The notes under the pieces: generated by a model
Told to the model about the DNA's origin: nothing
The model's input: the letters and a program-made list of their open reading frames with translations, nothing else
Database searches by the model: none
In this document: positions 1 to 64,000 of the stretch, piece by piece
Position numbering within the stretch: the first letter of the stretch is position 1
Layout: every line of letters begins with the position of its first letter
Program-made: the position numbers and the translations under genes
Assembly: GCA_964634945.1 (NCBI GenBank)
Contig: CAZWMG010000007.1
Span: 3,488-67,487, forward strand
Reading direction: 5' to 3'
Origin: an uncultured Planctomycetia bacterium
GTDB taxonomy: Bacteria > Omnitrophota > Gorgyraeia > JABMRG01
Length of the DNA: 64,000 nucleotides

Positions 1-939
1 ATAGCAACCTAATCCCGCGATCATCGCGGCGTTATCCATAGACATGCCCTTAGGCGGGAAAGATATCTCGATATTGAGATCATTGCCTAAGCCATTTAGC
101 CTCTTGCGTAGCGCTGCATTTGCGCTTACACCACCGCCTATAAGCAGGCTTTTCGCTTTTCTGCTTTGGCAACAGGCCCTTGTCTTATAAAGAAGCATAT
201 CAAAAGCTGCGTCCTGAAAGCTTGCGCATATATCTGCAAGGGGTAGTTTTTGCCTCTTCTTCTTAAGGTTTTCCACAAAATATAAGACAGCTGTCTTTAT
301 CCCGCTAAAACTAAAATCAAAGGTATCTTTAGTAAGGTAAGAACGTGGAAAATTTATTTTTTTACAGTCGCCTTTTTCAGCCTGCCTCTCTATGATGGGC
401 CCGCCGGGGAATCCTAGCCCTAAAATCTTTCCTACCTTATCAAACGCTTCGCCACATGCGTCATCTCTAGTCTGGCCAAGAAGCTTAGGCTTCTCCAAAT
501 CATTAATACCAACTAAACTGGTGTGTCCGCCTGAAACAATAAGGCCGACTGACGGAAACCTTATTCGCTTCTCATTAATCGTAGCCGCGTAAATATGGCC
601 ATGGAGGTGGTTCAATGCTATGATGGGAATCTTAAGGCTATAAGCGAGCGCTTTTGCTAACGATATCCCAATTAATAACGCGCCTACTAAACCGGGGCCT
701 TGTGTAACACTTATGGCATCTAAATCACTTAAGTCGATTCTTGCTTTCTTCAATGCTTTATCAAGAACAAAATTTATAAGTTCTGTATGATGACGACATG
801 CTATCTCTGGAACTATGCCCCCATATTTCTTGTGTAGATGAAGACTGGATACAACGATATTTGACAATATCTGCTTTTCACCTGAAGCTACTGCGATAGA
901 TGTTTCATCGCAAGATGTCTCAATACCAAGCACAAGCAT
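1..939 (-). CDS. tsaD: tRNA N6-adenosine threonylcarbamoyltransferase TsaD (Kae1/YgjD family), C-terminal part. The gene runs off the window start.
   Basis: Reverse-complement translation from the ATG at 939 gives MLVLGIETSCDETSIAVA...GPGLVGALLIG...HLHGHIYAA...GGVSANAALR, the typical TsaD motifs. It is open to the window edge, so it is absent from the ORF track. Confidence 0.8.
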   Translation of the reverse strand, partial: MLVLGIETSCDETSIAVASGEKQILSNIVVSSLHLHKKYGGIVPEIACRHHTELINFVLDKALKKARIDLSDLDAISVTQGPGLVGALLIGISLAKALAYSLKIPIIALNHLHGHIYAATINEKRIRFPSVGLIVSGGHTSLVGINDLEKPKLLGQTRDDACGEAFDKVGKILGLGFPGGPIIERQAEKGDCKKINFPRSYLTKDTFDFSFSGIKTAVLYFVENLKKKRQKLPLADICASFQDAAFDMLLYKTRACCQSRKAKSLLIGGGVSANAALRKRLNGLGNDLNIEISFPPKGMSMDNAAMIAGLGCY

Positions 940-1129
940 ATGCTCTCCTTATTCGTGGCTACCTATGGACTATGTCTCTTACCTTCGTAGCGCAGGTATT
1001 TTTGCCACCTACTTAAAACACACGGCAAAAAAATCCAATGCACTGTTAAAGGCAAAGCCACGTGCCATAATCCATATTTTTCTCTACCGTTTCGTTTCAG
1101 AATATAAGATTTTCGCAGTTCTGATTAAA

Positions 1130-1909
1130 TTATTCAGAATTGACCTTACTGACTAATTCTGAAATCAACACGAATTCAATATCACTATCCTTAAGCTCGA
1201 GGGTTTTCTCTTTAATCGTTTCAAGCGTAAGGCTCTTGTCGTGCCCAATGCCAACGGCTGAACCCTTTTCCAGTGCCGTAGCTATAAGTTGATCAAATTG
1301 AGTAGCTATATACTTCTTGTCCGCGATGTTATCAAGAAACACATCTCTCTTAGAAAAGGCTAGGCCCTTATCCTTTGCCACTTGTTCGCAGATAGAATCT
1401 GAAACCGCCACACTATCCAAAAAGAACATGCCCCTTGACTGCAGATAATTCATAACAGCACCTACGGTATCCTTATCACGCGTTACTTTAGAACCCATAT
1501 GATTAGAAACACCCTTAACATAGGGTACTGAGTTTAGCGCTGATGTGACCAGGCTTACTACCTTGTCCTTATCCATTGAGCACAGTATAGTATCTTCTTC
1601 CAGTCTCAGGGAATCATTCTCAGGTTCCATAGGCATATGAAGCATCAATTCTCTATTTTTCCGCTGATATTCCATCGACGCTATCTTGCCGGAAAAAGCA
1701 AGATTGGGTAAAATCGCGAGAGTCAATGGCGCTTCAATCGAATTAAGAAGGCCTATATTATTTAGATTGTAACCCCAATCATCAATTACTATCGCCACTC
1801 TTACATGATCTTTTTTTTCTGAAACATCTATGCGCAAAAATAATGATAATAAGATAACTAAAAGTGCGAGGGTTATAACGCATACGGATATAAGGCTCTT
1901 TTTACGCAT
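1130..1909 (-). CDS. Divergent polysaccharide deacetylase (YibQ family)
   Basis: N-terminal TM helix, then VAIVIDDWGYN ... NHMGSKVT, the hallmark YibQ/DUF610 deacetylase-like fold. Adjacent to ctpA, as is commonly seen. Confidence 0.65.
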   Translation of the reverse strand: MRKKSLISVCVITLALLVILLSLFLRIDVSEKKDHVRVAIVIDDWGYNLNNIGLLNSIEAPLTLAILPNLAFSGKIASMEYQRKNRELMLHMPMEPENDSLRLEEDTILCSMDKDKVVSLVTSALNSVPYVKGVSNHMGSKVTRDKDTVGAVMNYLQSRGMFFLDSVAVSDSICEQVAKDKGLAFSKRDVFLDNIADKKYIATQFDQLIATALEKGSAVGIGHDKSLTLETIKEKTLELKDSDIEFVLISELVSKVNSE

Positions 1910-3162
1910 CAGGCTTCCAATAAGGAGGTGTATCTTGTTTTATCCTTGAGCAATTTTATAGCCTCTCTTACCTGGTTATCTTTTTCCAGGGACTCTTCTA
2001 TTGAGATATTCTTATTGACAGCCTGAGCTTCTGGCAAAATCGGGCTCTCTAATGTTACCGCAACGTCTGGGCTTATGCCCTGTTCATGTATAATAGCTCC
2101 TGATGGGGTATAATAGTAACTTGTTGTCAGGCGTATCGCTGAACCATCTTTCATCGGAACAACAGTCTGCACGGACCCCTTACCAAAACTTTTTTCGCCG
2201 ACGATAAGCGCTCTCCTGTTGTCCCTTAATGCCGACGCCACGATCTCTGAGGCGCTGGCAGAACCCTTATTAATCAAGACAACGATAGGAAAATCCGAGT
2301 AGGGCTTTAAGAAGTCCGATTTGTAAACATTCTCCTGTTGTTTATCCCTGCCTTTTATAGCGACCACAACATCATCTTCTTTAAGAAACATCTCTGAAAC
2401 TCTAACAGACGCATCCAATAGCCCCCCAGGATTGTTTCTCAAATCTATTATCAATGCCTTCATATCTTTCTTAATAAGACGCTTAATCGCCTTTTCAAAA
2501 TCCGGGCCTGTGCGCTTCTGAAAATCTGATATCTTTATATACCCTGTACCCTCATCAACCATCAAGGCATCTTTTATTGATCTTATTCTTATAATAGCGC
2601 GCCTTATTGTAAATTCACGCAGGCTGTTCTCCTCTTCCCTTATAATAGTAAGTTTTACCCGCGTTCCCGGTATTCCGCGCAAAACCTTTACCGCGTCATC
2701 TAGCGTGAAATCCTTGGTAGACTTATTATCAATCTTTAGAATCCTATCACCGGATAATATCCCTGCCTTAAAAGCAGGCGTTCCATCAAGAGGACTAACA
2801 ACAGTAAGCGTATCATCTCTTAATGTTACCCTTATTCCGAGACCTCCAAATTCACCGAATGTATCGGTCCTAAGGTCAATATATTCTTCCGGGGTCAAAA
2901 AGGAGCTATGAGAATCGAGCGAAGATATCATACCATCTAACGCGCCATAGACCATCTCCTTAGCGGTCGCCTCTCTTACGTAATCTGCATCTACCAATGT
3001 AATGGCATCCGCAAGGAGGCCCAGTTCATAAAATATGTCTTCTTTGGTAATAAAAGATTCAGTTAACTCGTTATCCAGTTTATCCTCTGTCGCAAAAACT
3101 ATCGGCAAACTGTGAGAAACAAAGATTAGAAGTACTGCGGATAAAAAAACTGTTTTTTTCAT
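1909..3162 (-). CDS. ctpA: Carboxy-terminal processing protease (S41 family) with a PDZ domain
   Basis: Signal peptide, PDZ region, LINKGSASASEIVA and GEKSFGKGSVQ S41 catalytic motifs. Confidence 0.85.
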   Translation of the reverse strand: MKKTVFLSAVLLIFVSHSLPIVFATEDKLDNELTESFITKEDIFYELGLLADAITLVDADYVREATAKEMVYGALDGMISSLDSHSSFLTPEEYIDLRTDTFGEFGGLGIRVTLRDDTLTVVSPLDGTPAFKAGILSGDRILKIDNKSTKDFTLDDAVKVLRGIPGTRVKLTIIREEENSLREFTIRRAIIRIRSIKDALMVDEGTGYIKISDFQKRTGPDFEKAIKRLIKKDMKALIIDLRNNPGGLLDASVRVSEMFLKEDDVVVAIKGRDKQQENVYKSDFLKPYSDFPIVVLINKGSASASEIVASALRDNRRALIVGEKSFGKGSVQTVVPMKDGSAIRLTTSYYYTPSGAIIHEQGISPDVAVTLESPILPEAQAVNKNISIEESLEKDNQVREAIKLLKDKTRYTSLLEA

Positions 3163-4601
3163 ACTCTTTTCTGCTCAAGCCTTTTCTTGATCGCGAGATT
3201 CGCAAGCTGCGGGTTTGCTTTTCCTTTACTCTTTTTCATGAGCTGGCCAACAAGGAAACCGAGAGCATTGGTCTTGCCGGATAGATAATCATCAGCCACT
3301 TTAGGATTTTCATTCACAACTTGTCCAGCAAGTTCACAAATAGCGCCTTCATCACTTATCTGGACTAGGCCTTTCTCTTTTATAATATCATCAGCTGAGT
3401 TTCCGGTTCTAAGCATATCAGAGAGCACTTCTTTCGCTATCTTGCCGCTTATTGCATTGCTATCTATCAGCTTCAACATCTCCGCAAGATGCTGCGGAGT
3501 TATTTTTGCGTCACAAAATTCAAGATTATCAGCGTTTAGATGCTTCTGGATATCGCCTGTGAGCCAATTAACTATCACCTTGGGCTTGGAATAGAGTTTC
3601 ACGCAAGACTCAAAAAAAACAGACATGCTCCTGTCTGAAACTAAAATAGAAGCGTCATATTCTGACAGGCCGCAATCTTTTATAAACCTCTCTTGTTTCT
3701 TTTTTGGCATCTCCGGCAAGGTCAAGCGAATCTCATCGACTAAGGCCGTATCAATAGCAAACAATAAGAGATCAGGATCGGGGAAATATCTATAATCATG
3801 CGCCTGCTCTTTTGTCCGCATAGGCTCTGAGGCCTGTTTCTGCTCATTCCAGAGCCTTGTCTGCTGGATAATGCTCTCTCCGGATAAGAGCGCTCTTGCC
3901 TGGCGCTTCTCTTCATATATCAGGGCATCTCTTACACCTTTAAAGCTATTCATATTTTTTAATTCAACCTTGGTGCCAAGTTCTTTCTGGCCTTTTGGCC
4001 TTATAGATACATTGGCGTCACAACGCAAAGACCCCTCTTCCATATTACAATCTGAAACATCAAGGTATTTGAGAATAGATTTAATAACGGTTAAATACTG
4101 ATATGCCTCCTCAGGAGAAGAAATATCAGGCTCGCTTACTATCTCTAAAAGAGGCGTACCTGTGCGATTAAAATCCACATAACTTGATGCTCTGCTCTTG
4201 CTATGTATAAGCTTTCCCGCGTCTTCTTCCATGTGGACGCGTGTTATGCCAATTCTTTTAAGCTTATCATTACACACAATATCAACAAAGCCACCTAAAG
4301 ATAAGGGCATATCATACTGTGATATCTGATAGTTCTTTGGCAAGTCAGGATAAAAATAGTTCTTTCTGTCAAACTTCATCCTGTCTGATATATTAGAACT
4401 TAACGCCAGAGCCACCTTTATAGCATGCCTTAGGTACCGGCTATTTAGCACCGGTAGAGAGCCTGGAAAGCCAAGGCATACAGGGCAGACGGATGTGTTA
4501 GGCTTACCACCAAAACTATTTTTACAACCACAGAAAGCCTTGGTTTTGGTTGAAAGCTGAAGATGTATCTCTAATCCTATTGTTGTAAGATATTGGCTCA
4601 T
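3159..4601 (-). CDS. gatB: Asp/Glu-tRNA amidotransferase subunit B
   Basis: MSQYLTTIGLEIHLQL...AFCGC N-terminus and a GatB/YqeY C-terminal tail. Overlaps the gatA stop by 4 nt. Confidence 0.9.
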   Translation of the reverse strand: MSQYLTTIGLEIHLQLSTKTKAFCGCKNSFGGKPNTSVCPVCLGFPGSLPVLNSRYLRHAIKVALALSSNISDRMKFDRKNYFYPDLPKNYQISQYDMPLSLGGFVDIVCNDKLKRIGITRVHMEEDAGKLIHSKSRASSYVDFNRTGTPLLEIVSEPDISSPEEAYQYLTVIKSILKYLDVSDCNMEEGSLRCDANVSIRPKGQKELGTKVELKNMNSFKGVRDALIYEEKRQARALLSGESIIQQTRLWNEQKQASEPMRTKEQAHDYRYFPDPDLLLFAIDTALVDEIRLTLPEMPKKKQERFIKDCGLSEYDASILVSDRSMSVFFESCVKLYSKPKVIVNWLTGDIQKHLNADNLEFCDAKITPQHLAEMLKLIDSNAISGKIAKEVLSDMLRTGNSADDIIKEKGLVQISDEGAICELAGQVVNENPKVADDYLSGKTNALGFLVGQLMKKSKGKANPQLANLAIKKRLEQKRV

Positions 4602-6070
4602 AATTCAGGTTTTTTTCTTTGCCATGCAGCGTTCTGCTCATAGGTATACGCGGCGCGTAAAAGTAGCTCTTCATCAAAATGCTTAGCCATAAATTGCAAC
4701 CCTATAGGCAGCCCTTTAGAATCATATCCGCATGGCAATGATATCGCCGGAATACCCGCAAGGTTCGCGGGTATTGTAAATATATCAGAAAGGTACATCA
4801 ATAAAGGGTCCTTAGTCTTTAACCCCTTGGGCCAGGCTGTTTCAGGAGATGTCGGGGTCAATATAATATCACATCTGGTAAAGGCATCGTCAAAATCTTT
4901 TTTTATTAGACTCCTTACTTTCTGAGCCTTTAAGTAATACGCGTCGTAGTAGCCACTGCTCAACGTATAAGTACCGAGTATAATACGCCTTTTGGCCTCG
5001 CTGCCAAAGGCCTGCCCCCTTGTCCTCTTATACATATCTATCAACGCATCCTGATCTTTAGCTCTATGGCCATATTCAACTCCGTCGAAACGCGCCAAAT
5101 TTGATGAGGCCTCTGAGCAACCCACAATATAGTATACGCTTACCGCATATTTTGTATGAGGCAGAGATATATCCACGACTTCAGCACCGAGATCCTGTAA
5201 GAGTCTTATCGCTTCCTTAATCTTCACACCTGTCTCATAAACCGGTGCTACCTTATCAAGAAAGGAGCTCTCTTTGTTATACTCCTTAGGGATCCCTATC
5301 CTGAGGCCTTTAATATTGTCTTTGAGCGATTCCATATAATCCGGAACAGGTACGTCCGCTGATGTCGAATCCATAGGGTCATGCCCTGAGATAACATTAA
5401 GTAAGGCAGCGCAATCAGTAACATCCTTTGTTATCGGTCCTATCTGATCTAGGCTGGAACCAAATGCTATTAAGCCATATCTTGAGACCCTGCCATATGT
5501 AGGTTTCATGCCTACAACGCCGCAAAGTGAGGCTGGCTGCCTTACGGATCCACCTGTATCGGAACCAAGGGCAAGTACTGTCTCATCAGCAGCTACAAGG
5601 GCCGCTGACCCGCCGCTTGAACCTCCCGGCACCCTTTCAATATCATGTGGATTATTTGTAGGATAGTAGCATGAGGTTTCACATGAAGAACCAAACGCGA
5701 ATTCATCCATATTTGATTTACCAAGTAAGAGCGCGCCTGATTGTTTCAGCTTTGTAACCACTGTAGCATCATATGGGGGCTTAAATCCGGCAAGTATATT
5801 GGATGAGCATGTCGTCAGCTCATCCTTAACGCATATATTATCCTTTAATACAACCGGTACCCTTGAAAGATCCCCTGCGGAGGGATTTTTATCCAGTTCT
5901 TTTGCGCGCTCTAATAATGATAACTTGTCAAAATGAGCAAATCCTTTTACCTTCTCCTCAACCTTATCATATCTGGTTACTACGGAAGAGGCTATATCAG
6001 ACGCGGTTAAGGAATCCTGTGCTATCCTCTTCTTCAGCTCTGAGGCGGTATATTTGGTAAGTTCTTCCAT
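4598..6070 (-). CDS. gatA: Asp/Glu-tRNA amidotransferase subunit A (amidase signature enzyme)
   Basis: Amidase signature GGSSGGSAALVAA...GSDTGGSVRQPA. Confidence 0.9.
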   Translation of the reverse strand: MEELTKYTASELKKRIAQDSLTASDIASSVVTRYDKVEEKVKGFAHFDKLSLLERAKELDKNPSAGDLSRVPVVLKDNICVKDELTTCSSNILAGFKPPYDATVVTKLKQSGALLLGKSNMDEFAFGSSCETSCYYPTNNPHDIERVPGGSSGGSAALVAADETVLALGSDTGGSVRQPASLCGVVGMKPTYGRVSRYGLIAFGSSLDQIGPITKDVTDCAALLNVISGHDPMDSTSADVPVPDYMESLKDNIKGLRIGIPKEYNKESSFLDKVAPVYETGVKIKEAIRLLQDLGAEVVDISLPHTKYAVSVYYIVGCSEASSNLARFDGVEYGHRAKDQDALIDMYKRTRGQAFGSEAKRRIILGTYTLSSGYYDAYYLKAQKVRSLIKKDFDDAFTRCDIILTPTSPETAWPKGLKTKDPLLMYLSDIFTIPANLAGIPAISLPCGYDSKGLPIGLQFMAKHFDEELLLRAAYTYEQNAAWQRKKPEL

Positions 6071-6073
6071 AAG

Positions 6074-6400
6074 TTACTCTATAATTTTAGGGACCTTAAA
6101 AGAACCCTCTTCTCTTTCAGGTGCGTTATTAAGGGCATCACTATTTGATAGTCCGCTCTTTGGAATATCATCGCGCAGCACATTGGACATTGATACAGCA
6201 TGGCTCATAGGCTCTATATCTTTGGTATCAAGCTTATTAAGCTGGTCAACATAAGTAAGTATGTGGTTTAGCTGCTCGGCAAAGAGGCCTTCCTCTTGCT
6301 CGCTCAGGCCTATTCTCGCCAGGTCAGCTACATATCTTATCGTATCCTTCTTTATCGACACATTTACCTCCTTAATCCTGAAACTGTTTCGAACACTCAT
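6074..6400 (-). CDS. gatC: Asp/Glu-tRNA amidotransferase subunit C
   Basis: 108-aa protein immediately upstream of gatA. It has the GatC-like LARIGLSEQEEGLFAEQLNHILTYVDQL sequence. Confidence 0.8.
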   Translation of the reverse strand: MSVRNSFRIKEVNVSIKKDTIRYVADLARIGLSEQEEGLFAEQLNHILTYVDQLNKLDTKDIEPMSHAVSMSNVLRDDIPKSGLSNSDALNNAPEREEGSFKVPKIIE

Positions 6401-6416
6401 AGATTAACATAAAGTA

Positions 6417-7259
6417 TTATTCATGTAAAGAGCTAAGAGCATCAGAAACCCTAGCAAATTGATCGAGACTAAGGCCTTCTGCCCTAATATTTTTATCCAG
6501 GCCGCAGATAGCGAATGCCTCTTCTATCAAGCCTCTATCAATAGAGGCTATAGCGCCTTTAGTCAGCGCGTTAAAAAATGTTTTGCGGCGCTGGTTAAAA
6601 CCTGCTTTCATTATCATAAAGAGCAGCCTTTCGTCTCTAACACTTACTAAGGGCTTTTTTCTTATCCCAAGAGATATGAATATTGAATCAACCTTTGGCA
6701 CAGGAAAAAAACATCCTTTAGCGAGGGCGCAAAGTTTTATTGCTTGACAATAATACTCTACACCTAAACTTAAAAGGCCGTAACTTTTACTCCCAGGCCT
6801 GCTTAAGATACGTTGCGCAACATCTTTCTGCACTGTAATGAATATAGAATCTATACGGTCTCTGTTTTCGAGCAAGTGGAATATAATCGGTGAAGTGATA
6901 TAGTAAGGCAGGTTCCCAATAACCTTAAGCCTGCCCGGCAAATCAGGTATGGCCCATTTTAAAATATCCTTGTTTACGATATTAAACTTCTTATCATCCG
7001 CGTAAGCACTCTTTAAGATATCAGCAAGCCCTCTATCTTTTTCTACGGCAATTAACCTTGCGCACTTTAATAGAATAGCTTCTGTAAGGGCTCCAAGGCC
7101 AGGGCCAATCTCCAGCACCTTATCACTACTTCTCAAATCGCACAGGTCGATCATCTTGTCTCTCTTGCCCTGATCTATGAGAAAGTTCTGGCCAAGCCGC
7201 TTATTAATATATAGGTTATTTTTTGTGATTATCTCTTTTATCTGTCGGGGATTATACAT
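6417..7259 (-). CDS. rsmA: 16S rRNA (adenine1518/1519-N6)-dimethyltransferase RsmA/KsgA
   Basis: LGQNFLID motif, a VLEIGPGLGALT SAM-binding motif, and synteny with pdxA/surA. Confidence 0.9.
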   Translation of the reverse strand: MYNPRQIKEIITKNNLYINKRLGQNFLIDQGKRDKMIDLCDLRSSDKVLEIGPGLGALTEAILLKCARLIAVEKDRGLADILKSAYADDKKFNIVNKDILKWAIPDLPGRLKVIGNLPYYITSPIIFHLLENRDRIDSIFITVQKDVAQRILSRPGSKSYGLLSLGVEYYCQAIKLCALAKGCFFPVPKVDSIFISLGIRKKPLVSVRDERLLFMIMKAGFNQRRKTFFNALTKGAIASIDRGLIEEAFAICGLDKNIRAEGLSLDQFARVSDALSSLHE

Positions 7260-8268
7260 TTTTTGGAGTATGCATCTTTACAGCTTCTCGTATAGCCTGT
7301 TTCATGCTTCCTGGATCAGCCTGACCCTGACCAGCTATACCAAGTGCTGTTCCATGGCCAGGCGATGTGCGTATAAAAGGTAGTCCTAAAGTGATATTTA
7401 CGCTCTTGTTACGGCCCAACATCTTAAGGGCGACTAACCCCTGATCATGATACATGCATAGCACGGCATCATAACTCCCTTTTAGCAGATCAAAAAAAAG
7501 CCCATCAGCGGCTAAGGGCCCGTCTACATTTAAGCCCTTTGCCTTGGCAAGCTTAACAGCGGGAGATATAATCCTAATCTCCTCACTACCGATTAACCCG
7601 CCATCTCCTGCATGAGGATTCAGGCCGCAAATAACGATCCTAGGTTTCCTGATCCCGCAATAAGACTTCAGGTGATTATTTGCCAGTAAGAGTTTATCCA
7701 CTATGTCTCTTGACCGCAGTCTAGATGAGACATCTTTTATAGGGATATGCGTTGTGACCAATATAACATTGAGCGGAAAACTGCTAAGCATCATCGCGTA
7801 TCTTTTAGTAGATGTAATATCTGCCAGATATTCCGTATGGCCGGAATATTGAAAGCCAGAAAGCTCTGCCGCATGTTTGTGGATAGGCCCTGTAACGAGT
7901 AAATCCGCTTTTTTTGCCTGAATTAATGAAACCGCCTTGTCAATATAAGATATAGATGCCTTACCATATATTGGTGAGATCCTGCCAAAAGAAAAACTTT
8001 TTTCCGATATGCTCGAGCGATCAAAGAATAATACCTTGCTCGCTGAAAAATCTATATCACTATCACGTTTTATCGTTCGGTAGGACAATTTCGTCTTGGT
8101 GAGTTTTAACGCTCTTCTAAAGACAAATTCATCACCAATAATCAAAAAATTGGCAAGTCCCCTTATCCGTGGACTTGCCAGTGACCCTGATATAACCTCA
8201 GGCCCTATACCTGCCGGATAACCCATGGTTATGCAGGTTATAGGCCTATTTGATTTTAATGTAAGCAT
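7252..8268 (-). CDS. pdxA: 4-hydroxythreonine-4-phosphate dehydrogenase PdxA
   Basis: PdxA motifs GPIHKHAAELSGFQYSGHTEYLA, NPHAGDGG and TSPGHGTA. Classic surA-pdxA-rsmA order. Confidence 0.85.
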   Translation of the reverse strand: MLTLKSNRPITCITMGYPAGIGPEVISGSLASPRIRGLANFLIIGDEFVFRRALKLTKTKLSYRTIKRDSDIDFSASKVLFFDRSSISEKSFSFGRISPIYGKASISYIDKAVSLIQAKKADLLVTGPIHKHAAELSGFQYSGHTEYLADITSTKRYAMMLSSFPLNVILVTTHIPIKDVSSRLRSRDIVDKLLLANNHLKSYCGIRKPRIVICGLNPHAGDGGLIGSEEIRIISPAVKLAKAKGLNVDGPLAADGLFFDLLKGSYDAVLCMYHDQGLVALKMLGRNKSVNITLGLPFIRTSPGHGTALGIAGQGQADPGSMKQAIREAVKMHTPKNV

Positions 8269-9226
8269 CCTCTTTAAGATTACCTATAAATTCTCTCAAT
8301 GTTAATTCAGACTCTCTTTGATAAAGCCTGTCTCTTATCATATCCTTGACATCGCCGATAGGGAGAGTGCCTGCTTCTTTTTTATCAACGACTTTGATTA
8401 TATAGAATCCCGTGCTGGTTTTTATAATACCGGATGTCTCGCCCGCATTAAGCAGCTTGATCTGGTCATCCAGCTCTTTGATAATGCCGCCTGCCGGCAT
8501 ATACCCCATGTCACCGCCTTTGTCGACATTCGGACCTTGAGAAAATTGCTTAACCAGAATATCAAAATCCTGTCCATCTTTTATCCTGTCTAGGATCTGC
8601 AATACAATCTTCTCGGTCTCATCCATATTACTGTCAGGCAAAGGCTTCACTAAAAGCACCTTAAACCTGGCCATTTTCGGTACTGAGAAATCCTTTATAT
8701 TGCCATTATAATATGCGGTTATCTGGGTTGGGCTAATATTTACGTTGGTATTGATAAGCCCTTTGACCAGATTGCGCATCATGATCTGTTCTTTGTACTT
8801 CTCCTTGAGCCTTGCCATGGTTACGCCGGAATCTTTTATTGCCTGATAAAATTCTTCTTCACTATTGAATCTCTTTTTCACAACTTCAAGACGGCTTTCT
8901 ATCTCGGAATCTTCTACAGCTATCTCTCTTTTTACCGCTTCCTGAAATATGAGCTTTTCCTCTATCAAGCGATTAAGGGCGTCCTGGCGTACCTCGTCCA
9001 TTTTACCCTCTAGTTCTTTTTCTTCATATCGCACCTTATAATCCGCGATAAAAGGAAGCATGGATTCCTGAAGCTCGCTCTGGGTTATAACGTCTTCATT
9101 AACAACTGCTACAATTCTGTCAACAACCTGAGCTGCATAAAGCGTCGCAGGCTTAACGTAAGCAACAGCGCAAAGGAAAAACCCTAAAAAATATAGATAC
9201 CTTATAACCCTTGTCTTATTTATCAT
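8246..9226 (-). CDS. surA: SurA-like periplasmic chaperone / parvulin-type peptidyl-prolyl isomerase
   Basis: Signal peptide, SurA N-terminal-like helical domain, then a parvulin domain (GGDMGYMPAGG...GETSGIIKTSTGFYIIKV). It sits upstream of pdxA-rsmA as in the E. coli surA operon. Confidence 0.7.
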   Translation of the reverse strand: MINKTRVIRYLYFLGFFLCAVAYVKPATLYAAQVVDRIVAVVNEDVITQSELQESMLPFIADYKVRYEEKELEGKMDEVRQDALNRLIEEKLIFQEAVKREIAVEDSEIESRLEVVKKRFNSEEEFYQAIKDSGVTMARLKEKYKEQIMMRNLVKGLINTNVNISPTQITAYYNGNIKDFSVPKMARFKVLLVKPLPDSNMDETEKIVLQILDRIKDGQDFDILVKQFSQGPNVDKGGDMGYMPAGGIIKELDDQIKLLNAGETSGIIKTSTGFYIIKVVDKKEAGTLPIGDVKDMIRDRLYQRESELTLREFIGNLKEDAYIKIK

Positions 9227-9229
9227 TTA

Positions 9230-10114
9230 TTAACTTTTTTCTGCCGGCTGAGCAGCGTCAGGCATTGGAGCAGGTTCATTTTTATTGAGAGATGCCACAA
9301 GCTTATCATCAACCGAAACCTTTGCCTTCTCCTTAAGCTTATTTGTAAACTCGTCAAAACTCTCTCTTTGGCGATCTCTAGTGATTGATGTCATTACAGT
9401 GTCCTTCACATCGTCAAAACTCTGGTATACCGCTGGCTTACGGTCTGTAAGCTTGATTATATGATATCCAAATCTTGTCTTTATGATACCGCTTGTCTGG
9501 CCTATATTCAGGCTAAAAGCGGCTTTTTCAAACTCAGGTATCATCTGATCCTTACTAAAGTAACCAAGATCACCACCCCTGTCTTTTGTAAGGTCTTTCG
9601 AGTATTCCTGAGCAACAGCGGCAAATTCCGCGCCTCTGTCTAGTTCTCCCTTTGCTTTCTCAGCTTCTTCTTCCGTACTAGTCAAAACATGTGAAGCCTT
9701 GATCATCTCCGGAACTACGTATTTTTCCTTATTATCCTCATAATATGCCTTTACGTCGTCTTCGGAAACCGGCGCACTCTTTTTTACTTCCTCTTCCACG
9801 ATCATAGAGATGAGTATTTTTTTCGTAGCATCATTTATGAGGCTTTTTATATCGGGATCTCGATCCAATTTTCGCTTTTTTGCCTCGTTATACAACAGCT
9901 CTTCCACTATCATCTCATTTACTATTTCGTTCTTATGCCCTGCTGCAAATGTCTGATAATATTGCGGGAGCTTCTCTATCTTGGTTTCGAGCATAGTTAC
10001 TGTAATAGGTGTTCCGTTTACAGTAGCAACCACATCACCCGTGCTTTTTTTTGCACACCCAGATACCATACTAATGGTTAATGCCATAAATAGTAAAAAC
10101 AGGCTCTTCATCAT
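9230..10114 (-). CDS. Parvulin-type peptidyl-prolyl isomerase lipoprotein (PrsA/PpiD-like)
   Basis: Lipoprotein-type signal (LTISMVSGC) and a parvulin domain (GGDLGYFSKDQMIPEF...GQTSGIIKTRFGYHIIK). Confidence 0.7.
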   Translation of the reverse strand: MMKSLFLLFMALTISMVSGCAKKSTGDVVATVNGTPITVTMLETKIEKLPQYYQTFAAGHKNEIVNEMIVEELLYNEAKKRKLDRDPDIKSLINDATKKILISMIVEEEVKKSAPVSEDDVKAYYEDNKEKYVVPEMIKASHVLTSTEEEAEKAKGELDRGAEFAAVAQEYSKDLTKDRGGDLGYFSKDQMIPEFEKAAFSLNIGQTSGIIKTRFGYHIIKLTDRKPAVYQSFDDVKDTVMTSITRDRQRESFDEFTNKLKEKAKVSVDDKLVASLNKNEPAPMPDAAQPAEKS

Positions 10115-10208
10115 TATCCCCTTTCATGTGTTATACTAATAATAATTGAAATATTGTACCATATAGACACTACATGCTCAAGCGAAATCTAGCTAACTAA
10201 CCATTAGA

Positions 10209-12161
10209 TCAGGGTGCGTCTATATCTGCTTTATACTCATTTATTGTATTGCGCAGGAGCCTGCAATATAGATCAAAGCCCACAGCAGCGATATATCCAT
10301 GTTGTTGAGTTCCTAGTATATTCCCCGCTCCCCTTATCTGAAGGTCTTCCATTGCTATCTTAAAACCTGAACCCAGCTCAGTAAAGCGTCCTACGGCCCT
10401 GAGCCTTCTCTTCGCGTCTCCTATAATAGGGTAATTCTTTGGTACCAGGCATATCGCGTAAGCCTTTACATTAAATCTGCCTACCCTGCCCTTAAGCTGA
10501 TAAAGATCCGCTAAACCAAATCTATCCGCGCGATTTATAATAATGGTATTCGCGTTTGGTATGTCTATGCCTGATTCAATAATAGTTGTAGAGACCAATA
10601 CATCTATCTCTCCATTTATAAACTGGAGCATTATCCTCTCAAGCTCCTTAGGAGATATCCTGCCATGCGCAACACAAATACGTACCCTCTCTCCCATAAG
10701 TGCCTTTAGCCTTGATGCGATCTTTTCTATGCCTTTAATCCTATTATTAACAAAGAAAACCTGCCCACCTCTATTAAGTTCGCGCTCTATAGCTTTTTTG
10801 ATCAAATTATCACTATATGAGCTAATAGTAGTCTTTATCGGAATCCTGTCAAGCGGCGCTGTATTGATTGATGACATATCTCTTGCGCCGGTAAGAGACA
10901 TGTATAGTGTGCGAGGTATCGGTGTAGCTGTCATTGTAAGAACATCTATGAGAAGCCTGAGCTTCTTCAGCTTCTCCTTAGCCTTTACACCAAAACGCTG
11001 TTCTTCATCTATGATAACAAGCCCTAGATCTTTAAACGCAATATCATCTGATAAAAGCCTGTGCGTTCCTATTACAATATCTACAGATCCTTCCCGTAGC
11101 TCTTTCAATACCTCTTTTTGCTCTGCCTTTGTTCTAAAACGTGAAAGCATCTGTATATTAACGGGAAACTCACGCATTCTTTGGCAGAAAGTATTGTAAT
11201 GCTGTTCAGCTAATATAGTAGTGGGTACTAATATACCTACCTGCTTATTATCCATTACAGCCTTGAATGCGGCCCTTAAAGCAACCTCTGTCTTACCGTA
11301 ACCTACATCACCACACAATAGCCTATCCATAGGCTTTGCCTTCTCCATGTCAGAGGTTACATCAAAACAAGCGCTTGCCTGATCGATCGTATCCTTGTAA
11401 GGAAAAGACGCTTCCAGCTTGTACTGCCAATCAGTATTTTTTGAGAACGCAAACCCCTTAAGCTTTGTCCTGCTTGCCTGCATCTGAAGCAACTCCATAG
11501 CGTAAGACGCGGCTATCTTTTTAGTCCTCTGCTTTAACTTCTTCCACGCATTTGTTCCCAGCTTACTTAACTTGGGGCTAGACCTATAAAAACTCAAATA
11601 TTTCTGTATAAGATTGATCTCTTCTACGGGCACATACAGCTTATCTTTATCCGCATACTCGATCAGGATATAATTTTTGTAACTGCCGTCCTTCTCCTGT
11701 ATTTTTTTTATGCCTCTATATATCCCTATACCATGATCTATATGCACAACTGAATCGCCAGAGATTATATCAACAAAATTATCTATAGGCACCTCTTCAC
11801 CAACACCATGGAATAGAGTGGACTTGGCTGAAGAATATAATGTTTTTCGCGGAAGTATTATGACCATCTGGTGGGTAGCGGTAACTTCGGCGGTAACCAG
11901 GCTAAAAGACCTTATGGTATCAATTGTATCCTGACAAAGGTCTAATCGCACAGGGGCCTCGAAACCACTGGGAAAGATATCGATAACCCCTCCCCTATGG
12001 GCAAAGTCCCCCTCCCCAGCGACAAAATCTGTTATCTTGTAGCCTAGCCTGGTCAGATCTTTAAGGAGCGGTTCCTTCTCCTGGTTCTGATGGGCATATA
12101 GTTTGATCGATTCAAGCATTGTTCGGGGACGAGTATTAGGGGACGGTCCTAAAGGGGACAC
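10209..12161 (-). CDS. mfd: Transcription-repair coupling factor Mfd, compact form. It lacks the N-terminal D1a and D3 regions and the C-terminal D7 domain.
   Basis: UvrB-homology motif RGGVIDIFPSG, the RNAP-interaction region (HIDHGIGIYRGI) and superfamily 2 translocase motifs (LLCGDVGYGKTEVALRA, DEEQRFG, TRG-like region). It is only 650 aa, against about 1150 for E. coli Mfd. The annotated ATG at 12161 lies inside the terminal inverted repeat of repeat copy A, so the true start is more likely the Met at 12119 (MLESIKLY...). Confidence 0.8.
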   Translation of the reverse strand: MSPLGPSPNTRPRTMLESIKLYAHQNQEKEPLLKDLTRLGYKITDFVAGEGDFAHRGGVIDIFPSGFEAPVRLDLCQDTIDTIRSFSLVTAEVTATHQMVIILPRKTLYSSAKSTLFHGVGEEVPIDNFVDIISGDSVVHIDHGIGIYRGIKKIQEKDGSYKNYILIEYADKDKLYVPVEEINLIQKYLSFYRSSPKLSKLGTNAWKKLKQRTKKIAASYAMELLQMQASRTKLKGFAFSKNTDWQYKLEASFPYKDTIDQASACFDVTSDMEKAKPMDRLLCGDVGYGKTEVALRAAFKAVMDNKQVGILVPTTILAEQHYNTFCQRMREFPVNIQMLSRFRTKAEQKEVLKELREGSVDIVIGTHRLLSDDIAFKDLGLVIIDEEQRFGVKAKEKLKKLRLLIDVLTMTATPIPRTLYMSLTGARDMSSINTAPLDRIPIKTTISSYSDNLIKKAIERELNRGGQVFFVNNRIKGIEKIASRLKALMGERVRICVAHGRISPKELERIMLQFINGEIDVLVSTTIIESGIDIPNANTIIINRADRFGLADLYQLKGRVGRFNVKAYAICLVPKNYPIIGDAKRRLRAVGRFTELGSGFKIAMEDLQIRGAGNILGTQQHGYIAAVGFDLYCRLLRNTINEYKADIDAP

Positions 12162-12300
12162 CCCTACGATTGGATTTTACTGTTTTTTTGCTCTTTTTAA
12201 ACAACAATATCTTGCCTTAAGTAAACATATTAGCAATACATATTCTTATAAAATCTTATAAATTTCCGTGCTTAGGGGTGTCCCCTTTAGGACCGTCCCC
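12139..12300. repeat. MITE-like intergenic element, copy A. It carries full 27-bp terminal inverted repeats: GGGGACGGTCCTAAAGGGGACACCCCT on the left and AGGGGTGTCCCCTTTAGGACCGTCCCC on the right.
   Basis: The near-identical right arm and the GGGGA(C/T)ACCCCT left arm recur at 38969..39132 and 49820..49964. Copies A and C also share internal strings (CTACGATTG..TTTTACTGTTTTT and ATTTCCGTG). Confidence 0.7.
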
Positions 12301-12317
12301 TGAATTAGTCCCCTGAA

Positions 12318-13997
12318 TTACATTTTGTCAGGACAGGAAACCCCTAATAGGGCAAGAGATTGCGAAAAAACAACCTTGAGTGACTCAATAAGAACTAAAC
12401 GAGCAGATGTAAGATCAGCATCATCACTGACTACACGATGTTTTGAATAAAAAACATGAAAAACAGCTGCCAACTCCATAAGATACGATACAAGCCTATA
12501 CGGCTCCAGGCGTTGCGCTGACTCCTCCAATGCTTCAGGAAATTCTCGTAATGTCCTTAGAATATTTAGCTCTTCTTTCGAAGAAAGCATATCCAGGGCT
12601 TTACCTTTACCTTTACCTTTACCCTGTTTATCCTTATGTCCTAATATCCCGCATATTCTTGCGTGCGCGTATTGTATATAATATACGGGGTTTTCCATAG
12701 ACTCTTTCTTGGCAAGCTCAATATCAAAATCGAGATGGCTATCTCTGCGCCTTGTAAGAAAGAAAAATCTTGTTACATCCTTACCTACCTCATCGATCAC
12801 TTCACGTAAGGTTATAAATTCTCCTTCTCTGGTAGACATGCGTACAGGCGTACCTGACCTTGAAAGAGTAACAAGCTGTACTATTAAAACATGGAGCAGA
12901 TTTGCGTCTTTACCAATCGCCTGGCATGCGGCCTTCATACGCGGTATATAACCATGGTGATCCGGGCCCCAGAGGTCAATAAGCATGTCAAAGCCTCTGT
13001 AAAACTTATCCTTATGATACGCGATATCAGGGGTTATATAAGTATAGGTTCCATCGCTCTTACGCAACACCCTATCCTTATCATCGCCAAATCTTGTTGA
13101 TGAGAACCAGAGGGCTCCATCTTTTTCATACAGAAATCCCTTTTCCTCAAGCTCTTTTAAAACCTTCTCTACCTTTCCTGATTCACTAAGCTTGCGTTGA
13201 GAATAATAGCTATCAAACTTCACACTAAAATCTGATAGATCTTTTTTGATGCCATCCATTATACGCTTTGTACCAAAATCGCGAAAAAAAGATAACTTCC
13301 CATCATCGGTTGGAGCGATAGCTGTATTGCTATTTTCTATTATATCCTTCGCGAGGTCACATATATATTCCCCTCTATATCCTGCCTCAGGGAAGGCACA
13401 GGCTTCTCCGGATAATTCACAGTATCTAGCATATATAGATCTTCCAAGAAGCTCAATCTGGTTACCTTCATCATTAAGATAATATTCTCTGACAACCTGG
13501 TAACCGGTGTATTCCAAAATATTAGCGAGGACATCGCCTATAGCAGCCTGCCTTCCGTGCGCTACACTTAAGGGCCCTGTTGGATTAGCGCTGACAAACT
13601 CTAATAAAACTTTTTTATTCTCACCCTGCGCGCTTCGCCCAAAATCAGGCCCATCTGATAATATCTGATTCACAATAGACTGAAGATAACTACTTGAAAA
13701 ATGAAAGTTTACAAAACCCGGTGGCTTCGCCTCAACAGCGCTAATCGTATCTTTCAACTCGGTTTTCTCGATACCTTCCTTTATAAGTTGCGAAAGATTT
13801 TCTGCTATTTCAAGCGGCTTAAGGCCTTTCTTGGTCTTACATATCTGCATAGCCATATTGGTGGATAAGTCCGCAAGTTCTCTTTTTTTAGGCACCTCAA
13901 GCATGATTTCAGGCAGCTCATTTATATCTAACCCGGTTGCTACGGATTTAACAGCGATCCTTATAATACCAATTAGCTGTGATTTGATGTCCAACAC
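12318..13997 (-). CDS. argS: Arginine--tRNA ligase
   Basis: Class I aaRS features (HIGH-like SANPTGPLSVAHGR) and a DALR anticodon-binding C-terminus. It contains an unusual KGKGKGKGK insertion encoded by a (GGTAAA)n microsatellite at about 12595..12625. Confidence 0.9.
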   Translation of the reverse strand: MLDIKSQLIGIIRIAVKSVATGLDINELPEIMLEVPKKRELADLSTNMAMQICKTKKGLKPLEIAENLSQLIKEGIEKTELKDTISAVEAKPPGFVNFHFSSSYLQSIVNQILSDGPDFGRSAQGENKKVLLEFVSANPTGPLSVAHGRQAAIGDVLANILEYTGYQVVREYYLNDEGNQIELLGRSIYARYCELSGEACAFPEAGYRGEYICDLAKDIIENSNTAIAPTDDGKLSFFRDFGTKRIMDGIKKDLSDFSVKFDSYYSQRKLSESGKVEKVLKELEEKGFLYEKDGALWFSSTRFGDDKDRVLRKSDGTYTYITPDIAYHKDKFYRGFDMLIDLWGPDHHGYIPRMKAACQAIGKDANLLHVLIVQLVTLSRSGTPVRMSTREGEFITLREVIDEVGKDVTRFFFLTRRRDSHLDFDIELAKKESMENPVYYIQYAHARICGILGHKDKQGKGKGKGKALDMLSSKEELNILRTLREFPEALEESAQRLEPYRLVSYLMELAAVFHVFYSKHRVVSDDADLTSARLVLIESLKVVFSQSLALLGVSCPDKM

Positions 13998-14059
13998 TCT
14001 TTGCGCCTCCTCTTCCTTGCGATACCGGGAATAAACATAGATTTCCCATACTGCTAAAT

Positions 14060-14101
14060 AGGGACATATCCTATCAATTTAACTGGTTAGGATATGCCCC
14101 T
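14060..14101 (-). terminator. Imperfect 14-bp inverted repeat (AGGGACATATCCTA ... TAGGATATGCCCCT) between the rsfS stop and the argS start. It could be a terminator or an operator.
   Basis: Stem-loop seen directly. On the minus-strand transcript it is followed by a modestly U-rich tract (UAUUUAGC). Confidence 0.3.
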
Positions 14102-14207
14102 ATATAATTCACTAACACGCTACTTTGCTTGCCTCTATCCAAAGGGATCCTGCGCTTATAGCACCACATAATATCCCTATTAACCACACCATCGTACTGT
14201 TTTAGGA

Positions 14208-14565
14208 TTAGGTTCCCACACTTACCTTTACCTGCTTCGCGGTACCCCAAAGTCTCTCTAGATTATAAAAACCGCGTGCATCTTTATGAAAGATGTGAAC
14301 TACTACATCAATATAATCCAGAAGCATCCAATGGTTGTCGACTTTTCCCTACGAGCGATAAAGCTTTATCTTTTGGCGAGCAAGTGAATCCTCTATATAC
14401 CTTGCTATAGCTACTGCCAGTCTGGAAGAACCTGCACTCGCGATAACAAAATAATCACAGAAAGTAGCTACCTTCTGCATATCAAGAATTCTTATATCTT
14501 CGGCCTTCTTTTGTAATGCTAGGTTACCTACGATTAAGGCCTTTTTCTTCGCATCGGTATTGACA
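14208..14565 (-). pseudogene. rsfS: Ribosomal silencing factor RsfS (iojap-like), interrupted by an in-frame TAG at 14349..14351. No in-frame ATG/GTG/TTG start sits before the conserved N-terminus.
   Basis: Hand translation gives ...[103 protein letters not shown]. It is colinear with RsfS over its full length, and the stop codon stays in frame, so this is not a frameshift. Confidence 0.6.
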
Positions 14566-14572
14566 ACCTATG

Positions 14573-14716
14573 CTATTTGCCCATTATCCTATACATGCCT
14601 GTTGTACAATCAGGGCACTTGCCCTTCATAGCTTTTCTGCCATTCTTCATTGTTACTTCCTGCGCGTCCTTCATTTCTTTCTTTGCTTTACATTTAACAC
14701 AATATGCTTCTGCCAT
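14573..14716 (-). CDS. Small zinc-ribbon protein (DUF5679-like), 47 aa: MAEAYCVKCKAKKEMKDAQEVTMKNGRKAMKGKCPDCTTGMYRIMGK
   Basis: Not in the ORF track because it is shorter than 60 aa. It has a strong SD (GAGGAGGAG) 7 nt upstream of the ATG, a CxxC...CxxC zinc ribbon, and a sigma70-like promoter directly upstream. Confidence 0.75.
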   Translation of the reverse strand: MAEAYCVKCKAKKEMKDAQEVTMKNGRKAMKGKCPDCTTGMYRIMGK

Positions 14717-14740
14717 ATCTCCTCCTCTTATTTTTTTGGT

Positions 14741-14769
14741 ATTTTAACATACAGCCATCACTTAGTCAA
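14741..14769 (-). promoter_or_regulatory. Sigma70-type promoter for the DUF5679 gene (and probably the downstream rsfS): TTGACT-N17-TAAAAT
   Basis: Read on the minus strand: TTGACTaagtgatggctgtatgtTAAAAT, followed 24 nt later by the ATG with its SD. Confidence 0.5.
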
Positions 14770-14849
14770 GGCAATTAGCAAAACATTTATAAAAGATTAA
14801 GTCTTATCCGCAGCCATGCATGGGGTTTTAACAAAACGAGCCCGCTTTC

Positions 14850-16745
14850 TCATTCGTAACTAATCGCGATCTGCAGGGTCTCTTTATGCTTGTCAATACT
14901 TTTAGGAAACAGCGGAAATGGCGCCGCGTTTATCACACTCTGTAGACCCAATTCGGATAAATTCTGATCATTACCTCTATAGATCTTTGGGGTCGACGCG
15001 AGCCTGCCATAACGATCTATCTCAAAGGAGATTGTAACCTCACCATAGATAGGGATGCTTGGCCTTCTTTTCTCAACCTCTTCATTTATCATTGATACTA
15101 TAAGATCATGGTATTGATCTGGGGCCATATTGTCTGTATCGATATCTCTGCCTGTGTTTATGTCACCAAAAAATTGATCGATAGCGATATCCTGCGCAAC
15201 TTTGCCAACAGTAAGAAGATTGCTGGGTTCCTGGCCATCAATAATATGAGGAGTAAGGAATATAACCAACTCTGTCTTCTCGGGATTTGTATTATCACCA
15301 CTGCCTATAGTCCTTGAACGAAACAGGTTGCCAAGCAAGGGGATGTCTGCAAGCCCGGGTACTTCTTTTACGTTTTCCCTTATATTCTCTTCTATAAGAC
15401 CTCCTATCAGTACCGTAGCTCCGTTCTTTACCATAACTGTTGTCTCTGTTGTAGTAGTCTTTACTATAGGTATGGTATTCTGACTGCTCTCTATTACAAA
15501 ATCGCCTGTCTTTGAGCTTACTTCCGGCTTTATCTTCATCGTAACAAAATCATCGTCGTTAACAGTCGGTGTCACAATAAGCTGTATCCCTAGATCAATA
15601 AAGGTGACGTTTTCCGCTTCAATGTTTCCGGTTCCACCACTGCCCTGGCTTATTGTACGGGTAGCGTAAGGTTGATTTGTACCGACTAAAATACTTGCCT
15701 CTTCATTATTAATGACAGCTATTCTTGGAGAAGATAACAACTTTGTCTCTCCATACTCTTTTAATGCCTGGACAACAGCCTGATACCCCTCTGTGCTCAA
15801 ATTTCCTATTTGAAGAGCCCCGCCGGAACCGGATGATGTCGTAGTAGGTATAATACTGGCTTGATCCGCGTATTTTAAGCCAACTCCAAGCGTTGCTATC
15901 GCCTTGTTCATATTTGAAAATACCGCATCCCAGTTAATGCCTGTCTTGTAATCGTCATTCAGCGTTATCTGCAATATCTTTGCCTCTATGACAACTTCCT
16001 TGTGCTTCTCATCAAACGCGGTAATAACCTGATCAAAAACAGGTATCTTCTCTGAAAGATCTGTAATAATTACCTTGTTCGTACGCTCGTCTATACGCAG
16101 GCTTCCTACGTTGTCTGTGAGCATCTCACTCAACCTCTCCTTCATCTCATCAACCTTTGCGTACTGCAATGAATAGACCTTGGTCTCTAGCGGGATATCA
16201 AGCCCTTTTATTATCTTCTCCATCTCCGCTACAACCTTTGGAATATCCATAAGCACTACCGTATCAGATGTGTCATCCGCTACAACCCTTCCTATATTAG
16301 TCTTAAACTGAGAGATAGCTTTTGCTATATCCTCTGCTGTAGCATGACGAAGCTTAATAGATTTTACAATGCGCCTGTCCTCATACTTTTTACCATAGGT
16401 TAATTCATAGTCACGCTCTGTCATTACATATATTATATTATTGCGCTTTTCGAATGCGAGGCCATTTGCCGCTATGATTATCTCAAACGCTTCCCAGATA
16501 TCAACATTCTTTAGAAATAGCGTTACCTTACCTGTCACATTCTTGCCCGCAATAATATTAAGATCGCCTCTCATAGATAGGAGTCTAAAGACGTCCAGGA
16601 TGTCCATGCCTTTGATATCAAGTGAAAGCTTCTCTATGGGCTCAGTCGCCATTGAGACGCTCGTCTGCGCAGATAGGCGACTTTGCGGAACAATTATCAA
16701 TGATAAGATCAATATTGCCATTGATATCTTCTTCATTATTTTCAA
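14850..16745 (-). CDS. gspD: Type II secretion system secretin GspD, with a C-terminal extension of about 110 aa that resembles a TonB C-terminal domain
   Basis: Signal peptide, N0/N1-like domains, and a secretin domain ending in ...LFRSRTIGSGDNTNPEKTELVIFLTPHII. The extra tail contains YGEVTISFEIDRYGRLASTPKIYRGNDQNLSELGLQSVINAAPFPLFP, which matches the TonB_C pattern. Confidence 0.85.
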   Translation of the reverse strand: MKIMKKISMAILILSLIIVPQSRLSAQTSVSMATEPIEKLSLDIKGMDILDVFRLLSMRGDLNIIAGKNVTGKVTLFLKNVDIWEAFEIIIAANGLAFEKRNNIIYVMTERDYELTYGKKYEDRRIVKSIKLRHATAEDIAKAISQFKTNIGRVVADDTSDTVVLMDIPKVVAEMEKIIKGLDIPLETKVYSLQYAKVDEMKERLSEMLTDNVGSLRIDERTNKVIITDLSEKIPVFDQVITAFDEKHKEVVIEAKILQITLNDDYKTGINWDAVFSNMNKAIATLGVGLKYADQASIIPTTTSSGSGGALQIGNLSTEGYQAVVQALKEYGETKLLSSPRIAVINNEEASILVGTNQPYATRTISQGSGGTGNIEAENVTFIDLGIQLIVTPTVNDDDFVTMKIKPEVSSKTGDFVIESSQNTIPIVKTTTTETTVMVKNGATVLIGGLIEENIRENVKEVPGLADIPLLGNLFRSRTIGSGDNTNPEKTELVIFLTPHIIDGQEPSNLLTVGKVAQDIAIDQFFGDINTGRDIDTDNMAPDQYHDLIVSMINEEVEKRRPSIPIYGEVTISFEIDRYGRLASTPKIYRGNDQNLSELGLQSVINAAPFPLFPKSIDKHKETLQIAISYE

Positions 16746-16793
16746 CCCCCCGATTTTTTAGTCTTGTAACCTTGAAACTGCTTCGAATGCTTC

Positions 16794-17585
16794 TTACAAT
16801 GAAAGCGTTATGGTCTCATCATCGCTTTCCAGTATTACCCTACCGCTCTGTATCTCTTTAACCCTGATAGTATCAATCATCTCGCCTTCTTTTAAAAATA
16901 GGGTCTGCGCGTTTTTCTTATCCTCTATAATGACCTGCGGATAGTCTCCGGGTATTATACCGACCAGGCTTAAATCCTTTACCAAGTCGCGAAGGCCTGG
17001 CGCTGCTGTATCTTTTTGTTTAATATCATTCCTAATAGGCGGCGCAAAGATAGCCTTCTTACTCAGCAGCTTCTGATAATCCTCAAAGGATGCGCCGGGC
17101 CTCTCATTCTTGGGGGCCGCTTTTTTGCTGGCCCCTTTTTCAACAGGTAAAGGCTTTTCTGATTTAAGTTTTTCAGCCTCTCCTGAGTCAGAAAATGATT
17201 TTATTAGCAGCTTCAGATTTTCCACCTCCTGATCGCCTTTGCCGATCAAGGTATTAAATACAAAATATCCTGATAAAAGAACTGCAGTAATGAATAAACC
17301 AAGAATCATATAATTAATATTTAAAATAGGCTTTAATGGCTGCGGAGCCTCGTGAGCATTCTCTTCGGGATTAAGCCTATTAGCAGCACTCGATGCATTG
17401 TCACCTTGCCGCGGTTTATCGCCTTGGACCGGACCACTATCAGAACTGCGCGCGGATTTCTCTTTCTCGCGTGAAACCGCTTCCACCTTTGGCTCTTCAG
17501 CTTTTGGTTGAACAGGAATAAGGTGGTCCTTTTTTCCCTTTATCAGATGGAGCAGTTTTTCTTCGGGTGAAAATTCATTTGTCAT
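16794..17585 (-). CDS. T2SS assembly protein GspB/ExeB-like (or a GspC-like HR-domain protein). A single TM helix is followed by a periplasmic domain.
   Basis: Cytoplasmic N-terminus, one TM segment (ILGLFITAVLLSGYFVF), a low-complexity linker and a C-terminal beta-domain (LVGIIPGDYPQVIIEDKKNAQTLFLKEGEMIDTIRVKEIQSGRVILESDDETITL). This is the domain type seen in GspC HR / PilP / ExeB periplasmic regions. It lies between exeA and gspD. Confidence 0.5.
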   Translation of the reverse strand: MTNEFSPEEKLLHLIKGKKDHLIPVQPKAEEPKVEAVSREKEKSARSSDSGPVQGDKPRQGDNASSAANRLNPEENAHEAPQPLKPILNINYMILGLFITAVLLSGYFVFNTLIGKGDQEVENLKLLIKSFSDSGEAEKLKSEKPLPVEKGASKKAAPKNERPGASFEDYQKLLSKKAIFAPPIRNDIKQKDTAAPGLRDLVKDLSLVGIIPGDYPQVIIEDKKNAQTLFLKEGEMIDTIRVKEIQSGRVILESDDETITLSL

Positions 17586-17586
17586 A

Positions 17587-18411
17587 TCATCTTACCTCAC
17601 GTGCCATTATCTCTTCGATAAGACTTTCATCAACGATCTTGCTCTCTCTCATAATAAGCATCTCAAGCGCGTCATGACAAAGCATTGATATTTTCCTTGG
17701 ATAACCTTGGGTATGTTCGTATATGTGCCTTATCGCGCTATCTGTAAAAAGCTGTTCACTCTTTATGTAACCTGCCTGTTTTAACCTAAAATTGATAAGC
17801 GCCTTGGTCTCTTGTTCATCAAGTGGATTAATAATATATTTAAGATTTATCCTATCCATGAAATTTTTTATTCTTCGTATCTTTGGAAGCAGCTCTATCT
17901 GCGAGAGTATAACGAGCTGCAATAACTTATACTGATTAGTCTCGTAGTTTAAGAGTGTCCTTAATATCTCAATCTGTGTAGGGGTAAGCTTCTGCCCCTC
18001 ATCAATAAGCAAGACTATTGTTTTGTTCTCGTTAACACCTTTTTGAAACAAGTACTTCTCCAATGCGTCCTTGTAATCAAGCGTTGATCGAAATGCTGGG
18101 CTTACACCAAAGATCTTACCCAAGCTTGATAAAAACTGAAACTCAGTCTTATAGCTAGGATCAAGTATCATATGGAATATAAAATCTGACTCATCGTTAA
18201 AAAGCTGTATCAACATCCTGCTTAAGGTTGTCTTTCCTGTTCCCACATCCCCTAAAATCACATTTAACCCCCTTCGCAGACGTATGGCTATCTCTAATCT
18301 CTTTAATGCCGAGTCATGCGAAGAAGAAGGATAAAAGAACTGTGGATCAGGGCTCGTTGAAAACGGCTCTGATTGCAAATGCAATGCTTCATAATAACTC
18401 ATCTTCACCAA
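17587..18411 (-). CDS. exeA: AAA+ ATPase ExeA/GspA-like. It has only the cytoplasmic ATPase module and no peptidoglycan-binding domain.
   Basis: Walker A GDVGTGKTTL, Walker B LLIDEGQ, an ExeA-family N-terminus (ALHLQSEPFSTSPDPQFFY), and position next to gspD. Confidence 0.7.
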   Translation of the reverse strand: MVKMSYYEALHLQSEPFSTSPDPQFFYPSSSHDSALKRLEIAIRLRRGLNVILGDVGTGKTTLSRMLIQLFNDESDFIFHMILDPSYKTEFQFLSSLGKIFGVSPAFRSTLDYKDALEKYLFQKGVNENKTIVLLIDEGQKLTPTQIEILRTLLNYETNQYKLLQLVILSQIELLPKIRRIKNFMDRINLKYIINPLDEQETKALINFRLKQAGYIKSEQLFTDSAIRHIYEHTQGYPRKISMLCHDALEMLIMRESKIVDESLIEEIMAREVR

Positions 18412-18640
18412 TCCTAATGTTTACAAGTTTTCCTCTTATCTGTTCCAGAGACCTGCCCTCTTTTCGCAGGCCCCTGATGCGCTTTAGCTGCTCAACTGTT
18501 GAATCATCGAAAAATCTAAAATTCGTCTCTATGCCCCTGCTAATCTCCTTTATGAGCTCTATCTTTAGGTAAAACTTTAATGTATCTACAGAATAACCTG
18601 TTACTTGAGCAAGATCTCTTATTAAATATATATTCTTCAA
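18389..18640 (-). CDS. Small MerR-family helix-turn-helix protein, 83 aa. It has an HTH and a short coiled-coil stub but no effector domain.
   Basis: YLIRDLAQVTGYSVDTLKFYLKIELI is a typical MerR N-terminal HTH. It overlaps the exeA start by 23 nt. Confidence 0.5.
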   Translation of the reverse strand: MKNIYLIRDLAQVTGYSVDTLKFYLKIELIKEISRGIETNFRFFDDSTVEQLKRIRGLRKEGRSLEQIRGKLVNIRIGEDELL

Positions 18641-18699
18641 TTAAACCTCATTATCCGCCTACACTCTTTTTCAACTACCTATATCGTGTCCTAGTTTCA

Positions 18700-18753
18700 G
18701 CGGATTAATTCGCCCATCTTCTTGCTTTCGCAAGAAAGCAGAGGGGTTCATTA
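18700..18753 (-). repeat. Partial, inverted third copy of the GC-clamped hairpin-B module of the dual-hairpin repeat family
   Basis: The reverse complement reads TAATGAACCCCTCTGCTTTCTTGCGAAAGCAAGAAGATGGGCGAATTAA. Compare TAATGAGCCCCTATGCTTTCTTTAAGAAAGCAAGAATAGGGGTGAATTAA at 24245 and TAGTGAGCCCCTAAGTTTTCTTGCTAAAGCAAGAATAGGGGCGAATTAA at 42650. Confidence 0.55.
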
Positions 18754-18907
18754 AAATAATAAATCCAGCAGTGAGCTGGATAATTATGAGTGATCTCTAT
18801 CACTCCATAGATAGGGAGCCCACCTTCTCCCCATCTATGGAGTTAGTTTATTATATTTTTACTCTATTGTCAACTGGTTGTGAGAAAAAAACATAGAAAA
18901 ACAAGGG

Positions 18908-18935
18908 CCACTACTCCCTATATAGGGAGTAGTGG
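18908..18935 (-). terminator. Rho-independent terminator after gspM: a perfect 28-nt palindrome (CCACTACTCCCTATATAGGGAGTAGTGG) followed on the transcript by a U-rich tract
   Basis: On the minus-strand RNA the hairpin is followed by CCCUUGUUUUUCUAUGUUUUUUUC. It sits 15 nt after the gspM stop. Confidence 0.65.
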
Positions 18936-18949
18936 TTGGAAGGATTGTT

Positions 18950-19483
18950 TCATTTTATTGCCAGTTTAGATATGAGCATGGAAGACCTTATGGCTACACC
19001 TTGCTGGCTACTCCTGGTATTGAGACTCAGCTTTTCAATCTTAAGCATCTGTCCGGAATTTTTAATGCGGTATATAAACTGCATAAGCGCATTCATGTCT
19101 GATTCAGTTTCTATCTCAACAGTAAACTTGCTATAATAATCCTTATGGCGTGGTGGCTTTGGCCTCATGCTTGTAATGCTAAGGCCTGAACCGCTGGCAG
19201 CCTTTTCGATCTCATCCAGTATAAGAGTTATGTCCTGCTCATCACTCCCTTTAGACTTAAGTTTTTTCTCATATTTTAGATACTCAGCATCTACCTTCTG
19301 CTTATCTTTTATAAGCGAGAGTGACTTTTTTAATTTTACCTTGACAATCTCTATTCTGCTATTGGCGCTGTGCCACCTCATAAAAAGTGGCTCTATTAAA
19401 AAATTATAACATAGCCCTATAATCGTAACTATGACTACGCTAACAAGTATCCTCTTTTCACGTTTTGACATTTTCTTCAGCAT
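18950..19483 (-). CDS. gspM: T2SS protein GspM (PilO-like)
   Basis: Short cytoplasmic N-terminus, a single TM helix (ILVSVVIVTIIGLCYNFLI), a periplasmic coiled coil plus ferredoxin-like domain, the right size (177 aa), and position right after gspL. Confidence 0.6.
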   Translation of the reverse strand: MLKKMSKREKRILVSVVIVTIIGLCYNFLIEPLFMRWHSANSRIEIVKVKLKKSLSLIKDKQKVDAEYLKYEKKLKSKGSDEQDITLILDEIEKAASGSGLSITSMRPKPPRHKDYYSKFTVEIETESDMNALMQFIYRIKNSGQMLKIEKLSLNTRSSQQGVAIRSSMLISKLAIK

Positions 19484-19529
19484 CTGTTATGGGTAGCCTT
19501 TCTGAGCATTAAAGACTGTTTTCGAATAC

Positions 19530-21011
19530 TTACTCTACAAAATTACAGCTTATTTGAAAGCCTACCATAGCAGACCCCCTTGTTCTTTTTTCAGCAACAG
19601 ATCGTGTCTGTACATTACTAAAACTCTCTGAGCTCTCAAGCAAAGTTACAAGCTTGAATACCTCTGAAATCTTTTGCGCTCTCCCGCGAAACCTGACCAC
19701 CTTGGATGTATCATCATAGTTAAAATCACTTAGATATATATTCCCCGGTATTATACTGTAAAGATTATATATAGCATTCAATGATGATGCTTCACCTGAA
19801 AGTTGCGCTTTTATGCTCCGTAACTTCTTAAATTTTGCCTCCGTCTGGTTAGCTGCCGATTCTACCTGAGAATACATCAATTTCAGTTCACTGAGAAGCG
19901 CTTCTCTCTGCCATATCTTTAAACCCACGAGTCCGAATAAAACTAAAAAAAGGATAGATAGCGCAACTGAAATATTTATAACTCTTTTGAAAGTAACGGT
20001 TGTGCTCTGTTTCTTCTTTTGCTTTTGAGAAATAAGATTAATGCCTTCCACAGCAAATGGCCCACCATATACTGTGCATATCGAGGCATCCTGTGGCACA
20101 CCTGCTTCTGTTATTGCCTCACCCTCAAAAGATGATTTTCTTAAGACATTTATTACTTTGCAAGGAGTGTTAATTCTGGTCGCAAAAAACTCCTTAAAGT
20201 CTTCAATGACAGAGCCGGCTCCGGTTATAACAAACTCTGATATATCCACCGCTGCCATAGCCTTCTCTTTAAAATGCGCGGCTATTGAGCGCTTTATCTC
20301 ATCTGCGAGTTTCTCCTTTGGCGAATTGCCTTTTTCCTTCTGCTTTGATATATCCAGTGCGCCTATAGAGATTGACCTGCTAAAATTAGGCCTTCCATCA
20401 GAAACTATTACTATCTCAGTGCTATTACTATCTATATCTATCAGACAGATGATCTTCCCCTGCTTTATCAACCCTTTTACTGTATTGAGCCACCCCATTA
20501 TAGCCTCTGAGCTCAATCTTATCTGCCTAAGCCTACTAACCAGGGCGCCTAATACGCGATTGATCCTCGCTATCTCATTCTTTGGAGAGATAACTAGCAT
20601 GACACTAGAATAACCTTCCTCGTCACTGCCCAACACTTCGTAATCTGATATAATCTCGTCTTCAGAGTATGGTGTCTGCTTCGCTGTCTCAAATGATACC
20701 ATCTTCTCTATCTCTGACCTATCTAGAGTAGGAAGGCGCATATACCTTACCATGGCCTTCTCCCTTGATATGATAGCGGTAACAGCTTCAGGCCTTATGC
20801 CTCTGCTGCTTACAGTATCATTCAATAACTTAGCTGTCTCTTCTTCAGATAGTCCGTATACAGATTCGACTAAAAGATTGGTTACGATAGGCCCCCTTGG
20901 GGTAATTTGTGATTCCAGGATTTTGAGATACTTGCTATCTACCTGTATATAGAGGTGCGGTCTTTTAGATATGATAAATGGGAAATTCAATTTTACTACT
21001 CCTGATACCAA
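19530..21011 (-). CDS. gspL: T2SS protein GspL: an actin-like cytoplasmic domain (PilM-like), a TM helix and a periplasmic PilN-like domain
   Basis: Actin-like ATPase-fold region (ICLIDIDSNSTEIVIVSDG ... ITGAGSVIEDF), TM segment VALSILFLVLFGLVGL, then a periplasmic domain. It sits between gspK and gspM. Confidence 0.65.
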   Translation of the reverse strand: MVSGVVKLNFPFIISKRPHLYIQVDSKYLKILESQITPRGPIVTNLLVESVYGLSEEETAKLLNDTVSSRGIRPEAVTAIISREKAMVRYMRLPTLDRSEIEKMVSFETAKQTPYSEDEIISDYEVLGSDEEGYSSVMLVISPKNEIARINRVLGALVSRLRQIRLSSEAIMGWLNTVKGLIKQGKIICLIDIDSNSTEIVIVSDGRPNFSRSISIGALDISKQKEKGNSPKEKLADEIKRSIAAHFKEKAMAAVDISEFVITGAGSVIEDFKEFFATRINTPCKVINVLRKSSFEGEAITEAGVPQDASICTVYGGPFAVEGINLISQKQKKKQSTTVTFKRVINISVALSILFLVLFGLVGLKIWQREALLSELKLMYSQVESAANQTEAKFKKLRSIKAQLSGEASSLNAIYNLYSIIPGNIYLSDFNYDDTSKVVRFRGRAQKISEVFKLVTLLESSESFSNVQTRSVAEKRTRGSAMVGFQISCNFVE

Positions 21012-22147
21012 TATTTGATTAAAGGCGGCTTATCCTTGTCCTTAAAACTGTATACCGCCTCCAATCTCATCTTTACCCTTTTTACCCGAGCTAACACTAT
21101 TGCGCGATATGTATCTGAAGTAACTCGAAACTGTGGGCTTAAACCTGAGATAAGGCCCCTTACCCTGCTATATTCATCAGTTGTTATACCATAGATATTA
21201 GCATACCATTGTCCATCTTGCAAATTCTTTATTTCAACAAGCCCTTCTTTTCCTCTATCTGTTATAGTTGAACCATAGGAAAACCAGGCATCATCACTTG
21301 TGCCGATAAGGTCATCCTCACCTCTCCTATAATCCATTATTTTTGACGCAAGATTAGTAAAATCCGGGCCAAAGAGAGCGCTTAGGACCGGTTCGCTAGC
21401 GCTATTGATATTTATTTTTCCGCTGCCAAAGACTGTGATATATGGCTTAATCATATTAAGAACTTTTGAGTCAACCCCCCTTACAAGCAGGAGCTCATAT
21501 ATTGTATTGAAATCTGAATCTTTACAATCGTATCGCTCCGGGAGGCCTTGGTAATACATATCCTCAGCACCATAGAGAAGCCTGTTCTCGGAAGACATGA
21601 CAAGATCATCTTTATCGCGCCAGTCCAATATCGCCCCGGCTATCTCTGCCGCATTATCCTCATCAATATTAAAATATACCAACAGATTATTTAGCGTCTC
21701 CTCAGTAACCATATTGAGATTAATCTTTGATTCTTCATCCATAAGGCCATATAACGTAACAGGCGCATCTTCACCCTGATCAAACAAGGGGTATTCATAA
21801 CTTACTGTATAGCTTCCATCTCCGAAAGGATGCCTGTCAAAAAGCGCCTTATTATTTGCCCATGGCTGGCTCAAGGCATCGATGCCTACTGAAAGGTTTT
21901 TTTTGTATTCAAGCTTTTTCTCTGATATTACACGTGTAATGCCAGCACGCGCTATGAAATAGGCCTTTATCTTGTCTATATCATAAGATGTAAGCTTAAG
22001 TGTAATAGCAGACTGTCTTCCTATGCTCACGGCAAATACGGCAAGTATGGCAACCATCCAAAGAGAGGCTATAAGTATTACACCTTTTTCGGTTTTAGGT
22101 TTTATGTTTTTGGTTGTCGTCTTATAATGCATAATCGCTCTTTTCAC
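20996..22147 (-). CDS. gspK: T2SS minor pseudopilin GspK
   Basis: N-terminus GVILIASLWMVAILAVFAVSIG is the GspK-type hydrophobic segment lacking the conserved Glu5. It is large (383 aa), has a KININSASEPVLSALFG HhH-like motif typical of GspK, and follows gspJ. Confidence 0.7.
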   Translation of the reverse strand: MKRAIMHYKTTTKNIKPKTEKGVILIASLWMVAILAVFAVSIGRQSAITLKLTSYDIDKIKAYFIARAGITRVISEKKLEYKKNLSVGIDALSQPWANNKALFDRHPFGDGSYTVSYEYPLFDQGEDAPVTLYGLMDEESKINLNMVTEETLNNLLVYFNIDEDNAAEIAGAILDWRDKDDLVMSSENRLLYGAEDMYYQGLPERYDCKDSDFNTIYELLLVRGVDSKVLNMIKPYITVFGSGKININSASEPVLSALFGPDFTNLASKIMDYRRGEDDLIGTSDDAWFSYGSTITDRGKEGLVEIKNLQDGQWYANIYGITTDEYSRVRGLISGLSPQFRVTSDTYRAIVLARVKRVKMRLEAVYSFKDKDKPPLIKYWYQE

Positions 22148-22149
22148 TA

Positions 22150-22860
22150 CTACGTTGCCGATACACTAACTTCTCCCGATAGAATATCCGTAAGCCTACC
22201 TGCTGGGATACAAATCTGTCTAGAGAATGTTTTCTGTCTACCATCTATAGATTCTGATACCGAAATATCTATCTTTACCCCAAGCGGTAATCCATTTCCT
22301 GTTTCCCATAGATCGATCCATTCATACTCCGCGGCAGTGGGCTCCTCATCAATATTTTGCGCTGTTTGATACAGATCGAGATATAAATAAGTACATTTAA
22401 AATCAGAGATGCCCTCAAGAATAACATTGCCTTCTTTTACGGGTATATCGAAAAGCCCTCCTTCAACATCATCATCTAACATAAAAAGTGAAGCAAGCGC
22501 ATCTTTTAAAGGCTCTACTTCTCTTATCAGGGCCTGGCCCTTATCATTACCTTTTAAATAATAACTTACACGCCCCACATTTATATCCGCGCTATCACTC
22601 TCAGTCAATGTAGTTACAAAAGAAACTTTATCATTATAGCCTTCAAAGGGTAAGTTGGATATATAGACCATATTCCTAACATCCCTTGTCAGCTTTAGAA
22701 AAACGTGCCTTACTCTCTGTTGAAATTCCGCTTCCTGCTCAATACGTCTGTAGGAGATAATGCCTCCTCGAAAACATGAGTATAATACAACAGCTATCAA
22801 AGAGAATATAACTACTGATACCAAAAGCTCAATTAATGTGAACGCCTTTTCTCTATTCAT
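22150..22860 (-). CDS. gspJ: T2SS minor pseudopilin GspJ
   Basis: Prepilin-type N-terminus KAFTLIELLVSVVIFSLIAVV, size 236 aa, and position between gspI and gspK. Confidence 0.55.
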   Translation of the reverse strand: MNREKAFTLIELLVSVVIFSLIAVVLYSCFRGGIISYRRIEQEAEFQQRVRHVFLKLTRDVRNMVYISNLPFEGYNDKVSFVTTLTESDSADINVGRVSYYLKGNDKGQALIREVEPLKDALASLFMLDDDVEGGLFDIPVKEGNVILEGISDFKCTYLYLDLYQTAQNIDEEPTAAEYEWIDLWETGNGLPLGVKIDISVSESIDGRQKTFSRQICIPAGRLTDILSGEVSVSAT

Positions 22861-23285
22861 TCTTCCTCATCTTCATTAGGAATCGGCACATAAGTCAATA
22901 TATCTATCTTTCTTTCAAAGCCTCTCGCCTGCCAAGACAGCGAAGCGGCGAATCGTTCTATTTCAAGGTCTTCCTGATCATATTCTTCACCTTTATCATC
23001 ACTTGTAAGAGGGGATGTTTGGCTTCTTAGCTGGAAACCCTCATCCATAAAAACCGCGTTCTCCTCTAAGAAAGGTGGGGCGCCTTCTTCTGAATCAAGA
23101 AGAAGCTCAAGGCCAAAGGCCCTGTTCTTTAATATGAGAATAGCCTCACGATAACCATTAGATAATGAGACCGCTTTCAGTGATGAGGTAAACGCGTGGT
23201 TAATAAAAACAATAGAAACAGCGACTATAACAACTGTTATCAGAACCTCGATCAGCAAGAATGCCTTATTCTTCAATATAATCAT
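22857..23285 (-). CDS. gspI: T2SS minor pseudopilin GspI
   Basis: Prepilin-type N-terminus KAFLLIEVLITVVIVAVSIV, 142 aa, between gspH and gspJ. Confidence 0.55.
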   Translation of the reverse strand: MIILKNKAFLLIEVLITVVIVAVSIVFINHAFTSSLKAVSLSNGYREAILILKNRAFGLELLLDSEEGAPPFLEENAVFMDEGFQLRSQTSPLTSDDKGEEYDQEDLEIERFAASLSWQARGFERKIDILTYVPIPNEDEEE

Positions 23286-23844
23286 AAACTTTTATCAGGC
23301 CTGTGCCTGCTTCTATCGAAATTACGATGGTTTTGTTCTCTTTGCCAACAAGGTATATCTTAGTGAAATCCGTATCACCATCAGGCGAAAAGTCTACTAC
23401 GCTATTACCTGTCTTAATTTCTATGCCACTGGGCATCCTAAAAGATCTGCCCCAGCGCTCCTTCAGCGGCTTAAAAGTTTTATTTTCTTCATCTTTTACA
23501 AAAACCCTATAAAAGCAATTTTGAGCATCTATAACAAGCCTGTAATCTCTCCTTTCAAATACCGCTCTTTCAAGACAAAATTTTGCCGTATACGCGATGT
23601 TTTTAGCAGAGGTTGTAAGTTTAAGATCCTCATAGGTTCTTCTGAAGATGGGGGTAGATAAAGCTACAAGGGCAAGAATAATTGCGGCAACCAGCATCAG
23701 CTCCAGTAGAGTAAAGGCATAATTGGATCTCGAATCTTTGGTTTCCGGTATGCGATGCTTAACTTTAGATAGACACCGAAAGCCTAACATCAAACGCCTC
23801 CTCAATAGACTACTCTTTAATAACTTCCCAGTTGACAATATCAT
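23266..23844 (-). CDS. gspH: T2SS minor pseudopilin GspH
   Basis: Prepilin motif YAFTLLELMLVAAIILALVA, 192 aa (the true start may be a later Met), directly after gspG. Confidence 0.55.
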   Translation of the reverse strand: MILSTGKLLKSSLLRRRLMLGFRCLSKVKHRIPETKDSRSNYAFTLLELMLVAAIILALVALSTPIFRRTYEDLKLTTSAKNIAYTAKFCLERAVFERRDYRLVIDAQNCFYRVFVKDEENKTFKPLKERWGRSFRMPSGIEIKTGNSVVDFSPDGDTDFTKIYLVGKENKTIVISIEAGTGLIKVYDYIEE

Positions 23845-24238
23845 CTGAGCTCTCTATCCCATCTGCTCCATATGAAAATAGATCGTAGTCGTGAAGATTA
23901 TGCGTTCCTGGAGATATATAGTTATAAGGATTGCCCCAAGGGTCTTTAGGGGTCTTTTTTATATATGGGCCTTTCCAATTAGGGGGGCTGGGCGGGGAGG
24001 GGGGCATTTTTCTCAAAGCCACAAGCCCCTGCTCAGTTGAAGGATATATTCCATTATCAAGCTCGTAAAGATCCAATGCTGTAGCAAGGTGCGCCTCTAT
24101 CTGGGCCTGTGCTGCCGCAAAACGCGCCTCCTGCGATCTACCAACAAGGCGTGGCACAACCAACGCGACAAGCACACTTATAATAATCACAACAAGCATA
24201 AGTTCTATTAAAGTAAAACCACTTTTTTTCATCTTCAT
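23810..24238 (-). CDS. gspG: T2SS major pseudopilin GspG
   Basis: MKMKKSGFTLIELMLVVIIISVLVALVVP is the canonical GspG N-terminus (G|F cleavage site, Glu+5). It has a GspG-type C-terminal domain carrying a PPSPPSPP insertion. SD AAGGAG is 6 nt upstream. Confidence 0.85.
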   Translation of the reverse strand: MKMKKSGFTLIELMLVVIIISVLVALVVPRLVGRSQEARFAAAQAQIEAHLATALDLYELDNGIYPSTEQGLVALRKMPPSPPSPPNWKGPYIKKTPKDPWGNPYNYISPGTHNLHDYDLFSYGADGIESSDDIVNWEVIKE

Positions 24239-24244
24239 CTCCTT

Positions 24245-24334
24245 AATGAGCCCCTATGCTTTCTTTAAGAAAGCAAGAATAGGGGTGAATTAACCCCCGT
24301 CGCTTTGTTTCGCAAAGCGAAACAGCGGGGGTAA
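24245..24334. repeat. Dual GC-clamped hairpin intergenic element, copy 1: hairpin B (CCCCTA...TAGGGG) and hairpin A (CCCCCG...CGGGGG). It lies between the lacI-family gene stop and the gspG start.
   Basis: About 85% identical over about 90 nt to 42650..42737. The inner stems differ but stay palindromic: TGTTTCGC/GCGAAACA here versus TGTTTAGC/GCTAAACA in copy 2. Confidence 0.65.
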
Positions 24335-24354
24335 CAACTACCCACAACTTAGAC

Positions 24355-24374
24355 CTGCCTGCCGGCAGGCAGGG
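24355..24374. repeat. Perfect 20-nt GC-rich palindrome CCTGCCTGCCGGCAGGCAGG, nested inside a 10-bp outer inverted repeat (CACAACTTAG / CTAAGTTGTG). It lies just downstream of the lacI-family gene and is a likely terminator.
   Basis: Seen directly. Related CCTGCC-N-GGCAGG palindromes occur at 32518..32536 and 55173..55191. Confidence 0.5.
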
Positions 24375-24410
24375 AGTGAAACGAACTAAGTTGTGCAGCC
24401 GAATTAGAAT

Positions 24411-25415
24411 CTATAATTTGGCGCAAGATTTTCGTTCTATAAGTTTTGCTTCCAATAAGATCTTCAAAGGTTGCTTTTTCTTGCCTGATACTATCTGGTT
24501 TAATAATTCAACGCCCATCCTTCCCATCTCCGCGATAGGCTGCCATACAGTCGTTAATGCAACAGGTGAATATGAGCATAGTGGATTATCATCGAAACCT
24601 ACAATTGATATATCATCGGGAATCTTTAATCCCTTCTTCCGAGCGACATCCATCGCCTCCATAGCCATTACATCACTTGCGCAAAATACAGCGGTGGGGG
24701 GATCTTTAAGCGCTAATAGGTGCTCCATTGCCTTCTTGGCCGGTGAACGCAGATAATGGCCTACTGTAATATAATTCGTGCTCAGCTTCAAGCCATTCGA
24801 CTTAAGAGCAGCCTTAAAGCCCTCAAGACGCTTCTTACCGGATTCCGTTGAAAGGTCCCCTGCTATCGTAGCGATATTTTTATGTCCTAATTTTACAAGA
24901 TATTCCACTATATCGATAGCCGCTTTTTCATTATTAATGGCAATAGAATTTACAGGCTCTTTTTCAAAAGAATTATTTAAGACCATGCAAGGCACTTTTC
25001 TCGCAAGAATCTTTTTGAGCTGCTGTCTATCACTATTTATGTCGGCAAAAAGTATCGCGTCTATATACTCTGGGCTTAACGCGCTGCTTGTAAGCCAATC
25101 TTCGTGCTTTTGCCTTTCGCTTATATGTATAATAATATCTATCTTGAGCCTGCTTGCCGCAAGCACTACACCTTTTATAACCTTTGTGGCATAAAAAGAG
25201 TGGAATATATCCTCAAACTGAGGAACGATAAGGCCAAAGACCTTGCCTTTTTTGCGCTTTATGGCAGGACTCACAGAGGCGTTAAGTTTCATGGACTTTA
25301 TAACATCTTCAACCTTTTTCCTCTCAAGTGACTTTACATTAGGGGCCCCTTGCATAACCCTTGAAACGACCATTGACGAAACATTTGCTTTTTTTGCGAT
25401 ATCACTTATCTTCAC
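24411..25415 (-). CDS. LacI-family transcriptional regulator, embedded between gspF and gspG
   Basis: N-terminal LacI HTH (MKISDIAKKANVSSMVVSRVMQG) and a periplasmic-binding-protein-like sugar-binding core. Confidence 0.85.
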   Translation of the reverse strand: MKISDIAKKANVSSMVVSRVMQGAPNVKSLERKKVEDVIKSMKLNASVSPAIKRKKGKVFGLIVPQFEDIFHSFYATKVIKGVVLAASRLKIDIIIHISERQKHEDWLTSSALSPEYIDAILFADINSDRQQLKKILARKVPCMVLNNSFEKEPVNSIAINNEKAAIDIVEYLVKLGHKNIATIAGDLSTESGKKRLEGFKAALKSNGLKLSTNYITVGHYLRSPAKKAMEHLLALKDPPTAVFCASDVMAMEAMDVARKKGLKIPDDISIVGFDDNPLCSYSPVALTTVWQPIAEMGRMGVELLNQIVSGKKKQPLKILLEAKLIERKSCAKL

Positions 25416-25450
25416 TTTGTACCCCTTTTTTAATAAATCCTTATTCCTAT

Positions 25451-26668
25451 TTATCGTATCATTAAATTTAACTGAAATATTGGCAAAAGCATGGCGATAA
25501 CAATGAAACCAACTACAATACCCATAAAAAGTATAAGTCCTGGCTCAAGCAATGATGTAATTGCCTTTGTTGCGCGGTCAATCTCGGTATCATAGGCATC
25601 CGCGATCTTGAAAAGTGATTTTTCTAGCGTCCCGCTCTCTTCGCCGACAGCTATCATATTTGTTACCATCACGGGGAAATGTCCGCTCTTTTTTACGCTT
25701 ATTGATAAAGGAGCGCCTTCGACAACATCCTTTTTTGCCTCTTCCATGTCGTGCCTTATAACTGTATTCCCTAATGTAGAAGACGCTACACCCAACGCTT
25801 GTATAATAGGTACGCCATTACCGATAAGCGTGCCCAGTGTTCTGCCAAATCTAGCGATCTCTACCTTTTGAACAAAAGAACCCAAGAGTGGCACCTTAAG
25901 CTTTATCGCGTCAAAAGCAGCCTTACCATCTTCTGTTTTTAACCACCGACTAAAAGCCGTTATGGTAATAACAACAACAATTATCATCAGTATCCAGAAC
26001 CTTGCGAAAAAACTGCTTATGCCAATCAGTATCTTTGTTGGCAATGGCAAGGCCTGGCCAAGATCAATAAAGATTGATGTAAGCCTAGGTGCTACAAAAC
26101 TTAGGAGTACAAATATTGTAATAAATCCTACAAACGCCATCAGAGCCGGGTATGCCATACTGGCACGTACTTTTGAGATGCTCTCTTCGTCCTTCTCCAT
26201 GAAATCACTGAGGCGCCTTAAAACATTTTCCAGGCTACCGCTTATTTCACCGGCCGCTACCATACTAACATAGAGCACGGAGAATACTTTAGGATATTTT
26301 GCCAAAGCCGCTGAAAATGTAACGCCACCCCTGACATCATCGCGTATAAGCCCTATCGTATGCCTTAAATGCGGGCTTTCACTCTGCTCCATTAATACAC
26401 TTAGGCCGTTTAGCATGGTCATGCCCGAATCGAGCAGATTGGAAAGCTGTCTGGTAAAATTGCTCAGGTCACGCAGCCTAATAGACTTGAAAAACAGAAA
26501 TCTTCCTTTTGACTTTTTAATAAAAGCAGCTGTCTCTTCTTCAATTGAAAGAACAAAAAGCCCCATGGAGCTAAGCTTTGCAGCTGCCTGGTTCTGATTC
26601 TCCGCTTCTATCTTTCCTTCTTTAATCTCTGCAGGTCCGCGTTTCGCTTTATAGATATATCTTGGCAT
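25451..26668 (-). CDS. gspF: T2SS inner-membrane platform protein GspF (PilC family)
   Basis: 405 aa with two repeated GspF domains and 3 TM helices. It immediately follows gspE. Confidence 0.85.
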   Translation of the reverse strand: MPRYIYKAKRGPAEIKEGKIEAENQNQAAAKLSSMGLFVLSIEEETAAFIKKSKGRFLFFKSIRLRDLSNFTRQLSNLLDSGMTMLNGLSVLMEQSESPHLRHTIGLIRDDVRGGVTFSAALAKYPKVFSVLYVSMVAAGEISGSLENVLRRLSDFMEKDEESISKVRASMAYPALMAFVGFITIFVLLSFVAPRLTSIFIDLGQALPLPTKILIGISSFFARFWILMIIVVVITITAFSRWLKTEDGKAAFDAIKLKVPLLGSFVQKVEIARFGRTLGTLIGNGVPIIQALGVASSTLGNTVIRHDMEEAKKDVVEGAPLSISVKKSGHFPVMVTNMIAVGEESGTLEKSLFKIADAYDTEIDRATKAITSLLEPGLILFMGIVVGFIVIAMLLPIFQLNLMIR

Positions 26669-26670
26669 AT

Positions 26671-28395
26671 CTACTCTTCTGCTTCTATTTCAGTAACGCG
26701 CAGGACTTCTCTTATTGTAGTAATGCCCGCTTCAACCTTAGCCATGCCATTATTAAATAATGTTCTCATGCCATTCTTTAATGCTCGTTCTTTTATTTCG
26801 TTTATCGGCGCTCTTTTAAGCACAAGATCTCGTGTCTGATCATCTAAAACAAGTATCTCGTAAATTGCTGTCCTGCCTTTAAAGCCGGTAAATTTACATG
26901 ATTCACAGCCTTTGCCTTCAAAGAATATCCTCTTCTGGTTAGGGTCAAGATTGAGATCCTTAAGCAGCTCTTTATCCGGGATAACTTCTTCCCTGCATTT
27001 ATCACATATCACCCTTACCAGCCTCTGTGCTATAGCCGCTTCTATTGAGCTTGAAACAAGGTATGGTTCAATGCCCATATCAATTAATCTTGTTATGGCA
27101 CCTGCCGCATCATTAGTATGTAAGGTTGAAAAGACAAGATGCCCGGTAAGGGCAACCCTTATGGCTATCTCTGCTGTCTCAAGGTCTCTTATCTCACCGA
27201 CCATCATAATATCCGGATCATGACGCAGCATTGAGCGTAATCCCGTACCAAAGGTGAGCCCGACTTTTGTATTGACCTGTATCTGGGTAATCCCTCTTAA
27301 CTGGTACTCGATAGGATCTTCTATGGTTATAATGTTCTTACTCGCGTCGTTAATCTTGCTTAAACAGGCATAGAGCGTTGTCGTCTTCCCGCTTCCTGTA
27401 GGGCCGGTAACGAGTAATATACCGTGAGGCTTTCCTATAATATCTTCTATAACATTTAGGTCATCTCCAAAAAGGCCTAATTTTTCAAGTCCCATAAGTA
27501 TGCTGCCGCTCAATATTCTTATATGCACACTCTCACCATATGAAGTTGGAATGACTGATACCCTGAGGTCAAGCTCCTCGTCTGATATCTTTAATTTTAT
27601 TCTGCCATCCTGAGGAAGGCGCCTCTCGGCGATATTTAACGCGGACATTATCTTTACACGCGAAACTATAGCTGAGTGCAGGTATTTTATTGTTGGTGGG
27701 ATGCTAGCATTGAACAAGACTCCATCAACGCGGTATCTGATACGGAGCTCACCTTCAAACGGCTCTATATGTATATCTGTTGCCCTTTCAGTAACAGCCT
27801 GATGGAGCACCTGATTTACAAATTTTATAATTGAGGCGTCATCTGCCATATCATCAATATCGCTGGATGCCTCAAGCTGTGTAGGCCCGGAATCCTCTAC
27901 ATCAGCCTGCCCCATAATCTTTTCTACTGTCTCAGCGCCAACTCCATAGTATCTCTTTATAGACTCGAGTATATCCTTCTCACCTGACAATACAGGCTCT
28001 ATATCATATTTAAGGACAAGTTTTATATCATCCAATATCGCGAGATCAAGGGGATTTGTTACAGCGATTGTCAGTTTTACACCTTTAAGACTTATCGGGA
28101 TTATTTTATAATAACAGGCAAATTTAGCGGGAACCTTCTCAATAATTTCTGGCTCTATATCAAGATCTTTTAATCTTTTATATGGAAAACCTATTTGACG
28201 GGAGAGCGTTATTAGGACCTGCTCTTCGGTCGCAAACCCAAGATCGACAATAGTATTACCGATTAAGCTACCCGTTATCTGCTGCTCTGAAAGCGCCTTT
28301 TCAAGCTGCTTAGCAGTTATTACTTGATCCTCGAGAAGTATCTCACCTAATTTTCTATCAGGTCTTGACATTGAATTACCTCTTTTATATAACAC
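26671..28395 (-). CDS. gspE: T2SS ATPase GspE
   Basis: N-terminal T2SSE_N domain, Walker A GPTGSGKTTTLYA, Asp/His boxes, and the tetracysteine motif CDKC...CESC typical of GspE. Confidence 0.9.
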   Translation of the reverse strand: MLYKRGNSMSRPDRKLGEILLEDQVITAKQLEKALSEQQITGSLIGNTIVDLGFATEEQVLITLSRQIGFPYKRLKDLDIEPEIIEKVPAKFACYYKIIPISLKGVKLTIAVTNPLDLAILDDIKLVLKYDIEPVLSGEKDILESIKRYYGVGAETVEKIMGQADVEDSGPTQLEASSDIDDMADDASIIKFVNQVLHQAVTERATDIHIEPFEGELRIRYRVDGVLFNASIPPTIKYLHSAIVSRVKIMSALNIAERRLPQDGRIKLKISDEELDLRVSVIPTSYGESVHIRILSGSILMGLEKLGLFGDDLNVIEDIIGKPHGILLVTGPTGSGKTTTLYACLSKINDASKNIITIEDPIEYQLRGITQIQVNTKVGLTFGTGLRSMLRHDPDIMMVGEIRDLETAEIAIRVALTGHLVFSTLHTNDAAGAITRLIDMGIEPYLVSSSIEAAIAQRLVRVICDKCREEVIPDKELLKDLNLDPNQKRIFFEGKGCESCKFTGFKGRTAIYEILVLDDQTRDLVLKRAPINEIKERALKNGMRTLFNNGMAKVEAGITTIREVLRVTEIEAEE

Positions 28396-28444
28396 TTAAT
28401 ATAACATAAGGTATTATAAGTTGCAACTAGAATTAATCCTCTAG

Positions 28445-28485
28445 ACCGGTTCTTGAGCACGGGTACCCGTGCTCAAGAACCGGTC
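28445..28485. promoter_or_regulatory. 41-nt perfect palindrome GACCGGTTCTTGAGCACGGGTACCCGTGCTCAAGAACCGGTC. It overlaps the last codons of the methylthiotransferase gene and lies about 50 nt upstream of the gspE start.
   Basis: Perfect 20+1+20 dyad seen directly. No U-tract follows on the transcript, so it is either an operator or a very stable hairpin ahead of the gspEF operon. Confidence 0.45.
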
Positions 28486-29801
28486 TTAACTACCAACTGG
28501 CCAATGTATTTGTCAGGGCCATCGATTAACGTCCTGACATAAGTATCTGTGTAGCCTGTTAGCATACCCGTAACGCTGTCTCTTGCTGTCTCTATCAGAA
28601 CCCTCTGATCCTTATGACGCGACAATAGCTCAAACTCTTTTGCAAATTTATCAGTTAGCGACTTTAACCTCATGTGTCTACTGCTTTTTTCCTGAAATGA
28701 AACCGTATCACTCATCTCAAAGGCTCTTGTACCTTTGCGTGGGCTGTATGTAAATATGTGAACCCTCGATGGCTTAACGCGCTTTATTGTTTTTACTGTA
28801 TTATCAAAGTTCCTATCTGACTCCCCCGGAAAACCGACTATAACATCGGTAGTGATCGCTACCTCAGGAATCTTTGACCTGATAAGCTCTACCTTGTTTA
28901 TAAACTCACCCGCTGTATACCTTCGGTTCATTTTCATCAATATATCGTCATCGCCACTTTGTAGGGGTAGATGAAAATGATTACAAATTTTTTTTGATCT
29001 TCGCATTTCACCGATTAAATCTTCGGTAATATCCAGAAGTTCTATAGAACTTAAACGGATTCTGAAATCCCCATCTAAACGAGCTAATTCCCTGACAAGA
29101 TACACGAGCGTAACCTCATTTTTTAAATCCTTACCAAAATCTCCAAGGCATATCCCTGTTAATACCAATTCCCTGTAATTATTATAGATCAGAGCGCTTG
29201 CCTCTCTCAATATCTCATCTAAGGGCCTGCTCTTTGACCGCCCTCTTACATATGGTACTTTGCAATACGAGCAGAAATTATTACAACCATCTTGGGCCTT
29301 AATAAACGCCTTTGTCTGACCCTTAAAATGGGAAATTCCTTGATCCATACTCTGTTGTGCATATTGCGTATTGCTTGTCCCGAGCAGCCTGTGGTGAGAC
29401 TGTCGAGCCAAAGTCGAGGGGCGTTTTTCGTCATTGCAAATATCATGAATCCACGCGCGGCAATCTCTATCTTTTAATATCTCCCCTACATCCTGTTTGT
29501 CTCTGTTATTAAGAACCCTGATCCTGGAATCGATAGCCTTAATAGTATCAGAGTCTTTTTCAGCATAACATCCTGCCGCTATAATCTCTGCCTTAGGATT
29601 CTCTTTCATAAAGCGGCGCAATATTTCACGGGACCCTTTATCCGCCTTGGCAGTTACAGTACAGGTGTTGACAATACAGAGATCCGCTTTTTCGCTATCC
29701 GCTGCCTCTTTATAGCCAGCAAATGTCAATCTCTCCCGTATTATCTGGGCCTCATATTGGTTGACCTTGCAACCTAGTGTCTTTATCTTAAATGTAATCA
29801 T
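28473..29801 (-). CDS. MiaB/RimO-family radical SAM methylthiotransferase (MTTase)
   Basis: N-terminal MTTase domain (KTLGCKVNQYEAQ; Cys at C12, C46, C78), a radical SAM CxxxCxxC (CNNFCSYCKVP), a TRAM-like C-terminus, and an insertion of about 50 aa (AWIHDICNDEKRPSTLARQSHHRLLGTSNTQYAQQSMDQ). Confidence 0.75.
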   Translation of the reverse strand: MITFKIKTLGCKVNQYEAQIIRERLTFAGYKEAADSEKADLCIVNTCTVTAKADKGSREILRRFMKENPKAEIIAAGCYAEKDSDTIKAIDSRIRVLNNRDKQDVGEILKDRDCRAWIHDICNDEKRPSTLARQSHHRLLGTSNTQYAQQSMDQGISHFKGQTKAFIKAQDGCNNFCSYCKVPYVRGRSKSRPLDEILREASALIYNNYRELVLTGICLGDFGKDLKNEVTLVYLVRELARLDGDFRIRLSSIELLDITEDLIGEMRRSKKICNHFHLPLQSGDDDILMKMNRRYTAGEFINKVELIRSKIPEVAITTDVIVGFPGESDRNFDNTVKTIKRVKPSRVHIFTYSPRKGTRAFEMSDTVSFQEKSSRHMRLKSLTDKFAKEFELLSRHKDQRVLIETARDSVTGMLTGYTDTYVRTLIDGPDKYIGQLVVKTGS

Positions 29802-29804
29802 TTA

Positions 29805-31211
29805 CTATTTTTGTTCTGCGGATTTTACCTCCGCATTAACAACTGATTTATCCGGAAAAAATAATACCGCAAGATAAAAAACTATCAAATTGCCCAGCAC
29901 TCCAATGATTAAGCCATCGATCCCATATGGATTTTTAAATAAGACCTTCCAGATCAATACCCCTAATACTCCGCCCAATCCGCCTGCTACAAAATGTCGT
30001 GTGGAGACCTTAACACCTATGATAGCTGACACAAGAGGCACAAGAATTATAGGCGCCCAGAAATTATAGGAATAGATTAATATATCAAGCACACTCTGTA
30101 TGGACAAGGCGAAAATAATAGCTAAGACTCCAAGCAATACATTCATACATTGAGCAATAAATAGATCCTTGCGCTTATCCGCAGGCAATAATTTTAATGG
30201 GCGTAATACATCGTTAATTGACGAGACTGACGCCGCGTTTAAAAAGGAATCCGCTGAAGACATCACGATGGCAATCACAGCGGCAATAACCAAACCGCGC
30301 AGGCCGATCGGGAGTATCTCCTTTATCACATATGGCATAGCCAAATTCGGATCTATAGAGGGATTAATTGAAAGCGCAACTAGGCCTATTACGCCGGTTA
30401 CAACAAAAAACGGTACAGAGAATATGGCGCTTGCCATGTTTCCTCTTATGGTATGGCCTACATTCTTTCCTAAAAAAAGCCTCTGCACATACGGGGGAGA
30501 GAGCGTTTCTCCCAGCAAAAATGTGAGAAACAGCGAGATAAGCATTAACCAGTTAAAATAATCACCCGGTATAGTAAAATGCCCCGCAGGTAAGAGGCTT
30601 ACCATATTATTCAAGCCCCCGGCATGTACAATCCCTAAGATTAAGGTTAAAGGCAGGCCTATCGCTAAAATGACAAACTGCAAAACATCTGTGGCAACTA
30701 CTCCCCCCATACCACCGACTGTATTGTAGATAATAACAATACCAATTCCAATAAACATGCCCCATGACTTAGGGATGCCGAGGAGTATATTAAAAATATT
30801 ACCCGTAGCCCCTACCTGGGCGCCTAAGATACCCGCGCAAAATATAAATGTAAATATCCCTGTAAAAACCTGGCCTATCTTGCCGTAATGGCACGCCATA
30901 ATATCCCCAACAGAGATCGCGTGGCTATAGCGCTCCATACGCGGAGCAACAAAACGAGCCACTAAAAATTGCTGGAGACTAAAACCCCAAAGTACCACAA
31001 TATTAAGAATGCCAAAACGAAATACCTTTTCGGCATTACCCATAGAAAAGCCTCCACCAATAAAAGATGCTGATAGCGTCGCAAAGATAACCCATGAAGT
31101 ATAACCGCGCCCTGCAACAGCATAAGTTCTAAGGTCTTTAACCTTTTTGCCCTGCCAAAGTCCGATAGCCAAAACTAATGCAAGGTAGCAAGCTACAATA
31201 AATATATCCAA
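29805..31211 (-). CDS. Sodium:solute symporter family (SSF) transporter
   Basis: 13-14 TM helices and an SSF N-terminal pattern (IGLWQGKKVKDLRTYAVAGRGYTSWVIFATLSASFIGGG). Confidence 0.75.
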   Translation of the reverse strand: MDIFIVACYLALVLAIGLWQGKKVKDLRTYAVAGRGYTSWVIFATLSASFIGGGFSMGNAEKVFRFGILNIVVLWGFSLQQFLVARFVAPRMERYSHAISVGDIMACHYGKIGQVFTGIFTFIFCAGILGAQVGATGNIFNILLGIPKSWGMFIGIGIVIIYNTVGGMGGVVATDVLQFVILAIGLPLTLILGIVHAGGLNNMVSLLPAGHFTIPGDYFNWLMLISLFLTFLLGETLSPPYVQRLFLGKNVGHTIRGNMASAIFSVPFFVVTGVIGLVALSINPSIDPNLAMPYVIKEILPIGLRGLVIAAVIAIVMSSADSFLNAASVSSINDVLRPLKLLPADKRKDLFIAQCMNVLLGVLAIIFALSIQSVLDILIYSYNFWAPIILVPLVSAIIGVKVSTRHFVAGGLGGVLGVLIWKVLFKNPYGIDGLIIGVLGNLIVFYLAVLFFPDKSVVNAEVKSAEQK

Positions 31212-31243
31212 ACCATTCCTCCCCTACTTAATTTTTGCACCCT

Positions 31244-31280
31244 TTGTAACCTTTAAAATGGCGCGCCTGACAGGATTCGC
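31244..31280 (-). repeat. Partial duplicate of the tRNA-Arg 3-prime end (19 nt of the tRNA plus about 18 nt of downstream flank). It forms a roughly 37-bp direct repeat with 31422..31458, an attL/attR-like arrangement.
   Basis: CCTTTGTAACCTTTAAAATGGCGCGCCTGACAGGATT at 31244 matches GTTTGTAACCTTTAAAAATGGCGCGCCTGACAGGATT at 31422. A (TTTGTAAC)x3 tandem repeat abuts the second copy. Confidence 0.6.
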
Positions 31281-31439
31281 CTCCTACGCTCGGCGGTGCC
31301 TCGCTGTCCTCCTTCGCTTAGTAGTTTCATATATAGCTACGGAGGATAAACTCCGGTCCGCCAATATCAATTTACTAATTGCTCAACAGCTACATTATTT
31401 AACTTTTGTAACGTTTGTAACGTTTGTAACCTTTAAAAA

Positions 31440-31516
31440 TGGCGCGCCTGACAGGATTTGAACCTGTGACACCCAGTTCCGGAAACTGGTGCTCTATCCA
31501 GCTGAGCTACAGGCGC
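31440..31516 (-). tRNA. tRNA-Arg (anticodon CCG) with an encoded CCA end
   Basis: Cloverleaf read by hand: GCGCCUG-UA-GCUC-AGCUGGAUA-GAGC-A-CCAGU-UUCCGGA-ACUGG-GUGUC-ACAGG-UUCAAAU-CCUGU-CAGGCGC-G-CCA. Confidence 0.85.
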
Positions 31517-31578
31517 GCATAAATGCATTATAAAACTGACGAACTGTACTAAACGCTGCCCTATACCAGAATTTGCTT

Positions 31579-31593
31579 CCCGCCGTAGGCGGG
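31579..31593 (-). terminator. Small GC hairpin (CCCGCC-GTAG-GCGGG) downstream of doc, a possible terminator. A G8 homopolymer lies just beyond it.
   Basis: Seen directly. Only a weak U-tract follows on the transcript. Confidence 0.3.
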
Positions 31594-31626
31594 CATACGC
31601 TACGGCATGGGGGGGGGTAGAGCTAC

Positions 31627-32043
31627 TTAATAGGGTTCCATATAGGTCTCTATAAAAACTCTTATATAATTTTGCATCTTTTCTTTTTGCTTAGAGTCAC
31701 TCTTTGCTATGTCAACTGCAAAGCGATATAATGTCTTTACATCGACTTTTATCCATTTTTTATTTCTAGCAAGAAAGACTAAGAGCGTCGTTACCGCTAC
31801 TCTTTTATTACCATTTTGAAATGGGTGATTTTTTATCATAAGATAAAATAAGATTGCAGCCTTATCGCTAATCTGAGAATATAATTCTGCTTTATCAAAT
31901 GTTTGAAAAGGAACGGCTAAACAGCTTTCTAAAATGTTAGGATAACGTGTGCTAAAATCCGGTATTGGTTCATCAAAACCTAATCTCTCCTGCGCAAGTG
32001 AGTAAGCTATATACTGAACCTCTGCTAATGAGAGCTTTTCCAC
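31627..32043 (-). CDS. doc: Doc-family toxin (Fic/Doc fold)
   Basis: NHPFQNGNKRVAVT matches the Doc/Fic HxFx(D/N)GNKR motif. 138 aa. It overlaps the upstream antitoxin gene by 1 nt. Confidence 0.8.
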   Translation of the reverse strand: MEKLSLAEVQYIAYSLAQERLGFDEPIPDFSTRYPNILESCLAVPFQTFDKAELYSQISDKAAILFYLMIKNHPFQNGNKRVAVTTLLVFLARNKKWIKVDVKTLYRFAVDIAKSDSKQKEKMQNYIRVFIETYMEPY

Positions 32044-32309
32044 TATTCGTCACCTAGCAATTTGAGTGTCTCTCCGTATTCTTCTACGACTCTTCTTACT
32101 ATGCTGCGTATCTTGTCCTTGTCTTCAGCTTGAAGATTCTTGTTTATAATACCAATCAGGCCCTTTATGGGAATAGCGTAGTTCCTGCCTATTCTAATTG
32201 CCTTGATCTGACCGTTCTTAACCTTTTTATGCACTGCTTGGCGAGTCAATTGGAGAAGCTTCGCCGCCTCAGGTATTGACATATACTCTTTGTTTTTCAT
32301 ATGTTCCAC
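32043..32309 (-). CDS. HTH_17 (excisionase-type helix-turn-helix) antitoxin partner of Doc
   Basis: MSIPEAAKLLQLTRQAVHKKVKNGQIKAIRIG is an excisionase/MerR-like HTH. It is translationally coupled to doc. The track start is a GTG, and a later ATG start (MKNKEYM, at 32300) is plausible. Confidence 0.65.
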   Translation of the reverse strand: MEHMKNKEYMSIPEAAKLLQLTRQAVHKKVKNGQIKAIRIGRNYAIPIKGLIGIINKNLQAEDKDKIRSIVRRVVEEYGETLKLLGDE

Positions 32310-32310
32310 C

Positions 32311-32376
32311 TTGTAAACTGAATAAATTACGTTTACTCTTGTAAACCATATTATTATAGTTTACACATGTAAACTC
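32311..32376. promoter_or_regulatory. Operator-like array of five GTAAAC/GTTTAC half-sites immediately upstream of the antitoxin-doc operon
   Basis: GTAAAC at 32313, GTTTAC at 32331, GTAAAC at 32341, GTTTAC at 32359, GTAAAC at 32369. This alternating orientation is typical of TA autoregulatory operators. Confidence 0.5.
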
Positions 32377-32573
32377 TCTATATAAATTTAGCATATTTTA
32401 AGTGATAAGTCAAACCAATTCTCTTGTTTTTTAGAAATTTGCATTGACTCATAAAAGGTCTTACTTATTCTAAAAGGAGCATAAACGGCAACGTAGAGTA
32501 TCCAGAAACTGGCGTTCCCTGCCTTGCCGGCAGGCGCTTGCTTCGGTACTCGGTAACAGGTTTTCAGTTATTG

Positions 32574-33296
32574 CTAATTTATGCTATGAATTAAAGAGAT
32601 TGCAAATATAGCTGCTGTATCGACCTTCAAGACTAATTCTCCTAAAGAGACTGTTTTAAAACCATACTCCTCTGCCAGCGCTATCTCTTCTTTACTAAAA
32701 TCACCTTCCGGGCCTATAAATACTGCTGTGCTATCCTGCTTTTTAGACAAGGCATCCTTAATATGTAAAGCTGATTCGCAGACATAGGGTATTAGCCTGT
32801 TCTTATAATCCAACTTCTCTATCAGTTTCATGACATCTTTAAAATCAGTTACACCGTGTATAGTTGGCAAAGTATCTCTGCCGCATTGTTTTGATGCCTC
32901 CAACGCAAGGCTCTTCCATCTCCTGTGCTTATTTAATCCTGAAACCTTATCAACCTTCACAATAGTATGACTTGTAACCATAGGCACAATATCTGTTACT
33001 CCGAGTTCAGTAGCCTTCTCTATTATATAGTCTATCTTGCTCTTCTTCGGCAAGGCGCAGGCCAATAGTATATTTGGCGTATCGATATGCCGGGATGATA
33101 CCTTTTCTATCTCCGCTTTTACGCCGGCTCCTATCTCTGTTATGCGCAGGGTGTAACTCTTTCCCGCTCCGTCAAGCCCGATAAACCTGTCTCCTGGTTT
33201 TAATCTTATTACATCCTTTATATGATGCGCCTCTTTACCGCTTATCATAATCTTACCGGCCTTTATAGCGGACTTATCAATATAAAATCTTCTCAT
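32574..33296 (-). CDS. rsmE: 16S rRNA (uracil1498-N3)-methyltransferase RsmE
   Basis: N-terminal PUA-like domain (MRRFYIDKSAIKAGKIMISGKEAHHIKDVIRLKPGDRF) and a SPOUT C-terminus. Confidence 0.8.
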   Translation of the reverse strand: MRRFYIDKSAIKAGKIMISGKEAHHIKDVIRLKPGDRFIGLDGAGKSYTLRITEIGAGVKAEIEKVSSRHIDTPNILLACALPKKSKIDYIIEKATELGVTDIVPMVTSHTIVKVDKVSGLNKHRRWKSLALEASKQCGRDTLPTIHGVTDFKDVMKLIEKLDYKNRLIPYVCESALHIKDALSKKQDSTAVFIGPEGDFSKEEIALAEEYGFKTVSLGELVLKVDTAAIFAISLIHSIN

Positions 33297-33970
33297 ATCA
33301 CACCTGTATTTTTAATTAACGCGCTCACGATTACATGAACTCCCAAAAAAAACAGAATAGTGCCGCATATCCTCTGGAATATAATCAGGGCTCCTTGATG
33401 CCGCAGGAGTTTAAGCTTCGGAATAGCGCCCGCTGCCATAGCCAGTAAAGCAAGCGGCGAAATAGCTGTGCCAAGGGCGAACGCCGCGGCCATTAAAATG
33501 CCGTGAGTATAATGCGTAGAGACCATTGTTATATATGAAATAATCCCTATCAGCGGGACGCATGGCAGGATTCCTATCAATATGCCAAGACTTACAAGGC
33601 TTTTTGTATCATGCTGTATCAAGGATTGGTTTAATGCGCCACATACCTTAAACCTAGTATGTATACCAAAAAATATTAATACCCCTAAAAGAGATATAAA
33701 TACACCTGTTACTAGCCAAATAATATAGCCTGATACCCCAGAGTAGAACCTGCTAAATAATCCCGCCCCGGCAATGCCGGCGATAAACCCCAGAAAGAGA
33801 GTAACAAAAAACCTGCTCAATGAGAATATAAACCAACTCTTCAATCCCTGCATAGCTGAGTTCTTGGTACCGGCGATATAGCTTATAAGCACAGGCCCAC
33901 AGCTTGCTAAACAGGGCCCAGAGCCCATCAATAATCCTGTTATAAATAAACTCAGGCATATCCTTAACAT
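33293..33970 (-). CDS. Polytopic membrane protein, possibly of the DsbD/CcdA-like (cytochrome c biogenesis-type) transmembrane family
   Basis: Six predicted TM helices. A paired-Cys motif GSGPCLASCGP sits in TM1 and a further Cys pair lies in a later helix. The family assignment is tentative. Confidence 0.35.
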   Translation of the reverse strand: MLRICLSLFITGLLMGSGPCLASCGPVLISYIAGTKNSAMQGLKSWFIFSLSRFFVTLFLGFIAGIAGAGLFSRFYSGVSGYIIWLVTGVFISLLGVLIFFGIHTRFKVCGALNQSLIQHDTKSLVSLGILIGILPCVPLIGIISYITMVSTHYTHGILMAAAFALGTAISPLALLAMAAGAIPKLKLLRHQGALIIFQRICGTILFFLGVHVIVSALIKNTGVI

Positions 33971-34049
33971 TAATATATACTACTATGTAATTGACGCTTT
34001 GTCAAAAAGATAGTAAAATTGAATTTAGGAATAAGGATTATCCGCTAAT

Positions 34050-36290
34050 ATGAAAAAAACTCCCCTTATAGCCGCTTTACTGGTAGGCATAAATGCGATA
34101 TTGAGCCAGGTAATAATCATAAGAGAACTGCTGGTAAATTTTTCCGGTAATGAGCTCTCCATGGGGATTATTATCGCTACGTGGCTTGTAGGAGCAGCGA
34201 TAGGCAGCCTTATACTAGGGCGCTATCTGATTGAAGGAATAAATAGGCCCGGGCGTGCTTTTTCCATAATACTTTTAGTAATATCGGCACTAATTCCCAT
34301 AAGTATATTTCTGGCAAGAATCGTAAGGTACATATACCGGATACCGATATACGAAACGGTCTCTCCGCTACAGATGCTTTTAGTCTGCTCAACTATACTT
34401 CTACCGCTATCCATCTTGCTGAGCTTCTGCTTCATCCTATCATGCAAAATGCTAAAAACCACTGGCTCAAGTAACAATACTTCCGGTATCGCCTACATGT
34501 TGGAGGCTCTTGGCGCGGCTGCGGCCGGCGCGGCCTTTACGTTCGTTCTTGCGCTGCACTTTAATCACTTTCAAATAGCGATAGGACTCTTCTTTATTAA
34601 TATATTATTCAGCATATTCATTTTCAACGGAAAAAAGATATATCTTTACCTATTACTTATTTTTACTCTGATCATTCTTTATGGGGGTGGCATAAGATGG
34701 CTGCAGGAAAAATCTGAAAGGCTCCAGTGGCATCCCTATAATATTGTATATAACGGGAGTTCTCCGTATGGCAATATAAGTGTAACAAAATCAGCAAATA
34801 CATTCAGCCTATATGAAAACGGCGCCTTGTTATTTACAACCCAGGATGAAGCATTCAATGAAAATTTCGCGCATCTTGTGATGCTCCAGCACGATAAACC
34901 AAAAAACGTGCTCCTTTTAGGCAATGGCGTAGGCGGCATATTAAGACAGATACTTAAACATGGCCCTGAATCTCTAATATACCTTCAACTGGATCCAGAG
35001 ATATTAAAAGTCAGTAAAAAATTCCTTCCTGCTCTAGAGAGAGATTCTCTTTTAGATCCGAGGCTTAAGATAGAATATGAAGACGCGGGCTTCTTCTTAA
35101 AGAGAACTGAAAAAAAATTTGACCTAATCGTTATAAATATGCCGGATCCTGTTACGCTTGGCATTAATCGGTTTTTCACAAAGGAGTTCTATGAAATAAT
35201 ACGCTCCCATCTAAATAAAAACGGCATCCTCGCTACGCGCATATCATCTAAGGAATCTATAATAAGCGATGAATTAGCGATATACAACACGTCTGTCTAC
35301 AAAACACTTAAAAGTGTCTTTCTCTACGTAGAATTTGTACCAGGCGAAAATCTTATCTTTATAGCGTCTGATAGCCCTGATATTACAGCAGATAGGCCCG
35401 AAATCTTAGCAAAGAGGTTCAAAGCAAGAAATATCAATACAAATTTTCTCACAGAATACCACATAAGAGACAGCTATTACCCTGATTCTGTTCATTATTT
35501 AGCAGGCAGACTGAAAGAAAAATATGACGAGGCAAGTATAAACACAGACTTTCATCCCACCTGCTTCTATTATGGCCTTATTCTCTGGAGCATTAAATTT
35601 CAGCCCTATCTCACTAGGCTCTCTTATTCTATTACGCAGATAAGTATCGCGGCTATAATCAGCCTTATACTTTTGACTTTCTTATATGGGTTCTTGGTAA
35701 TCAGATCCAAAAAAGAGGCTGCTGGCTATCTCGTACCTTTAGCGATAGCTGTAAATGGGGCGGCAGGCGTAACGCTTGAAATTGTAATATTACTCACTTT
35801 TCAAATAAACTATGGCTATGTATATAGCAAGGTTGGGTTTTTGATAGCGCTCTTTATGCTAGGATTGGCATTTGGAAGTTACATTATAAATCGCGGATTA
35901 GACAAATGCAAAGATCTATACAATCTACTTTGCAAAATAATACTGGCCTTCTTGCTCTATATAACATTTATACCTGTAACTATAAAACTTATAACACCTC
36001 TGCCCTTACAAGCTACTGAATATGTATTTTATCTTATGATGCTCGTGACCGGTGTTTTTATAGGGTGCCAATTCCCTGTCGCGGTAAGATTACTGCAAAA
36101 AAGATATTCCGCGGGCCACTGCACATCAATCGTATGGGGATCAGATATCCTGGGCGCGGCAATAGGTACTTTAGCATCAAGTCTTATAATCATCCCCATG
36201 ATAGGGATACTTGCTACCTGCTTTACAGTTGCCATACTATGCGGAATAATCCTTATTCTGCTTCTTTTTCACCAAAGACTTCAGCGCTGA
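34050..36290 (+). CDS. Fused multi-TM (MFS-like) membrane domain with a spermidine/spermine synthase-like aminopropyltransferase fold
   Basis: About 7 N-terminal TM helices, a central PABS-like SAM-MTase fold (NVLLLGNGVGGILRQILKH ... LIVINMPDP), then about 6 more C-terminal TM helices. It is the only plus-strand gene in the window. Confidence 0.6.
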   Translation: MKKTPLIAALLVGINAILSQVIIIRELLVNFSGNELSMGIIIATWLVGAAIGSLILGRYLIEGINRPGRAFSIILLVISALIPISIFLARIVRYIYRIPIYETVSPLQMLLVCSTILLPLSILLSFCFILSCKMLKTTGSSNNTSGIAYMLEALGAAAAGAAFTFVLALHFNHFQIAIGLFFINILFSIFIFNGKKIYLYLLLIFTLIILYGGGIRWLQEKSERLQWHPYNIVYNGSSPYGNISVTKSANTFSLYENGALLFTTQDEAFNENFAHLVMLQHDKPKNVLLLGNGVGGILRQILKHGPESLIYLQLDPEILKVSKKFLPALERDSLLDPRLKIEYEDAGFFLKRTEKKFDLIVINMPDPVTLGINRFFTKEFYEIIRSHLNKNGILATRISSKESIISDELAIYNTSVYKTLKSVFLYVEFVPGENLIFIASDSPDITADRPEILAKRFKARNINTNFLTEYHIRDSYYPDSVHYLAGRLKEKYDEASINTDFHPTCFYYGLILWSIKFQPYLTRLSYSITQISIAAIISLILLTFLYGFLVIRSKKEAAGYLVPLAIAVNGAAGVTLEIVILLTFQINYGYVYSKVGFLIALFMLGLAFGSYIINRGLDKCKDLYNLLCKIILAFLLYITFIPVTIKLITPLPLQATEYVFYLMMLVTGVFIGCQFPVAVRLLQKRYSAGHCTSIVWGSDILGAAIGTLASSLIIIPMIGILATCFTVAILCGIILILLLFHQRLQR

Positions 36291-37863
36291 ATATATATAT
36301 ATCACATGTCCTGTTTTTCCAGCTCTCTTTAGATATCCCCGCTTTGTGCATACATAGAGAGTTCATAAACTCTTCTCTATTCCAGCCTGTTTCAACAGCT
36401 ACTTGCGGAAGATATACGCCGCTTCTGAGTCCGCTTTTTACAAGTACGCCATGTTTGCCCATGATAATCTCTTCTGGATCATCTATCTTCTTAAGCGGCG
36501 AAAGAACGGATATCTCCAAATCGATCTCATCAAGCTCCCCGGGCGTTACGGGCGAGAACCGCGGATCCTTGGTAGATGCCTGTATTGCCATGTCGCTGAC
36601 TGTCTGGCATAACGGCCCTCTACCTACAATATTTCCGATGCATCCTCGTAATTGCCCTTCCTTATGCAACGTAACAAATGCGCCCATCTCCTTGTTTAAG
36701 GCCAGGCGATCTTCACTTATGACCAGCTTCTCCCCTTTATTGACATAGGTGTTAAGCGTCTCGCGCGCGATCTGAAGGAGGCGTTTCTTTTCTTCCGCGC
36801 TGAGTAATTCTTGCATATCATTCTCCATTTTCTCTTTTCCTGATTCCAGGCCACCATTTACTGATGATTTATAAATAATTGCTGAAGAATACCCCACGAC
36901 AGAGCTGGTGTCACCTGTTGCATCAGCTGATGTCGAGTATTTGAGTGTGCTAATTTTATTAGCTCCTAGCTTACGCGCAGCCATCATGGATCCGATTATA
37001 GCTGTACTGCCGCATGGCCTTTCTTTACCCGGCATATTGGAAAAGGTTAAAAACATCTCTTCAGGATTAAACCTCTCAAGTTTGGATAGAACAGCGGAAT
37101 CTATAATGCGCGCGTCCTTATCAGTATTATAATGAGACATATCGCTACTGGCAATAATAACTATATCGCGTCTTCCATCTATCACAGCGTAGAGCGCGTC
37201 ACGCAAGAGTACACACGTATCATAAGAGCTATTGCCCGTTAACATAAGAACTATCTTTGCCCCGGGTAATGCTTCCTGGACAAATGGTATCTGGGTCTCT
37301 GTTGAATTCTCATTTAAAAATGGCTGAATATAATAATTGATATCCTTATTATAGGAAAGTAACTTTTTAGTCAAAACTTTATCTATGTCCACCTTGCCAA
37401 GAGGAGTAAGATAATAATCCTTATCAAGCACAGCAACCCCCTCAAAGGAATGACGGTGGCTTGAGGCAACAATAATTGCCGTATTAAAACCCCTATCCTT
37501 AATGGCCCTAAAACCATAACCCGCGGTCTCTCCGGAATACTTAAAGCCCGCATGAGGCGATATAATAGCGATTATATCGCCGGTTATAGGGGGTGGCTTC
37601 GCATTATCAATAAAACCACATACCATCTTTTTCAAAACAGCGGGTTCTTTAGGATAAAAAGAACCTGCGATCGATGGGGCCTGTGCATCGTCTGCGAAAG
37701 CTGTCTGTAAAAACAGCATGCAGCAGATCATGTATAATAAACCGATTAGAAGGATATCTGGACGCCGCAAGCAATGGCAGTACTTTCTGTAAGAGGACTT
37801 ATAAGGATTCATTGTTTCTCCATATGCCCGCGATCTCTTGATTGCAATATCTACATCTTCCAT
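36253..37863 (-). CDS. AmmeMemoRadiSam system fusion protein: Memo/MEMO1-like domain (system protein B) fused to an AMMECR1 domain (system protein A)
   Basis: The N-terminal half has IAGSFYP...IIAIISPHAGFKYSGETAGYGF (Memo). The C-terminal half has GAFVTLHKEGQLRGCIGNIVGRGPLCQTVSDMAIQASTKDPRFSPV (AMMECR1). The annotated start overlaps the neighbouring gene by 65 nt, so the true start is probably a later Met around 37719..37731. Confidence 0.8.
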   Translation of the reverse strand: MEDVDIAIKRSRAYGETMNPYKSSYRKYCHCLRRPDILLIGLLYMICCMLFLQTAFADDAQAPSIAGSFYPKEPAVLKKMVCGFIDNAKPPPITGDIIAIISPHAGFKYSGETAGYGFRAIKDRGFNTAIIVASSHRHSFEGVAVLDKDYYLTPLGKVDIDKVLTKKLLSYNKDINYYIQPFLNENSTETQIPFVQEALPGAKIVLMLTGNSSYDTCVLLRDALYAVIDGRRDIVIIASSDMSHYNTDKDARIIDSAVLSKLERFNPEEMFLTFSNMPGKERPCGSTAIIGSMMAARKLGANKISTLKYSTSADATGDTSSVVGYSSAIIYKSSVNGGLESGKEKMENDMQELLSAEEKKRLLQIARETLNTYVNKGEKLVISEDRLALNKEMGAFVTLHKEGQLRGCIGNIVGRGPLCQTVSDMAIQASTKDPRFSPVTPGELDEIDLEISVLSPLKKIDDPEEIIMGKHGVLVKSGLRSGVYLPQVAVETGWNREEFMNSLCMHKAGISKESWKNRTCDIYIFSAEVFGEKEAE

Positions 37864-38920
37864 CTTTTATGTTGTTCTCCGCGATACTATAGCCTAATCG
37901 CTCTACTAAGAGTTGTTCGCAATTAGGGCAATATGTAGACTCACCCTTATTACCGGGTACATTACCGATATAAACATAATTAAGCCCTTCAGATACAGCT
38001 ATCTTATACGCATCTCGAAGGGCAGATACCGGCGTAGGGGAGATATTCTTAAGTTTATACATAGGCCAGAAGCGTGAAATATGCAAAGGTGTGTCAGGCC
38101 CAAGGTTTTCTTTTATCCATGAACATGTCGCTTTTATATAATCAGGGCTATCATTTATTGTAGGTATCAATAAATAGGTAATCTCTACCCATACGCCTTC
38201 TTCTTTTAATATACGTAAAGTACGCAAAACATCATCTCTATTGCCAAGGCAGAATTCATCATAGAACTTATCTGAACCTTTAAGATCTATATTAGCGGCA
38301 TCCATATACCTGCAGAGACGCCTTAAAGGTTCTTCATTTATAAAACCATTTGAATGCATTACATTCATTATACCTGACTGATCCGCTAATTTGGCTATAT
38401 CAAGCATATACTCATAAAAGATAGTAGGTTCTGTATAGGTATACGCTATACTTGGGCAATTATTTGCATCCGCGAGCATAACTACTCTCTCCGGCGGAAG
38501 GTATTCATAAGGAATATCCTCCGGGCGCGCCTGAGATATCTGCCAGTTTTGACAAAACTTACACTGGAGATTACACCCAGCGGTTGCTATGGAAAAAGAT
38601 CTTGTACCTGGAATAACGTGAAACAAGGGCTTCTTTTCAATAGGGTCTGCGTGTATGGCACAGGGCTTTGAATATACAAGGCTATAAAGTGTACCATCTT
38701 TGTTTTCTCTTGCCCTGCAAAAGCCTCTCTTCTTATTCGGAATAACGCACTTACGGGGGCATAAGAGACACTGCGCGCCTTTTCCATCCAGTCTCTGATA
38801 ATAAAGCGCCTCTCTTAACTCTGGCACCTTGGCTAAAACATTTGAAGTAAAATATGATAATGATTGGCATAGCAAGAGTATCGCTACAAGGATTAACGCG
38901 GATAAATATGCTTTCTTCAT
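37799..38920 (-). CDS. AmmeMemoRadiSam system radical SAM enzyme (pyruvate-formate-lyase-activase-like)
   Basis: CNLQCKFCQNW is the radical SAM CxxxCxxC. The N-terminal Cys cluster CLLCPRKC...FCRAREN and a C-terminal CPNC...CRYC cluster are typical of the AmmeMemoRadiSam radical SAM family. The predicted N-terminal 35 aa look like a signal peptide, which is probably an artefact of the chosen start. Confidence 0.8.
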   Translation of the reverse strand: MKKAYLSALILVAILLLCQSLSYFTSNVLAKVPELREALYYQRLDGKGAQCLLCPRKCVIPNKKRGFCRARENKDGTLYSLVYSKPCAIHADPIEKKPLFHVIPGTRSFSIATAGCNLQCKFCQNWQISQARPEDIPYEYLPPERVVMLADANNCPSIAYTYTEPTIFYEYMLDIAKLADQSGIMNVMHSNGFINEEPLRRLCRYMDAANIDLKGSDKFYDEFCLGNRDDVLRTLRILKEEGVWVEITYLLIPTINDSPDYIKATCSWIKENLGPDTPLHISRFWPMYKLKNISPTPVSALRDAYKIAVSEGLNYVYIGNVPGNKGESTYCPNCEQLLVERLGYSIAENNIKDGRCRYCNQEIAGIWRNNESL

Positions 38921-38968
38921 GATAATATATTATATCACTAAGATAATGCTTTTCAAGACGAAAAAACA

Positions 38969-39132
38969 GGGGACACCCCTGAGTACGCTATTACTCTCTT
39001 TTTTTACATTTTTGACGCGTCTATTTATGAGGCTCCTAAATTTCGATTTTTTATTCCTAATAGATGTACATTAAAAATTCGTAAATTCTTGCATTATTTA
39101 TGCTCAGGGGTGTCCCCTTTAGGACCGTCCCC
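38969..39132. repeat. MITE-like intergenic element, copy B: left arm GGGGACACCCCT, right arm AGGGGTGTCCCCTTTAGGACCGTCCCC, with a divergent AT-rich core
   Basis: Same arms as 12139..12300 and 49820..49964. It lies between the radical SAM gene start and the upstream gene stop. Confidence 0.65.
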
Positions 39133-39137
39133 GTTCG

Positions 39138-39833
39138 TTATGCAAAATACGCGTGTACAGACATAAAGCGCTGGATAAAACGCTTCTCTGTGCCGACACC
39201 TAACGATGTATTATAATAACGCTTCCATAGCGATGCCAAGTCATCGGGGCTTGATGAAACAAGACCTATCCCCTTACGCTCAAATATCTCTTTATAAATA
39301 AGTAGTGAAATAAGCCCTGCGAAATCATAATCATCTACGCAAAGTTGCCTAAGCTCATCTCTATTCATCCTAACAAGTCGATCCCATGTAAGCCTGCCTT
39401 CTGTAACCTTGGCAAAAAGCGGTATAAGTTTCTCGCGCCTTCCTCTCTTTTGACTGCCTTTTATGGGGTATTCTACATATCTATGTATAATTCCATATGC
39501 TGTCTCACCAATAATCTGATATGGCCCGTTTCCATTGCTAGACTTGCCTGAGTACCTATCTAAAAAATGGGTCTCTACCGCGATTGTCCCTAGAAGCAGC
39601 ATGGCCCAGGAAGTCTTCTTCAATACACCCATATCAGGGAAGACAATATCTATGATTCTGCATACACTCTGATTGTGGTAATTGTAATTTCTTGATTGTT
39701 CTTGGTTAAGATCGCTTTTAATGGGGGTAGCGCAATCTCCAACAGAAAAGGAAAATATTGCATTCAGAGCAATAGTAGCGAGAACAACTGCCTTTAGAAT
39801 GACCTTACGCCCCCTTCTAAACATAAGTAACAT
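39138..39833 (-). CDS. Secreted hypothetical protein, possibly lytic-transglycosylase-like
   Basis: Signal peptide. The segment IAVETHFLDRYSGKSSNGNGPYQIIGETAYG resembles the SLT catalytic E-T ... G-x-x-Q-I motif. Weak call. Confidence 0.3.
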   Translation of the reverse strand: MLLMFRRGRKVILKAVVLATIALNAIFSFSVGDCATPIKSDLNQEQSRNYNYHNQSVCRIIDIVFPDMGVLKKTSWAMLLLGTIAVETHFLDRYSGKSSNGNGPYQIIGETAYGIIHRYVEYPIKGSQKRGRREKLIPLFAKVTEGRLTWDRLVRMNRDELRQLCVDDYDFAGLISLLIYKEIFERKGIGLVSSSPDDLASLWKRYYNTSLGVGTEKRFIQRFMSVHAYFA

Positions 39834-40051
39834 AGGTCATGACCCTTTATTTATAAATGCTTTATAAATCTAAATAGTAAGTGTATATAAAAAACTTTTC
39901 CTGCGGTGCTCCTCTTACTACAAATATGCCTTACTACAAGCAGGAAGTCAAGATACCAAAGCCAAGAACACCATTTCGCTTTGCGTTGGCAATATTGGCT
40001 CTGTAACACTATGCACTATAAGGGGATACAATAAAGGTAAGATTTGATATA

Positions 40052-40378
40052 TTAGTTTTTGCTGATAGATACAGCCTTGTCTATCCAGTCGAGGTAATCC
40101 TGGTTCCCATTTGAGATCTCTACACTTATTATCTCGGGTGTATCATAGCTATGCAGTTGCCTGACCTTGTCTCTTATTTTGTCAAAATGGTTTTTCCGCG
40201 TCTTTACCAATAAGAGACATTCATCTACAGACTCTTTCTTGTCGTTCCATATAAAAATAGACCTAATACCAGGTAGAATATTCACGCAAGCCGCAAGCCT
40301 GGAATCTACAAGTTCGTTTCCTATATTTTCCGCGTCTTGTACGGATGGTGCTGTTATAAAAACTATTAGGTGTTCCAT
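40052..40378 (-). CDS. cutA: Divalent-cation tolerance protein CutA
   Basis: 108 aa. VFITAPSVQDAENIGNELVDSRLAACVNI...YDTPEIISVEI is typical CutA1. Confidence 0.8.
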   Translation of the reverse strand: MEHLIVFITAPSVQDAENIGNELVDSRLAACVNILPGIRSIFIWNDKKESVDECLLLVKTRKNHFDKIRDKVRQLHSYDTPEIISVEISNGNQDYLDWIDKAVSISKN

Positions 40379-40389
40379 ATATTCGCTCC

Positions 40390-40644
40390 TTAAACAGTCT
40401 CGTGATTACTTAATGAGATTTCGTAATCCCCTTCACCTTTTAAAGTAACGTGCCCTTCCCTTGCTAACCATCCAAGGCTCATAAGAACTAGATCTCTGGA
40501 TTTACCCACCGCTAATATTAGCCTGGATAATTTTTCATTACCATTTGTATCCAGATAATGCCAAATATCACCTGCTATAATACCTATCTGTATTATCATA
40601 CAAAATCCCCCCTTCGCTTGTTGAAGCTTCCACACTGTGGGCAT
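40390..40644 (-). CDS. DUF2582-type winged-helix protein
   Basis: IWHYLDTNGNEKLSRLILAVGKSRDLVLMSLGWLAREGHV matches the DUF2582 wHTH pattern (..LGWLARE..). The true start is probably the Met at about 40599 (MIIQIG...), which removes the overlap with the upstream gene. Confidence 0.55.
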   Translation of the reverse strand: MPTVWKLQQAKGGFCMIIQIGIIAGDIWHYLDTNGNEKLSRLILAVGKSRDLVLMSLGWLAREGHVTLKGEGDYEISLSNHETV

Positions 40645-40835
40645 TTAGATATTACATCGTGTTGGCTGTCTATATAGGTAAATGTGCATACATCGCATTG
40701 CCATATAGACTTTTTCTCAGAAGCATATTGCTTAGGCCTTGTCTCTCTATCCAGAAATAACCATAGAAGCAACAGCATTATAACTGTCAAGCACAAATAT
40801 AAAGAAACAGCTGTACCTATATCAAGTTCAATCAT
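40596..40835 (-). CDS. Small membrane-anchored zinc-ribbon protein, 79 aa
   Basis: An N-terminal TM helix (AVSLYLCLTVIMLLLLWLFL), then CDVC...CPQC. It lies in an operon-like arrangement between the tonB-like gene and the DUF2582 gene. Confidence 0.45.
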   Translation of the reverse strand: MIELDIGTAVSLYLCLTVIMLLLLWLFLDRETRPKQYASEKKSIWQCDVCTFTYIDSQHDVISKCPQCGSFNKRRGDFV

Positions 40836-40889
40836 AATTTTATAGTCTTCGAAACTGTTTCCAAGCCAAAGGAGACAGTTTTAAGCTTC

Positions 40890-41594
40890 TTAAGACCCAA
40901 GTTCAACCCGAACGATACCTTCCTGGTCCTCTTGCAATTGATCTGGTTTAAGAGGAATAAATTTCCATTTTTTTACATACCTTATAGCGATAAGATCTAT
41001 ATCAGGGTAACCTGAAGTCTCTATGGTATCGGCTATCTTTACTGTACCGTTTTTTGTGATAACGAGCCTCAGCCTTACATTGCACGAAATAGGCGCGCCA
41101 TCTTTATGGTATGAGGATAAGGCTATCTTGCAATCAGGCAGAGGTGGCTTAAATAAAATAAGCCTGTCTTTGGCCTTGCCAGTAATTTCTGAAGAACCGA
41201 CGTCCGGCTCTGTGTAAACACGTTCCTTTTTCATTATATCGGGATAAATCTTCACTGTTCCGATAATAGAATCTATTCCTGAAAATCTTGCTGAATCTTC
41301 AAGTGCCGGGCCTCTTCCCCTGATAAGGTCAACGTTATTCTCTGCAACCGCCTGATACCCATCTAAAGATAGCTCCCTTCTTCCTTGCCTATCTATTTTG
41401 GAAAAAGCATCAAGCCCTTCAGATTCATGTTTCAGGGATTTTTTGTCAAGCAAAGAACCTAGAAAATATATATCAGAAAGTCTCTTCTGTATTACGCCAA
41501 CCGGCACTATAATAATCGTAAACATAAAAAAACAGAGCAGGTGCCATGAAAACGATATTACAAGCGCACGATTAAAATTAATCTTAAACTGCAT
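40890..41594 (-). CDS. TonB-family energy transducer (TonB C-terminal domain protein)
   Basis: N-terminal TM anchor. The C-terminus KNGTVKIADTIETSGYPDIDLIAIRYVKKWKFIP matches the TonB_C pattern. It directly follows exbB-exbD. Confidence 0.7.
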   Translation of the reverse strand: MQFKINFNRALVISFSWHLLCFFMFTIIIVPVGVIQKRLSDIYFLGSLLDKKSLKHESEGLDAFSKIDRQGRRELSLDGYQAVAENNVDLIRGRGPALEDSARFSGIDSIIGTVKIYPDIMKKERVYTEPDVGSSEITGKAKDRLILFKPPLPDCKIALSSYHKDGAPISCNVRLRLVITKNGTVKIADTIETSGYPDIDLIAIRYVKKWKFIPLKPDQLQEDQEGIVRVELGS

Positions 41595-41606
41595 TTGCTC
41601 TTTAGC

Positions 41607-42014
41607 CTAATCGGTTGTCTGAGTGGTAGCAATGTTTACCTGCTGGACGCCTTCCTGTCTGCAGATATCCCAAACTACTACAATACGCCCCAGAGAAGCT
41701 TTTCTATCTGATTTTATAAGAACCGGAAGCCTGGCAGATGCTATACCCTTTAACAGAGAGGATAGCTCTTTGATAGTAACTAGTTTCTGCTTGTAATATA
41801 TGAGGTTTTCCGCCGTGATGCTGATTACCGCGTTCTCCTCACTTAACATCTCTGATGTTATAGCACGGGGAAGATTAACCTTTATTCCTGGTTGAAAAAT
41901 AAAACTTGATGTAAGCATAAAGAATATAAGTAACAAAAAAACTACATCTATCAGCGGTGCTATATCTATAGTGCGAAGGGTTCTTTCTAATTTAAGGTGT
42001 CTTTTAAGCCTCAT
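41607..42014 (-). CDS. exbD: Biopolymer transport protein ExbD/TolR
   Basis: 135 aa. IDIAPLIDVVFLLLIFFMLTSSF is the typical ExbD TM segment. Confidence 0.85.
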   Translation of the reverse strand: MRLKRHLKLERTLRTIDIAPLIDVVFLLLIFFMLTSSFIFQPGIKVNLPRAITSEMLSEENAVISITAENLIYYKQKLVTIKELSSLLKGIASARLPVLIKSDRKASLGRIVVVWDICRQEGVQQVNIATTQTTD

Positions 42015-42636
42015 AATCTTTGCCTCTTTGCGTAAGTATGTTTATCAGATCCGTAGAACTTCTCTCCATATCAAGAACCAGGCTGTTAACCCTGCTTACC
42101 AGATAGTTATACGCTACATATACAGGGATAGCAACCGCAAGTCCTGCCACTGTTGTTATAAGCGCCGCCCATATGCCGCCTGCCAGGTCACCCGGTGAAA
42201 CAGGATTTAGTGAGGTCGATTTCTGCTGTATAACCTGAAAACACCCGACCATGCCGACAACTGTTCCAAGAAGGCCTAATAATGGTGAGATATGCGCAAC
42301 GGTAGCAAGAGCCGTGAGGTTCTTTTCCATTCTTGGTACTTCATATAACCCTGCCTCCTCTATAGCTTCTTTTATTTCAGGCTTTGGGCGATCGTGCTTT
42401 AGAATACCTGCCTTCAGGATATGCGCTATAGGACCAGGGGTCTTATCGCACATCTCAATAGCATCCATAATCTTGTTGCGGCGCAAGATATTAGCGATCT
42501 CATCCATAAATTTGCGCGTATCTATCTTTGCCCTATGAAGATGATAAATCTTTTCTATGGCAATAGCCAGGGCGATGATAGAACATAAGATTATCGGATA
42601 CATTACCGCCCCGCCTTTTACAATCATACTAAACAT
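42004..42636 (-). CDS. exbB: MotA/TolQ/ExbB proton-channel protein
   Basis: 210 aa with 3 TM helices and the conserved TolQ/ExbB core (ALATVAHISPLLGLLGTVVGM). Confidence 0.85.
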   Translation of the reverse strand: MFSMIVKGGAVMYPIILCSIIALAIAIEKIYHLHRAKIDTRKFMDEIANILRRNKIMDAIEMCDKTPGPIAHILKAGILKHDRPKPEIKEAIEEAGLYEVPRMEKNLTALATVAHISPLLGLLGTVVGMVGCFQVIQQKSTSLNPVSPGDLAGGIWAALITTVAGLAVAIPVYVAYNYLVSRVNSLVLDMERSSTDLINILTQRGKDYEA

Positions 42637-42649
42637 AAAACGCCTCCTT

Positions 42650-42737
42650 TAGTGAGCCCCTAAGTTTTCTTGCTAAAGCAAGAATAGGGGCGAATTAACC
42701 CCCGCGCCTTGTTTAGCTTTGCTAAACAGCGGGGGTA
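42650..42737. repeat. Dual GC-clamped hairpin intergenic element, copy 2. It lies between the TPR-protein stop and the exbB start.
   Basis: See copy 1 at 24245..24334. Hairpin A ends 17 nt after the TPR gene stop. Hairpin B ends 8 nt before the exbB SD (AAAGGAGG). Confidence 0.65.
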
Positions 42738-42751
42738 AGTTCAATTATATA

Positions 42752-45217
42752 TTACTCAAGCTCATCCTTATGCTTATCCATCCAGCGGAGTCTTTCTCGT
42801 GCATGCTTAGCCTCCTGCGCATCCTCCATCGCTATCTCTTCGTACATCTTTCGCGCGTCGTGCCATCGTTCCTGGGCCTCAAATATTTGCGCTGTTCGTA
42901 AACGTGCGCGCATGGCCCAGTACCTGCTATTAGGATATAAATAACCTACTTTCAAATACTCTGAAATCGCGTTGTCAAAACGAGATTCATCTTCCATACA
43001 TTCAGCTATCCTGAACTGCAGCTCCGCGTTAAAATCGTTATCATCAGATGTAAGCGCCTTTCTGTAATAGCTAACAGATTGGCCATAAAAACCTTTTGAC
43101 TGATATATGAGCCCTATCTTTTTATTAATTATTTTTTGAAATTGCGGATCTTGGTAATTCAAAAGAAGGCGCTCAAGCACATCGACAGCTTCTTCATATT
43201 TTCCTGACTCCGTCAGGATGTCGCCAAGCGCTATCGCGGCATTATGAGCTGAATCACTATTCGGATAACGGGTTATAACACCCTCCAGCTGCTTAAGAGA
43301 CTGCTCAAGCTTGCCTTCACGATAAAGCGTCCACCCTAGGAGGTAATTCGCGTCATCTACTAATACACTCTTTGGAAAACCCACTATAACCCTATTCAGG
43401 CTAATCTTTGCTCTGCCATAAAGGCCCTTGCTATAGTAATTTTGCGCAAACCAGAAGATAATATCCGCGGTTATATCACTATCAGGATAACGCATAAGGT
43501 AATCATCGAATATCTTCATAGCGACCTTCTCTTTTCCCATGCGATAATAGCACCAGCCCAATTCATACCTTGCAAGCCTTTCCAGCTCCAGATCAGAGGC
43601 CGAGCTTATGATACCTTTAAAAATCTCTGCCGCTTTTGCGTAATCTCCCTTATTGTAATAACAACTTCCTATCTGATATAATGACTTATCCCTGAATTCA
43701 CTGTTATAAAACTTTTCGACTATTCTAGTATACTCTTTTATTGCCAATTCATAATTAGACTGTTTATAATAAATATTACCTAATTGGAACACAACCTTAT
43801 CCATAAGGTTGCTCTTAGGAAAATTGCTCACAAAACTCTTAAGCGTTATTACCGCGCTATCAAGCTCATCTATGCTTATAAAAATCTCTCCAAGCCTGTA
43901 CTGAGCATAATCGGCGTAATAATTATCAGGGTATTCGTTGAGCACCTTATCATAATACTCCTGAGCATCTTCGTAATCAGCTAGGTCAAAGTATATATCA
44001 CCTATACGGCACATTGAGCTCGCCTTAAAATTGCTATCACCTGAAGACTCTTTGGCCTGCATAAATTGAAGTATGGCTTTCTCCGGTTGATCAAGGCGTA
44101 AAAACGTCCATGCGATATTATAGTGAACCTCCGGCAAGAGCTCGCTCTCAGGAAAACATATCAGGAGATCTTGATATGCCTCAACCGCATCCGCGTAATT
44201 ACCTATATTGTAGAGAGATTCAGCCTTTTGAAAATATGACTCCTGGGCGTATTTGCTTGTAGGGTATATATCCAATAAACGATCATAAGCGACTATAGCT
44301 TCCTTGTTCTCACCCTTCATGCTATAAGAACGCCCTAAACCAAAAAGGGCGTTATCTCTGGAATCATCAAGCGAATCATCAGCAGCGATACCTTGAAACT
44401 CTTTAATAGCCATCTCATATTCAGCCATCTTAAAATAGGACCAGCCCATGGCAAGGCGAGCATGCGGTATCCACTTTTGCGAGTCTGAGAGTTCTAAAGA
44501 ATCCTGGTACGAGGCGATAGCTGCCTCGTAGTCCTTAAGTTGATAAAGTATCTCTGCCTTTAAAAATAGGGCGTCCTTTACTTCGTTCGCTAATGGAAAA
44601 CGTTTCAGGTAATATTCTACTCTTTCTTTTGCCTTATTAAGTTCTGATAGGTCATAATAAGACTCTGCTGCCTTATAAATAGCTGAGGGCAATATCTTTG
44701 AGTTAGGGTATTTATCTATTATTTTCTCAAAATCCGGTAATGCCTGCCTCATATCATTCTTCTTGTAATAGGCCCACCCGCGTGAGTAATATGCGTATGG
44801 AATAAACGTGGAAAGCGGGTATTTATCGATAAGACGTTGGTAAAACAATATCGCGCTATCATACTGAGCAACCTTAAAATTCACTTCACCGCACCAATAT
44901 AACGCGTCATCCTTAAATTTTGAATCATCCATATCAAGCACAGACTCAAAGCTATTAAGCGCCTTAGAATATTCACCTCTATAAAAATATGCTTTTCCAA
45001 GAAGCATATAAGCTTCATCAATATTGAGGCCTGTAGGATAATACGCGAGAAACTGGCTGGCTTGCTCTATTGTCAGGTCATATAGGCCATCAGCAAATGT
45101 CCTCCTCGCGAGTAAAAGCTGGGTATCCTCCTGCTCTGTGTCCGCGTAAAGTTTAACAGGCATGAATATAGTGCAGAAAAATATAATGATTATAATGGGA
45201 TTATATATGGATTTCAT
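42752..45217 (-). CDS. Large tetratricopeptide-repeat (TPR) protein with a signal peptide (YbgF/CpoB-like architecture but much longer, 821 aa)
   Basis: Signal peptide (IIIFFCTIFMPVKLYA) and more than 15 TPR-like repeats (recurring A-x-Y-x-x-G motifs). It lies immediately upstream of exbB-exbD-tonB-like. Confidence 0.7.
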   Translation of the reverse strand: MKSIYNPIIIIIFFCTIFMPVKLYADTEQEDTQLLLARRTFADGLYDLTIEQASQFLAYYPTGLNIDEAYMLLGKAYFYRGEYSKALNSFESVLDMDDSKFKDDALYWCGEVNFKVAQYDSAILFYQRLIDKYPLSTFIPYAYYSRGWAYYKKNDMRQALPDFEKIIDKYPNSKILPSAIYKAAESYYDLSELNKAKERVEYYLKRFPLANEVKDALFLKAEILYQLKDYEAAIASYQDSLELSDSQKWIPHARLAMGWSYFKMAEYEMAIKEFQGIAADDSLDDSRDNALFGLGRSYSMKGENKEAIVAYDRLLDIYPTSKYAQESYFQKAESLYNIGNYADAVEAYQDLLICFPESELLPEVHYNIAWTFLRLDQPEKAILQFMQAKESSGDSNFKASSMCRIGDIYFDLADYEDAQEYYDKVLNEYPDNYYADYAQYRLGEIFISIDELDSAVITLKSFVSNFPKSNLMDKVVFQLGNIYYKQSNYELAIKEYTRIVEKFYNSEFRDKSLYQIGSCYYNKGDYAKAAEIFKGIISSASDLELERLARYELGWCYYRMGKEKVAMKIFDDYLMRYPDSDITADIIFWFAQNYYSKGLYGRAKISLNRVIVGFPKSVLVDDANYLLGWTLYREGKLEQSLKQLEGVITRYPNSDSAHNAAIALGDILTESGKYEEAVDVLERLLLNYQDPQFQKIINKKIGLIYQSKGFYGQSVSYYRKALTSDDNDFNAELQFRIAECMEDESRFDNAISEYLKVGYLYPNSRYWAMRARLRTAQIFEAQERWHDARKMYEEIAMEDAQEAKHARERLRWMDKHKDELE

Positions 45218-45277
45218 TTAAAGTAAAGTATATCACTTAGTAAATACAAATTCAATGATAAAATAGTCAGGAGAGGG

Positions 45278-48094
45278 CTACATCACCTTTTTAAGATAAC
45301 GTCCTGTATAGGAAGCCTTATTTCTGGAAATTTCAAAAGGAGAACCACAAGCAACGATATTTCCACCTTTTTCACCGCCCTCTGGGCCCAAATCCACAAT
45401 ATAATCCGCGGATTTAATAACATCAAGATTATGCTCTATAACCAATACGGTATTGCCTTGCGCAACCAATTTGTTCAAGACCGATAATAGCTTGCTCACA
45501 TCAGCAAAGTGTAGGCCGGTTGTAGGTTCATCAAGAATATATAAGGTTCTACCTGTCGCTAACTTAGAAAGCTCTGTTGCTAATTTTATCCTTTGCGCTT
45601 CACCACCGGAGAGCGTTGTAGCGGCCTGGCCCAGTTCAATGTAGCCTAAACCGACCTCAGAGAGAGTCTTTAATTTTTTGTATATTGAGGGAATATTAGC
45701 AAAAAGCTCTATCGCGTCATCTACCGCCATTTCAAGTACATCGGATATGGACTTGCCCTTGTATTTTACCTCTAGAGTCTGCTGATTGAAACGCTTGCCT
45801 TGGCATGCCTGACACCTTATATAAACATCCGGAAGAAAGTGCATCTCTATCTTCTTCACACCATCGCCATCACATATTTCGCACCTGCCGCCCTTAACAT
45901 TAAAACTAAACCTGCCGGCCCTATACCCCCTTATCTTCGATTCGGGCAACTTGCTAAATAGATCTCTTATATGGCTAAAGGCACCTGTATAAGTAGTGGG
46001 ATTGGAACGTGGTGTACGTCCTATGGGTGACTGGTCCACAACTATTACCTTATCTATATGCTCACTACCCAATATCGCTTTATGCTTGCCCGGAGCTTGA
46101 GTTGAATTATAAAATTTCCTCGCGAGGGCCCTATAGAGTATCTCATCTACCAATGTGGATTTACCCGAACCGGAAACACCTGTCACGCAACTAAAGGTGC
46201 CCAAAGGCAGAGATATGTCAATCCCCTTTAGGTTATGTTCACTTGCCTCCTTGATGATAAGCTTTTTTTTATTTTTATAATCTCTATAATTTCCGGATGG
46301 GGCCACTACTAAACTGGAGTTTAAATACCTTGCTGTTAAGGAAGCCTTATTTTTAAGAAGCCCTTTTAACTTACCGCTATAGATAAGCTCCCCGCCTTTC
46401 TTGCCGGCACCCGGGCCTAAATCCACAATATAATCCGCGTTCCTGATCATGACCTCATCATGCTCTACAACAATGATAGTATTTCCTAAATCCCGCAAAG
46501 TTTTAAGCGTAGAGAGAAGTTTGGAATTATCTCTCTGATGAAGGCCTATGCTCGGTTCGTCCAACACATAGAGAACTCCAACCAGTCCGGCGCCTATCTG
46601 AGTAGCCAGCCTGATGCGCTGCGCTTCGCCGCCTGAAAGAGTAGAGCTTACACGATCAAGAGTTAAATAACCTAAACCTACATTCAACAAAAATTTCAGC
46701 CTGCTCTTAAGCTCTTTCATTATCTGTTTTGCGATCTGCTCACTTTTAGCGTTAAGTTTTAAGTGTTTAAAAAACTCAAAAGCCTGATTTATAGAGAGGC
46801 TGGATATATCAGCGATATTCCTATCTGTAATCTTTACTGCAAGAGATTCATCCTTAAGCCGCTTGCCCTTACACTTAAAACACGGGCGTACAGACATATA
46901 GGTATGAATAAAGTCGCGCATATATTCACTCTCAGTCTCTTTAAAACGACGCTCTAAATTTGGTATGACCCCCTCAAAGTATCTTTCCTCCCCCTTGCCT
47001 TCCCGGCTGCCATAGAGAATAACTTCTCGTATTTTTTTACCCAAATCCTTAAACGGCTTTTCAGCACTAAAATCGTAATCATACGCAAGCCCGTTAAGAA
47101 GCCTGTAATAATACAATAGTAATGATTTTCCGCCTTTTCTCCATGGTTCTATAGCGCCTTCTTTAATGGATTTTGATTTATCCGGCACAACAAGATCCGG
47201 ATCTATCTCCATATTATGTCCTAATCCATTACAAGCGGGACATGCGCCATATGGAGAGTTAAAAGAAAATGCCCTGGGCTCTAGTGTCTCATAATTTATT
47301 CCGCAATCCAGGCATGCGCTTTGAGAACTATAGAGTGTTTCGGTTTTTGGTTTTTGCTTTTGGGTTTGCGCGGAAGATTGTATCGCAACTATCATTAGGC
47401 CGCTTCCAATTTCTAAAGCGGTTTCAACAGAATCAGCAAGGCGTTTTTGAACTCCGGGCTTTATTATCAACCTATCAACAACAACCTCTATATTATGCTT
47501 TGAGTTCTTATTAAGATTTATTTCTTCAGAAAGGTCGGATATTTTTCCATCTACCCTGCACCGCACAAAACCATTTTTCTTCATATTACTAAAAAGATCT
47601 TTGTATTCACCTTTTTTTCCGCGAACAATCGGGGCTAAGATCATAATAGGCGCATGCATAGGATAACGAATTATCGCATCGATAATCTGTTGTGAAGACT
47701 GATGCGTTATGAGTCTAGAACACTTATAACAGTATATGTCTCCGATTCTGGAAAAAAGTAGCCTTAAATAATCATGGATCTCAGTAACAGTCGCAACTGT
47801 GGAACGGGGATTCGAACCGGCCCTCCTTTGCTGGATCGCTATGCTTGGAGAAAGGCCTTCTATATTATCGACATCCGGTTTCTGCATCTGTTCTAAAAAT
47901 TGACGCGCATAAGCGGAAAGGCTTTCAACGTATTTGCGTTGTCCTTCAGCATATACAGTATCAAACGCAAGTGAACTTTTTCCTGAACCTGACAAACCTG
48001 TAATTACAGTAAGTTCATTGCGCGGAAGTTTTAAACTTATTGACTTCAGGTTATGTTCTTTAGCGCCCTTTATCGTAATGTAGCTATTTTTCAT
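45278..48094 (-). CDS. uvrA: Excinuclease ABC subunit A
   Basis: Two ABC ATPase modules (GLSGSGKSSLAFDT and GVSGSGKSTLV), zinc-finger cysteines, 938 aa. Confidence 0.95.
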   Translation of the reverse strand: MKNSYITIKGAKEHNLKSISLKLPRNELTVITGLSGSGKSSLAFDTVYAEGQRKYVESLSAYARQFLEQMQKPDVDNIEGLSPSIAIQQRRAGSNPRSTVATVTEIHDYLRLLFSRIGDIYCYKCSRLITHQSSQQIIDAIIRYPMHAPIMILAPIVRGKKGEYKDLFSNMKKNGFVRCRVDGKISDLSEEINLNKNSKHNIEVVVDRLIIKPGVQKRLADSVETALEIGSGLMIVAIQSSAQTQKQKPKTETLYSSQSACLDCGINYETLEPRAFSFNSPYGACPACNGLGHNMEIDPDLVVPDKSKSIKEGAIEPWRKGGKSLLLYYYRLLNGLAYDYDFSAEKPFKDLGKKIREVILYGSREGKGEERYFEGVIPNLERRFKETESEYMRDFIHTYMSVRPCFKCKGKRLKDESLAVKITDRNIADISSLSINQAFEFFKHLKLNAKSEQIAKQIMKELKSRLKFLLNVGLGYLTLDRVSSTLSGGEAQRIRLATQIGAGLVGVLYVLDEPSIGLHQRDNSKLLSTLKTLRDLGNTIIVVEHDEVMIRNADYIVDLGPGAGKKGGELIYSGKLKGLLKNKASLTARYLNSSLVVAPSGNYRDYKNKKKLIIKEASEHNLKGIDISLPLGTFSCVTGVSGSGKSTLVDEILYRALARKFYNSTQAPGKHKAILGSEHIDKVIVVDQSPIGRTPRSNPTTYTGAFSHIRDLFSKLPESKIRGYRAGRFSFNVKGGRCEICDGDGVKKIEMHFLPDVYIRCQACQGKRFNQQTLEVKYKGKSISDVLEMAVDDAIELFANIPSIYKKLKTLSEVGLGYIELGQAATTLSGGEAQRIKLATELSKLATGRTLYILDEPTTGLHFADVSKLLSVLNKLVAQGNTVLVIEHNLDVIKSADYIVDLGPEGGEKGGNIVACGSPFEISRNKASYTGRYLKKVM

Positions 48095-48194
48095 CTCTTC
48101 TCACATAACAGGAAACCCCTTCTCGCAATAAGCCGTTTAAAGCATTCTGCTAAAAGGGGTTCTCTGTTTCAAATTAATTACTATCTATTAAAAT

Positions 48195-48299
48195 TTATTT
48201 CTTCTTCTTCTTTTTAGCCTTTTTCTTTGCTACCTTTTTCTTTGCTACCTTTTTCTTTGCTACCTTTTTCTTTTTCTTTGCCTTTTTCTTTGCTGCCAT
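48195..48299 (-). CDS. Very small lysine-rich peptide, 34 aa: MAAKKKAKKKKKVAKKKVAKKKVAKKKAKKKKKK
   Basis: ATG at 48299 with a GGAGGGG SD 6 nt upstream. It is a (KKKVA)n histone-H1-like tail-only protein, too short for the ORF track. Confidence 0.45.
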   Translation of the reverse strand: MAAKKKAKKKKKVAKKKVAKKKVAKKKAKKKKKK

Positions 48300-48343
48300 G
48301 TTTCCCCTCCTTTTTTAGTAAAGAATTTAATCTTTACACGCTA

Positions 48344-48691
48344 CTATCTCTTCTTCTTTGCCTTCTTCTTCGCAACCTTCTTCTTTGCCTTCTTCTTCGC
48401 AACCTTCTTCTTTGCCTTCTTCTTGGCTACTTTCTTCTTAGCAACTTTCTTCTTGGCTACTTTCTTCTTCTTGCCGCGAGCCATCTTTGCCATTGAAACG
48501 TCGCCCTGCTTATCTATGAAATAGAGATACCCCTTTTCCCTTACGATACCGGATTTCACAACTACCTTAGGGCCACCGCCTTTCTTCTTACCACGAGCCA
48601 TCTTTGCCATTGAAACATTACCTTTTTTATCCAAATAATAAAGATAGCCTTTTTCTCTCTTAATTTTGCATTTCAAAACTTTTGTTGCCAT
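48344..48691 (-). CDS. Lysine-rich basic protein with two tandem copies of an uncharacterised domain of about 35 aa, followed by a KKKVA-repeat histone-H1-like tail
   Basis: Domain 1 is KCKIKREKGYLYYLDKKGNVSMAKMARGKKKGG. Domain 2 is KSGIVREKGYLYFIDKQGDVSMAKMARGKKKK. The tail is VAKKKVAKKKVAKKKAKKKVAKKK... A GGAGGTG SD lies upstream. Confidence 0.6.
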   Translation of the reverse strand: MATKVLKCKIKREKGYLYYLDKKGNVSMAKMARGKKKGGGPKVVVKSGIVREKGYLYFIDKQGDVSMAKMARGKKKKVAKKKVAKKKVAKKKAKKKVAKKKAKKKVAKKKAKKKR

Positions 48692-48978
48692 ATTATATTT
48701 TTCACCTCCCTTCCAAAATATTTTTATTAATTTTATTTTACGCTCTTTTTAAAGGGTGCGCAAGAACTTTTTGCTTTTTTTTTGAAAAAAATTAATTTTT
48801 TTTAGAATACGATTAAAGGATTTAAGGCTCCTTACGGGACCATAAAGTGTTCGCGTAAAAAAGATAAACAAGCGAATGGCTCTAGATTGCCGGGAAATTT
48901 TAGAATACAGGATTTAAAAACTATGCAACAGTGGGGAATTATATAGAAAATTAATTACGCCTTGGAAAAGATTAAAAA

Positions 48979-49794
48979 TTATGTACCGATCTTTACACAA
49001 TCATCAAGGTGCTGTTTTAAGGTAGCTACCGCGGAAAGCGGCGCTAGAAAACTTGTCTTTGGATTCTGTGGAGATGGGACATTCTCAGTGCGCGCAATAA
49101 GCCTGCCAAAATCTCCTTCAGCCTCAACCTCATGTGAGTTAACAGTGTATTTGGGAGATGTAACAACCTTGACTATTGTTCTCTGTGCGCCTATACCGGC
49201 TACGCTTAAAAGTGCGGAGACATTGATATTCTTAGGAAAGGCCTTGACCGCTTCCTGCGCAGTGCCTTCGAATATAATATAATCATCAGTTATAGCGTCT
49301 AGGTCTATCTTGTTAGCGATTATATGGGGGGCGCCCCTCAATCCCTTCGGAGGTTTTCGCGTGGTAAGAGTAACTTTTTTTATATCGCCTGTGCCGGCGG
49401 ACTTTATGCCATCTAATCCGCATATAGCTCCGCTAGGAAGAATGATCTTCGCTTTATTTTTTCTTGCGATTTTAAACAGGTCTTCACTTCTCTCTAAGAG
49501 CCCTCCTATGCTCATTACTAAAACATCTTTTTTATTCAACAGGGCCTGTTTAGCCAGATCAAAAGAAAAGCTGCCGGAGGCCGCCTCAACTACAATATCT
49601 GATTTATCGATAAGACTGCTAAGCGAGACTACCGGAGGATTGCCGGAAAGAGAGGCACAAAGATCCTGAGCTCGGGCATTGTCTGTATCACAAAGCGCTA
49701 CGATAGCTGCTAGTGCCTTTAGTTCTTTATCCAGCGTTTTCGCGATAAAGCTGCCTATAGTGCCGCAACCTACTATACCTACTTTTTTTGTCAT
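48979..49794 (-). CDS. nadX: L-aspartate dehydrogenase NadX
   Basis: KVGIVGCGTIGSFIAKTL is a Rossmann N-terminus, with a DUF108/NadX C-terminal domain. It is adjacent to nadA. Confidence 0.75.
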   Translation of the reverse strand: MTKKVGIVGCGTIGSFIAKTLDKELKALAAIVALCDTDNARAQDLCASLSGNPPVVSLSSLIDKSDIVVEAASGSFSFDLAKQALLNKKDVLVMSIGGLLERSEDLFKIARKNKAKIILPSGAICGLDGIKSAGTGDIKKVTLTTRKPPKGLRGAPHIIANKIDLDAITDDYIIFEGTAQEAVKAFPKNINVSALLSVAGIGAQRTIVKVVTSPKYTVNSHEVEAEGDFGRLIARTENVPSPQNPKTSFLAPLSAVATLKQHLDDCVKIGT

Positions 49795-49819
49795 GATTCT
49801 CTCATTAGTGTTCTTGTAA

Positions 49820-49964
49820 GGGGATACCCCTACGATTGAGTTTTTACTGTTTTTAGTTTTTTTTGATAACCATATCTTGCTTTATGCAAATACATTAAAG
49901 ATGTATTTTTTGTAAAATTTTATCAATTTCCGTGAGTAGGGGTGTCCCCTTTAGGACCGTCCCC
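49820..49964. repeat. MITE-like intergenic element, copy C: left arm GGGGATACCCCT, right arm AGGGGTGTCCCCTTTAGGACCGTCCCC
   Basis: Shares the arms with copies A and B, and the internal strings CTACGATTGAGTTTTTACTGTTTTT and ATTTCCGTG with copy A. It lies between the nadA stop and the nadX start. Confidence 0.7.
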
Positions 49965-49970
49965 TTCATA

Positions 49971-50948
49971 TTAAGTACCTGATATAGATACCCACTTTTT
50001 TTCACCGGATATCGCGAGCATCCTCTCTACTGATTTATACGCACGCGCCCTTATATCCTCAGGAACCGATATCTTACCAACCATAAGCTCTAAGGAGTTT
50101 ACTATCCATCCAAGAGTAGTGAGTTTCATGCTTGCGCACAAGAGGTGATCCGTAGGAAGAAAGAACCTCTTATCGGGATTATCCTGTCTCAACCTATAAA
50201 GCATGCCCATTTCTGTTCCAATAATAAAATCTCTTTTGCTAGAAGTCTTTATATATTCAAGCATCCCTCCTGTTGATGTGACCTTATCCGCAAGATCAAG
50301 TATATCCGGGTTGCATTCAGGATGAGCTATAAACTCCGCTCCGGGATAGAGGCTCTTCGCAGCTATTATCTGGTCAGGTAAAACTCTAATATGTGTGGGG
50401 CAGAAACCCTCCCATAATATTATCTCCTTATCAGGCAGCTGTGATTGTACGTAATACCCAAGATTTTTATCGGGAATAAATATTACTTTTTTTTCCTTAA
50501 GGGAGGCGACAACCTCAACAGCATTACGTGAGGTGCAGCATATATCGCTCTCTGCTTTTATTGCCGCGGATGTATTGACATAGCAAACAACCGGTACGCC
50601 GGGATATTCCTGCTTCTTCTTTCTTAATGCCTCAGGCGTAATCATATCTGCCATAGGGCATCCTGCCTCTTTTACAGGGAGCAAAACAGTCTTTTTGGGA
50701 TTCAATATATAAGCGGTCTCTGCCATAAAGTGAACTCCGCAGAATACAATAACGTCCGCCTCTATCTTAATGGCTGCCTTGCTCAATCCCAATGAATCAC
50801 CCGTAATATCCGCTATCTCCTGGACTTCATCTCTCTGATAATTATGGACAATAATAACGGCGTTGCGTTTTTTTCTAAGCTCAGCGATGCGGTTCTTAAG
50901 CTTTTCTATGTATTTCTTGTTAGTCGCTTCCGTATACTCTTCTATCAT
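49971..50948 (-). CDS. nadA: Quinolinate synthase NadA
   Basis: 325 aa with the three conserved NadA Cys-containing segments (e.g. HPECNPDI). Confidence 0.9.
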   Translation of the reverse strand: MIEEYTEATNKKYIEKLKNRIAELRKKRNAVIIVHNYQRDEVQEIADITGDSLGLSKAAIKIEADVIVFCGVHFMAETAYILNPKKTVLLPVKEAGCPMADMITPEALRKKKQEYPGVPVVCYVNTSAAIKAESDICCTSRNAVEVVASLKEKKVIFIPDKNLGYYVQSQLPDKEIILWEGFCPTHIRVLPDQIIAAKSLYPGAEFIAHPECNPDILDLADKVTSTGGMLEYIKTSSKRDFIIGTEMGMLYRLRQDNPDKRFFLPTDHLLCASMKLTTLGWIVNSLELMVGKISVPEDIRARAYKSVERMLAISGEKKWVSISGT

Positions 50949-51298
50949 AATTTCTTTACCCCGTTTTTATCGTTAAGAAATACTCTTTTCGCGTTAAAGG
51001 TTGATGCCTCTTTTGATTCAACCAAACAATACGAAATTATTATGACCCTGTCGCCTTTTTGCGCGCATCTTGCGGCACCACCATTTAAACAAATATCTCC
51101 CTTACCGGATTCTCCTTCTATAACATAGGTCTCAAACCTAGCGCCATTATTAAGATTCACGATCTGGACCTTCTCTCCGGGAAATATATCAGAAACTTTT
51201 AGCAGCTCTGAATCAATAGTGATGCTCCCTGTGTAGTCCAAATTGGCATCCGTTACTGTGGCATTATGAATCTTTGATTTGTAAATTATTCTTAACAT
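50945..51298 (-). CDS. panD: Aspartate 1-decarboxylase PanD
   Basis: MLRIIYKSKIHNATVTDANLDYTGSITID is the canonical PanD N-terminus including the G-S self-cleavage site. Confidence 0.9.
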   Translation of the reverse strand: MLRIIYKSKIHNATVTDANLDYTGSITIDSELLKVSDIFPGEKVQIVNLNNGARFETYVIEGESGKGDICLNGGAARCAQKGDRVIIISYCLVESKEASTFNAKRVFLNDKNGVKKL

Positions 51299-51408
51299 CT
51301 TCCTTACTCCTTTTTATTATTAATTAAATATTAAAGTATTAATCTGCATGTATTAAGTTTTTTTCTGGAATTTGTTTAGTGTTCCGCTAATCTCTTATAT
51401 GTTTTTAT

Positions 51409-51471
51409 TATCCTTTATCCTTTATCCTTAATCCTTAATCCTTAATTCTTAATTCTTAATTCCTAATTCTT
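51409..51471. repeat. Heptanucleotide tandem array: (TATCCTT)x3 (AATCCTT)x2 (AATTCTT)x2 AATTCCT AATTCTT. It spans the last codons of panC and the panC-panD spacer.
   Basis: Seen directly. A second, unrelated 7-mer array lies at 57065..57104. Confidence 0.7.
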
Positions 51472-52336
51472 TTTTCTTTACATCTACCCTCACCTTATGC
51501 CTTATTATCATATTATCGATAAGCCTTGTTGTTCCGATCTTAACCGCTAGCGCTATCAATACTTTTGAATTAACTACTCTCTTTTTACTTAATGTATCAG
51601 GACAAACTACATCGATATAATCAATACATGTATTCGGTTTATTCAAAATGCTCTTCATAGCGGATCTTACTTTAGATGCGCTACTTTCTCCGTGCACAAT
51701 AAGGTCTTTTGCTTTTTTTAAGGATTTATAAAGCAGCTTGGCGTCTTCCATCTCCGGATCAGTCAAATATCTATTGCGTGAACTTAGGGCAATGCCGGAT
51801 TTTTCTCTAACTATGGGCAGCACCTTAACATTGATATCAATATTAAGGTCCCGAACCATCTTCTTTATAATAAAGGCCTGCTGATAATCTTTTTGTCCAA
51901 AATATACCGTGTCAGGGGCTATGATATTGAATAATTTTGTACATACAGTCGCGACACCTTTGAAGTGCCCGGGCCTTGACCTTTTGCACATAATATCTGA
52001 TCTCTCTTCAACCTCAACATAAGTGCTAAAACCTTTAGGGTACATTGATCCGGCATCCGGAAAGAACAAAATATCGCAACCGCACTTCTCGGCCTGCTGA
52101 GCATCTCCCTTGATCGCTCTTGGATATTTTTTGTAATCCTCGTTCTTCCCAAACTGCGTCGGATTAACAAATATACTCACCACTACAATATCGTTTTCCT
52201 TTTTAGCTTTTCTTATAAGCGAAAGGTGGCCTTCGTGAAAGGCTCCCATAGTAGGGACAAAACCTATTCTTTTTTTCTTTCTTCGAAGATGCTTTAGCAA
52301 GAGAGTAACCTTGCTTAATTCTTTAACGAGCTTCAT
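51449..52336 (-). CDS. panC: Pantoate--beta-alanine ligase PanC
   Basis: GFVPTMGAFHEGHLSLI (HIGH-type motif), 295 aa. Confidence 0.9.
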   Translation of the reverse strand: MKLVKELSKVTLLLKHLRRKKKRIGFVPTMGAFHEGHLSLIRKAKKENDIVVVSIFVNPTQFGKNEDYKKYPRAIKGDAQQAEKCGCDILFFPDAGSMYPKGFSTYVEVEERSDIMCKRSRPGHFKGVATVCTKLFNIIAPDTVYFGQKDYQQAFIIKKMVRDLNIDINVKVLPIVREKSGIALSSRNRYLTDPEMEDAKLLYKSLKKAKDLIVHGESSASKVRSAMKSILNKPNTCIDYIDVVCPDTLSKKRVVNSKVLIALAVKIGTTRLIDNMIIRHKVRVDVKKKELGIKN

Positions 52337-53081
52337 TTGCTATATCTGTTTTTTTCTGTTTAGGGTGCGGTATTTTGAGCAGCTTGCATATCAATCCAAG
52401 AAATGTCTTAGCCCGATCCTGTCCTGGATGCGCAATAACAGGCGCTCTCACAGCATCGTTGGGTTTTATAGTCAATAATTTAAACTCGCTATCCTTAACA
52501 CTGCTATGCGCCTTGTGCTCTGATAAGAGTTCATTAATTGATTGCTTTAAAACAGGATGTATGAGCTCTGGTGCTATTTGAGAAAGCGGTTCCAACACAA
52601 ATATTCTCTCATGCAAAGATCTATGAGGCAGAATAAGATTATTTCCTTTCATAACAATATCATCGTATAAGAGTATATCTAGGTCTATAATTCGCGGCCC
52701 CCATCTCTCTTCGCTTGCTAATTTCTTTTCAATGATCTGATTATCCGCAGTCGATGTTTCCATGGGCCCGGACTCATCCAGCGCCTTCAGTTGCTCTTCA
52801 ATACTAAGTCTCTTTGGAACGGAATCTCTGCCCCTTCCCATCTCACGCTCAATAGATTTCAGCGCGGTTAAAAGCTCGTCGGGATAAAGGGTCGTATCTA
52901 TCCTGCAACAGGCATTCAAAAAATCGGGCTGTTCAATGCCGCCTTCAGGGGGCGTCTCTATAACTGAGGATATCTCACCAAGCTGAATATTTTTTCTTGT
53001 CCTTAATTTTTCTAATGCCTTATCAATATTGAGCTGCCTGTCACCAAGGTTTGAACCTATGCCTATATAGACCTTGCTCAT
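52323..53081 (-). CDS. folK: 2-amino-4-hydroxy-6-hydroxymethyldihydropteridine pyrophosphokinase (HPPK, FolK) with insertions and a C-terminal extension
   Basis: VYIGIGSNLGDRQLNIDKALEKL...TPP...QPDFLNA...RWGPRIIDLDIL matches the HPPK core. It is 252 aa, against about 160 aa for a typical HPPK. Confidence 0.75.
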   Translation of the reverse strand: MSKVYIGIGSNLGDRQLNIDKALEKLRTRKNIQLGEISSVIETPPEGGIEQPDFLNACCRIDTTLYPDELLTALKSIEREMGRGRDSVPKRLSIEEQLKALDESGPMETSTADNQIIEKKLASEERWGPRIIDLDILLYDDIVMKGNNLILPHRSLHERIFVLEPLSQIAPELIHPVLKQSINELLSEHKAHSSVKDSEFKLLTIKPNDAVRAPVIAHPGQDRAKTFLGLICKLLKIPHPKQKKTDIANEAR

Positions 53082-54247
53082 TGATGAAGCCTCTTTATCC
53101 TATCTACAGCTTCCTGAAGCCTCTCTTCGGCTACAGTCAGTGTTATCCTTATATAGCCTTCTCCATTTGGGCCAAAACCTACGCCCGGAGTCGTAACGAT
53201 ATCTGCTTTTTCAAGTAGTGATCTTGTAAGTTCATTTGAAGTATATCCGGGCGGCACAGGTATCCAGACATAAAACGTAGCCTTAGGCTTTTGAACCTTC
53301 CAACCGATAGAATTTAAACCATCTACCAGGACATCTCTTCTTCTCTGATAGATAGCGTTAAGCTTATCTATATGAGACTGGTCGCTCTCCAAGGCTACGA
53401 TACCGGCAAATTGTACGGGCTGGAATATGCCTGAATCTATATTCGACTTTACTCTTCGCAACGCCGATATCACATCCGCTTTACCGCATACAAAACCGAG
53501 TCTCCAGCCGGTCATATTATAAGTCTTTGACAAAGAGTGAAATTCAACGCCTACATCTTTCGCGCCTTCAAATTCGAGAAAACTAGGAGGCCTGTAACCA
53601 TCGTATGACATCTCAGAATAAGCAGCATCATGGCAGATAATAATATTATTCTCGTTTGCGTATTCTATGACTCTTTTAAAAAACTCTTCTGTCGCTATTG
53701 CCGATGTAGGATTATTAGGATAATTTAAGAACATAATCTTTGCCCTTTTTGCGACTTGGTAGTCTATAGCGTCAAGATCGGGAAGAAAATCATTTTCAGG
53801 AAGAAGCGGCATAAGATAAGGTACCCCGCCCGCAAATATAGTTCCTGATTTATATGGTGGGTAACAAGGGTCCGGTATCAATACCTCATCTCCATGGTTT
53901 ACATAAGCAAGCGGCATATGCGCGATACCTTCCTTAGACCCTATTAAAGGCAAGACCTCTGACTCAGGATCCAGCTCCACATCAAAGCGGCGCTTATACC
54001 ACGTCGCTATTGTCTCCCGCAATTTTAAAAGCCCCATATCCATAGCGTAGCGATGGTTCCTCGAATCCTGGGCAGCTTCATATAGCTGCTCTATAATATG
54101 CATTGGTGTGGGCCTGTCAGGATCGCCTACACCCAAATCGATTATATCCTTACCCTCGCTAATAGCCTTCTTCTTTATTTTGTCTATCTCGGCAAAAAGA
54201 TACGGTGGTAACTTCTTAAGCCTGCTTGATGTATCAACATTTATCAT
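53078..54247 (-). CDS. dapL: LL-diaminopimelate aminotransferase (DapL-type class I aminotransferase)
   Basis: LPPYLFAEI...IIDLGVGDPD...YPPY...NPTS...SLSKTYNMTGWRLGF...TTPGVGFGPNGEGYIRI resembles DapL. It is placed with dapB/dapA/dapF/lysA. Confidence 0.6.
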   Translation of the reverse strand: MINVDTSSRLKKLPPYLFAEIDKIKKKAISEGKDIIDLGVGDPDRPTPMHIIEQLYEAAQDSRNHRYAMDMGLLKLRETIATWYKRRFDVELDPESEVLPLIGSKEGIAHMPLAYVNHGDEVLIPDPCYPPYKSGTIFAGGVPYLMPLLPENDFLPDLDAIDYQVAKRAKIMFLNYPNNPTSAIATEEFFKRVIEYANENNIIICHDAAYSEMSYDGYRPPSFLEFEGAKDVGVEFHSLSKTYNMTGWRLGFVCGKADVISALRRVKSNIDSGIFQPVQFAGIVALESDQSHIDKLNAIYQRRRDVLVDGLNSIGWKVQKPKATFYVWIPVPPGYTSNELTRSLLEKADIVTTPGVGFGPNGEGYIRITLTVAEERLQEAVDRIKRLHQ

Positions 54248-54250
54248 AAC

Positions 54251-55057
54251 TTAAACTCCTTCTATTACATTTTGCATATTATATAATCCCGGTGATTTTT
54301 CTACAATATACTTAGCGGCACATAAAGCGCCCCTGGCAAGGATATCGCGTGAATTAGCGCGATGAGTTATCTCAATCCTCTCATCATTACTCGCGAAGAT
54401 TACTGTGTGCTCACCTATGATCCCGCCTGCACGTACCGCGTGTATGCCTATCTCATTTTTTCTCCTCTGGCCTACATTGCCTTCTCTGCCATATACCGCA
54501 ACATCTTTTACTTTTTTCCCTTTTGCCTCTGCTATTCTCTGAGCCAGTGTTATCGCGGTGCCACTCGGAGAGTCTTTCTTCTTATTATGATGAGCTTCGA
54601 TTATCTCTATATCATAGTCTTCTCCTAGCGCGCTTGCTATTTCAGGCACTAAACGGAAAAGTAGATTTATGCCGATAGACATGTTAGAAGAAACAAGCAC
54701 AGGTATAACCTTAGAGCTTGATTCTATGGACCGCTGCTCCTCATCCATGAGTCCTGTAGTGCCTATCACTATAGGTATCTTTTCGTCTCTGGCAACCTTT
54801 AGATTTAATAGTGTCGCGATAGGCGCTGTAAAATCTATTATTACATCCGCGCCTTTCGCGGCGACACTCAGATCATCTTGTATCTTTATATCAAGAGCCT
54901 CACTGCCAATAATTTTGCCGAAACTTGTACCGATATCAGGGTGAGATCTCATATCTGTCGCAGCAATTATTTCAAAATTTTTATCTGCCAAAGCAAGAGA
55001 AGCTATGCTTTTGCCCATCCTACCGCAACATCCCGCAATCGCTATTTTTATACTCAT
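54251..55057 (-). CDS. dapB: 4-hydroxy-tetrahydrodipicolinate reductase DapB
   Basis: IKIAIAGCCGRMGKSI is a Rossmann N-terminus, with the DapB E-x-HH-x-x-K-x-D-x-PSGTA motif (EAHHNKKKDSPSGTA). Confidence 0.9.
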   Translation of the reverse strand: MSIKIAIAGCCGRMGKSIASLALADKNFEIIAATDMRSHPDIGTSFGKIIGSEALDIKIQDDLSVAAKGADVIIDFTAPIATLLNLKVARDEKIPIVIGTTGLMDEEQRSIESSSKVIPVLVSSNMSIGINLLFRLVPEIASALGEDYDIEIIEAHHNKKKDSPSGTAITLAQRIAEAKGKKVKDVAVYGREGNVGQRRKNEIGIHAVRAGGIIGEHTVIFASNDERIEITHRANSRDILARGALCAAKYIVEKSPGLYNMQNVIEGV

Positions 55058-55343
55058 ATCTTACTCCTATCCTGATTGAATACTTAACTCTCTTTTTATA
55101 AATAATTTCATATAATTGAGCAAAAAATCTAAGCGCCGATTCAAGCGGGGCCTTTTCATTTCAAGCGGGCCCGCCTGCCGGCGAGGCAGGCATGGTTCGC
55201 CATGATCAAGTTCTATGCGAGAGCGAAAAATGAAACGGAGCAAAAATTTCTCGCCGGGAAAATTTTTGCGTCCCCGCGTAATTGGTGCTTGTATTTTTGT
55301 GGCAAGCGTTTCTCCCAATTATTTCAACCTTTATTACCAATTT

Positions 55344-56222
55344 CTATATTAAGCCGTATTCACTTAACGCCAGCCTTATCTTTTCTTCACTTGCCTTTGA
55401 GACACCACACATCGGCAATCTCAGATCCGGTTCTATCATACCTAACATTTTCATCGCGGCCTTAACAGGCGCCGGGTTTGTCTCTATAAACATCGCCTTA
55501 ACGAGTGGAAGCATCTTAAAATAAAGTTCTCTAGCTTTTTCAATATCATTTTCCAAGAAAGCGGAGACCATACTGGAAACATCTTTTGGTATAATATTAG
55601 CGACCACAGATATAACACCGCATCCACCGATAGCAAGTACCGGAAGAGTTAATGAATCGTCTCCTGATATAAGATCGAAGTCAGGGCCACAGATACATCT
55701 TATTTCAGCCATCTGATTTACATTACCGCTCGCCTCTTTAACCGCTACCACATTTTTTAAAGTAGATAGGCGCTGTATAGTTTCAGGCGTTATGTTCGTT
55801 CCTGTGCGCGAGGCTATATTGTACGCGATAAGGGGAATATCTACTGAATCGGAAAGCGCCTTAAAATGACGATATATGCCTTCCTGCGTAGGCTTATTAT
55901 AATATGGTGTTATTATCAAGGCCCCATCCGCTCCAACCTCTTTAGCATGCCTTGTAAGCTCGATAGCCTCACCTGTATTATTAGAACCTGCACCGGCCAT
56001 AACCTTGGCCTTGCCTTTAGCCGTGCTTATTACGATGTCTATTACCTTCTCATGTTCCTCAATTGATAATGTAGCTGACTCTCCTGTTGTGCCGCATGGC
56101 ACAATAACAGAGGTATTATTACTTATCTGAAAGTTCACTAAATCTTTAAGCTTTACTTCATCCAGCTCTGTACCATTATTTTTAAACGGGGTTACTATGG
56201 CAACCATTGAACCTTTAAACAT
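55344..56222 (-). CDS. dapA: 4-hydroxy-tetrahydrodipicolinate synthase DapA
   Basis: GSMVAIVTPF...VIVPCGTTGESATLS...YNKP. Confidence 0.9.
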   Translation of the reverse strand: MFKGSMVAIVTPFKNNGTELDEVKLKDLVNFQISNNTSVIVPCGTTGESATLSIEEHEKVIDIVISTAKGKAKVMAGAGSNNTGEAIELTRHAKEVGADGALIITPYYNKPTQEGIYRHFKALSDSVDIPLIAYNIASRTGTNITPETIQRLSTLKNVVAVKEASGNVNQMAEIRCICGPDFDLISGDDSLTLPVLAIGGCGVISVVANIIPKDVSSMVSAFLENDIEKARELYFKMLPLVKAMFIETNPAPVKAAMKMLGMIEPDLRLPMCGVSKASEEKIRLALSEYGLI

Positions 56223-56243
56223 GGTAAACTCCTTTAGTTTTTA

Positions 56244-57059
56244 TTAAACCTTTATCTGCCCCTTAAAGACCTCATTTGCTTGACCTTCCAGAAAAGCATT
56301 GCGAATAATATTGTTCTTCACTGTAAAATATATTTTAAGATCTCCCCCTCTGGTGCAGACCGTTATAGGGGATCTCAGCCCCTTAACTACGCCTGAGATA
56401 ACAGCTGACGCGACAGAGCCTGTACCACAAGCCAATGTCTCATCTTCAACACCTCTTTCATAAGTTCTTGCCAAAATAGATCGCTTGTTTTTAAAAGAAA
56501 CAATATTTACATTCGTACCTTGAGGAGCAAAAAACTTATGATATCTAACGCTACTACCAAAAGAGATAAGATCCAGGTTCTCTACATCATTAACAAAGCA
56601 GATAACGTGGGGAACACCGGTATTAATGTAGTGAAGTTCGTAAGCCTTCTTCTTTAGCGTAAGGTAGATGCCTAATTTCATATCTTTAGGATCTGTCATG
56701 TTTATCTTTACACTTGACTTGCCCACCTTTGCGTTCAATAAGCCTGCTTTTGTTTCTATGCGCATCGAATATGGCGCTATTTTATTAAGTTTAGCATATA
56801 ATGCTATACAGCGCGACCCATTGCCGCACATATCAGGCTCTGAACCATCTGGATTTAAAATGCGCATACTGAAATCCGCTGCTTTTGCTTTTTCTACAAG
56901 CAAAAGTCCGTCAGCGCCGATACCGAATTTTCTATCACAGAGTTTGCGCGCAAGTTCCGGTACGCGCTTTAAAGCCCGCTTTCTATTATCTACAACAATA
57001 AAATCATTACCTGTCGCAACCATCTTACTAAAATTTATAACTCTCATGTTTTTCCTCAT
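56244..57059 (-). CDS. dapF: Diaminopimelate epimerase DapF
   Basis: FSKMVATGNDFIVVDN ... CGNGSRC ... ACGTGSVASA (both catalytic Cys motifs). Confidence 0.9.
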   Translation of the reverse strand: MRKNMRVINFSKMVATGNDFIVVDNRKRALKRVPELARKLCDRKFGIGADGLLLVEKAKAADFSMRILNPDGSEPDMCGNGSRCIALYAKLNKIAPYSMRIETKAGLLNAKVGKSSVKINMTDPKDMKLGIYLTLKKKAYELHYINTGVPHVICFVNDVENLDLISFGSSVRYHKFFAPQGTNVNIVSFKNKRSILARTYERGVEDETLACGTGSVASAVISGVVKGLRSPITVCTRGGDLKIYFTVKNNIIRNAFLEGQANEVFKGQIKV

Positions 57060-57099
57060 TCTTGCATCCAGTATCCAGTATCTAGCATCTAGTATCTCT

Positions 57100-58362
57100 C
57101 TATCTTAACACCTTCGGCACAACTTCTCCTCTTACAAGGTCCTGATACGACTCCCTCTTTCGAACAATATAATATTTTCCATTTATGACCATAACCTCTG
57201 TTGCGCGCGGGCGAGCATTATAGTTGCTCGACATAGAAAATCCATAAGCACCGGCACTCATAACAGCCATAAAATCTCCTTCGCATGCAGAAGCAAGTTT
57301 CCTGCCTTTAGCGATAAAATCCCCGCTTTCGCATATCGGCCCTACTACATCAAACTTTCGCTTCTCCTGGCTAGAAGAGCCACGAACAACCGGAAGTATC
57401 TCGTGGAAGGCATCGTAAAGGCTCGGGCGCATAATGTCATTCATACCGGCATCGACTATCATAAAGTTTTTGTTTATAGATCTCTTCACATACAAGACCT
57501 TTGTAACCAATATACCGCTATTACCTGATATAAATCTACCCGGTTCAAGTATTAATTTTATATTCAGTTTACCAAGTATAGGTACCACAGCCTTGGCAAA
57601 ATCCTTTGCTGTCTGCGGTTTCTCATCATTATAGATAATACCAAGTCCGCCGCCTATATTAAGGTAATCGATTTTGTGTCCTGTATTACGTATCGCGCCT
57701 ATCAAGGACGATGCCTTTTTTATAGCTTTCAGGAACGGGTCAACCTGGGTAATCTGTGACCCTATATGAATATGTATACCGATTATATCTATGTGCTTAA
57801 ACTTAACACTATCACTAAATATGCGCAGGGTGGTGTCTTCATCTATACCGAATTTATTGCTCTTTGTCCCTGTTGTAATATACTTATGAGTCTTTGCTTT
57901 TACACCCGGATTTACTCTTATCGCTACCTTTGTCCTTTTTTTCATGCGCGCGCATAATCTGTCTATTAGCGCGAGTTCGGGTATGCTCTCTACATTGAAA
58001 AGTAGTATGCCTGCCTTAAGCGCGTCTTTTATCTCCACAGCCGTCTTGCCTACACTCGCGTATACTATTTTTTTAGGGTCAGCACCCAGTTTTCGCGCCT
58101 TAAAAAGCTCACCACCTGAAACTATATCGAGTCCGGAACCGGCTCTTAAGAGCGACTGACATACACAAAGATTGGAATTAGACTTCATAGAAAAACAGAT
58201 AATCGGTTTTAAGCTTTTAAATGCTTCTTTTATCTTCGTGTAGTGGCCTATGAGCGTCTTATGGCTATAGAGATAAAACGGTGTGCCCACATCCTTAGCT
58301 ATTTTCTCTACAGATACTGATTCACAGTAAAGCTTACTGCCCTTATGTCTAAAATAATGCAT
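57100..58362 (-). CDS. lysA: Diaminopimelate decarboxylase LysA
   Basis: PLP-dependent fold III decarboxylase (FSMKSNSN...IGGGLGI...EPGRFISG...CESGD). Confidence 0.9.
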   Translation of the reverse strand: MHYFRHKGSKLYCESVSVEKIAKDVGTPFYLYSHKTLIGHYTKIKEAFKSLKPIICFSMKSNSNLCVCQSLLRAGSGLDIVSGGELFKARKLGADPKKIVYASVGKTAVEIKDALKAGILLFNVESIPELALIDRLCARMKKRTKVAIRVNPGVKAKTHKYITTGTKSNKFGIDEDTTLRIFSDSVKFKHIDIIGIHIHIGSQITQVDPFLKAIKKASSLIGAIRNTGHKIDYLNIGGGLGIIYNDEKPQTAKDFAKAVVPILGKLNIKLILEPGRFISGNSGILVTKVLYVKRSINKNFMIVDAGMNDIMRPSLYDAFHEILPVVRGSSSQEKRKFDVVGPICESGDFIAKGRKLASACEGDFMAVMSAGAYGFSMSSNYNARPRATEVMVINGKYYIVRKRESYQDLVRGEVVPKVLR

Positions 58363-58363
58363 C

Positions 58364-59746
58364 TTATTTATCCTTAAGTCTTTTTGTCCACTTATTAATC
58401 AGCTGCCTTACAAAGATAGGATTTGTGCTTCCGATAGAACTCTTCTTTGCTATAGATTTCCTTGCGTCGAGCTCCTTATAGAAATTCGCGTCAAATTTGT
58501 TTGTAAAGCTATTAAGCTCATCCAATGATAACTCAGAGATCTTTAGATTGTTATCAATGCAATACGCGATAATCTTTCCTGTAAAAGTATGTGCCTGGGC
58601 GAATGTCAATCCCTTTCTGACAAGATAATCCGCTATATCAAGCGCAAAAAGGGATTCATCATCCTTAAAGGCCTTAATCATATTATTTTTGTTTATCTTT
58701 ATGCTTCCTACCAGGCCTGAGGTTATCGTAAGGACATCTTCCGTCATCTTAACAGAATCAAAAAGCTCTTCCTTGTCAAGCTGCATATCTCTGTTGTAAG
58801 AAAGCGGCAGGCCTTTCATCATAACCATCACTGAGCTTAAATTCGCATATGCCTTCGCGGTGGTTCCTCTTATAAGCTCTAAGGCGTCCGGGTTTTTCTT
58901 TTGAGGCATTATAGATGACCCCGTGCAAAAGCCCTCTCCTATCTCCACTATGTTAAACTCAGGTGTTGAGAAAAGTATCATATCTTCGCAAAACCTCGAA
59001 AGATGCATAAAGAGTATCGCTATAGCGGATAGCATATCCAAAACAAAATCTCTGTCACTAACCGCGTCTATGCTATTCTGGCTTATTTTCTTGAAACCTA
59101 ATAATTGAGCTACGTATTTTCTGTCTATAGCAAACGAAGTTCCTGCCAAGGCGCATGCGCCAAGAGGCATCTCATCGCATCTTTCTCTTGCCTGAAGCAA
59201 TCTTTTCTTATCTCTTTCCAGCATCTCAATATACGCTAGCAGTTGATGCGACAACAAGATAGGCATAGCATGCTGAGTATGCGTAAGGCCTGGTATAATA
59301 ACATCTATATTTTTCTTAGACATATTAATCAACGCGACCTGGAGCTTCTGTATAAGCCCTACTAAAGAAAAGGCCTTATCTTTCGCGTACATCCTTAGAT
59401 CAAGTACGATCTGGTCATTTCTGGATCTCGCTGTATGAAGATAATCCGCTACATTTCCTATTTTCTTCTTAAGCGCTATATGTATAGCGCTATGAATGTC
59501 CTCGGCTGATGAGTCTATCTTAAAGGAATTATTTTCTATCTCCTTTAATATCTTCTTAAGGCTGCTGGCGATCAATTTAGCGGCTTTAGCAGGTATGATC
59601 CCGGTCTTACCAAGCATCTTTACATGCGCTAGACTGCCCCTTGCGTCATAGACAGCTAGTTTCTTGTCATAATCTATAGAGCTCTGAAATTTCCAAAATA
59701 GGAGGTCCTGCTCCTGCTTAAACCTTCCACCCCACATCTTTTTCAT
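58364..59746 (-). CDS. argH: Argininosuccinate lyase ArgH
   Basis: MWGGRFKQEQDLLFWKFQSSIDYDKKL... and the fumarate-lyase signature GSSIMPQKKNPD. Confidence 0.9.
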   Translation of the reverse strand: MKKMWGGRFKQEQDLLFWKFQSSIDYDKKLAVYDARGSLAHVKMLGKTGIIPAKAAKLIASSLKKILKEIENNSFKIDSSAEDIHSAIHIALKKKIGNVADYLHTARSRNDQIVLDLRMYAKDKAFSLVGLIQKLQVALINMSKKNIDVIIPGLTHTQHAMPILLSHQLLAYIEMLERDKKRLLQARERCDEMPLGACALAGTSFAIDRKYVAQLLGFKKISQNSIDAVSDRDFVLDMLSAIAILFMHLSRFCEDMILFSTPEFNIVEIGEGFCTGSSIMPQKKNPDALELIRGTTAKAYANLSSVMVMMKGLPLSYNRDMQLDKEELFDSVKMTEDVLTITSGLVGSIKINKNNMIKAFKDDESLFALDIADYLVRKGLTFAQAHTFTGKIIAYCIDNNLKISELSLDELNSFTNKFDANFYKELDARKSIAKKSSIGSTNPIFVRQLINKWTKRLKDK

Positions 59747-59918
59747 AAGTATGCTCCATGTTTAGTACATCGTATTGTGTATGTTGTATTGCGTTATCTG
59801 ACTTGAGTTATATTAAATATATACTACTTTCACTGCGCGCAAGATGCACCACGCGATACACGCCACGCGATACACAATACTTGTATGTTCGCCTATTTTA
59901 AAATATCTATTGCTCTAA

Positions 59919-61094
59919 TTATCTCTTTTCATAAGGAAGGCCCCAGATCTTTATAAAACCCTCAGCTGCCGTATGATCGAACTTATCCTCTTCAGTATAC
60001 GTTGCTAACTTCTCGCTGTATAGTGAAAACTTTGATCTTCGCCCTACCACACTGCATCCGCCCTTGTATAATTTAAGCCTTACATCACCGGTAACCCGAT
60101 TCTGAGTATTTTCAATAAATTTATCAAGTGATTCTCTTAGTTTGCTATACCAGAGTCCATTATATATAAGTTCTGAATATTTTAATGATATCATATCCTT
60201 AAAATGTAAAACCTCTCTATCCAGGACAAGCGCCTCAAGCTCCTTATGCGCCGTATGAAGTATAGATGCCGCAGGGGCTTCATATATCTCTCTCGATTTT
60301 ATACCAACAAGCCTGTTCTCAACCATATCACTTCTGCCGACACCATGTGACGCGCCTATGGCATTGAGCTTGTTAATAATCTGTATGGGTGAGTATTGTT
60401 TACCATTTAAATTACGCGGCTCTCCTTTTTCAAAACCGATAGTTACGTATACCGGATTCTTTGGCGCTTTTTTAGGGTCATTTGTAATCTGATACGCGTC
60501 TTCGGGAGGTTCTGTATTTGGATTCTCCAAAACACCGCATTCTATACTTATCCCCCATAGGTTCTCATCGAAACTATATGGGCTCTTCTTTGTTGCCGTA
60601 ACCGGAATCTTATGGGTCTTTGCGTACCTTATCTGCGCTTCTCTTGACGCGAAATCCCATACCCTTACCGGGGCGATAACCTTTAACCCCTTTGAAAGCG
60701 CGGATAATGAAACCTCGATCCTGACCTGATCATTACCCTTACCCGTACAACCGTGGCCTACATATTTTGCCTTCTCCTTTTTCGCTACTTCAGCCAGCAC
60801 CTTTGCTATCAATGGCCTTGAAAGAGCGGTAGCAAGAAAATACTTACCTTCATATACAGCGTTTGCCTTCAACGCGGGAAATATAAAATCATTAACAAAT
60901 TCTTTTCTGGCATCGATAACATAGACATTTGACGCGCCTATCTTTCCGGCTTTTTTCTTTGCCTTTTCAAACTCCCCCTTTTGGCCAACATCTACAAGGC
61001 AGGCTACAACATCAAAGCCTCTCTCTCTAAGCCATCCTATAGCGACAGACGTATCAAGCCCGCCTGAATATGCCAATACAATCTTTTTACTCAT
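59919..61094 (-). CDS. argG: Argininosuccinate synthase ArgG
   Basis: KIVLAYSGGLDTSV is the PP-loop motif. Confidence 0.9.
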   Translation of the reverse strand: MSKKIVLAYSGGLDTSVAIGWLRERGFDVVACLVDVGQKGEFEKAKKKAGKIGASNVYVIDARKEFVNDFIFPALKANAVYEGKYFLATALSRPLIAKVLAEVAKKEKAKYVGHGCTGKGNDQVRIEVSLSALSKGLKVIAPVRVWDFASREAQIRYAKTHKIPVTATKKSPYSFDENLWGISIECGVLENPNTEPPEDAYQITNDPKKAPKNPVYVTIGFEKGEPRNLNGKQYSPIQIINKLNAIGASHGVGRSDMVENRLVGIKSREIYEAPAASILHTAHKELEALVLDREVLHFKDMISLKYSELIYNGLWYSKLRESLDKFIENTQNRVTGDVRLKLYKGGCSVVGRRSKFSLYSEKLATYTEEDKFDHTAAEGFIKIWGLPYEKR

Positions 61095-61143
61095 CTAAAG
61101 CTCCTCTATTTAGTATTAAAATTAAACCCTTAAGGCTAGCTAC

Positions 61144-62064
61144 TTAATTCTTGTTTAATAACTTAAGTAATATCGCTTTTTGGATATGTAATCTATTCTC
61201 TGCCTGATCAAAAACTATTGAATGAGGCCCATCTATTACCTCACCCGTTACCTCTTCACCCCTGTGCGCGGGCAAACAATGCATTACAACAGACTCGGGG
61301 TTAGATTTAGAAAGAAGATCTGAATCGAGCCTAAAATCGTGAAAATCCTCTAATCTTTTCTTTCTATCAGATTCCTGGCCCATCGATACCCAGACATCTG
61401 TATATAAGACATCAGCCCCTGTTGCTGCTTTATATTTATCCCCAACAACCTCTACTATTGAACCAGAATCTTTGGCGATCTTCTTGGCCTGTGCAAGTAT
61501 ACCCTTATCCGGTTCGTAACCTTTTGGCGAGGCTATCCTTATATTGATACCCGCCTTTGAAGCGGCGTATAAAAGAGAATGTAGCACATTGTTCCCATCC
61601 CCGATAAACGCCAGGGTAAGGCCTTTAAGCTTAGAGAATTTCTCCTTTATAGTAAATAAATCCGCCAACCCTTGGCACGGATGCAAAAGGTCACTTAAGC
61701 CATTTATGACCGGTACAGTAGCGTTTTCCGCAAGATCAAGCACATCCTGATGCAAAAAAGTCCTAGCAACAATAATATCAAGGTATCTTGATAATGTATG
61801 CGCTATATCCTTGGTAGCCTCCCTTATGCCAAGCTTTATATCATCCGGGCCAAGATACACAGTGTGCCCGCCCAGTTGATACATGCCTACGTCAAAGGAG
61901 ACCCTTGTCCTATTGGATGGCTTTTGGAATATAAGCCCCAGAGATCTGCCCTTAAGCGTTCCGAAGTATGCGGATGAATCTAGTTTTAGCAACTGAGCGA
62001 GATCAAGGATGCTATTTATCTCATCCATTGATAGGTCTTTTATTGATATAAGATCTTTTCTCAT
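61144..62064 (-). CDS. argF: Ornithine carbamoyltransferase ArgF
   Basis: STRTRVSFDVG is the carbamoyl-phosphate-binding motif, and HCLPAHRGEEV matches the HCLP ornithine-binding motif. Confidence 0.9.
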   Translation of the reverse strand: MRKDLISIKDLSMDEINSILDLAQLLKLDSSAYFGTLKGRSLGLIFQKPSNRTRVSFDVGMYQLGGHTVYLGPDDIKLGIREATKDIAHTLSRYLDIIVARTFLHQDVLDLAENATVPVINGLSDLLHPCQGLADLFTIKEKFSKLKGLTLAFIGDGNNVLHSLLYAASKAGINIRIASPKGYEPDKGILAQAKKIAKDSGSIVEVVGDKYKAATGADVLYTDVWVSMGQESDRKKRLEDFHDFRLDSDLLSKSNPESVVMHCLPAHRGEEVTGEVIDGPHSIVFDQAENRLHIQKAILLKLLNKN

Positions 62065-63245
62065 TTCGCGATTACCTCTGATAATATCTTTACAGCCTTA
62101 TTTATCTCAGATTTTTTTACGGTAATAGAAGGCATGATCCTTAATATATTTGCCTGCGTGCAATTAATAAGTAACCCCTTTTCAAAACACCTATCTACGA
62201 TATCCTTGCCTTCTACATCAAGCTCAATACCTATCATAAGCGCTTTATGTTTTATATTATTTATTATATTAGGATGCCTTCTCTTAAGCCTGTTAAGCTG
62301 TTTAAGAAAATAATCCCCCATCCTATTCGCGTTTTCAAGCAACCTATCCTTTTCAATGGCGTCGAGTACCGCGTTTGCCGCAGCAGATACTATAGGGCTT
62401 CCACCGAACGTAGAGGCATGCATTCCGGGTTTTAAACAGTCGACAAATTTGTCCGCTACCACCATAGCGCCAATCGGAAGGCCGCCGCCTAAACTCTTTG
62501 CCAAAGTCATAACGTCAGGCAGAATATCGTAATGCTGATACGCGAAGAGTTTACCGGATCTGCCCATACCGCTCTGTACCTCATCAAATATCAGCAGCAG
62601 ATCCTTAGCATTGCATAAGGTTCTAAGCTCTTTCATATAATCACTATCCGCGATGTTTATACCGCCTTCACCTTGAATAGGTTCGATCATCACCGCGACT
62701 GTAATATCGTCAATAGCTTCCTTAATAGCGCTAATATCATTAAACGGCACGTGCTCAAAACCTTCCGGTAAAGGCGCAAAACCTTTCTTGACCTTATCCT
62801 GGCCCGTTGCAGTAAGTGTAGCCAGGGTTCTTCCATGGAAGGATTTATCCATTGTTATTATCTTATATCTTCCTTCCTCAGAACCATAGGCACGTGCGAG
62901 TTTTATCGCAGCCTCATTTGCCTCCGCGCCGGAGTTAGAGAAAAATACTCTGCCGCCAAATGAGCTTTTTGATAACCTTTCCGCAAGCTGTGCCTGCGGT
63001 TTGCTATAATAATTATTTGATACATGGATAATATCTTTCAACTGTCTGTTAACGGCGTTTACGACTCTTTTGTGGCAATGGCCAAGCCCGCTTACAGCCC
63101 ACCCCGGAAAGAAATCCAGGTACCTTTTTCCATCTTCATCCCATAGATACGAACCCTTGCCTTTTACAAAAACTACCGGGGTTCGTGTATATGTATTTAG
63201 TACATATGTATTGCAAAGATTAATCGCTGTCTGTGTATCTCCCAT
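62061..63245 (-). CDS. argD: Acetylornithine aminotransferase ArgD
   Basis: Class III aminotransferase (DEVQSGMGRSGKLFA, MTLAKSLGGGLP). Confidence 0.85.
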   Translation of the reverse strand: MGDTQTAINLCNTYVLNTYTRTPVVFVKGKGSYLWDEDGKRYLDFFPGWAVSGLGHCHKRVVNAVNRQLKDIIHVSNNYYSKPQAQLAERLSKSSFGGRVFFSNSGAEANEAAIKLARAYGSEEGRYKIITMDKSFHGRTLATLTATGQDKVKKGFAPLPEGFEHVPFNDISAIKEAIDDITVAVMIEPIQGEGGINIADSDYMKELRTLCNAKDLLLIFDEVQSGMGRSGKLFAYQHYDILPDVMTLAKSLGGGLPIGAMVVADKFVDCLKPGMHASTFGGSPIVSAAANAVLDAIEKDRLLENANRMGDYFLKQLNRLKRRHPNIINNIKHKALMIGIELDVEGKDIVDRCFEKGLLINCTQANILRIMPSITVKKSEINKAVKILSEVIAK

Positions 63246-63252
63246 AATTAAC

Positions 63253-64000
63253 CTACCTCACAATCTCGGTTCCGATGCCTTCGTTAGTAAAAACCTCTAA
63301 TAAAAGCGAATGCGCTATCTTCCCGCTTATAATATGAACCTTTTTTACGCCATTGTCCAGGGCCCGTATGCCTGCTCTTACCTTTGGTATCATGCCGCCT
63401 TCTATAACCTGACTTTTAATCAGATCGAACGTATCTTCCTCATTAATATGAGAGATAAGGCTCTCCTGATCGTCCTTATCCTTCATCACGCCTTTTACAT
63501 TTGTTAATAATATCAATTTTTCCGCTGAAAGTACCGACGCTATCTCTGCGGCGGCAACATCAGCGTTTATGTTATAAGGCTTACTATCACTGCCGCAACC
63601 TACGGGTGATACAACCGGGATAGCCTTATTAAATAAGGCTTCATCTATATATTTGGTAATTATTGAATCTATATCACCTAAAAAATTCTCCGCAACAGTA
63701 TCTGTTTTTTTTCTAGCCTTGATCGTAAGGCTCTTGCTGCTTACTATGGACTCTGCCGGAACGCCTCTAGAGTTTATCCTTGCGACAAAACTTTCATTAA
63801 CGGATGTAAGCGCGTCATCTACAATTTCAGCGGTCTCTCTATCTGTAATTCTTAAACCATCTATAAATCTCGGCTCCTTGCCTCTGGTCTTCATCAATCT
63901 ACTTATCGCGGCGCCGCCGCCATGGATAAAGACTATCTTTATGTCGTTATTATGAAAAGAGACGATGTCATCAAGAACAGAATCAGAGAGCAGCTTGTCA
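63253..64000 (-). CDS. argB: Acetylglutamate kinase ArgB, partial. The 5-prime end runs past the window edge.
   Basis: Reverse-complement translation continues upstream of the track ORF as ...IKIVFIHGGGAAISRLMKTRGKEPRFIDGLRITD..., the VHGGGP-type motif of the amino-acid kinase family. Confidence 0.8.
   Translation of the reverse strand, partial: DKLLSDSVLDDIVSFHNNDIKIVFIHGGGAAISRLMKTRGKEPRFIDGLRITDRETAEIVDDALTSVNESFVARINSRGVPAESIVSSKSLTIKARKKTDTVAENFLGDIDSIITKYIDEALFNKAIPVVSPVGCGSDSKPYNINADVAAAEIASVLSAEKLILLTNVKGVMKDKDDQESLISHINEEDTFDLIKSQVIEGGMIPKVRAGIRALDNGVKKVHIISGKIAHSLLLEVFTNEGIGTEIVR

Follow-up and report, generated by a model that had tools for sequence, protein, structure and literature searches.

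A TonB/TolA-type domain at the secretin C-terminus in a T2SS-like gene cluster of Candidatus Omnitrophota

Introduction

Among described type II secretion systems (T2SS), the closest to the locus reported here are those in which the secretin GspD carries an S-domain and is paired with a pilotin, as in PulD/PulS and GspD/AspS. In these secretins, domains N0-N3 and the pore are followed by an extra, helical C-terminal module, and GspG/GspK-type pseudopilins and GspE/GspF complete the resemblance. A second relative is the type IVa pilus, where envelope-anchoring modules are found in the secretin PilQ (N-terminal AMIN domains) and around it (the TsaP LysM ring), alongside PilM/N/O-type platform proteins. 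A third is the GspA/GspB pair (ExeA/ExeB, OutB; PMC9239104, PMC4098917), in which the gene for an AAA+ ATPase is followed by one for a bitopic HR-domain protein. HR domains bind secretin N0 domains in known systems, and the roles of the GspB HR domain and of peptidoglycan scaffolding have been described (PMC9239104). The C-terminal domains of TonB and TolA (PF03544, PF13103; PDB 6sly, 5lw8, 1lr0, 2gsk) act by β-strand addition, their motors being engaged via an N-terminal transmembrane helix with an SHLS motif (PMC12204202). Within the phylum Omnitrophota, West-Roberts et al. (bioRxiv 10.1101/2023.11.21.568195) described a T2SS-like locus of more than 10 subunits, including gspD, gspE and gspF, that adjoins giant genes. 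That study makes no mention of a secretin tail, TonB, MerR or LacI.

Results

A phylum-typical T2SS-like cluster

The window, the whole stretch of 64,000 nucleotides (64 kb) that was analysed, contains 14 co-oriented minus-strand genes (14850-28395) that encode a T2SS-like machine, a LacI-family regulator and a small MerR-like regulator (Table 1). All open reading frames of the initial annotation were recovered on the minus strand with unchanged coordinates. Domain searches used Pfam and NCBIfam profiles, with scores set against family cutoffs. The thirteen Gsp components counted initially became 12 secretion genes plus two regulators, and the locus is not complete in the strict sense, as there is no prepilin peptidase homologue within the 64-kb window and no PDZ-type GspC at the locus. 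Nor is it rearranged, as had been thought, because its gene order matches that of relatives and is the phylum-wide Omnitrophota order; the synteny MerR-AAA_22-HR protein-secretin is kept across Omnitrophota. The region is a phylum-typical T2SS-like cluster, a T2SS/type IV pilus hybrid, of a Candidatus Omnitrophota bacterium.

Table 1. Features of the T2SS-like locus, in window positions
Feature	Position	Strand	Basis
gspE-type assembly ATPase, N-terminal MshEN/c-di-GMP-binding domain	26671..28395	-	Pfam T2SSE 1.8e-134, MshEN 9.4e-17
gspF platform protein	25451..26668	-	Pfam T2SSF 4.9e-59, two repeats
LacI-family regulator between gspF and gspG	24411..25415	-	Pfam LacI HTH 4.5e-10, Peripla_BP_3 9.7e-36
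lacI-gspG intergenic region, three consecutive hairpins	24239..24410	-	Sequence reading
gspG major pseudopilin	23810..24238	-	Pfam T2SSG 3.3e-33; TIGR01710 153 bits, cutoff 88.85
Minor pseudopilins, GspH/I/J positions	23266-23844, 22857-23285, 22150-22860	-	N_methyl, E 1.4e-8 to 0.024
gspK minor pseudopilin	20996..22147	-	Pfam T2SSK_1st 8.3e-14; NF037980 93.7 bits, below cutoff 130
PilM-PilN fusion, GspL equivalent/position	19530..21011	-	Pfam PilM_2 3.7e-11, PilN 1.6e-9
PilO/GspM-type platform protein	18950..19483	-	Pfam PilO and T2SSM_b, each 4.5e-9
Terminator-like hairpin after pilO, 28-bp perfect palindrome	18908..18935	-	12-bp stem, T-rich tail (terminator scan)
Motif copy O1, inside terminator-like hairpin	18914-18929	-	Strict motif match, CTCCCTATATAGGGAG
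Sigma-70-like promoter of merR-gspA-gspB-secretin unit	18845..18873	-	TTGACA, 17-nt spacer, TAAACT; 10/12 consensus
Motif copies O2 (18827-18842) and O3 (18803-18818)	18803..18842	-	Directly downstream of -10 box
Small MerR-like HTH protein, 83 aa	18389..18640	-	Pfam MerR_1 9.3e-13, 48.5 bits, cutoff 21.6
GspA/ExeA/MshM-like AAA+ ATPase, 274 aa	17587..18411	-	Pfam AAA_22 1.1e-15
GspB/GspC-like bitopic protein, 263 aa	16794..17585	-	Family profile, alignment
Full secretin gene including tail	14850-16745	-	
Secretin: signal peptide, N0/STN, N1-N3, pore domain	15237..16745	-	Pfam; boundaries from AlphaFold model
Low-complexity linker, pore domain to tail	15123..15236	-	Low pLDDT in full-length AlphaFold model
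TonB/TolA C-terminal-type domain, secretin C-terminus	14853..15122	-	Profile, AlphaFold, Foldseek

Features of both systems are combined in the cluster, which has the GspE/GspF and GspG/GspK-type pseudopilins of a T2SS together with PilM/N/O-type platform proteins. GspE scored 622.7 bits with NCBIfam TIGR02533, slightly below the cutoff of 630.25, and exceeded the cutoff for the c-di-GMP motif NF053729 (54.4 bits, cutoff 38). The GspH/I/J positions are also filled in relatives, with faint T2SSJ matches there. No retraction ATPase was found in the cluster, and Pfam detected no AMIN or LysM domain at the locus. Rotamase_2 isomerase genes lie nearby (window 8246-10114), a feature shared, together with the phylum, with the locus of West-Roberts et al.; giant genes are adjacent to that locus, whereas this window has none.

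The genes appear to be arranged in at least two transcription units. From the sequence, unit 1 would comprise gspE-gspF-(lacI)-gspG-H-I-J-K-pilMN-pilO, and unit 2, with its own sigma-70-like promoter, would encode the MerR-like protein, a cytoplasmic GspA-like ATPase, a GspB/GspC-like HR-domain protein and the secretin. Between pilO and merR, where a terminator had been proposed, there is indeed a strong terminator-like hairpin.

Upstream partners of the secretin

AAA_22 was the sole Pfam domain matched in the GspA-like ATPase (TIGR03015 174 bits, below cutoff), which bears out the initial reading of an ExeA that lacks a peptidoglycan-binding domain; no hydrophobic segment was seen by eye. The next protein, first labelled ExeB, is better described as an HR-domain protein of the GspB/GspC type. 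Its family profile matches the GspC HR domain (PDB 3oss_C, E=7.5e-5) over the last 60 residues, Pfam T2SSB and T2SSC match weakly, and its layout consists of a conserved cytoplasmic SPEEKLLxLI motif, a transmembrane helix, a linker and a C-terminal HR domain. As in the GspA/GspB pair, the ATPase gene precedes the HR-protein gene, and the secretin gene follows these two immediately. The pair here differs in that the ATPase is without a visible membrane span as well as a peptidoglycan-binding domain, the HR protein stops at the HR domain and has no C-terminal peptidoglycan-binding extension, and a MerR-like gene is translationally coupled to the ATPase gene. By alignment, there was no visible difference in the HR protein between loci with and without the secretin tail described below.

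The secretin ends in a tethered TonB/TolA-type domain

The secretin body has the N0-N3 and pore architecture of GspD (Pfam Secretin 5.5e-46, residues 327-503; Secretin_N 3.6e-22; STN 3.4e-6). Its NCBIfam scores are about equal for the PilQ and GspD models, slightly higher for PilQ, and both are below cutoff (TIGR02515, 255.8 bits, cutoff 284.35; TIGR02517, 240 bits, cutoff 351). Beyond the pore, a linker of about 35 residues leads to a domain of about 90 residues. The C-terminal extension had been placed at 15180-14850; the sequence quoted for it is present, but its boundaries were redrawn to those in Table 1.

The proposal that this extension is a TonB_C-like module holds, being sub-threshold for the single sequence and clear by family profile and fold. 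The tail's sole Pfam match is TonB_C (PF03544), at 16.9 bits against a gathering cutoff of 24.6, and its only PDB sequence matches are TonB. The tail family profile matched the Helicobacter pylori TonB C-terminal domain in the PDB (E=7.8e-7) with the whole domain covered, and 33 of 40 family members match TonB_C (31 of 40 match TonB_2). An AlphaFold model of the tail (pLDDT 93.1) has the order helix-strand-strand-helix-strand, and in a Foldseek search of the PDB it retrieved TonB, TolA, HasB or FusB C-terminal domains at all of ranks 1-23. It did not model as a disordered linker or an S-domain, either of which would have spoken against the initial proposal. In the full-length model, pLDDT is 35-42 in the linker and 79-91 in the tail. 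Among homologues, linker length ranges between about 30 and 130 residues, and the sequence is not conserved; long linkers are K/E/P-rich and resemble the charged, proline-containing spacers of TonB. We conclude that the secretin tail is a genuine TonB/TolA C-terminal-type domain, independently folded, tethered and conserved.

The tail thus differs from both secretin modules that it recalls: T2SS secretins have a helical S-domain in place of a folded TonB/TolA-type domain on a 30-130-residue linker, and the module is C-terminal and of another fold when compared with PilQ/TsaP. No pilotin-like protein was recognised among the Pfam/NCBIfam-annotated genes in and around the locus. The tail shares fold and sequence signature with TonB and TolA but has no N-terminal membrane helix or motor contact; as part of an outer-membrane protein, it has a tether that points inward from the outer membrane.

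The tail is widespread and repeatedly lost

The 120 best secretin homologues have identities of 40-100%, and those that are named all belong to Omnitrophota. The tail is kept in 117 of them, the remaining three being fragments. A search of secretins from related genomes, suggested in the initial annotation, likewise recovered the tail in 69 of 79 complete open reading frames of related loci (67 fused, 2 split). At least four or five independent losses were counted, which marks the tail as accessory, with a role that may be subtle. A Tad-type secretin also ends in a fused domain of this type, and other proteins have 3-5 copies of it in tandem, with three in P0121. Two related loci, L029 and L056, encode membrane-anchored TonB-like proteins of 226-237 aa that adjoin TonB-dependent receptors, and the C-terminal domains of these proteins match the tail profile at 1e-19 and 1e-15. 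Judged by these sequence relationships and by the TonB-like long linkers, the most likely source of the fused segment is the periplasmic part of a TonB paralogue.

The tail as a putative passive anchor

Our analysis points to a passive periplasmic docking or anchoring module as the most likely role of the tail. Its periplasmic location is assumed: the tail would lie on the outer face of the secretin barrel, the place taken by S-domains in classical T2SS secretins. There it could bind an envelope partner, a protein strand or possibly peptidoglycan, by β-strand addition in the manner of TonB/TolA domains. Three observations speak against this reading: no binding partner of the tail was identified, the HR-domain protein looks alike in loci with and without the tail, and the tail has been lost repeatedly.

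An alternative is that the tails bind each other or a neighbour's barrel, forming an outer ring that staples the multimer as an S-domain substitute that needs no outside partner. The tail does occupy the S-domain's position in the sequence, its extreme C-terminal strand is strongly conserved (I-S-Y-E end), and some relatives have three tandem copies; however, a long, variable, predicted-disordered linker is better suited to reaching out than to stapling tightly, and the tail has been lost repeatedly where the secretin was kept. We consider such a ring improbable.

The initial annotation named the ExbB/ExbD/TonB-like system at 40890-42636 as a possible coupling partner of the tail; through such coupling, proton-motive force would reach the channel. 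Two points speak for it: the window encodes a complete set of ExbB (42004-42636), ExbD (41607-42014) and a 234-aa TonB_C protein (40890-41594), and in crystal structures TonB C-terminal domains form dimers through strand exchange. However, the tail hangs from an outer-membrane protein and has no N-terminal transmembrane helix with an SHLS motif (PMC12204202); lacking a membrane helix with which to contact ExbB/ExbD, it presumably cannot itself be energised. Moreover, even at E<=10 the tail profile did not detect the window's TonB, which belongs to a different subfamily, and the two loci are separated by 25 kb that carry unrelated genes. The motor helix being absent and the TonB domain being of another subfamily, coupling found no support and is extremely improbable.

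The tail might instead be a working TonB-box receptor. It would capture a transporter by its N-terminal TonB-box strand, the transporter being TonB-dependent, or would seize a TonB-box-like strand on cargo or on a giant surface protein, and would then cluster uptake channels or substrates round the pore, or compete with energised TonB. This reading draws on the tail's nearest relatives being C-terminal domains of TonB-like proteins encoded directly after TonB-dependent receptors (L029 and L056), on a TonB-box-like LEKIVVTP near the N-terminus of the L056 receptor, on the Tad-type secretin fusion and tandem copies, which are typical of a binding module, and on Omnitrophota T2SS-like loci near giant surface proteins (10.1101/2023.11.21.568195; locus L003). 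However, linkage to TonB-dependent receptors is not conserved: the window encodes none, and in only two related loci does one lie within 10 kb. Nor did the cluster's own proteins show a TonB-box-like motif specific to tail-bearing loci, and an unenergised TonB domain on a transporter would block rather than drive it. We regard the receptor reading as unlikely.

The C-termini of the type IV pilus secretins BfpB and PilQ have been detected outside the cell (PMC4453517), a result that counts against the assumed periplasmic location, as the secretin here resembles PilQ and GspD about equally. A tail displayed on the cell surface round the pore mouth could serve as an adhesin or receptor module in a host- or prey-attached lifestyle. 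In addition to the BfpB and PilQ result, the slightly higher PilQ score and the description of the lineage as predatory or host-dependent (10.1101/2023.11.21.568195) fit such display. Against it, all characterised TonB/TolA C-terminal domains act in the periplasm (PMC12204202), T2S and T3S secretin C-termini were not exposed at the surface in the study that detected those of BfpB and PilQ outside (PMC4453517), the pseudopilins of the system are of the GspG/GspK type, and there is no known route across the membrane for a folded 90-residue domain with a linker of up to 130 residues. Surface display is very unlikely.

A small MerR-like protein and a conserved palindrome

Contrary to its first description, the MerR-like gene is not truncated and belongs to a native small family in which all 74 homologues are 68-99 aa; there is also a weak NCBIfam HspR match. 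It overlaps the AAA_22 gene by 23 nt (14 nt if ATG is used), in agreement with the translational overlap with exeA noted initially. At the sigma-70-like promoter we found a new 16-bp palindrome, CTC[CT]CTA-NN-TAG[GA]GAG. Relaxed matches within the 64-kb window are confined to the region upstream of merR. The strict motif has 44 matches in 1.18 Mb. Each of them is found upstream of merR at a distance of no more than 340 nt, and 20 shuffles gave no match; in 26 of the 44 related sites, the equivalent TTGAC precedes the palindrome by 25-27 nt. Across 48 fully covered loci, the motif occurs in 43 of the 46 with merR and in neither of the two without it. On adjacency and co-occurrence, O2 and O3 are a candidate operator of the MerR-like protein, which most likely autoregulates unit 2 via this conserved palindrome.

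Small or effector-less regulators of the MerR family include BldC of Streptomyces and HspR with its HAIR inverted repeat. The protein here is likewise a MerR-type winged HTH without an effector-binding domain and with a putative inverted-repeat target at its own promoter. In contrast, it has no long dimerisation helix, the palindrome is at the -10 box/start site and not in a 19-20-bp spacer, and the gene is coupled to that of a GspA-like ATPase in a secretin operon, to which the protein is dedicated.

A clade-specific LacI insertion

The LacI-family gene lies between gspF and gspG, as initially reported. It was found at the same position in 8 related loci (9 with the window's), all of one clade, and was absent from 24 loci covering the F-G junction, a distribution that marks it as a single, clade-specific and probably later acquisition. 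A GC-rich palindrome, TGCCTGCCGGCAGGCA (24356-24371), is among the lacI-gspG hairpins; it occurs only in LacI-containing loci, yet at two different genomic positions, and comparison of the palindrome across loci established no LacI operator.

Discussion

Taken together, at least two transcription units, a tethered TonB/TolA-type tail acting as a passive periplasmic anchor, MerR autoregulation and a later LacI insertion make up our best explanation of the locus, which as a whole we hold to have about an even chance of being right. LacI probably puts part of the machine under the control of a small ligand, possibly a sugar. As an anchor, the tail would supply the scaffold function that otherwise comes from S-domain/pilotin pairs, the AMIN domains of PilQ or the peptidoglycan-binding parts of GspA/GspB, all of which are missing at the locus. 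No paper in the literature searched describes a secretin with a TonB/TolA-type tail, yet the tail is common among relatives, and the locus is no oddity of one genome.

A T2SS-like gene cluster with twelve secretion genes and two regulators

The T2SS-like locus at 14850-28395 consists of 14 ORFs, all on the minus strand and separated by short gaps or overlaps. The initial annotation described a complete locus of thirteen Gsp components; the genes are present as described, but the tally is 12 secretion genes plus two regulators, with neither a PDZ-type GspC in the cluster nor, within the 64-kb window, a homologue of the prepilin peptidase (peptidase A24), so that the locus is not strictly complete. 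Of the T2SS parts, D, E, F, G, and K could be identified, H, I, and J can be assigned only through their N_methyl motif, L is replaced by the PilM-PilN fusion, and M is PilO-like. In L003, a related locus from another genome, a peptidase A24 gene lies ~8 kb from the cluster. Since GspE bears an MshEN-type c-di-GMP-binding motif, the secretion machine may be switchable by c-di-GMP.

Only two intergenic gaps in the cluster exceed 50 nt, those between lacI and gspG (172 nt) and between pilO and merR (309 nt). The latter holds a perfect palindrome with a T-rich run, followed by a promoter-like sequence. Alignment and pattern search did not support the hairpins of these two spacers as one repeat family, and an Rfam scan of the window returned tRNA only.

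Features of the T2SS-like cluster and its surroundings, in window coordinates
Feature	Coordinates	Strand	Basis or remark
GspE	26671-28395	minus	Pfam T2SSE 1.8e-134; MshEN domain at N-terminus
GspE, N-terminal ~70 residues	gene 26671-28395	minus	NF053729 MshEN-type c-di-GMP-binding motif, 54.4 bits vs cutoff 38
GspF		minus	Pfam/NCBIfam
LacI-family regulator		minus	between gspF and gspG
GspG		minus	TIGR01710, 153 bits vs cutoff 88.85
Three minor pseudopilins (H, I, J positions)		minus	recognised by N-methyl motif only
GspK		minus	Pfam/NCBIfam
PilM-PilN fusion		minus	occupies GspL position
PilO/GspM-like protein		minus	Pfam/NCBIfam
MerR_1 protein, 83 aa		minus	Pfam
AAA_22 ATPase of ExeA/GspA/MshM kind, 274 aa	17587-18411	minus	Pfam/NCBIfam
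HR protein, 263 aa	16794-17585	minus	no significant Pfam match
Secretin, 631 aa		minus	STN, two Secretin_N, Secretin domain ending at residue 503
28-bp perfect palindrome and T-rich run	18908-18935		pilO-merR gap
Promoter-like TTGACA-17-TAAACT	18845-18873		pilO-merR gap
16-bp palindrome, copy	18914-18929	minus	inside terminator-like hairpin
16-bp palindrome, copy	18827-18842	minus	just after -10 box
16-bp palindrome, copy	18803-18818	minus	just after -10 box
GC-rich perfect palindrome	24356-24371		central CG
Promoter-like site of DUF5679 ORF	14741-14769		
DUF5679 ORF, 47 aa	14573-14716		cysteine-rich; strong ribosome-binding site
rsfS	14208-14480		seemingly split: 14349-14480 and 14208-14327
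Two adjacent SurA-like isomerase genes	8246-10114		Rotamase_2
TPR protein (821 aa), ExbB, ExbD, TonB_C protein (234 aa)	40890-45217		Tol- or Ton-like arrangement

The secretin ends in a TonB/TolA-type domain

The pore protein has a hydrophobic N-terminus and belongs to the secretin superfamily (PF00263), with N0, N1-N3, and pore domain following one another in the AlphaFold model. Its Pfam scores were 156.7 bits for Secretin (cutoff 27.5), 78.8 for Secretin_N (28.2), and 27.2 for STN, just below the 28.4 required. It reached neither the GspD equivalog TIGR02517 (240.2 bits vs 351.35) nor the PilQ model TIGR02515 (255.8 bits vs 284.35), and by these profile scores appears intermediate between the two. 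In the full-length model, built on 67 homologues and numbered over 628 aa from the ATG at 16736, N0 to N3 and the pore domain occupy residues 36-499, a low-confidence segment (pLDDT 35-42) spans 502-530, and a separate tail domain (pLDDT 79-91) covers 539-627. Across homologues, the linker between pore domain and tail ranges from ~30 to 130 residues and is K/E/P-rich in its long versions.

A scan of the full-length secretin gave no TonB_C match at E<=0.1. When the tail was scanned alone, TonB_C was its sole Pfam match (E=0.0087, 16.9 bits, under the gathering score of 24.6), and H. pylori TonB was its sole match among PDB sequences (E about 0.6). This weak single-sequence signal became firm once relatives were included: in a 40-sequence alignment of the tail family, TonB_C was detected in 33/40 sequences at E<0.01 (best 1.2e-8) and TonB_2 in 31/40 (best 2.9e-10), and the alignment profile matched the C-terminal domain (CTD) of H. 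pylori TonB (5lw8) over the whole domain at 7.8e-7. The C-terminal ~90 residues are conserved in 117 of the best 120 secretin homologues, the remaining three being fragments, with the consensus YY..v...I......P....GEV.vsF....dG.L...P........L......sv..AAPFPpFP........F.I.ISYE.

AlphaFold2 modelled the tail with the family alignment at a pLDDT of 93.1 and a pTM of 0.81. The model (H3-20, E29-38, E48-51, H55-68, E82-91) has the TonB_C/TolA-TonB fold of helix, beta-hairpin, helix, and terminal strand. In a Foldseek search of the PDB, ranks 1-23 were all C-terminal domains of TonB, TolA, HasB, or FusB, the best match being 6sly (E=1.1e-4, TM 0.75). Family profile, predicted fold, and structural matches thus bear out the TonB_C-like tail proposed in the initial annotation, and the alternatives that would have refuted it, a disordered linker or an S-domain, do not apply.

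The tail is widespread among Omnitrophota secretins

The best 120 secretin homologues are 40-100% identical to the window protein, and all named ones come from Candidatus Omnitrophota. Several carry precomputed PF03544 or PF13103 matches, and NCBI lists one as 'energy transducer TonB'. The gene order (E)-F-G-H-I-J-K-PilMN-PilO-MerR-AAA_22-HR protein-secretin is common to three relatives whose secretins are 68%, 52%, and 42% identical to that of the window. A contig scan of one genome per GTDB species, based on the full-length secretin alignment, yielded 80 further loci, nearly all titled Omnitrophota; its search patterns were family-specific, so the scan is uninformative on other phyla. Several ENA or other records of these loci are titled Planctomycetia, Planctomycetales, Patescibacteria, or unclassified bacterium, which we take to be placeholders or mis-binning.

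Whether secretins of related genomes carry the same tail, a question raised with the initial annotation, is answered by the 84 secretin ORFs of the related loci: the tail is fused in 67 and encoded by a separate ORF immediately downstream in 2, while 5 ORFs run off a contig, 1 represents a second paralogue, and 9 genuinely lack the tail. When the pore regions were placed in a neighbour-joining tree, the secretins without a tail were scattered over at least four or five positions, which indicates repeated loss of the tail.

Searched against 1.84 billion representative proteins, the tail profile matched 738 at E<=1e-10. Among the matches inspected, P0121 is a T2SS-like secretin with three tandem TonB_C domains, and P0207 is a Tad-type secretin (T2SS-T3SS_pil_N + Secretin) with two, encoded in an RcpC-secretin-CpaE/CpaF cluster (L084:994-7247). 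Five further proteins (P0122, P0137, P0138, P0145, and P0192) have 3-5 tandem TonB_C/TonB_2 domains each. The association of secretins with TonB_C-type domains is therefore recurrent. One of the 3-5-copy proteins also bears TPR repeats, and P0137 is from Omnitrophota.

A GspA-like ATPase and a GspB-like HR protein precede the secretin

The ATPase encoded two genes upstream of the secretin is a cytoplasmic AAA+ protein like that of GspA/ExeA (AAA_22, 58.6 bits vs cutoff 27). In agreement with its earlier description as an ATPase module only, Pfam matched nothing but P-loop families in its 274 aa, and the transmembrane and peptidoglycan-binding parts of GspA/ExeA were not found. This short form is kept in relatives (223-271 aa).

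The family of the HR protein shares a layout of a conserved cytoplasmic SPEEKLLxLI motif at the N-terminus, one membrane helix, a variable linker, and a C-terminal domain. Its profile matched the GspC HR domain 3oss_C in the PDB (E=7.5e-5 over 60 residues) and, more weakly, GspC 7oio and 2lnv; for the single sequence, Pfam T2SSB and T2SSC both stayed below cutoff. One hydrophobic segment precedes the HR domain, the bitopic arrangement of GspB and GspC, and the protein ends with this domain, with no PDZ or coiled-coil of the GspC kind after it. The secretin N0 domain is the target of the HR domain in both GspC and GspB, GspB homologues partner with a GspA ATPase or a pilotin, and in Dickeya, GspB tethers the secretin to the inner membrane and, via a C-terminal extension, to peptidoglycan (PMC9239104). 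In contrast to Dickeya GspB, the HR protein here has no C-terminal peptidoglycan-binding extension, and the ATPase is purely cytoplasmic.

Origin and possible role of the tail

The ExbB-ExbD-TonB set previously seen in the window was confirmed. The TonB of this set was rejected as the source of the tail, having no match to the tail profile even at E<=10. In two related loci, L029 (11246-14037) and L056 (18508-21236), a TonB-dependent receptor gene (Plug + barrel) is followed by one for a TonB-like protein of 226-237 aa. This protein has a hydrophobic helix at its N-terminus, and the tail profile detects its C-terminal domain with E values of 1e-19 and 1e-15. Some Omnitrophota therefore do possess TonB-dependent receptors. 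The C-terminal domains of the two anchored proteins and the secretin tails are of one subfamily; by these matches, the tail seems to have arisen when the periplasmic portion of a TonB paralogue of this kind was joined to a secretin.

The initial annotation proposed that the tail might couple the outer-membrane channel to ExbB/ExbD. The C-terminal domains of TonB and TolA bind their targets through beta-strand addition, whereas contact with the motor (ExbB/ExbD or TolQ/TolR) runs via an N-terminal transmembrane helix (PMC12204202). The tail could in principle engage in beta-strand addition, but there is no membrane helix between pore domain and tail, so it cannot contact the motor, which argues against the proposed coupling.

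The secretin has neither an S-domain nor an AMIN domain, and the annotated ORFs include no recognisable pilotin-like gene. The ATPase and the HR protein also lack a cell-wall-binding part, and these absences are the main, if indirect, ground for reading the tail as a probable envelope-anchoring or docking element of the machine. We assume a periplasmic location for it; the C-termini of T2S and T3S secretins were reported not to be surface exposed, and those of two pilus secretins were (PMC4453517). No feature of the HR protein was found to track the presence of the tail, and no gene consistently follows the tail-less secretins in a way that would suggest compensation. Two of them are directly followed by a lipoprotein (L064:11436-12515 and L076:11429-12532) that is N-acetylmuramoyl-L-alanine amidase-like by sequence motifs only and would be a possible alternative link to the cell wall; the others are followed by gspE or unrelated ORFs.

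An effector-less MerR-like protein and its candidate operator

The MerR-like protein has the winged HTH of the family (MerR_1, 48.5 bits vs cutoff 21.6, profile positions 1-65 of 69), and its 83 aa leave out the long coiled-coil dimerisation helix and the effector-binding region; all NCBIfam MerR equivalogs scored far below cutoff, matching over the first ~70 positions only. Its gene is not truncated, as first described, since 74/74 homologues are equally short (68-99 aa); the named ones are from Omnitrophota except for one MAG labelled Dehalococcoidia. In nearly every related locus, merR precedes the ATPase gene.

Upstream of merR we found a conserved, phylum-wide 16-bp palindrome, CTC[CT]CTA-NN-TAG[GA]GAG. 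With one mismatch allowed, it is present upstream of merR in 51/62 loci. In its strict form, the motif was found at 44 sites in 1.18 Mb of related loci, all of them at most 340 nt upstream of merR, and not once in 20 shuffles. Among 48 fully covered loci, the motif is present in 43 of the 46 with merR and in neither of the two without it. The window has three copies, with none elsewhere in its 64 kb. At 26 of the 44 strict sites, the palindrome is preceded at a distance of 25-27 nt by TTGAC and shares its first two bases with a TATACT-like -10 box, so that the expected transcription start falls within it. The sequence CTCCCTATATAGGGAG is a candidate operator of the MerR-like protein, and the most economical reading is that the secretin sub-operon is autoregulated, with the MerR-like protein as a putative repressor.

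In 10/60 loci (L029, L033, L036, L038, L041, L044, L051, L056, L073, and L080), no ATG, GTG, or TTG exists between the upstream in-frame stop and the merR HTH; the aligned start there is ATT or ATC only, behind a good GGAGG. The window merR starts with TTG, and this regulator seems generally to be translated from weak start codons.

As merR overlaps the ATPase gene and the ATPase likely docks on the HR protein, one may speculate about a feedback link. A broader reading, which we regard as unlikely, would join such a link to the tail. The TonB CTD would be a general accessory module of secretins, fused singly or in tandem to T2SS-like and Tad-type pores of Omnitrophota, with which the pore would grip strands resembling a TonB box on other proteins of the outer membrane, be they receptors or anchors of giant surface proteins, and so wire secretion physically to uptake or attachment. 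The effector-less MerR-like repressor, acting on a phylum-wide 16-bp operator, would restrain secretin synthesis until the GspA-like ATPase, itself bound to the GspB-like protein, released or sequestered it, and secretin expression would thereby report the assembly state.

A LacI-family gene inserted once between gspF and gspG

The LacI-family protein has both the HTH (LacI, 39.6 bits vs cutoff 27) and the ligand domain (Peripla_BP_3, 123.8 vs 26.5), and reached no NCBIfam equivalog cutoff. Its gene indeed occupies the gspF-gspG junction, both in the window and in eight related loci; another 24 loci span the junction and lack it. All carriers form a single clade with no non-carrier inside, in which secretin identity goes down to about 50%, a pattern that indicates a single, retained insertion.

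No terminator-like site lies in the 35 nt that follow gspF, and the 172-nt spacer before gspG has three hairpins. A GC-rich perfect palindrome, TGCCTGCCGGCAGGCA, was seen only in LacI-bearing genomes: besides the window copy it occurs at L001:15727, L004:2430, L007:2579, and L013:15285, so that 5/9 LacI-bearing loci have it, at two unrelated positions (the lacI-gspG spacer, and between argS and an mfd-like gene). It may serve as a LacI operator or be a palindromic element peculiar to the clade; no LacI operator could be defined. No glycoside hydrolase was found among the window ORFs scanned, the rest of the window being housekeeping genes.

Genes around the cluster

The DUF5679 ORF comes directly after the secretin gene; it has a promoter-like site to itself and keeps this position in L001 and L085-L087. 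The gene rsfS (ribosome silencing factor) seems split over two reading frames; L001 has an intact 117-aa RsfS at the corresponding position, and the window gene is either a frameshift pseudogene or the product of an assembly error. The two SurA-like peptidyl-prolyl isomerase genes follow a few kb after the secretin, an arrangement shared with L001, and their products may be chaperones for outer-membrane proteins, the secretin included. The ORFs annotated beside the ExbB/ExbD set include no recognisable TolB, Pal, or TonB-dependent receptor, and no window ORF matched the receptor of L056.

Relation to earlier work and significance

A conserved T2SS-like locus with gspD/E/F, rcpC, and a Rotamase_2 isomerase has been reported beside giant genes of Omnitrophota (bioRxiv 10.1101/2023.11.21.568195), with which the isomerase pair of the window agrees; that report mentions no secretin tail, TonB, MerR, or LacI. 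A 2026 preprint notes that 'TonB C-terminal domain' genes flank giant genes and draws no link to secretins; these genes may be the secretins described here. Secretins go unmentioned in a 2025 study of TonB/TolA evolution. In the open-access literature searched, we found no description of a secretin-TonB fusion, of Omnitrophota secretins, or of an ExeA-MerR link. As far as that literature goes, the fusion is undescribed, though visible in automatic domain annotations. What appears to be new is a known pore and a known domain in a new combination, phylum-wide, with a newly noticed putative regulator-operator pair. The anatomy is solid; the function is inferred.

The means by which secretins are targeted, stabilised, and anchored vary among the systems studied, from pilotins and S-domains to AMIN domains, TsaP, or GspA/GspB. 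A tethered TonB/TolA-type domain would be a further solution, used across an uncultured phylum and on two secretin classes, and would have the TonB C-terminal fold serve outside energy transduction as well. Annotation is affected too, at least one such secretin being publicly labelled as an energy transducer. The MerR-like protein and its exclusive palindrome form a testable regulatory unit for secretin expression, and the tail, a soluble domain of ~90 residues whose fold is predicted with high confidence, is a testable handle with which to find the contacts of secretins in ultra-small, host-dependent bacteria.

Follow-up and report, generated by a model that had tools for sequence, protein, structure and literature searches.

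The gspG and exbB genes in the 64,000-nucleotide stretch of DNA analyzed here (the window) are preceded by look-alike intergenic segments, each containing two GC-clamped hairpins. The initial annotation of these segments considered that they could represent a REP/BIME-like structural repeat, a binding site for a dimeric regulator, or a 5'-UTR element coordinating type II secretion (T2SS) with the Exb system. We therefore asked what kind of element this is and why it is shared by the two leaders.

Copies of the element in the window

Copy 1 of the element (24243-24334) is located upstream of gspG and copy 2 (42649-42738) upstream of exbB, in agreement with the initial annotation. The likeness of the two segments was confirmed, while the identity of about 85% given for them was not, since 74 of 91 aligned columns (81%) are identical. 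The gene identities were supported by Pfam matches for GspG (23810-24238; T2SSG), ExbB (42004-42636; MotA_ExbB), which is followed by ExbD and TonB, a MerR-family protein (18389-18640; MerR_1), and a LacI-family protein (24411-25415; LacI). All four are encoded on the minus strand, which carries almost every gene in the window. Because gspG, exbB, and merR are on the minus strand, the layout described initially has correct coordinates but, as read on the plus strand, is antisense to the mRNAs.

On the plus strand, the two full copies have the order TTAATGAG-hairpin B-YGAATTAA-hairpin A-TAA. In copy 1, the left frame motif TTAATGAG (24243..24250) is followed by hairpin B (24251..24285), which has a CCCCTA clamp, an 8-bp inner stem (TGCTTTCT/AGAAAGCA), and a 4-nt bulge. 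Next are the linker/frame motif TGAATTAA (24286..24293; TTAATTCA in the mRNA sense) and hairpin A (24294..24331), in which a CCCCCG...CGGGGG clamp surrounds the overlapping inner palindromes CGCTTTG/CAAAGCG and TGTTTCGC/GCGAAACA. Hairpin B had been placed 8-12 nt before the SD; its right-hand frame in the mRNA sense, CTCATTAA, overlaps the gspG SD AAGGAG by 2 nt. In copy 2, also on the plus strand, the left frame motif TTAGTGAG (42649..42656) adjoins the exbB SD AGGAGG at 42643-42648, hairpin B (42657..42690) has the same clamp as in copy 1 around an inner stem in another register (TTCTTGC/GCAAGAA), and the linker/frame motif CGAATTAA (42691..42698) leads into hairpin A (42699..42735; inner stem TGTTTAGC/GCTAAACA, loop TTT). 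The lacI-gspG spacer contains a third hairpin at 24343..24395 on the plus strand (CACAACTTAG..CCTGCCTGCCGGCAGGCAGG..CTAAGTTGTG, then the frame-like motif CGAATTAG); its core palindrome CCTGCCTGCCGGCAGGCAGG is dispersed in relatives and present at other loci in lineages L059 and L080.

Copy 3 (18647..18757, minus strand) is located in the gspM-merR spacer and is inverted relative to copies 1 and 2. Its order on the minus strand is TTAATGAA, hairpin B (18746..18713), CGAATTAA (18712..18705), a second hairpin TCCGCTG...GGCGGA (18704..18654), and TAATGAG. The second hairpin is unlike copies 1 and 2 in sequence. A covariance model (CM) built from copies 1 and 2 aligned over its whole length with 18647-18757 on the opposite strand (48.7 bits, E 1e-9); thus, this copy is inverted, as initially described, but is not restricted to hairpin B.

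A 24-nt degenerate core matched only copies 1 and 2 and 18705-18728 on the opposite strand, with 0 matches expected based on 100 shuffles. The whole element was found three times in the 64-kb window, and no further copy was present in 3.4 kb beyond the window, to which the sequence was extended via exact-protein look-ups. With lengths of 34-38 nt and locations in the spacers 24239-24410, 42637-42751, and 18641-18949, the hairpins are extragenic imperfect palindromes within the 20-40 bp described for REPs.

Pairing within the hairpins and frames

In the mRNA sense, the fold energies of copies 1 and 2 were -42.6 and -47.3 kcal/mol, respectively (z -4.4 and -5.3). The two clamped hairpins predicted per copy, as in the initial annotation, form on either strand and far better than in shuffled sequences. 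An intrinsic-terminator scan called neither hairpin: the sequences after hairpins A and B are TTAATTC and CTCATTAA, respectively, neither of which is a proper U-tract, consistent with the reported lack of a U-tail on hairpin B. The scan flagged only an alternative pairing of the hairpin A G-clamp with the hairpin B C-clamp. We discarded an attenuator based on this pairing, because the hairpins of relatives cannot form it.

Hairpin A differs between copies 1 and 2 by six substitutions and one indel, and no pair is broken. The changes comprise one double-sided C:G to A:T change, which is the compensatory pair noted initially, three substitutions that complement the loop (AAA versus TTT), and, in the bulge, one substitution as well as the indel. 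When 7 or 5 random substitutions were simulated, none of the 14 hairpin A pairs was lost in 0.3% or 1.2% of trials, respectively. The earlier argument for selection on secondary structure is supported to the extent that pairing is kept beyond chance (p 0.003-0.01); it did not separate constraint on RNA from constraint on DNA. As far as two or three palindromic DNA copies can tell, RNA selection, DNA-hairpin selection, and templated palindrome correction would fit alike, and no strand or molecule can be assigned to the constraint because perfect Watson-Crick stems give no G.U asymmetry.

The inner stem of hairpin B, which had been described as rebuilt from different bases, is indeed paired in both copies, but the difference is better called a register shift. 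Hairpins A and B each consist of two overlapping palindromes. The ancestral-like hairpin B of copy 3 holds both GCTTTC/GAAAGC and TTCTTGC/GCAAGAA; copy 1 retained and extended the former, and copy 2 retained the latter. That the two copies kept different registers explains the seemingly rebuilt stem. Compared in direct orientation, which near-perfect palindromes make ambiguous, hairpins A and B are 60% alike and look like diverged tandem units. The 8-nt frames pair by TTAAT/ATTAA and tandem G.A/A.G in the plus-strand reading only, while the complement would give U.C/C.U. The non-Watson-Crick GA/GA of the frame is invariant in all members.

Framed hairpins in related lineages

The names of ExbB and GspG homologues place the organism in Candidatus Omnitrophota, and these homologues also led to its close relatives. 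The sequence from relatives amounted to ~0.5 Mb, partly redundant, and was collected by look-ups centered on ExbB and GspG, so that the list of loci is biased toward T2SS and Exb. In lineages L068 (98% GspG identity), L080, and L085 (91% for both), the gspG spacer contains a framed element at the same site, with a window-type frame and other hairpins (GTTA-CCCCGATACC..GGGTACGGGG-TTAATTCG-CACAGTGACTTAT..ATAAGTCACGTG-CTCATTAAGGAG). The frame TTA-hairpin-TTAATTCG-hairpin-CTCATTAA-GGAG is common to the window and these three lineages. The DNA of gspG and lacI is 95-96% identical between the window and L068 (lacI 96%), with a third-position identity of 0.88-0.92, yet both gspG hairpins in the window are unrelated to those of L068 despite the near-identical flanks. 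This difference argues that the gspG hairpins were exchanged in a discrete recent event and not by drift. The ancestral gspG hairpin B with its frame is identical at 55/55 positions between L080 and L085, and at 53/55 positions relative to L068, while third-codon identity in the flanking genes of these lineages is only 0.57-0.69. Judged from these alignments, conservation of the ancestral hairpin B is far beyond neutral expectation and more than a selfish decaying repeat needs, and it suggests a host-level or enzyme-recognition constraint. In L085, the TTAATTCG linker contains a mini-hairpin module of ~30 nt, which in L080 is found ~90 nt upstream. We note that the LacI-family gene (24411-25415 in the window) keeps its position between gspF and gspG in the four lineages with a complete gspF-gspG interval, and that L095 appears to carry lacI there too, in a stretch interrupted by masked bases; a LacI-family regulator is an unusual member for a type II secretion operon.

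At merR, lineage L095 (83% GspG identity) has a complete framed element at the site and in the orientation of copy 3. The first stem of the L095 element, ACGTAACTTAT, corresponds to the ancestral gspG hairpin, and the second hairpin is of the CCCCGTACC...GGTATCGGGG type. L085 retains a remnant, and in L068 and L080 the segment between the AATGAG repeats is absent. The comparison of L085 and L095 supports that the merR site is old and that its hairpin B was overwritten with the window type. A fresh insertion of copy 3 with a TAATGA duplication, which the comparison with L068 had suggested, was rejected because L085 and L095 show the ancestral site. No consistent MITE target-site duplication was found among the members; the AATGAG repeats at merR represent the ancestral site, and L068 and L080 carry deletions.

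Two other structures were observed in the gspM-merR spacer. The leader of merR-AAA-secretin starts with a 16-bp hairpin (CTCCATAGATGGGGAG-AAGGTGGG-CTCCCTATCTATGGAG; 18790-18829, minus-strand sense) just downstream of a promoter-like site at 18873..18845. This hairpin is kept in five lineages with double-sided compensatory changes in four pairs, 98.8% of cells paired, and sense-strand G.U in two lineages; in its loop, the AGGTGGG core is invariant and only the first loop base varies (A or T). Covariation at this level was reached in only 2 of 500 shuffles, and as a candidate for a conserved cis-regulatory RNA or operator this hairpin is better than the dual-hairpin element. A canonical intrinsic terminator (18908-18935, minus strand) with a 12-bp stem (CCACTACTCCCT/AGGGAGTAGTGG) and a T-run follows gspM and has compensatory changes in relatives; thus, the organism uses classical terminators, unlike the hairpins of the element.

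The exbB element is missing in every relative examined (L078, L052-L061, and L062-L064). The TPR-exbB spacer is 37 nt and hairpin-free in lineages with 90% ExbB identity, while in L078 (98% identical ExbB) its 95 nt are unrelated in sequence and contain another hairpin, which is AT-rich. Hence, copy 2 was gained in the window lineage.

Additional members were found at other loci. In L059, the MiaB-gspE spacer upstream of gspE contains two framed members in opposite orientation, which form a 241-nt composite with 23-nt terminal inverted repeats (arms 87% complementary); the termini of the window copies are only the 8-nt frames, pairing by TTAAT/ATTAA and tandem G.A. In the L059 frames (TAAATGAG/CGAATTTA), TTAAT/ATTAA is changed to TAAAT/ATTTA, a double-sided change that keeps the frame pairing. 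The composite is absent in L053, which has an ExbB identical to that of L059 and nearly identical flanks, and ~28 nt of other sequence is present instead. Thus, presence/absence polymorphism between close relatives, a property of MITEs, is observed for the exbB copy as well as for L059 versus L053. The CM from copies 1 and 2 recovered the gspG and merR members of relatives at 19-22 bits and one more member in the Fic-tRNA spacer of L080 (TTAGTGAG-GCCACAATTTACA...-CAAACTAA-CCCTGAACC...GGTACAGGG); of the hairpin at the latter locus, the window retains only the 3' half, joined to the CCGCCTACGGCGG mini-hairpin. A CM match at 41829-41923 (20 bits) was dismissed as spurious, as it lies inside exbD and has no frame motifs. 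A frame-plus-hairpin scan gave 3 real matches in the window versus 1 match in 10 shuffled windows, and also returned the gspG copies of relatives and two members in L059.

Altogether, members have one or two GC-clamped stem-loops of ~35-55 nt with conserved 8-nt motifs between them, in the one-strand order TWAATGAG-hairpin-CGAATTWA-hairpin-TAA. The frame TWAATGAG-hairpin-CGAATTWA-hairpin was found at about ten sites in six lineages, an arrangement of units and linker motifs as in BIMEs. Members occur in both orientations relative to transcription and in unrelated spacers (tRNA, MiaB-gspE). Logan contigs of the same strain (L065-L067, L082, and L083) begin inside the element; these breaks are compatible with a repeat or with population heterogeneity and are not decisive, the shared exact words being <31 nt.

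Rfam 15 at the gathering threshold identified only tRNA, and permissive scans gave sub-threshold noise; the Rfam comparison proposed in the initial annotation thus returned no family for the element. In collections without the source genome, the core pattern GCAAGAANANGGGNGAATTAA had 17 genome and 31 metagenome matches, all of them single chance matches with no flanking element, and three scans of viral contigs gave no match. No transposase domain was detected among the window proteins. A literature search found no description of such repeats in the phylum Omnitrophota.

The window contains several other repeats. A second, unrelated family is present at 12138-12301, ~38960-39132, and 49818-49965, with ~30-nt terminal inverted repeats (AGGGGACGGTCCTAAAGGGGACACCCCTAC) around ~100-130 nt of AT-rich sequence. 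The spacer between NadA and aspartate dehydrogenase (AspDH) is 176 nt with a repeat of this second family versus 18 nt in L052 and L062, which supports a MITE-like insertion and a general gain of repeats in the window genome. The last ~35 nt (AATCCTGTCAGGCGCGCCATTTTAAAGGTTACAAA) of a tRNA gene at 31443-31516 (window 31212-31626) recur ~190 nt downstream with GTTACAAAC tandem repeats between, which looks like an att-type scar of a small integrated element; in L080, the tRNA 5' end (GCGCCTGTAGCT) is duplicated upstream of a framed hairpin element. A 40-nt perfect palindrome (ACCGGTTCTTGAGCACGGGTACCCGTGCTCAAGAACCGGT) across the 3' end of a MiaB-like gene (window 28396-28500), followed by CTAGAATTAATCCTCTAG containing GAATTAA, may be a degenerate relative of the hairpin family (CM 13 bits, weak). 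At 48192-48691, tandem 12-15-nt repeats encode lysine/alanine-rich tails (KKAKKK...), and a 99-nt N-terminal block that is 75% identical is common to two adjacent small ORFs with no Pfam match; these ORFs may encode paralogous histone-like or nucleoid proteins.

Nature of the element and likeness to known systems

These data support that the element is probably a lineage-specific variant of small mosaic palindromic intergenic repeats in one Candidatus Omnitrophota clade. We read the repeat family from its sequences as new and as behaving like REP/BIME or MITE elements. Across the alignments, the motifs are fixed and the hairpin interiors are interchangeable modules that were nested, swapped, and deleted between lineages, and members were gained, lost, nested, and overwritten between close relatives. 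Moreover, copies within a genome are more alike than copies at orthologous sites of a sister genome, i.e., they display concerted evolution as in REP/REPIN families. Among the possibilities raised initially, the REP/BIME-like repeat is therefore supported by the absence of the exbB copy in relatives, the two orientations, the unrelated spacers, the strain polymorphism, and the module swaps. By contrast, a shared leader coordinating T2SS and Exb fails because only one lineage shows the sharing, the merR copy has the opposite orientation, non-envelope loci also carry members, and Rfam has no match. The sharing between gspG and exbB is a by-product of repeat spread in the window lineage and not a regulon signal.

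The repeat would have spread at the DNA level by a trans-acting enzyme and/or by gene conversion between shared frames. The copies are probably transcribed inside polycistronic mRNAs, because almost all genes point the same way and the spacers leave no room for independent promoters. In the mRNA, they would form stable stem-loops around the AU-rich single-stranded linker UUAAUUC, a geometry that could provide a decay barrier or a processing site and in this way uncouple gspG and exbB message abundance from that of the upstream message.

Points against a repeat are that no transposase was detected in the window, that no clean target-site duplication was seen, that framed hairpins persist at the same two T2SS leaders in several lineages, and that the ancestral hairpin B is so strongly conserved. 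Another oddity is the presence of the same replacement hairpin at three window leaders (gspG, exbB, and merR). Recognition by a hairpin-specific enzyme, as in REP-RAYT pairs, would most simply account for the conserved hairpin B, the invariant GA/GA, and the triple replacement. The same observations are also consistent with a dedicated cis-regulatory structure (RNA or DNA) of type II secretion leaders, in which a trans-acting factor reads the hairpin; in the window lineage, the hairpin that is read would have undergone concerted replacement at gspG and merR-gspD and would have been added to exbB. In favor of this reading, four lineages have framed hairpins before gspG and at least three have them before merR, the ancestral hairpin B shows no difference between L080 and L085 at 57-69% third-codon identity, all 14 hairpin A pairs survived the six substitutions and the indel, and one new hairpin is found at all three window sites. 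We nevertheless consider such a structure unlikely: the elements at merR and gspG point in opposite directions relative to the mRNA, a tRNA spacer and a strain-variable composite before gspE also hold members, the exbB element is missing in every relative, there is no Rfam family, and no candidate for a co-varying binding protein was found, the adjacent LacI-like gene being 96% identical where the hairpins differ completely. A more specific version, to which we assign a low probability, is that framed hairpins are "address labels" for a protein that recognizes them, either a regulator or a domesticated Y1-type nuclease, and that controls type II secretion leaders; the window lineage would have exchanged the label at gspG and merR-gspD in concert and carried it over to exbB-exbD-tonB. 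If true, a small envelope regulon would have been rewired by cassette swapping inside a fixed 8-nt frame with conserved tandem G.A.

Ordinary transcription punctuation, in which hairpin A would terminate or attenuate transcription of the upstream gene, hairpin B would be a 5' stabilizing stem-loop of the downstream mRNA, and the copies would arise from a single local duplication, would fit the co-directional genes flanking both full copies, the GC-clamped and strongly stable stems, and the U-containing tail UUAAUUC after hairpin A. It is improbable given that hairpin A has no proper U-tract and was not called as a terminator, that the alternative 2:3 clamp pairing is not kept in relatives, that a canonical T-run terminator exists elsewhere in the cluster (18908-18935), and that a one-off duplication leaves the framed members of other lineages and loci unexplained. 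A palindromic operator for the neighboring LacI-family or MerR-family regulator, also among the initial proposals, is very improbable. The palindromes adjoin regulator genes, and the hairpin A interior GTTTCGC-N3-GCGAAAC has what we take to be a loose likeness to LacI/Cra-type half-sites. However, LacI-family operators have a central CG, while the hairpin A palindrome has an odd 3-nt center; the regulator is conserved where the hairpins were replaced (lacI is 96% identical to that of the closest relative, in which the hairpins are unrelated); the exbB copy is far from either regulator; and stems of 13-14 bp with bulges are unlike operators. An invertible promoter segment, an integron attC site, and a LacI operator were dropped on size, motif, and conservation.

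Look-alike hairpins before two operons in these compact uncultivated genomes are no proof of a shared riboregulator until orthologous spacers have been compared. The analysis describes a REP/BIME-like system of mosaic repeats from Omnitrophota; its design, with fixed frames and swappable hairpins, is unusual. In practical terms, repeats of this kind interrupt assemblies of short reads and serve as markers of strain-level variation, and they may modulate how strongly the major pseudopilin is expressed.

REP, BIME, and REPIN elements of Proteobacteria are extragenic GC-rich imperfect palindromes of 20-40 bp, mostly between co-directional genes (PMC2817692, PMC3116915, PMC3733652). The family described here resembles them in forming mosaics with conserved linker motifs, in being alike within a genome and different between relatives, in its long persistence at orthologous sites, and in the plausible transcription into RNA hairpins. 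One end of a REP carries a conserved, unpaired tag, GTAG or CGTC (PMC3733652). This tag is absent as a terminus here, where the first bases of all members are CCCC, CCCCCG, CACAG, or TCC and the flanking motifs are TWAATGAG/CGAATTWA; CGTC is found only inside copy 1 (24298-24301), with CGCG in copy 2. The element is not a formal REP, given that the tag is absent and that the window encodes no transposase. REPs also have a high copy number, usually >100 per genome (PMC2817692), whereas the density seen here is low, with 3 copies in 64 kb. REPs flank a cognate RAYT (Y1 transposase) gene, and no RAYT gene was identified among the window proteins. In BIMEs, the units alternate regularly in orientation; here, the L059 composite holds two units in opposite orientation, and the near-perfect palindromes leave the relative orientation of hairpins A and B ambiguous. 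Further differences are the host, which belongs to Omnitrophota, and the swapping of the whole hairpin interior while the frame stays.

Correia elements (CREE) of Neisseria and bacterial MITEs are non-coding inserts with terminal inverted repeats that are located just upstream of genes and co-transcribed with them, and their hairpins can alter mRNA processing; CREE duplicate a TA target site (PMC2649163, PMC2229807, PMC10969869). Similarly, the members described here are non-coding inserts of ~100-250 nt with strain-variable presence that lie just upstream of genes and are probably co-transcribed, and the L059 composite, 241 nt long and bounded by 23-nt terminal inverted repeats, has a CREE/MITE-like shape. 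Unlike CREE, they have no clear target-site duplication, contain exchangeable sub-hairpins, and have no known parent insertion sequence; in the window copies, the terminal repeats span only 8 nt and have a consistent asymmetry, with GA facing GA instead of TC.

A third likeness is to intercistronic stem-loops and processing sites, such as the malE-malF REP and papB-papA, through which differences in mRNA stability arise. To our knowledge, these classical sites are not dispersed families with swapped hairpins. As in these systems, two stable hairpins flank a short AU-rich linker directly before a high-expression gene, here that of the major pseudopilin, for which a corresponding function is predicted.

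What the first reader, a model, noticed from the sequence alone, without database searches (positions are those of the whole stretch)
48195..48691. Two histone-H1-like, extremely lysine-rich small proteins, one with a duplicated novel domain
A 115-aa protein consists of two tandem copies of a domain of about 33 aa (REKGYLY[YF][LI]DK[KQ]G[ND]VSMAKMARGKKK) followed by a 45-aa (KKKVA)n tail. Immediately downstream, a separate 34-aa ORF encodes only the (KKKVA)n tail. Both have strong SDs and sit behind a long AT-rich promoter region (48700-48980). The tails resemble chlamydial Hc1/Hc2 or eukaryotic H1 C-terminal tails. I do not recognise the repeated GYLY-DK-G-V-SMAKMARG domain. It may be a small beta-barrel nucleic-acid-binding module. 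These are candidate nucleoid-compaction or ribosome-associated proteins. The underlying DNA is a near-perfect 15-nt periodic repeat, which may be prone to slippage and copy-number variation.
Basis: seen in the sequence. Interest (0 to 1): 0.6.

Follow-up and report, generated by a model that had tools for sequence, protein, structure and literature searches.

The report
Unannotated basic protein plus oligolysine mini-gene
Two real, co-transcribed genes encode a very basic small protein from a large, never-annotated family shared by bacteria and archaea, plus a 34-residue lysine/alanine peptide from an equally overlooked class; both most likely coat and compact DNA, but this is inferred, not shown.

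Summary
On the minus strand, 48344-48691 encodes a 115-aa protein: two 39-aa repeats plus a 42-aa Lys-rich tail. 48195-48299 encodes a 34-aa Lys/Ala peptide.

The two-repeat core is the real find. It defines a large family: 1,169 clusters at 50% identity and at least 565 GTDB species. By record titles these include Omnitrophota, Marinimicrobia, Elusimicrobiota, Bdellovibrionota, Dependentiae and DPANN archaea. Archaeal and bacterial copies are 63-79% identical. dN/dS is 0.02-0.09. Nothing matches in Pfam, NCBIfam, PHROGs, PDB sequences, or Foldseek against PDB and BFVD. AlphaFold2 gives a confident all-beta model (pLDDT 92).

The tail is a lineage-specific H1-like add-on of variable length; most members are 74-85 aa.

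The tiny ORF is a genuine gene: SD and ATG are conserved, and lineages differ only by synonymous changes and whole-codon indels. It belongs to a much wider, unannotated class of stand-alone MAAKKKAKK... mini-ORFs: 86 in one capped metagenome scan.

Best reading (about 50%): a new nucleoid-associated DNA-binding protein with an H1-like tail, co-expressed with a protamine-like peptide. Support: extreme basicity, recurrent H1-like tails, a ParB fusion, and the same Lys/Ala stretch on HU and SWIB proteins. Function is inferred. Ribosome or RNA binding is the main rival.

The parts
48767..48803 (-). A/T-rich tract directly upstream of the -35 box (UP-element-like)
   Evidence: Read from the sequence. 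An equivalent A/T tract is present in WIN, L004, L005, L011 and L009. Function is inferred.
48758..48763 (-). -35-like hexamer TTGCGC
   Evidence: CTTGC(G/A)C is invariant across six lineages whose synonymous sites are near saturation. The consensus scanner does not list it because it matches TTGACA at only 3 of 6 positions.
48735..48740 (-). -10-like hexamer TAAAAT, 17 nt after the -35 box
   Evidence: GTAAAAT is invariant in all six aligned lineages.
48703..48710 (-). Shine-Dalgarno GGGAGGTG of the main gene
   Evidence: the block is GGGAGGTG in 4 of 6 lineages; L009 and L011 differ (GAGGAGGTG; GGGGGG).
48344..48691 (-). Main gene: 115-aa basic protein (two modules plus Lys-rich tail), stop codon included
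   Evidence: ORF list; 1,889 homologues; dN/dS 0.02-0.09; AF2 pLDDT 91.
48584..48691 (-). Module 1 (residues 1-36): strands at 3-6, 16-20 and 26-30
   Evidence: AF2 secondary structure; module consensus from 119 diverse modules.
48473..48574 (-). Module 2 (residues 40-73): strands at 41-45, 55-59 and 65-69
   Evidence: 117-nt DNA repeat.
48347..48472 (-). Lys-rich tail (residues 74-115): (KKKVA)/(KKKAKKKVA) repeats, predicted helical
   Evidence: TRF period 27 nt, 92% matches; helix 74-114 in the AF2 model. The tail is lineage-specific and varies in length among relatives. 25 of its 28 Lys codons are AAG, against 52% in the window overall.
48341..48346 (-). Tandem stop codons TAG TAG
   Evidence: Read from the sequence.
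48304..48310 (-). Shine-Dalgarno GGAGGGG of the tiny ORF
   Evidence: AAGGAGG is conserved in WIN, L004, L005, L011 and L094, while the rest of the spacer is unalignable.
48195..48299 (-). Tiny gene: 34-aa Lys/Ala peptide, stop codon included
   Evidence: Present in five lineages with the same MAAKKKAKK start. L005 vs L011, and L011 vs L094, each show 7 synonymous and 0 nonsynonymous differences; one in-frame codon indel separates L005 from L011. It belongs to a wider class of mini-ORFs.
48107..48168 (-). Long stem-loop after the tiny ORF; candidate terminator of the two-gene unit
   Evidence: RNA fold -28.8 kcal/mol, z = -4.5, 0 of 200 shuffles as stable. The equivalent hairpin with a T-run is in L005. 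In L001 and L003, which lack the tiny ORF, a hairpin follows the main gene directly.

Best explanation
The locus is a two-gene transcription unit encoding polycationic nucleic-acid-coating proteins. Their most likely role is nucleoid (chromatin) architecture.

The 8-kDa core of the main protein is a pseudo-dimer of two three-stranded beta modules with about +14 net charge. I infer that it binds DNA without sequence specificity, as the small all-beta archaeal chromatin proteins Sul7d and Cren7 do, but with an unrelated fold.

In this lineage the core carries a 42-residue (KKKVA)n tail. I infer that it neutralises phosphate charge and condenses or bridges DNA, like the C-terminal domain of linker histone H1 or the Lys-rich extensions of some HU proteins.

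The downstream 34-residue Lys/Ala peptide is made from the same mRNA. I infer that it acts as a free, protamine-like counter-ion.

Shown here: both genes are real and under purifying selection; promoter, SD sequences and terminator are conserved; the family is huge, cross-domain and unannotated; the tail and the peptide vary in length by whole repeats.

Inferred: DNA as the ligand, high abundance, and the compaction role.
For: 1. Real, strongly constrained genes. Core dN/dS is 0.02-0.09 while dS reaches 0.2 to more than 2. The tiny ORF shows 7 synonymous, 0 nonsynonymous and one in-frame indel between L005 and L011, and 7 synonymous, 0 nonsynonymous between L011 and L094.

2. Signals compatible with strong expression. 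A conserved A/T tract plus CTTGCGC-17-GTAAAAT promoter, GGAGGTG SD, tandem stops and a strong terminator hairpin.

3. Physico-chemistry. Core pI is 10.2 and net charge +14.5. The full protein is +43. The peptide is +22.5.

4. Recurrent, independent addition of H1-like Lys/Ala/Pro tails to the module pair in many family members: P0143, P0144, P0164, P0165, P0221, P0233, P0240, P0268, L049, L058, L069, L071.

5. The module pair replaces the C-terminus of a ParB_N + HTH_ParB protein in P0172. P0229 carries the modules at the C-terminus of a protein whose upstream region resembles P0172's middle region by eye, with no Pfam hit. In a viral contig the module lies next to a ParB_N-DNA methylase.

6. 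The same MAAKKKAKK... Lys/Ala stretch that makes up the tiny peptide is the N-terminal extension of bona fide HU (PF00216) and SWIB (PF02201) proteins. It grades into 95-144-aa pure H1-like proteins, some with the same (KKKVA)n unit.

7. The gene stands alone among unrelated housekeeping genes in every phylum examined. Its neighbours change between phyla, as is typical of HU-type genes.

8. Archaeal and bacterial copies are 63-79% identical. That is easier to explain by transfer of a generic polyanion binder than of a component fitted to one ribosome.

9. Established knowledge: Lys-rich tails of H1, chlamydial Hc1/Hc2, and mycobacterial and Deinococcus HU condense DNA.
Against: - No direct evidence for DNA binding or for abundance.
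- The ParB fusion is one confirmed architecture among 150 representatives inspected.
- Other partners say nothing about DNA: OmpA, transmembrane segments, GAF, zinc ribbons.
- The Lys/Ala stretch is also found on a phosphofructokinase.
- My by-eye HNH and PD-(D/E)xK fusion guesses were not confirmed by Pfam.
- Extreme basicity fits RNA or ribosome binding equally well.
- The taxonomic spread rests on MAG record titles. Only one archaeal contig (L060) was checked for archaeal hallmark genes.
Confidence: 0.5

Rival explanations
1. The two products are RNA- or ribosome-associated: a lineage-specific small ribosomal protein or ribosome-bound factor, plus a tiny basic peptide analogous to bTHX, bS22, bL37 or eL41, which fill rRNA pockets.
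For: Both are small and extremely basic, under strong purifying selection, and have expression signals compatible with high output. From established knowledge, very small Lys/Arg-rich ribosomal proteins have repeatedly been missed by annotation and found only by cryo-EM. One tiny-ORF locus (L209) lies on the same held stretch as a 5S and partial 23S rRNA gene, about 1.3 kb from it on the same strand.
Against: The gene is never in a ribosomal-protein operon in the loci examined. The family forms multi-module, membrane-tethered, OmpA-linked and ParB-linked proteins, which is unlike a ribosomal protein. Its phyletic distribution is patchy, and 63-79% identity between domains exceeds what universal ribosomal proteins typically show. 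The peptide's length varies from 11 to 47 aa with low-complexity sequence, which argues against a defined rRNA pocket. No Pfam or NCBIfam ribosomal model matches.
Confidence: 0.2
2. The module pair binds some other cellular polyanion or partner, such as polyphosphate, anionic membrane lipids or a conserved protein. The basic tail and peptide would be general charge buffers (genetically encoded polyamine substitutes), not chromatin components.
For: Membrane-tethered and OmpA-linked architectures exist: P0162, P0187, P0191, P0204. The Lys/Ala extension also occurs on a metabolic enzyme, PFK. The carrier lineages named in record titles are largely small-celled.
Against: No specific evidence for any such ligand. 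The ParB, HU and SWIB associations point to DNA. The invariant aromatic and Met positions in the module suggest a defined binding surface rather than pure charge.
Confidence: 0.15
3. The 34-aa ORF is not a functional peptide. It would be a Lys-codon-rich leader or attenuator ORF for the downstream terminator and uvrA, or an RNA-level A-R-N repeat tract (for example an Hfq-type binding site) that merely happens to be open.
For: It lies between a gene and a strong hairpin that precedes uvrA. Lys codons AAA/AAG are A-R-N triplets, so third-position-only change is expected under an RNA-motif model as well.
Against: I found no alternative (anti-terminator) pairing. The intercistronic hairpin is weak and not conserved. 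Genomes without the tiny ORF have the terminator directly after the main gene. Elsewhere the mini-ORFs are stand-alone units with their own promoter and terminator (L096) and no constant downstream gene. ATG, a correctly spaced SD and the stop codon are conserved (69 of 86 have an SD-like sequence). The interspersed Ala, Val, Thr and Pro codons are not A-R-N, yet they also change only synonymously.
Confidence: 0.07

Closest known systems
Sul7d (Sso7d/Sac7d) and Cren7, the small all-beta chromatin proteins of Crenarchaeota
   Same: Size of about 7-8 kDa, monomeric, very basic, built of beta-sheet, stand-alone genes. They are the best functional analogue for the two-module core (background: PMC5906684).
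   Different: Neither appears among Foldseek PDB matches. The core here is an internal duplication of a three-stranded unit, not an SH3-like barrel derived from a zinc ribbon. Cys positions are not conserved. The distribution is Omnitrophota, DPANN and other phyla, not Crenarchaeota. DNA binding is untested.
Linker histone H1 C-terminal domain and bacterial H1-like proteins (chlamydial Hc1/Hc2, Pseudomonas AlgP, Lys-rich extensions of mycobacterial or Deinococcus HU)
   Same: The 42-aa tail and the 34-aa peptide have the same Lys/Ala(/Val/Thr/Pro) low-complexity composition and repeat-driven length variation. The same stretch is found here fused to HU and SWIB proteins.
   Different: No winged-helix globular domain and no Hc1 or HC2 Pfam match. 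The structured part is an unrelated beta module. The peptide is far shorter than any described H1-like protein.
HU/IHF (Bac_DNA_binding, PF00216)
   Same: A small, basic, stand-alone, widely distributed gene with variable basic extensions; presumed architectural role.
   Different: No sequence match. The predicted structure is all-beta rather than the alpha/beta HU fold.
Protamines and very small basic ribosomal proteins (eL41, bTHX, bS22, bL37)
   Same: Peptides of 11-47 residues made almost entirely of basic residues, easily missed by gene callers.
   Different: Lys/Ala rather than Arg-rich. Length is highly variable. No homology was tested or claimed, and the cellular partner is unknown.

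Membership tests
Linker histone H1/H5 (Pfam Linker_histone, PF00538) | Winged-helix globular domain | tested here: not met
   Pfam scan of the full protein at E<=10 lists no Linker_histone hit. The AF2 model of residues 1-73 is all-beta.
Linker histone H1/H5 (Pfam Linker_histone, PF00538) | Lys/Ala/Pro-rich C-terminal tail | tested here: met
   Residues 74-115 are KKKVA/KKKA repeats, and the full protein is 43% K+R. This is a compositional resemblance only.
Chlamydial histone-like Hc1 / Hc2 (Pfam Hc1, HC2) | Sequence match to the Hc1 or HC2 models | tested here: not met
   No such hit for either protein at E<=10.
Sul7d / Cren7 chromatin proteins | Detectable sequence or profile similarity | tested here: not met
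   hhalign of the family alignment against Sso7d and Cren7 gives probability 0.1-0.2%. The query sequences were recalled from memory.
Sul7d / Cren7 chromatin proteins | SH3-like five-stranded barrel fold | tested here: inconclusive
Sul7d / Cren7 chromatin proteins | Non-specific dsDNA binding with kinking; high cellular abundance | not testable with these tools
   Needs biochemistry and proteomics.
HU/IHF (PF00216) | Match to the Bac_DNA_binding model | tested here: not met
   No hit. The same model readily detects HU in L133 and L202.
Ribosomal proteins (any Pfam or NCBIfam model) | Match to a ribosomal-protein model | tested here: not met
   The only NCBIfam hits are low-complexity matches far below cut-off.
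Ribosomal proteins (any Pfam or NCBIfam model) | Physical presence in the ribosome | not testable with these tools
   Needs ribosome purification or cryo-EM from a carrier organism.
   Nothing was significant in Pfam, NCBIfam, PHROGs, PDB phmmer, or PDB profile searches with the two-module and the single-module alignments. The best hits are E about 0.2 to YWTD propeller blades over a 10-residue motif.
Zinc ribbon | Two CxxC-type knuckles with four metal ligands | tested here: not met
   Cys occurs sporadically at single positions (8, 28, 47, 67) and is replaced by V, A, M, R or K in relatives.

The most novel reading that the evidence does not exclude
The two-module beta protein founds an undescribed, cross-domain family of major chromatin proteins with a new fold. 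It would be a principal DNA-packaging protein of Omnitrophota and several other lineages (by record titles: DPANN archaea, Dependentiae, Marinimicrobia, Elusimicrobiota, Bdellovibrionota), spread between Bacteria and Archaea by gene transfer. Separately, the 34-aa ORF would be one example of a widespread class of genetically encoded oligo-lysine peptides of 11-47 aa, never annotated, that act as protamine-like or polyamine-like counter-ions in many bacteria, including Patescibacteria.
Probability: 0.35. Interest if true: 0.85.

Novelty: new variant of a known kind. Interest (0 to 1): 0.72.

Why it matters
If the core is a DNA-architectural protein, it adds a new fold to the short list of prokaryotic chromatin proteins (HU, histones, Alba, Sul7d/Cren7, MC1). 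It would do so in lineages that are almost entirely uncultured and whose chromatin is unknown. At 63-79% identity between archaeal and bacterial copies, it would also be an unusually clear case of a chromatin component moving between domains.

The family is large: at least 1,169 clusters at 50% identity. It has no Pfam or NCBIfam model and no solved structure, so a single biochemical or structural study would annotate thousands of "hypothetical proteins".

The tiny Lys/Ala ORFs matter for a separate reason. They are below gene-caller thresholds, and none of the 13 exact sequences I looked up (20-115 aa; 12 of them tiny peptides) is in a 15-billion-protein collection. Yet they show SDs, terminators and synonymous-only divergence. 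They are a concrete, testable example of small-protein dark matter.

Tried and rejected
1. Intercistronic hairpin between the two ORFs as a conserved processing element. The folds are weak (-6.8, -9.2 and -3.5 kcal/mol; z of -1.5, -2.6 and -0.1) and absent in L011. Dropped.

2. Tiny ORF as a recent duplicate or gene-conversion partner of the tail. The local DNA alignment score is not above synonymous-codon-permuted controls: 476 of 500 permutations score at least as high in the window. Rejected at the DNA level. Peptide-level resemblance remains.

3. Homology to Sul7d or Cren7. None.

4. Degenerate zinc ribbon. The Cys positions are not conserved.

5. Beta-propeller (YWTD, DUF5050) relationship. 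Only a roughly 10-residue G-x-LY-[WF]-x-D motif at E about 0.02-0.3. Treated as motif convergence.

6. HNH, PD-(D/E)xK and HTH fusion partners that I suspected by eye in P0258, P0205 and P0189. Pfam does not confirm them; there are only sub-threshold HTH-like hits in P0189 and P0234.

7. Viral origin or carriage. Only 5 of 2.9 million IMG/VR contigs carry divergent copies.

8. A known RNA family at the locus or at the mini-ORFs. None.

9. Operon-based function. The AspDH-gene-uvrA synteny is conserved only within Omnitrophota, and neighbours elsewhere are unrelated.

10. Prior description. Eight full-text searches, including the motif strings themselves, found none. The library lacks most subscription journals.

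12. Exact-sequence look-ups of the window proteins and 11 mini-peptides. None is on record.
Full report
**1. What is there**

On the minus strand, 48344..48691 encodes a 115-aa protein and 48195..48299 a 34-aa peptide. The larger protein has two tandem copies of a module, with a DNA period of 117 nt (39 aa) at 76% identity. A 42-residue tail of KKKVA/KKKAKKKVA repeats follows. The full protein is 43% Lys+Arg with a net charge near +43. The 73-residue core alone has pI 10.2 and charge +14.5. The peptide is +22.5.

Flanking genes are uvrA (45278..48094) downstream, and aspartate dehydrogenase, nadA and panD upstream.

The expression unit can be read directly:
- an A/T tract at 48767-48803;
- TTGCGC, 17 nt, then TAAAAT (48763-48735);
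- the Shine-Dalgarno GGGAGGTG;
- the main ORF, ending in tandem TAG TAG stops;
- a 44-nt spacer;
- the Shine-Dalgarno GGAGGGG;
- the tiny ORF;
- a long stem-loop at 48168-48107 (-28.8 kcal/mol, z = -4.5).

The promoter hexamers and the SD are conserved in six lineages whose synonymous sites are near saturation. In relatives that lack the tiny ORF, a terminator hairpin follows the main gene directly. The tiny ORF therefore sits inside the transcription unit.

**2. The two-module core defines a large, unannotated, cross-domain family**

A search with residues 1-73 found 1,889 proteins at E<=0.01. The named ones were all "hypothetical protein" from Omnitrophota MAGs, and none had a Pfam domain. 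A profile search of 1.84 billion representatives found 1,169 clusters at E<=0.001 and 398 at E<=1e-10.

By record title these include Omnitrophota, Marinimicrobia/Fidelibacterota, Elusimicrobiota, Bdellovibrionota, Dependentiae, Nitrospirae, and Woesearchaeota/Nanoarchaeota. One "Woesearchaeota" contig (L060) carries deoxyhypusine synthase and an archaeal-type IdsA prenyl synthase, consistent with a truly archaeal origin. The other taxonomic labels were not checked.

Archaeal and bacterial cores are 63-79% identical without gaps. Among the window's close relatives, dN/dS is 0.02-0.09.

Typical members are 74-85 aa: the two modules plus a basic stub of 2-10 residues. A pair of modules is the standard unit, seen in 104 of 149 representatives.

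The module consensus, from 119 diverse modules, is pEKVaKtGIkRE.G[YFW]LY[FY][ILV]DK.G[DN][VI]sRakMaRGGkK, with an invariant Tyr and a nearly invariant Gly. The Tyr position was restricted to Y, F or C by the extraction motif.

**3. It matches nothing known**

No significant hit appeared in:
- Pfam or NCBIfam;
- PHROGs;
- PDB sequences by phmmer, or by profiles of the two-module and single-module alignments.

The best results are E about 0.2 matches to a 10-residue strand motif of YWTD propellers.

AlphaFold2 gives confident models. The full length has pLDDT 91.1, and the 74-aa core has pLDDT 91.7 and pTM 0.75. Each module has three beta strands, and the tail is modelled as one long helix.

Profile comparison with Sso7d and Cren7 was negative.

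Eight literature searches found no description of the family. They included the motif strings themselves.

**4. Clues to function**

*Genomic context.* The AspDH-gene-uvrA arrangement is conserved in Omnitrophota: AspDH upstream in 45 loci, and uvrA nearby in 43 loci (downstream in 38 of the 41 placed copies). The arrangement is not conserved elsewhere, where neighbours are unrelated housekeeping genes. This is a stand-alone gene.

*Architectures*:
- Many independent lineages add H1-like Lys/Ala/Pro/Thr tails.
- P0172 places the module pair at the C-terminus of a ParB_N + HTH_ParB protein.
- P0229 carries the modules at the C-terminus of a protein whose upstream region resembles P0172's middle region by eye, with no Pfam hit.
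- Others tether the pair to transmembrane segments or to an OmpA domain.
- Some chain seven or more modules (P0121, 886 aa).
- Some combine the modules with zinc ribbons.
- My by-eye nuclease guesses were not confirmed.

*Viruses.* They rarely carry the module (5 contigs). In one of them it lies next to a ParB_N-DNA methylase.

Together with the charge, these clues favour binding of a ubiquitous cytoplasmic polyanion, most simply DNA. None of this is direct evidence.

**5. The tail**

The long tail is specific to this clade and a few others. It varies between close relatives:
- 42 aa here;
- 19 aa in L004, whose core is 96% identical;
- more than 36 aa in L009, whose contig ends within the repeat;
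- 25 aa in L005.

Its Lys codons are 89% AAG, against 52% for the window's genes (per-gene maximum 71%). This avoids long A-runs.

**6. The tiny ORF is a real gene and belongs to a wider class**

It is present in five lineages: the window, L004, L005-L008, L011 and L094. Each copy has the same MAAKKKAKK start, an AAGGAGG SD and a Lys-rich end. Lengths are 34, 31, 20, 19 and 19 aa.

L005 and L011 differ by 7 synonymous changes, 0 nonsynonymous changes and one whole-codon deletion. L011 and L094 encode the same peptide with 7 synonymous differences. Meanwhile the spacer upstream of the SD is unalignable.

It is not a recent DNA copy of the tail.

A single capped metagenome scan for the nine-codon start returned 120 loci, where fewer than about one is expected by chance. 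The chance figure is my own estimate from the pattern's degeneracy and an assumed collection size of about 10^12 bases. Of these 120 loci:
- 86 hold complete ORFs of 11-47 aa (median 20);
- these give 60 distinct peptides, 60% Lys and 29% Ala;
- locus GC ranges from 31% to 72%;
- 69 of 86 have an SD-like sequence;
- 59 of 80 have a hairpin plus T-run within 160 nt downstream;
- none has a two-module gene within 700 nt upstream.

Groups that share a peptide differ only synonymously. L096 shows a complete stand-alone unit: TTGACA-17-TAATCT promoter, leader, SD, 16 codons and a terminator. No Rfam family overlaps these ORFs. None of the peptides tested is in the 15-billion-protein collection.

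One set of nine loci lies upstream of a secA gene. For the locus I tested (L126), that SecA's closest relatives are Patescibacteria.

The remaining 34 matches show the same stretch in other settings:
- as the N-terminus of HU (PF00216, five loci);
- on SWIB-domain proteins (PF02201, two loci);
- on a phosphofructokinase (three loci);
- in pure H1-like proteins of 95-144 aa, some built of the same (KKKVA)n unit.

The window's peptide is therefore the short end of a continuum of Lys/Ala low-complexity proteins, several of which are attached to established nucleoid proteins.

**7. Interpretation**

Most likely (about 50%), the locus encodes a new type of nucleoid-associated protein. An all-beta pseudo-dimeric DNA-binding core carries, in this lineage, an H1-like condensing tail, and is co-expressed with a protamine-like oligo-Lys/Ala peptide.

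The main rival (about 20%) is RNA or ribosome association. Arguments against it are the diverse fusions, the lack of any ribosomal operon context, the patchy distribution and the peptide's variable length.

Binding of another polyanion or a general charge-buffering role (about 15%), and a non-peptide role for the tiny ORF (about 7%), remain possible.

**8. Comparison with known families, and novelty**

The core works most like Sul7d/Cren7, and the tail most like the H1 C-terminal domain, Hc1/Hc2 or the HU extensions. Every membership test that could be run failed: no winged helix, no Hc1/HC2, no HU, no ribosomal or cold-shock model, and no Sul7d/Cren7 similarity.

I rate it a new variant of a known kind: small basic architectural proteins with Lys-rich tails, built here on an apparently new and unannotated domain.

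Interest is 0.72. The family is very large and spans both domains. It is concentrated in poorly known, largely uncultured lineages and is readily testable. The mini-ORF class is an unexpected additional lead. Function, however, remains inferred.

Noticed in passing
L096-L215 (metagenome loci), e.g. L096 4290-4340 (-): Stand-alone mini-ORFs of 11-47 aa starting MAAKKKAKK and made of about 60% Lys and 29% Ala occur in at least 86 loci of a capped scan. Most have an SD and many a terminator. They show synonymous-only divergence and are absent from protein databases.
   Followed up: partly
L125, L133, L137, L202, L207; L180, L192: HU (PF00216) and SWIB (PF02201) proteins carry the same MAAKKKAKK... 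Lys/Ala stretch as an N-terminal extension.
   Followed up: partly
L132, L153, L179: A phosphofructokinase (PF00365) carries a 55-75-residue Lys-rich (KKKVA-like) N-terminal extension. That is an odd partner for an H1-like tail.
   Followed up: no
window 48095-48106; L005 about 3490-3505; L011 and L094 equivalents: Right after the terminator hairpin, and about 7-15 nt before the uvrA start, there is a conserved TGTTAT(G/A/T)(T/A)(G/T) motif (TGTTATAAT in L005, TGTTATTAT in L011 and L094). It may be a -10 box giving a leaderless or very short-leader uvrA mRNA.
   Followed up: no
L009 4001-4329; P0013: The GTDB representative closest to the window (92% identical) has its contig end inside the Lys-rich repeat. 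P0013 has an aberrant C-terminus after the repeat. This suggests assembly breaks or frameshifts at the array.
   Followed up: no
L006 1-41: This contig begins 3 nt after the conserved -10 box, 41 nt upstream of the ATG, close to the predicted transcription start. It would be informative if the sample is a metatranscriptome; the sample metadata were not available.
   Followed up: no
P0121 (886 aa), P0122 (354 aa), P0147, P0179: Multi-module relatives. P0121 has predicted hydrophobic (TM-like) segments followed by seven or more modules. P0122 has at least four recognisable modules (about six by eye) separated by acidic spacers. P0179 alternates zinc ribbons with modules and adds GAF and a prokaryotic RING finger.
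   Followed up: partly
L010, L022, L027, L032, L035, L038, L049, L054, L065, L069, L082: MAGs titled 'uncultured Planctomycetia/Planctomycetales' share the Omnitrophota-type AspDH-gene-uvrA synteny and near-identical proteins. Their taxonomic labels, and possibly others such as 'Methanosarcinales', 'Halanaerobiales' and 'Clostridia', may be unreliable.
   Followed up: no
window 48692-48978: The intergenic region upstream of the main gene is 287 nt here, against about 36-107 nt in L001 and L003. Apart from the promoter, nothing was identified in it: no Rfam match, and only spurious short ORFs.
   Followed up: partly
window 48347-48472: The tail uses AAG for 25 of 28 Lys codons, against a window mean of 0.52 and a per-gene maximum of 0.71. 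This fits avoidance of slippery poly-A runs. The tiny ORF alternates AAG and AAA.
   Followed up: partly
L001 1-5900; L003 1-5964; window 48979-51298: Upstream synteny in Omnitrophota strings together dapF-dapA-dapB-aminotransferase-folK-panC(-nadA)-nadX. The window has panD-nadA-nadX.
   Followed up: no
window 31443-32043 and 18950-24238: A tRNA gene (31443-31516) lies next to a Fic/DOC-family gene (31627-32043). A cluster of type II secretion or pilus genes (PilO/T2SS-M, T2SS-G pseudopilin) lies at 18950-24238.
   Followed up: no
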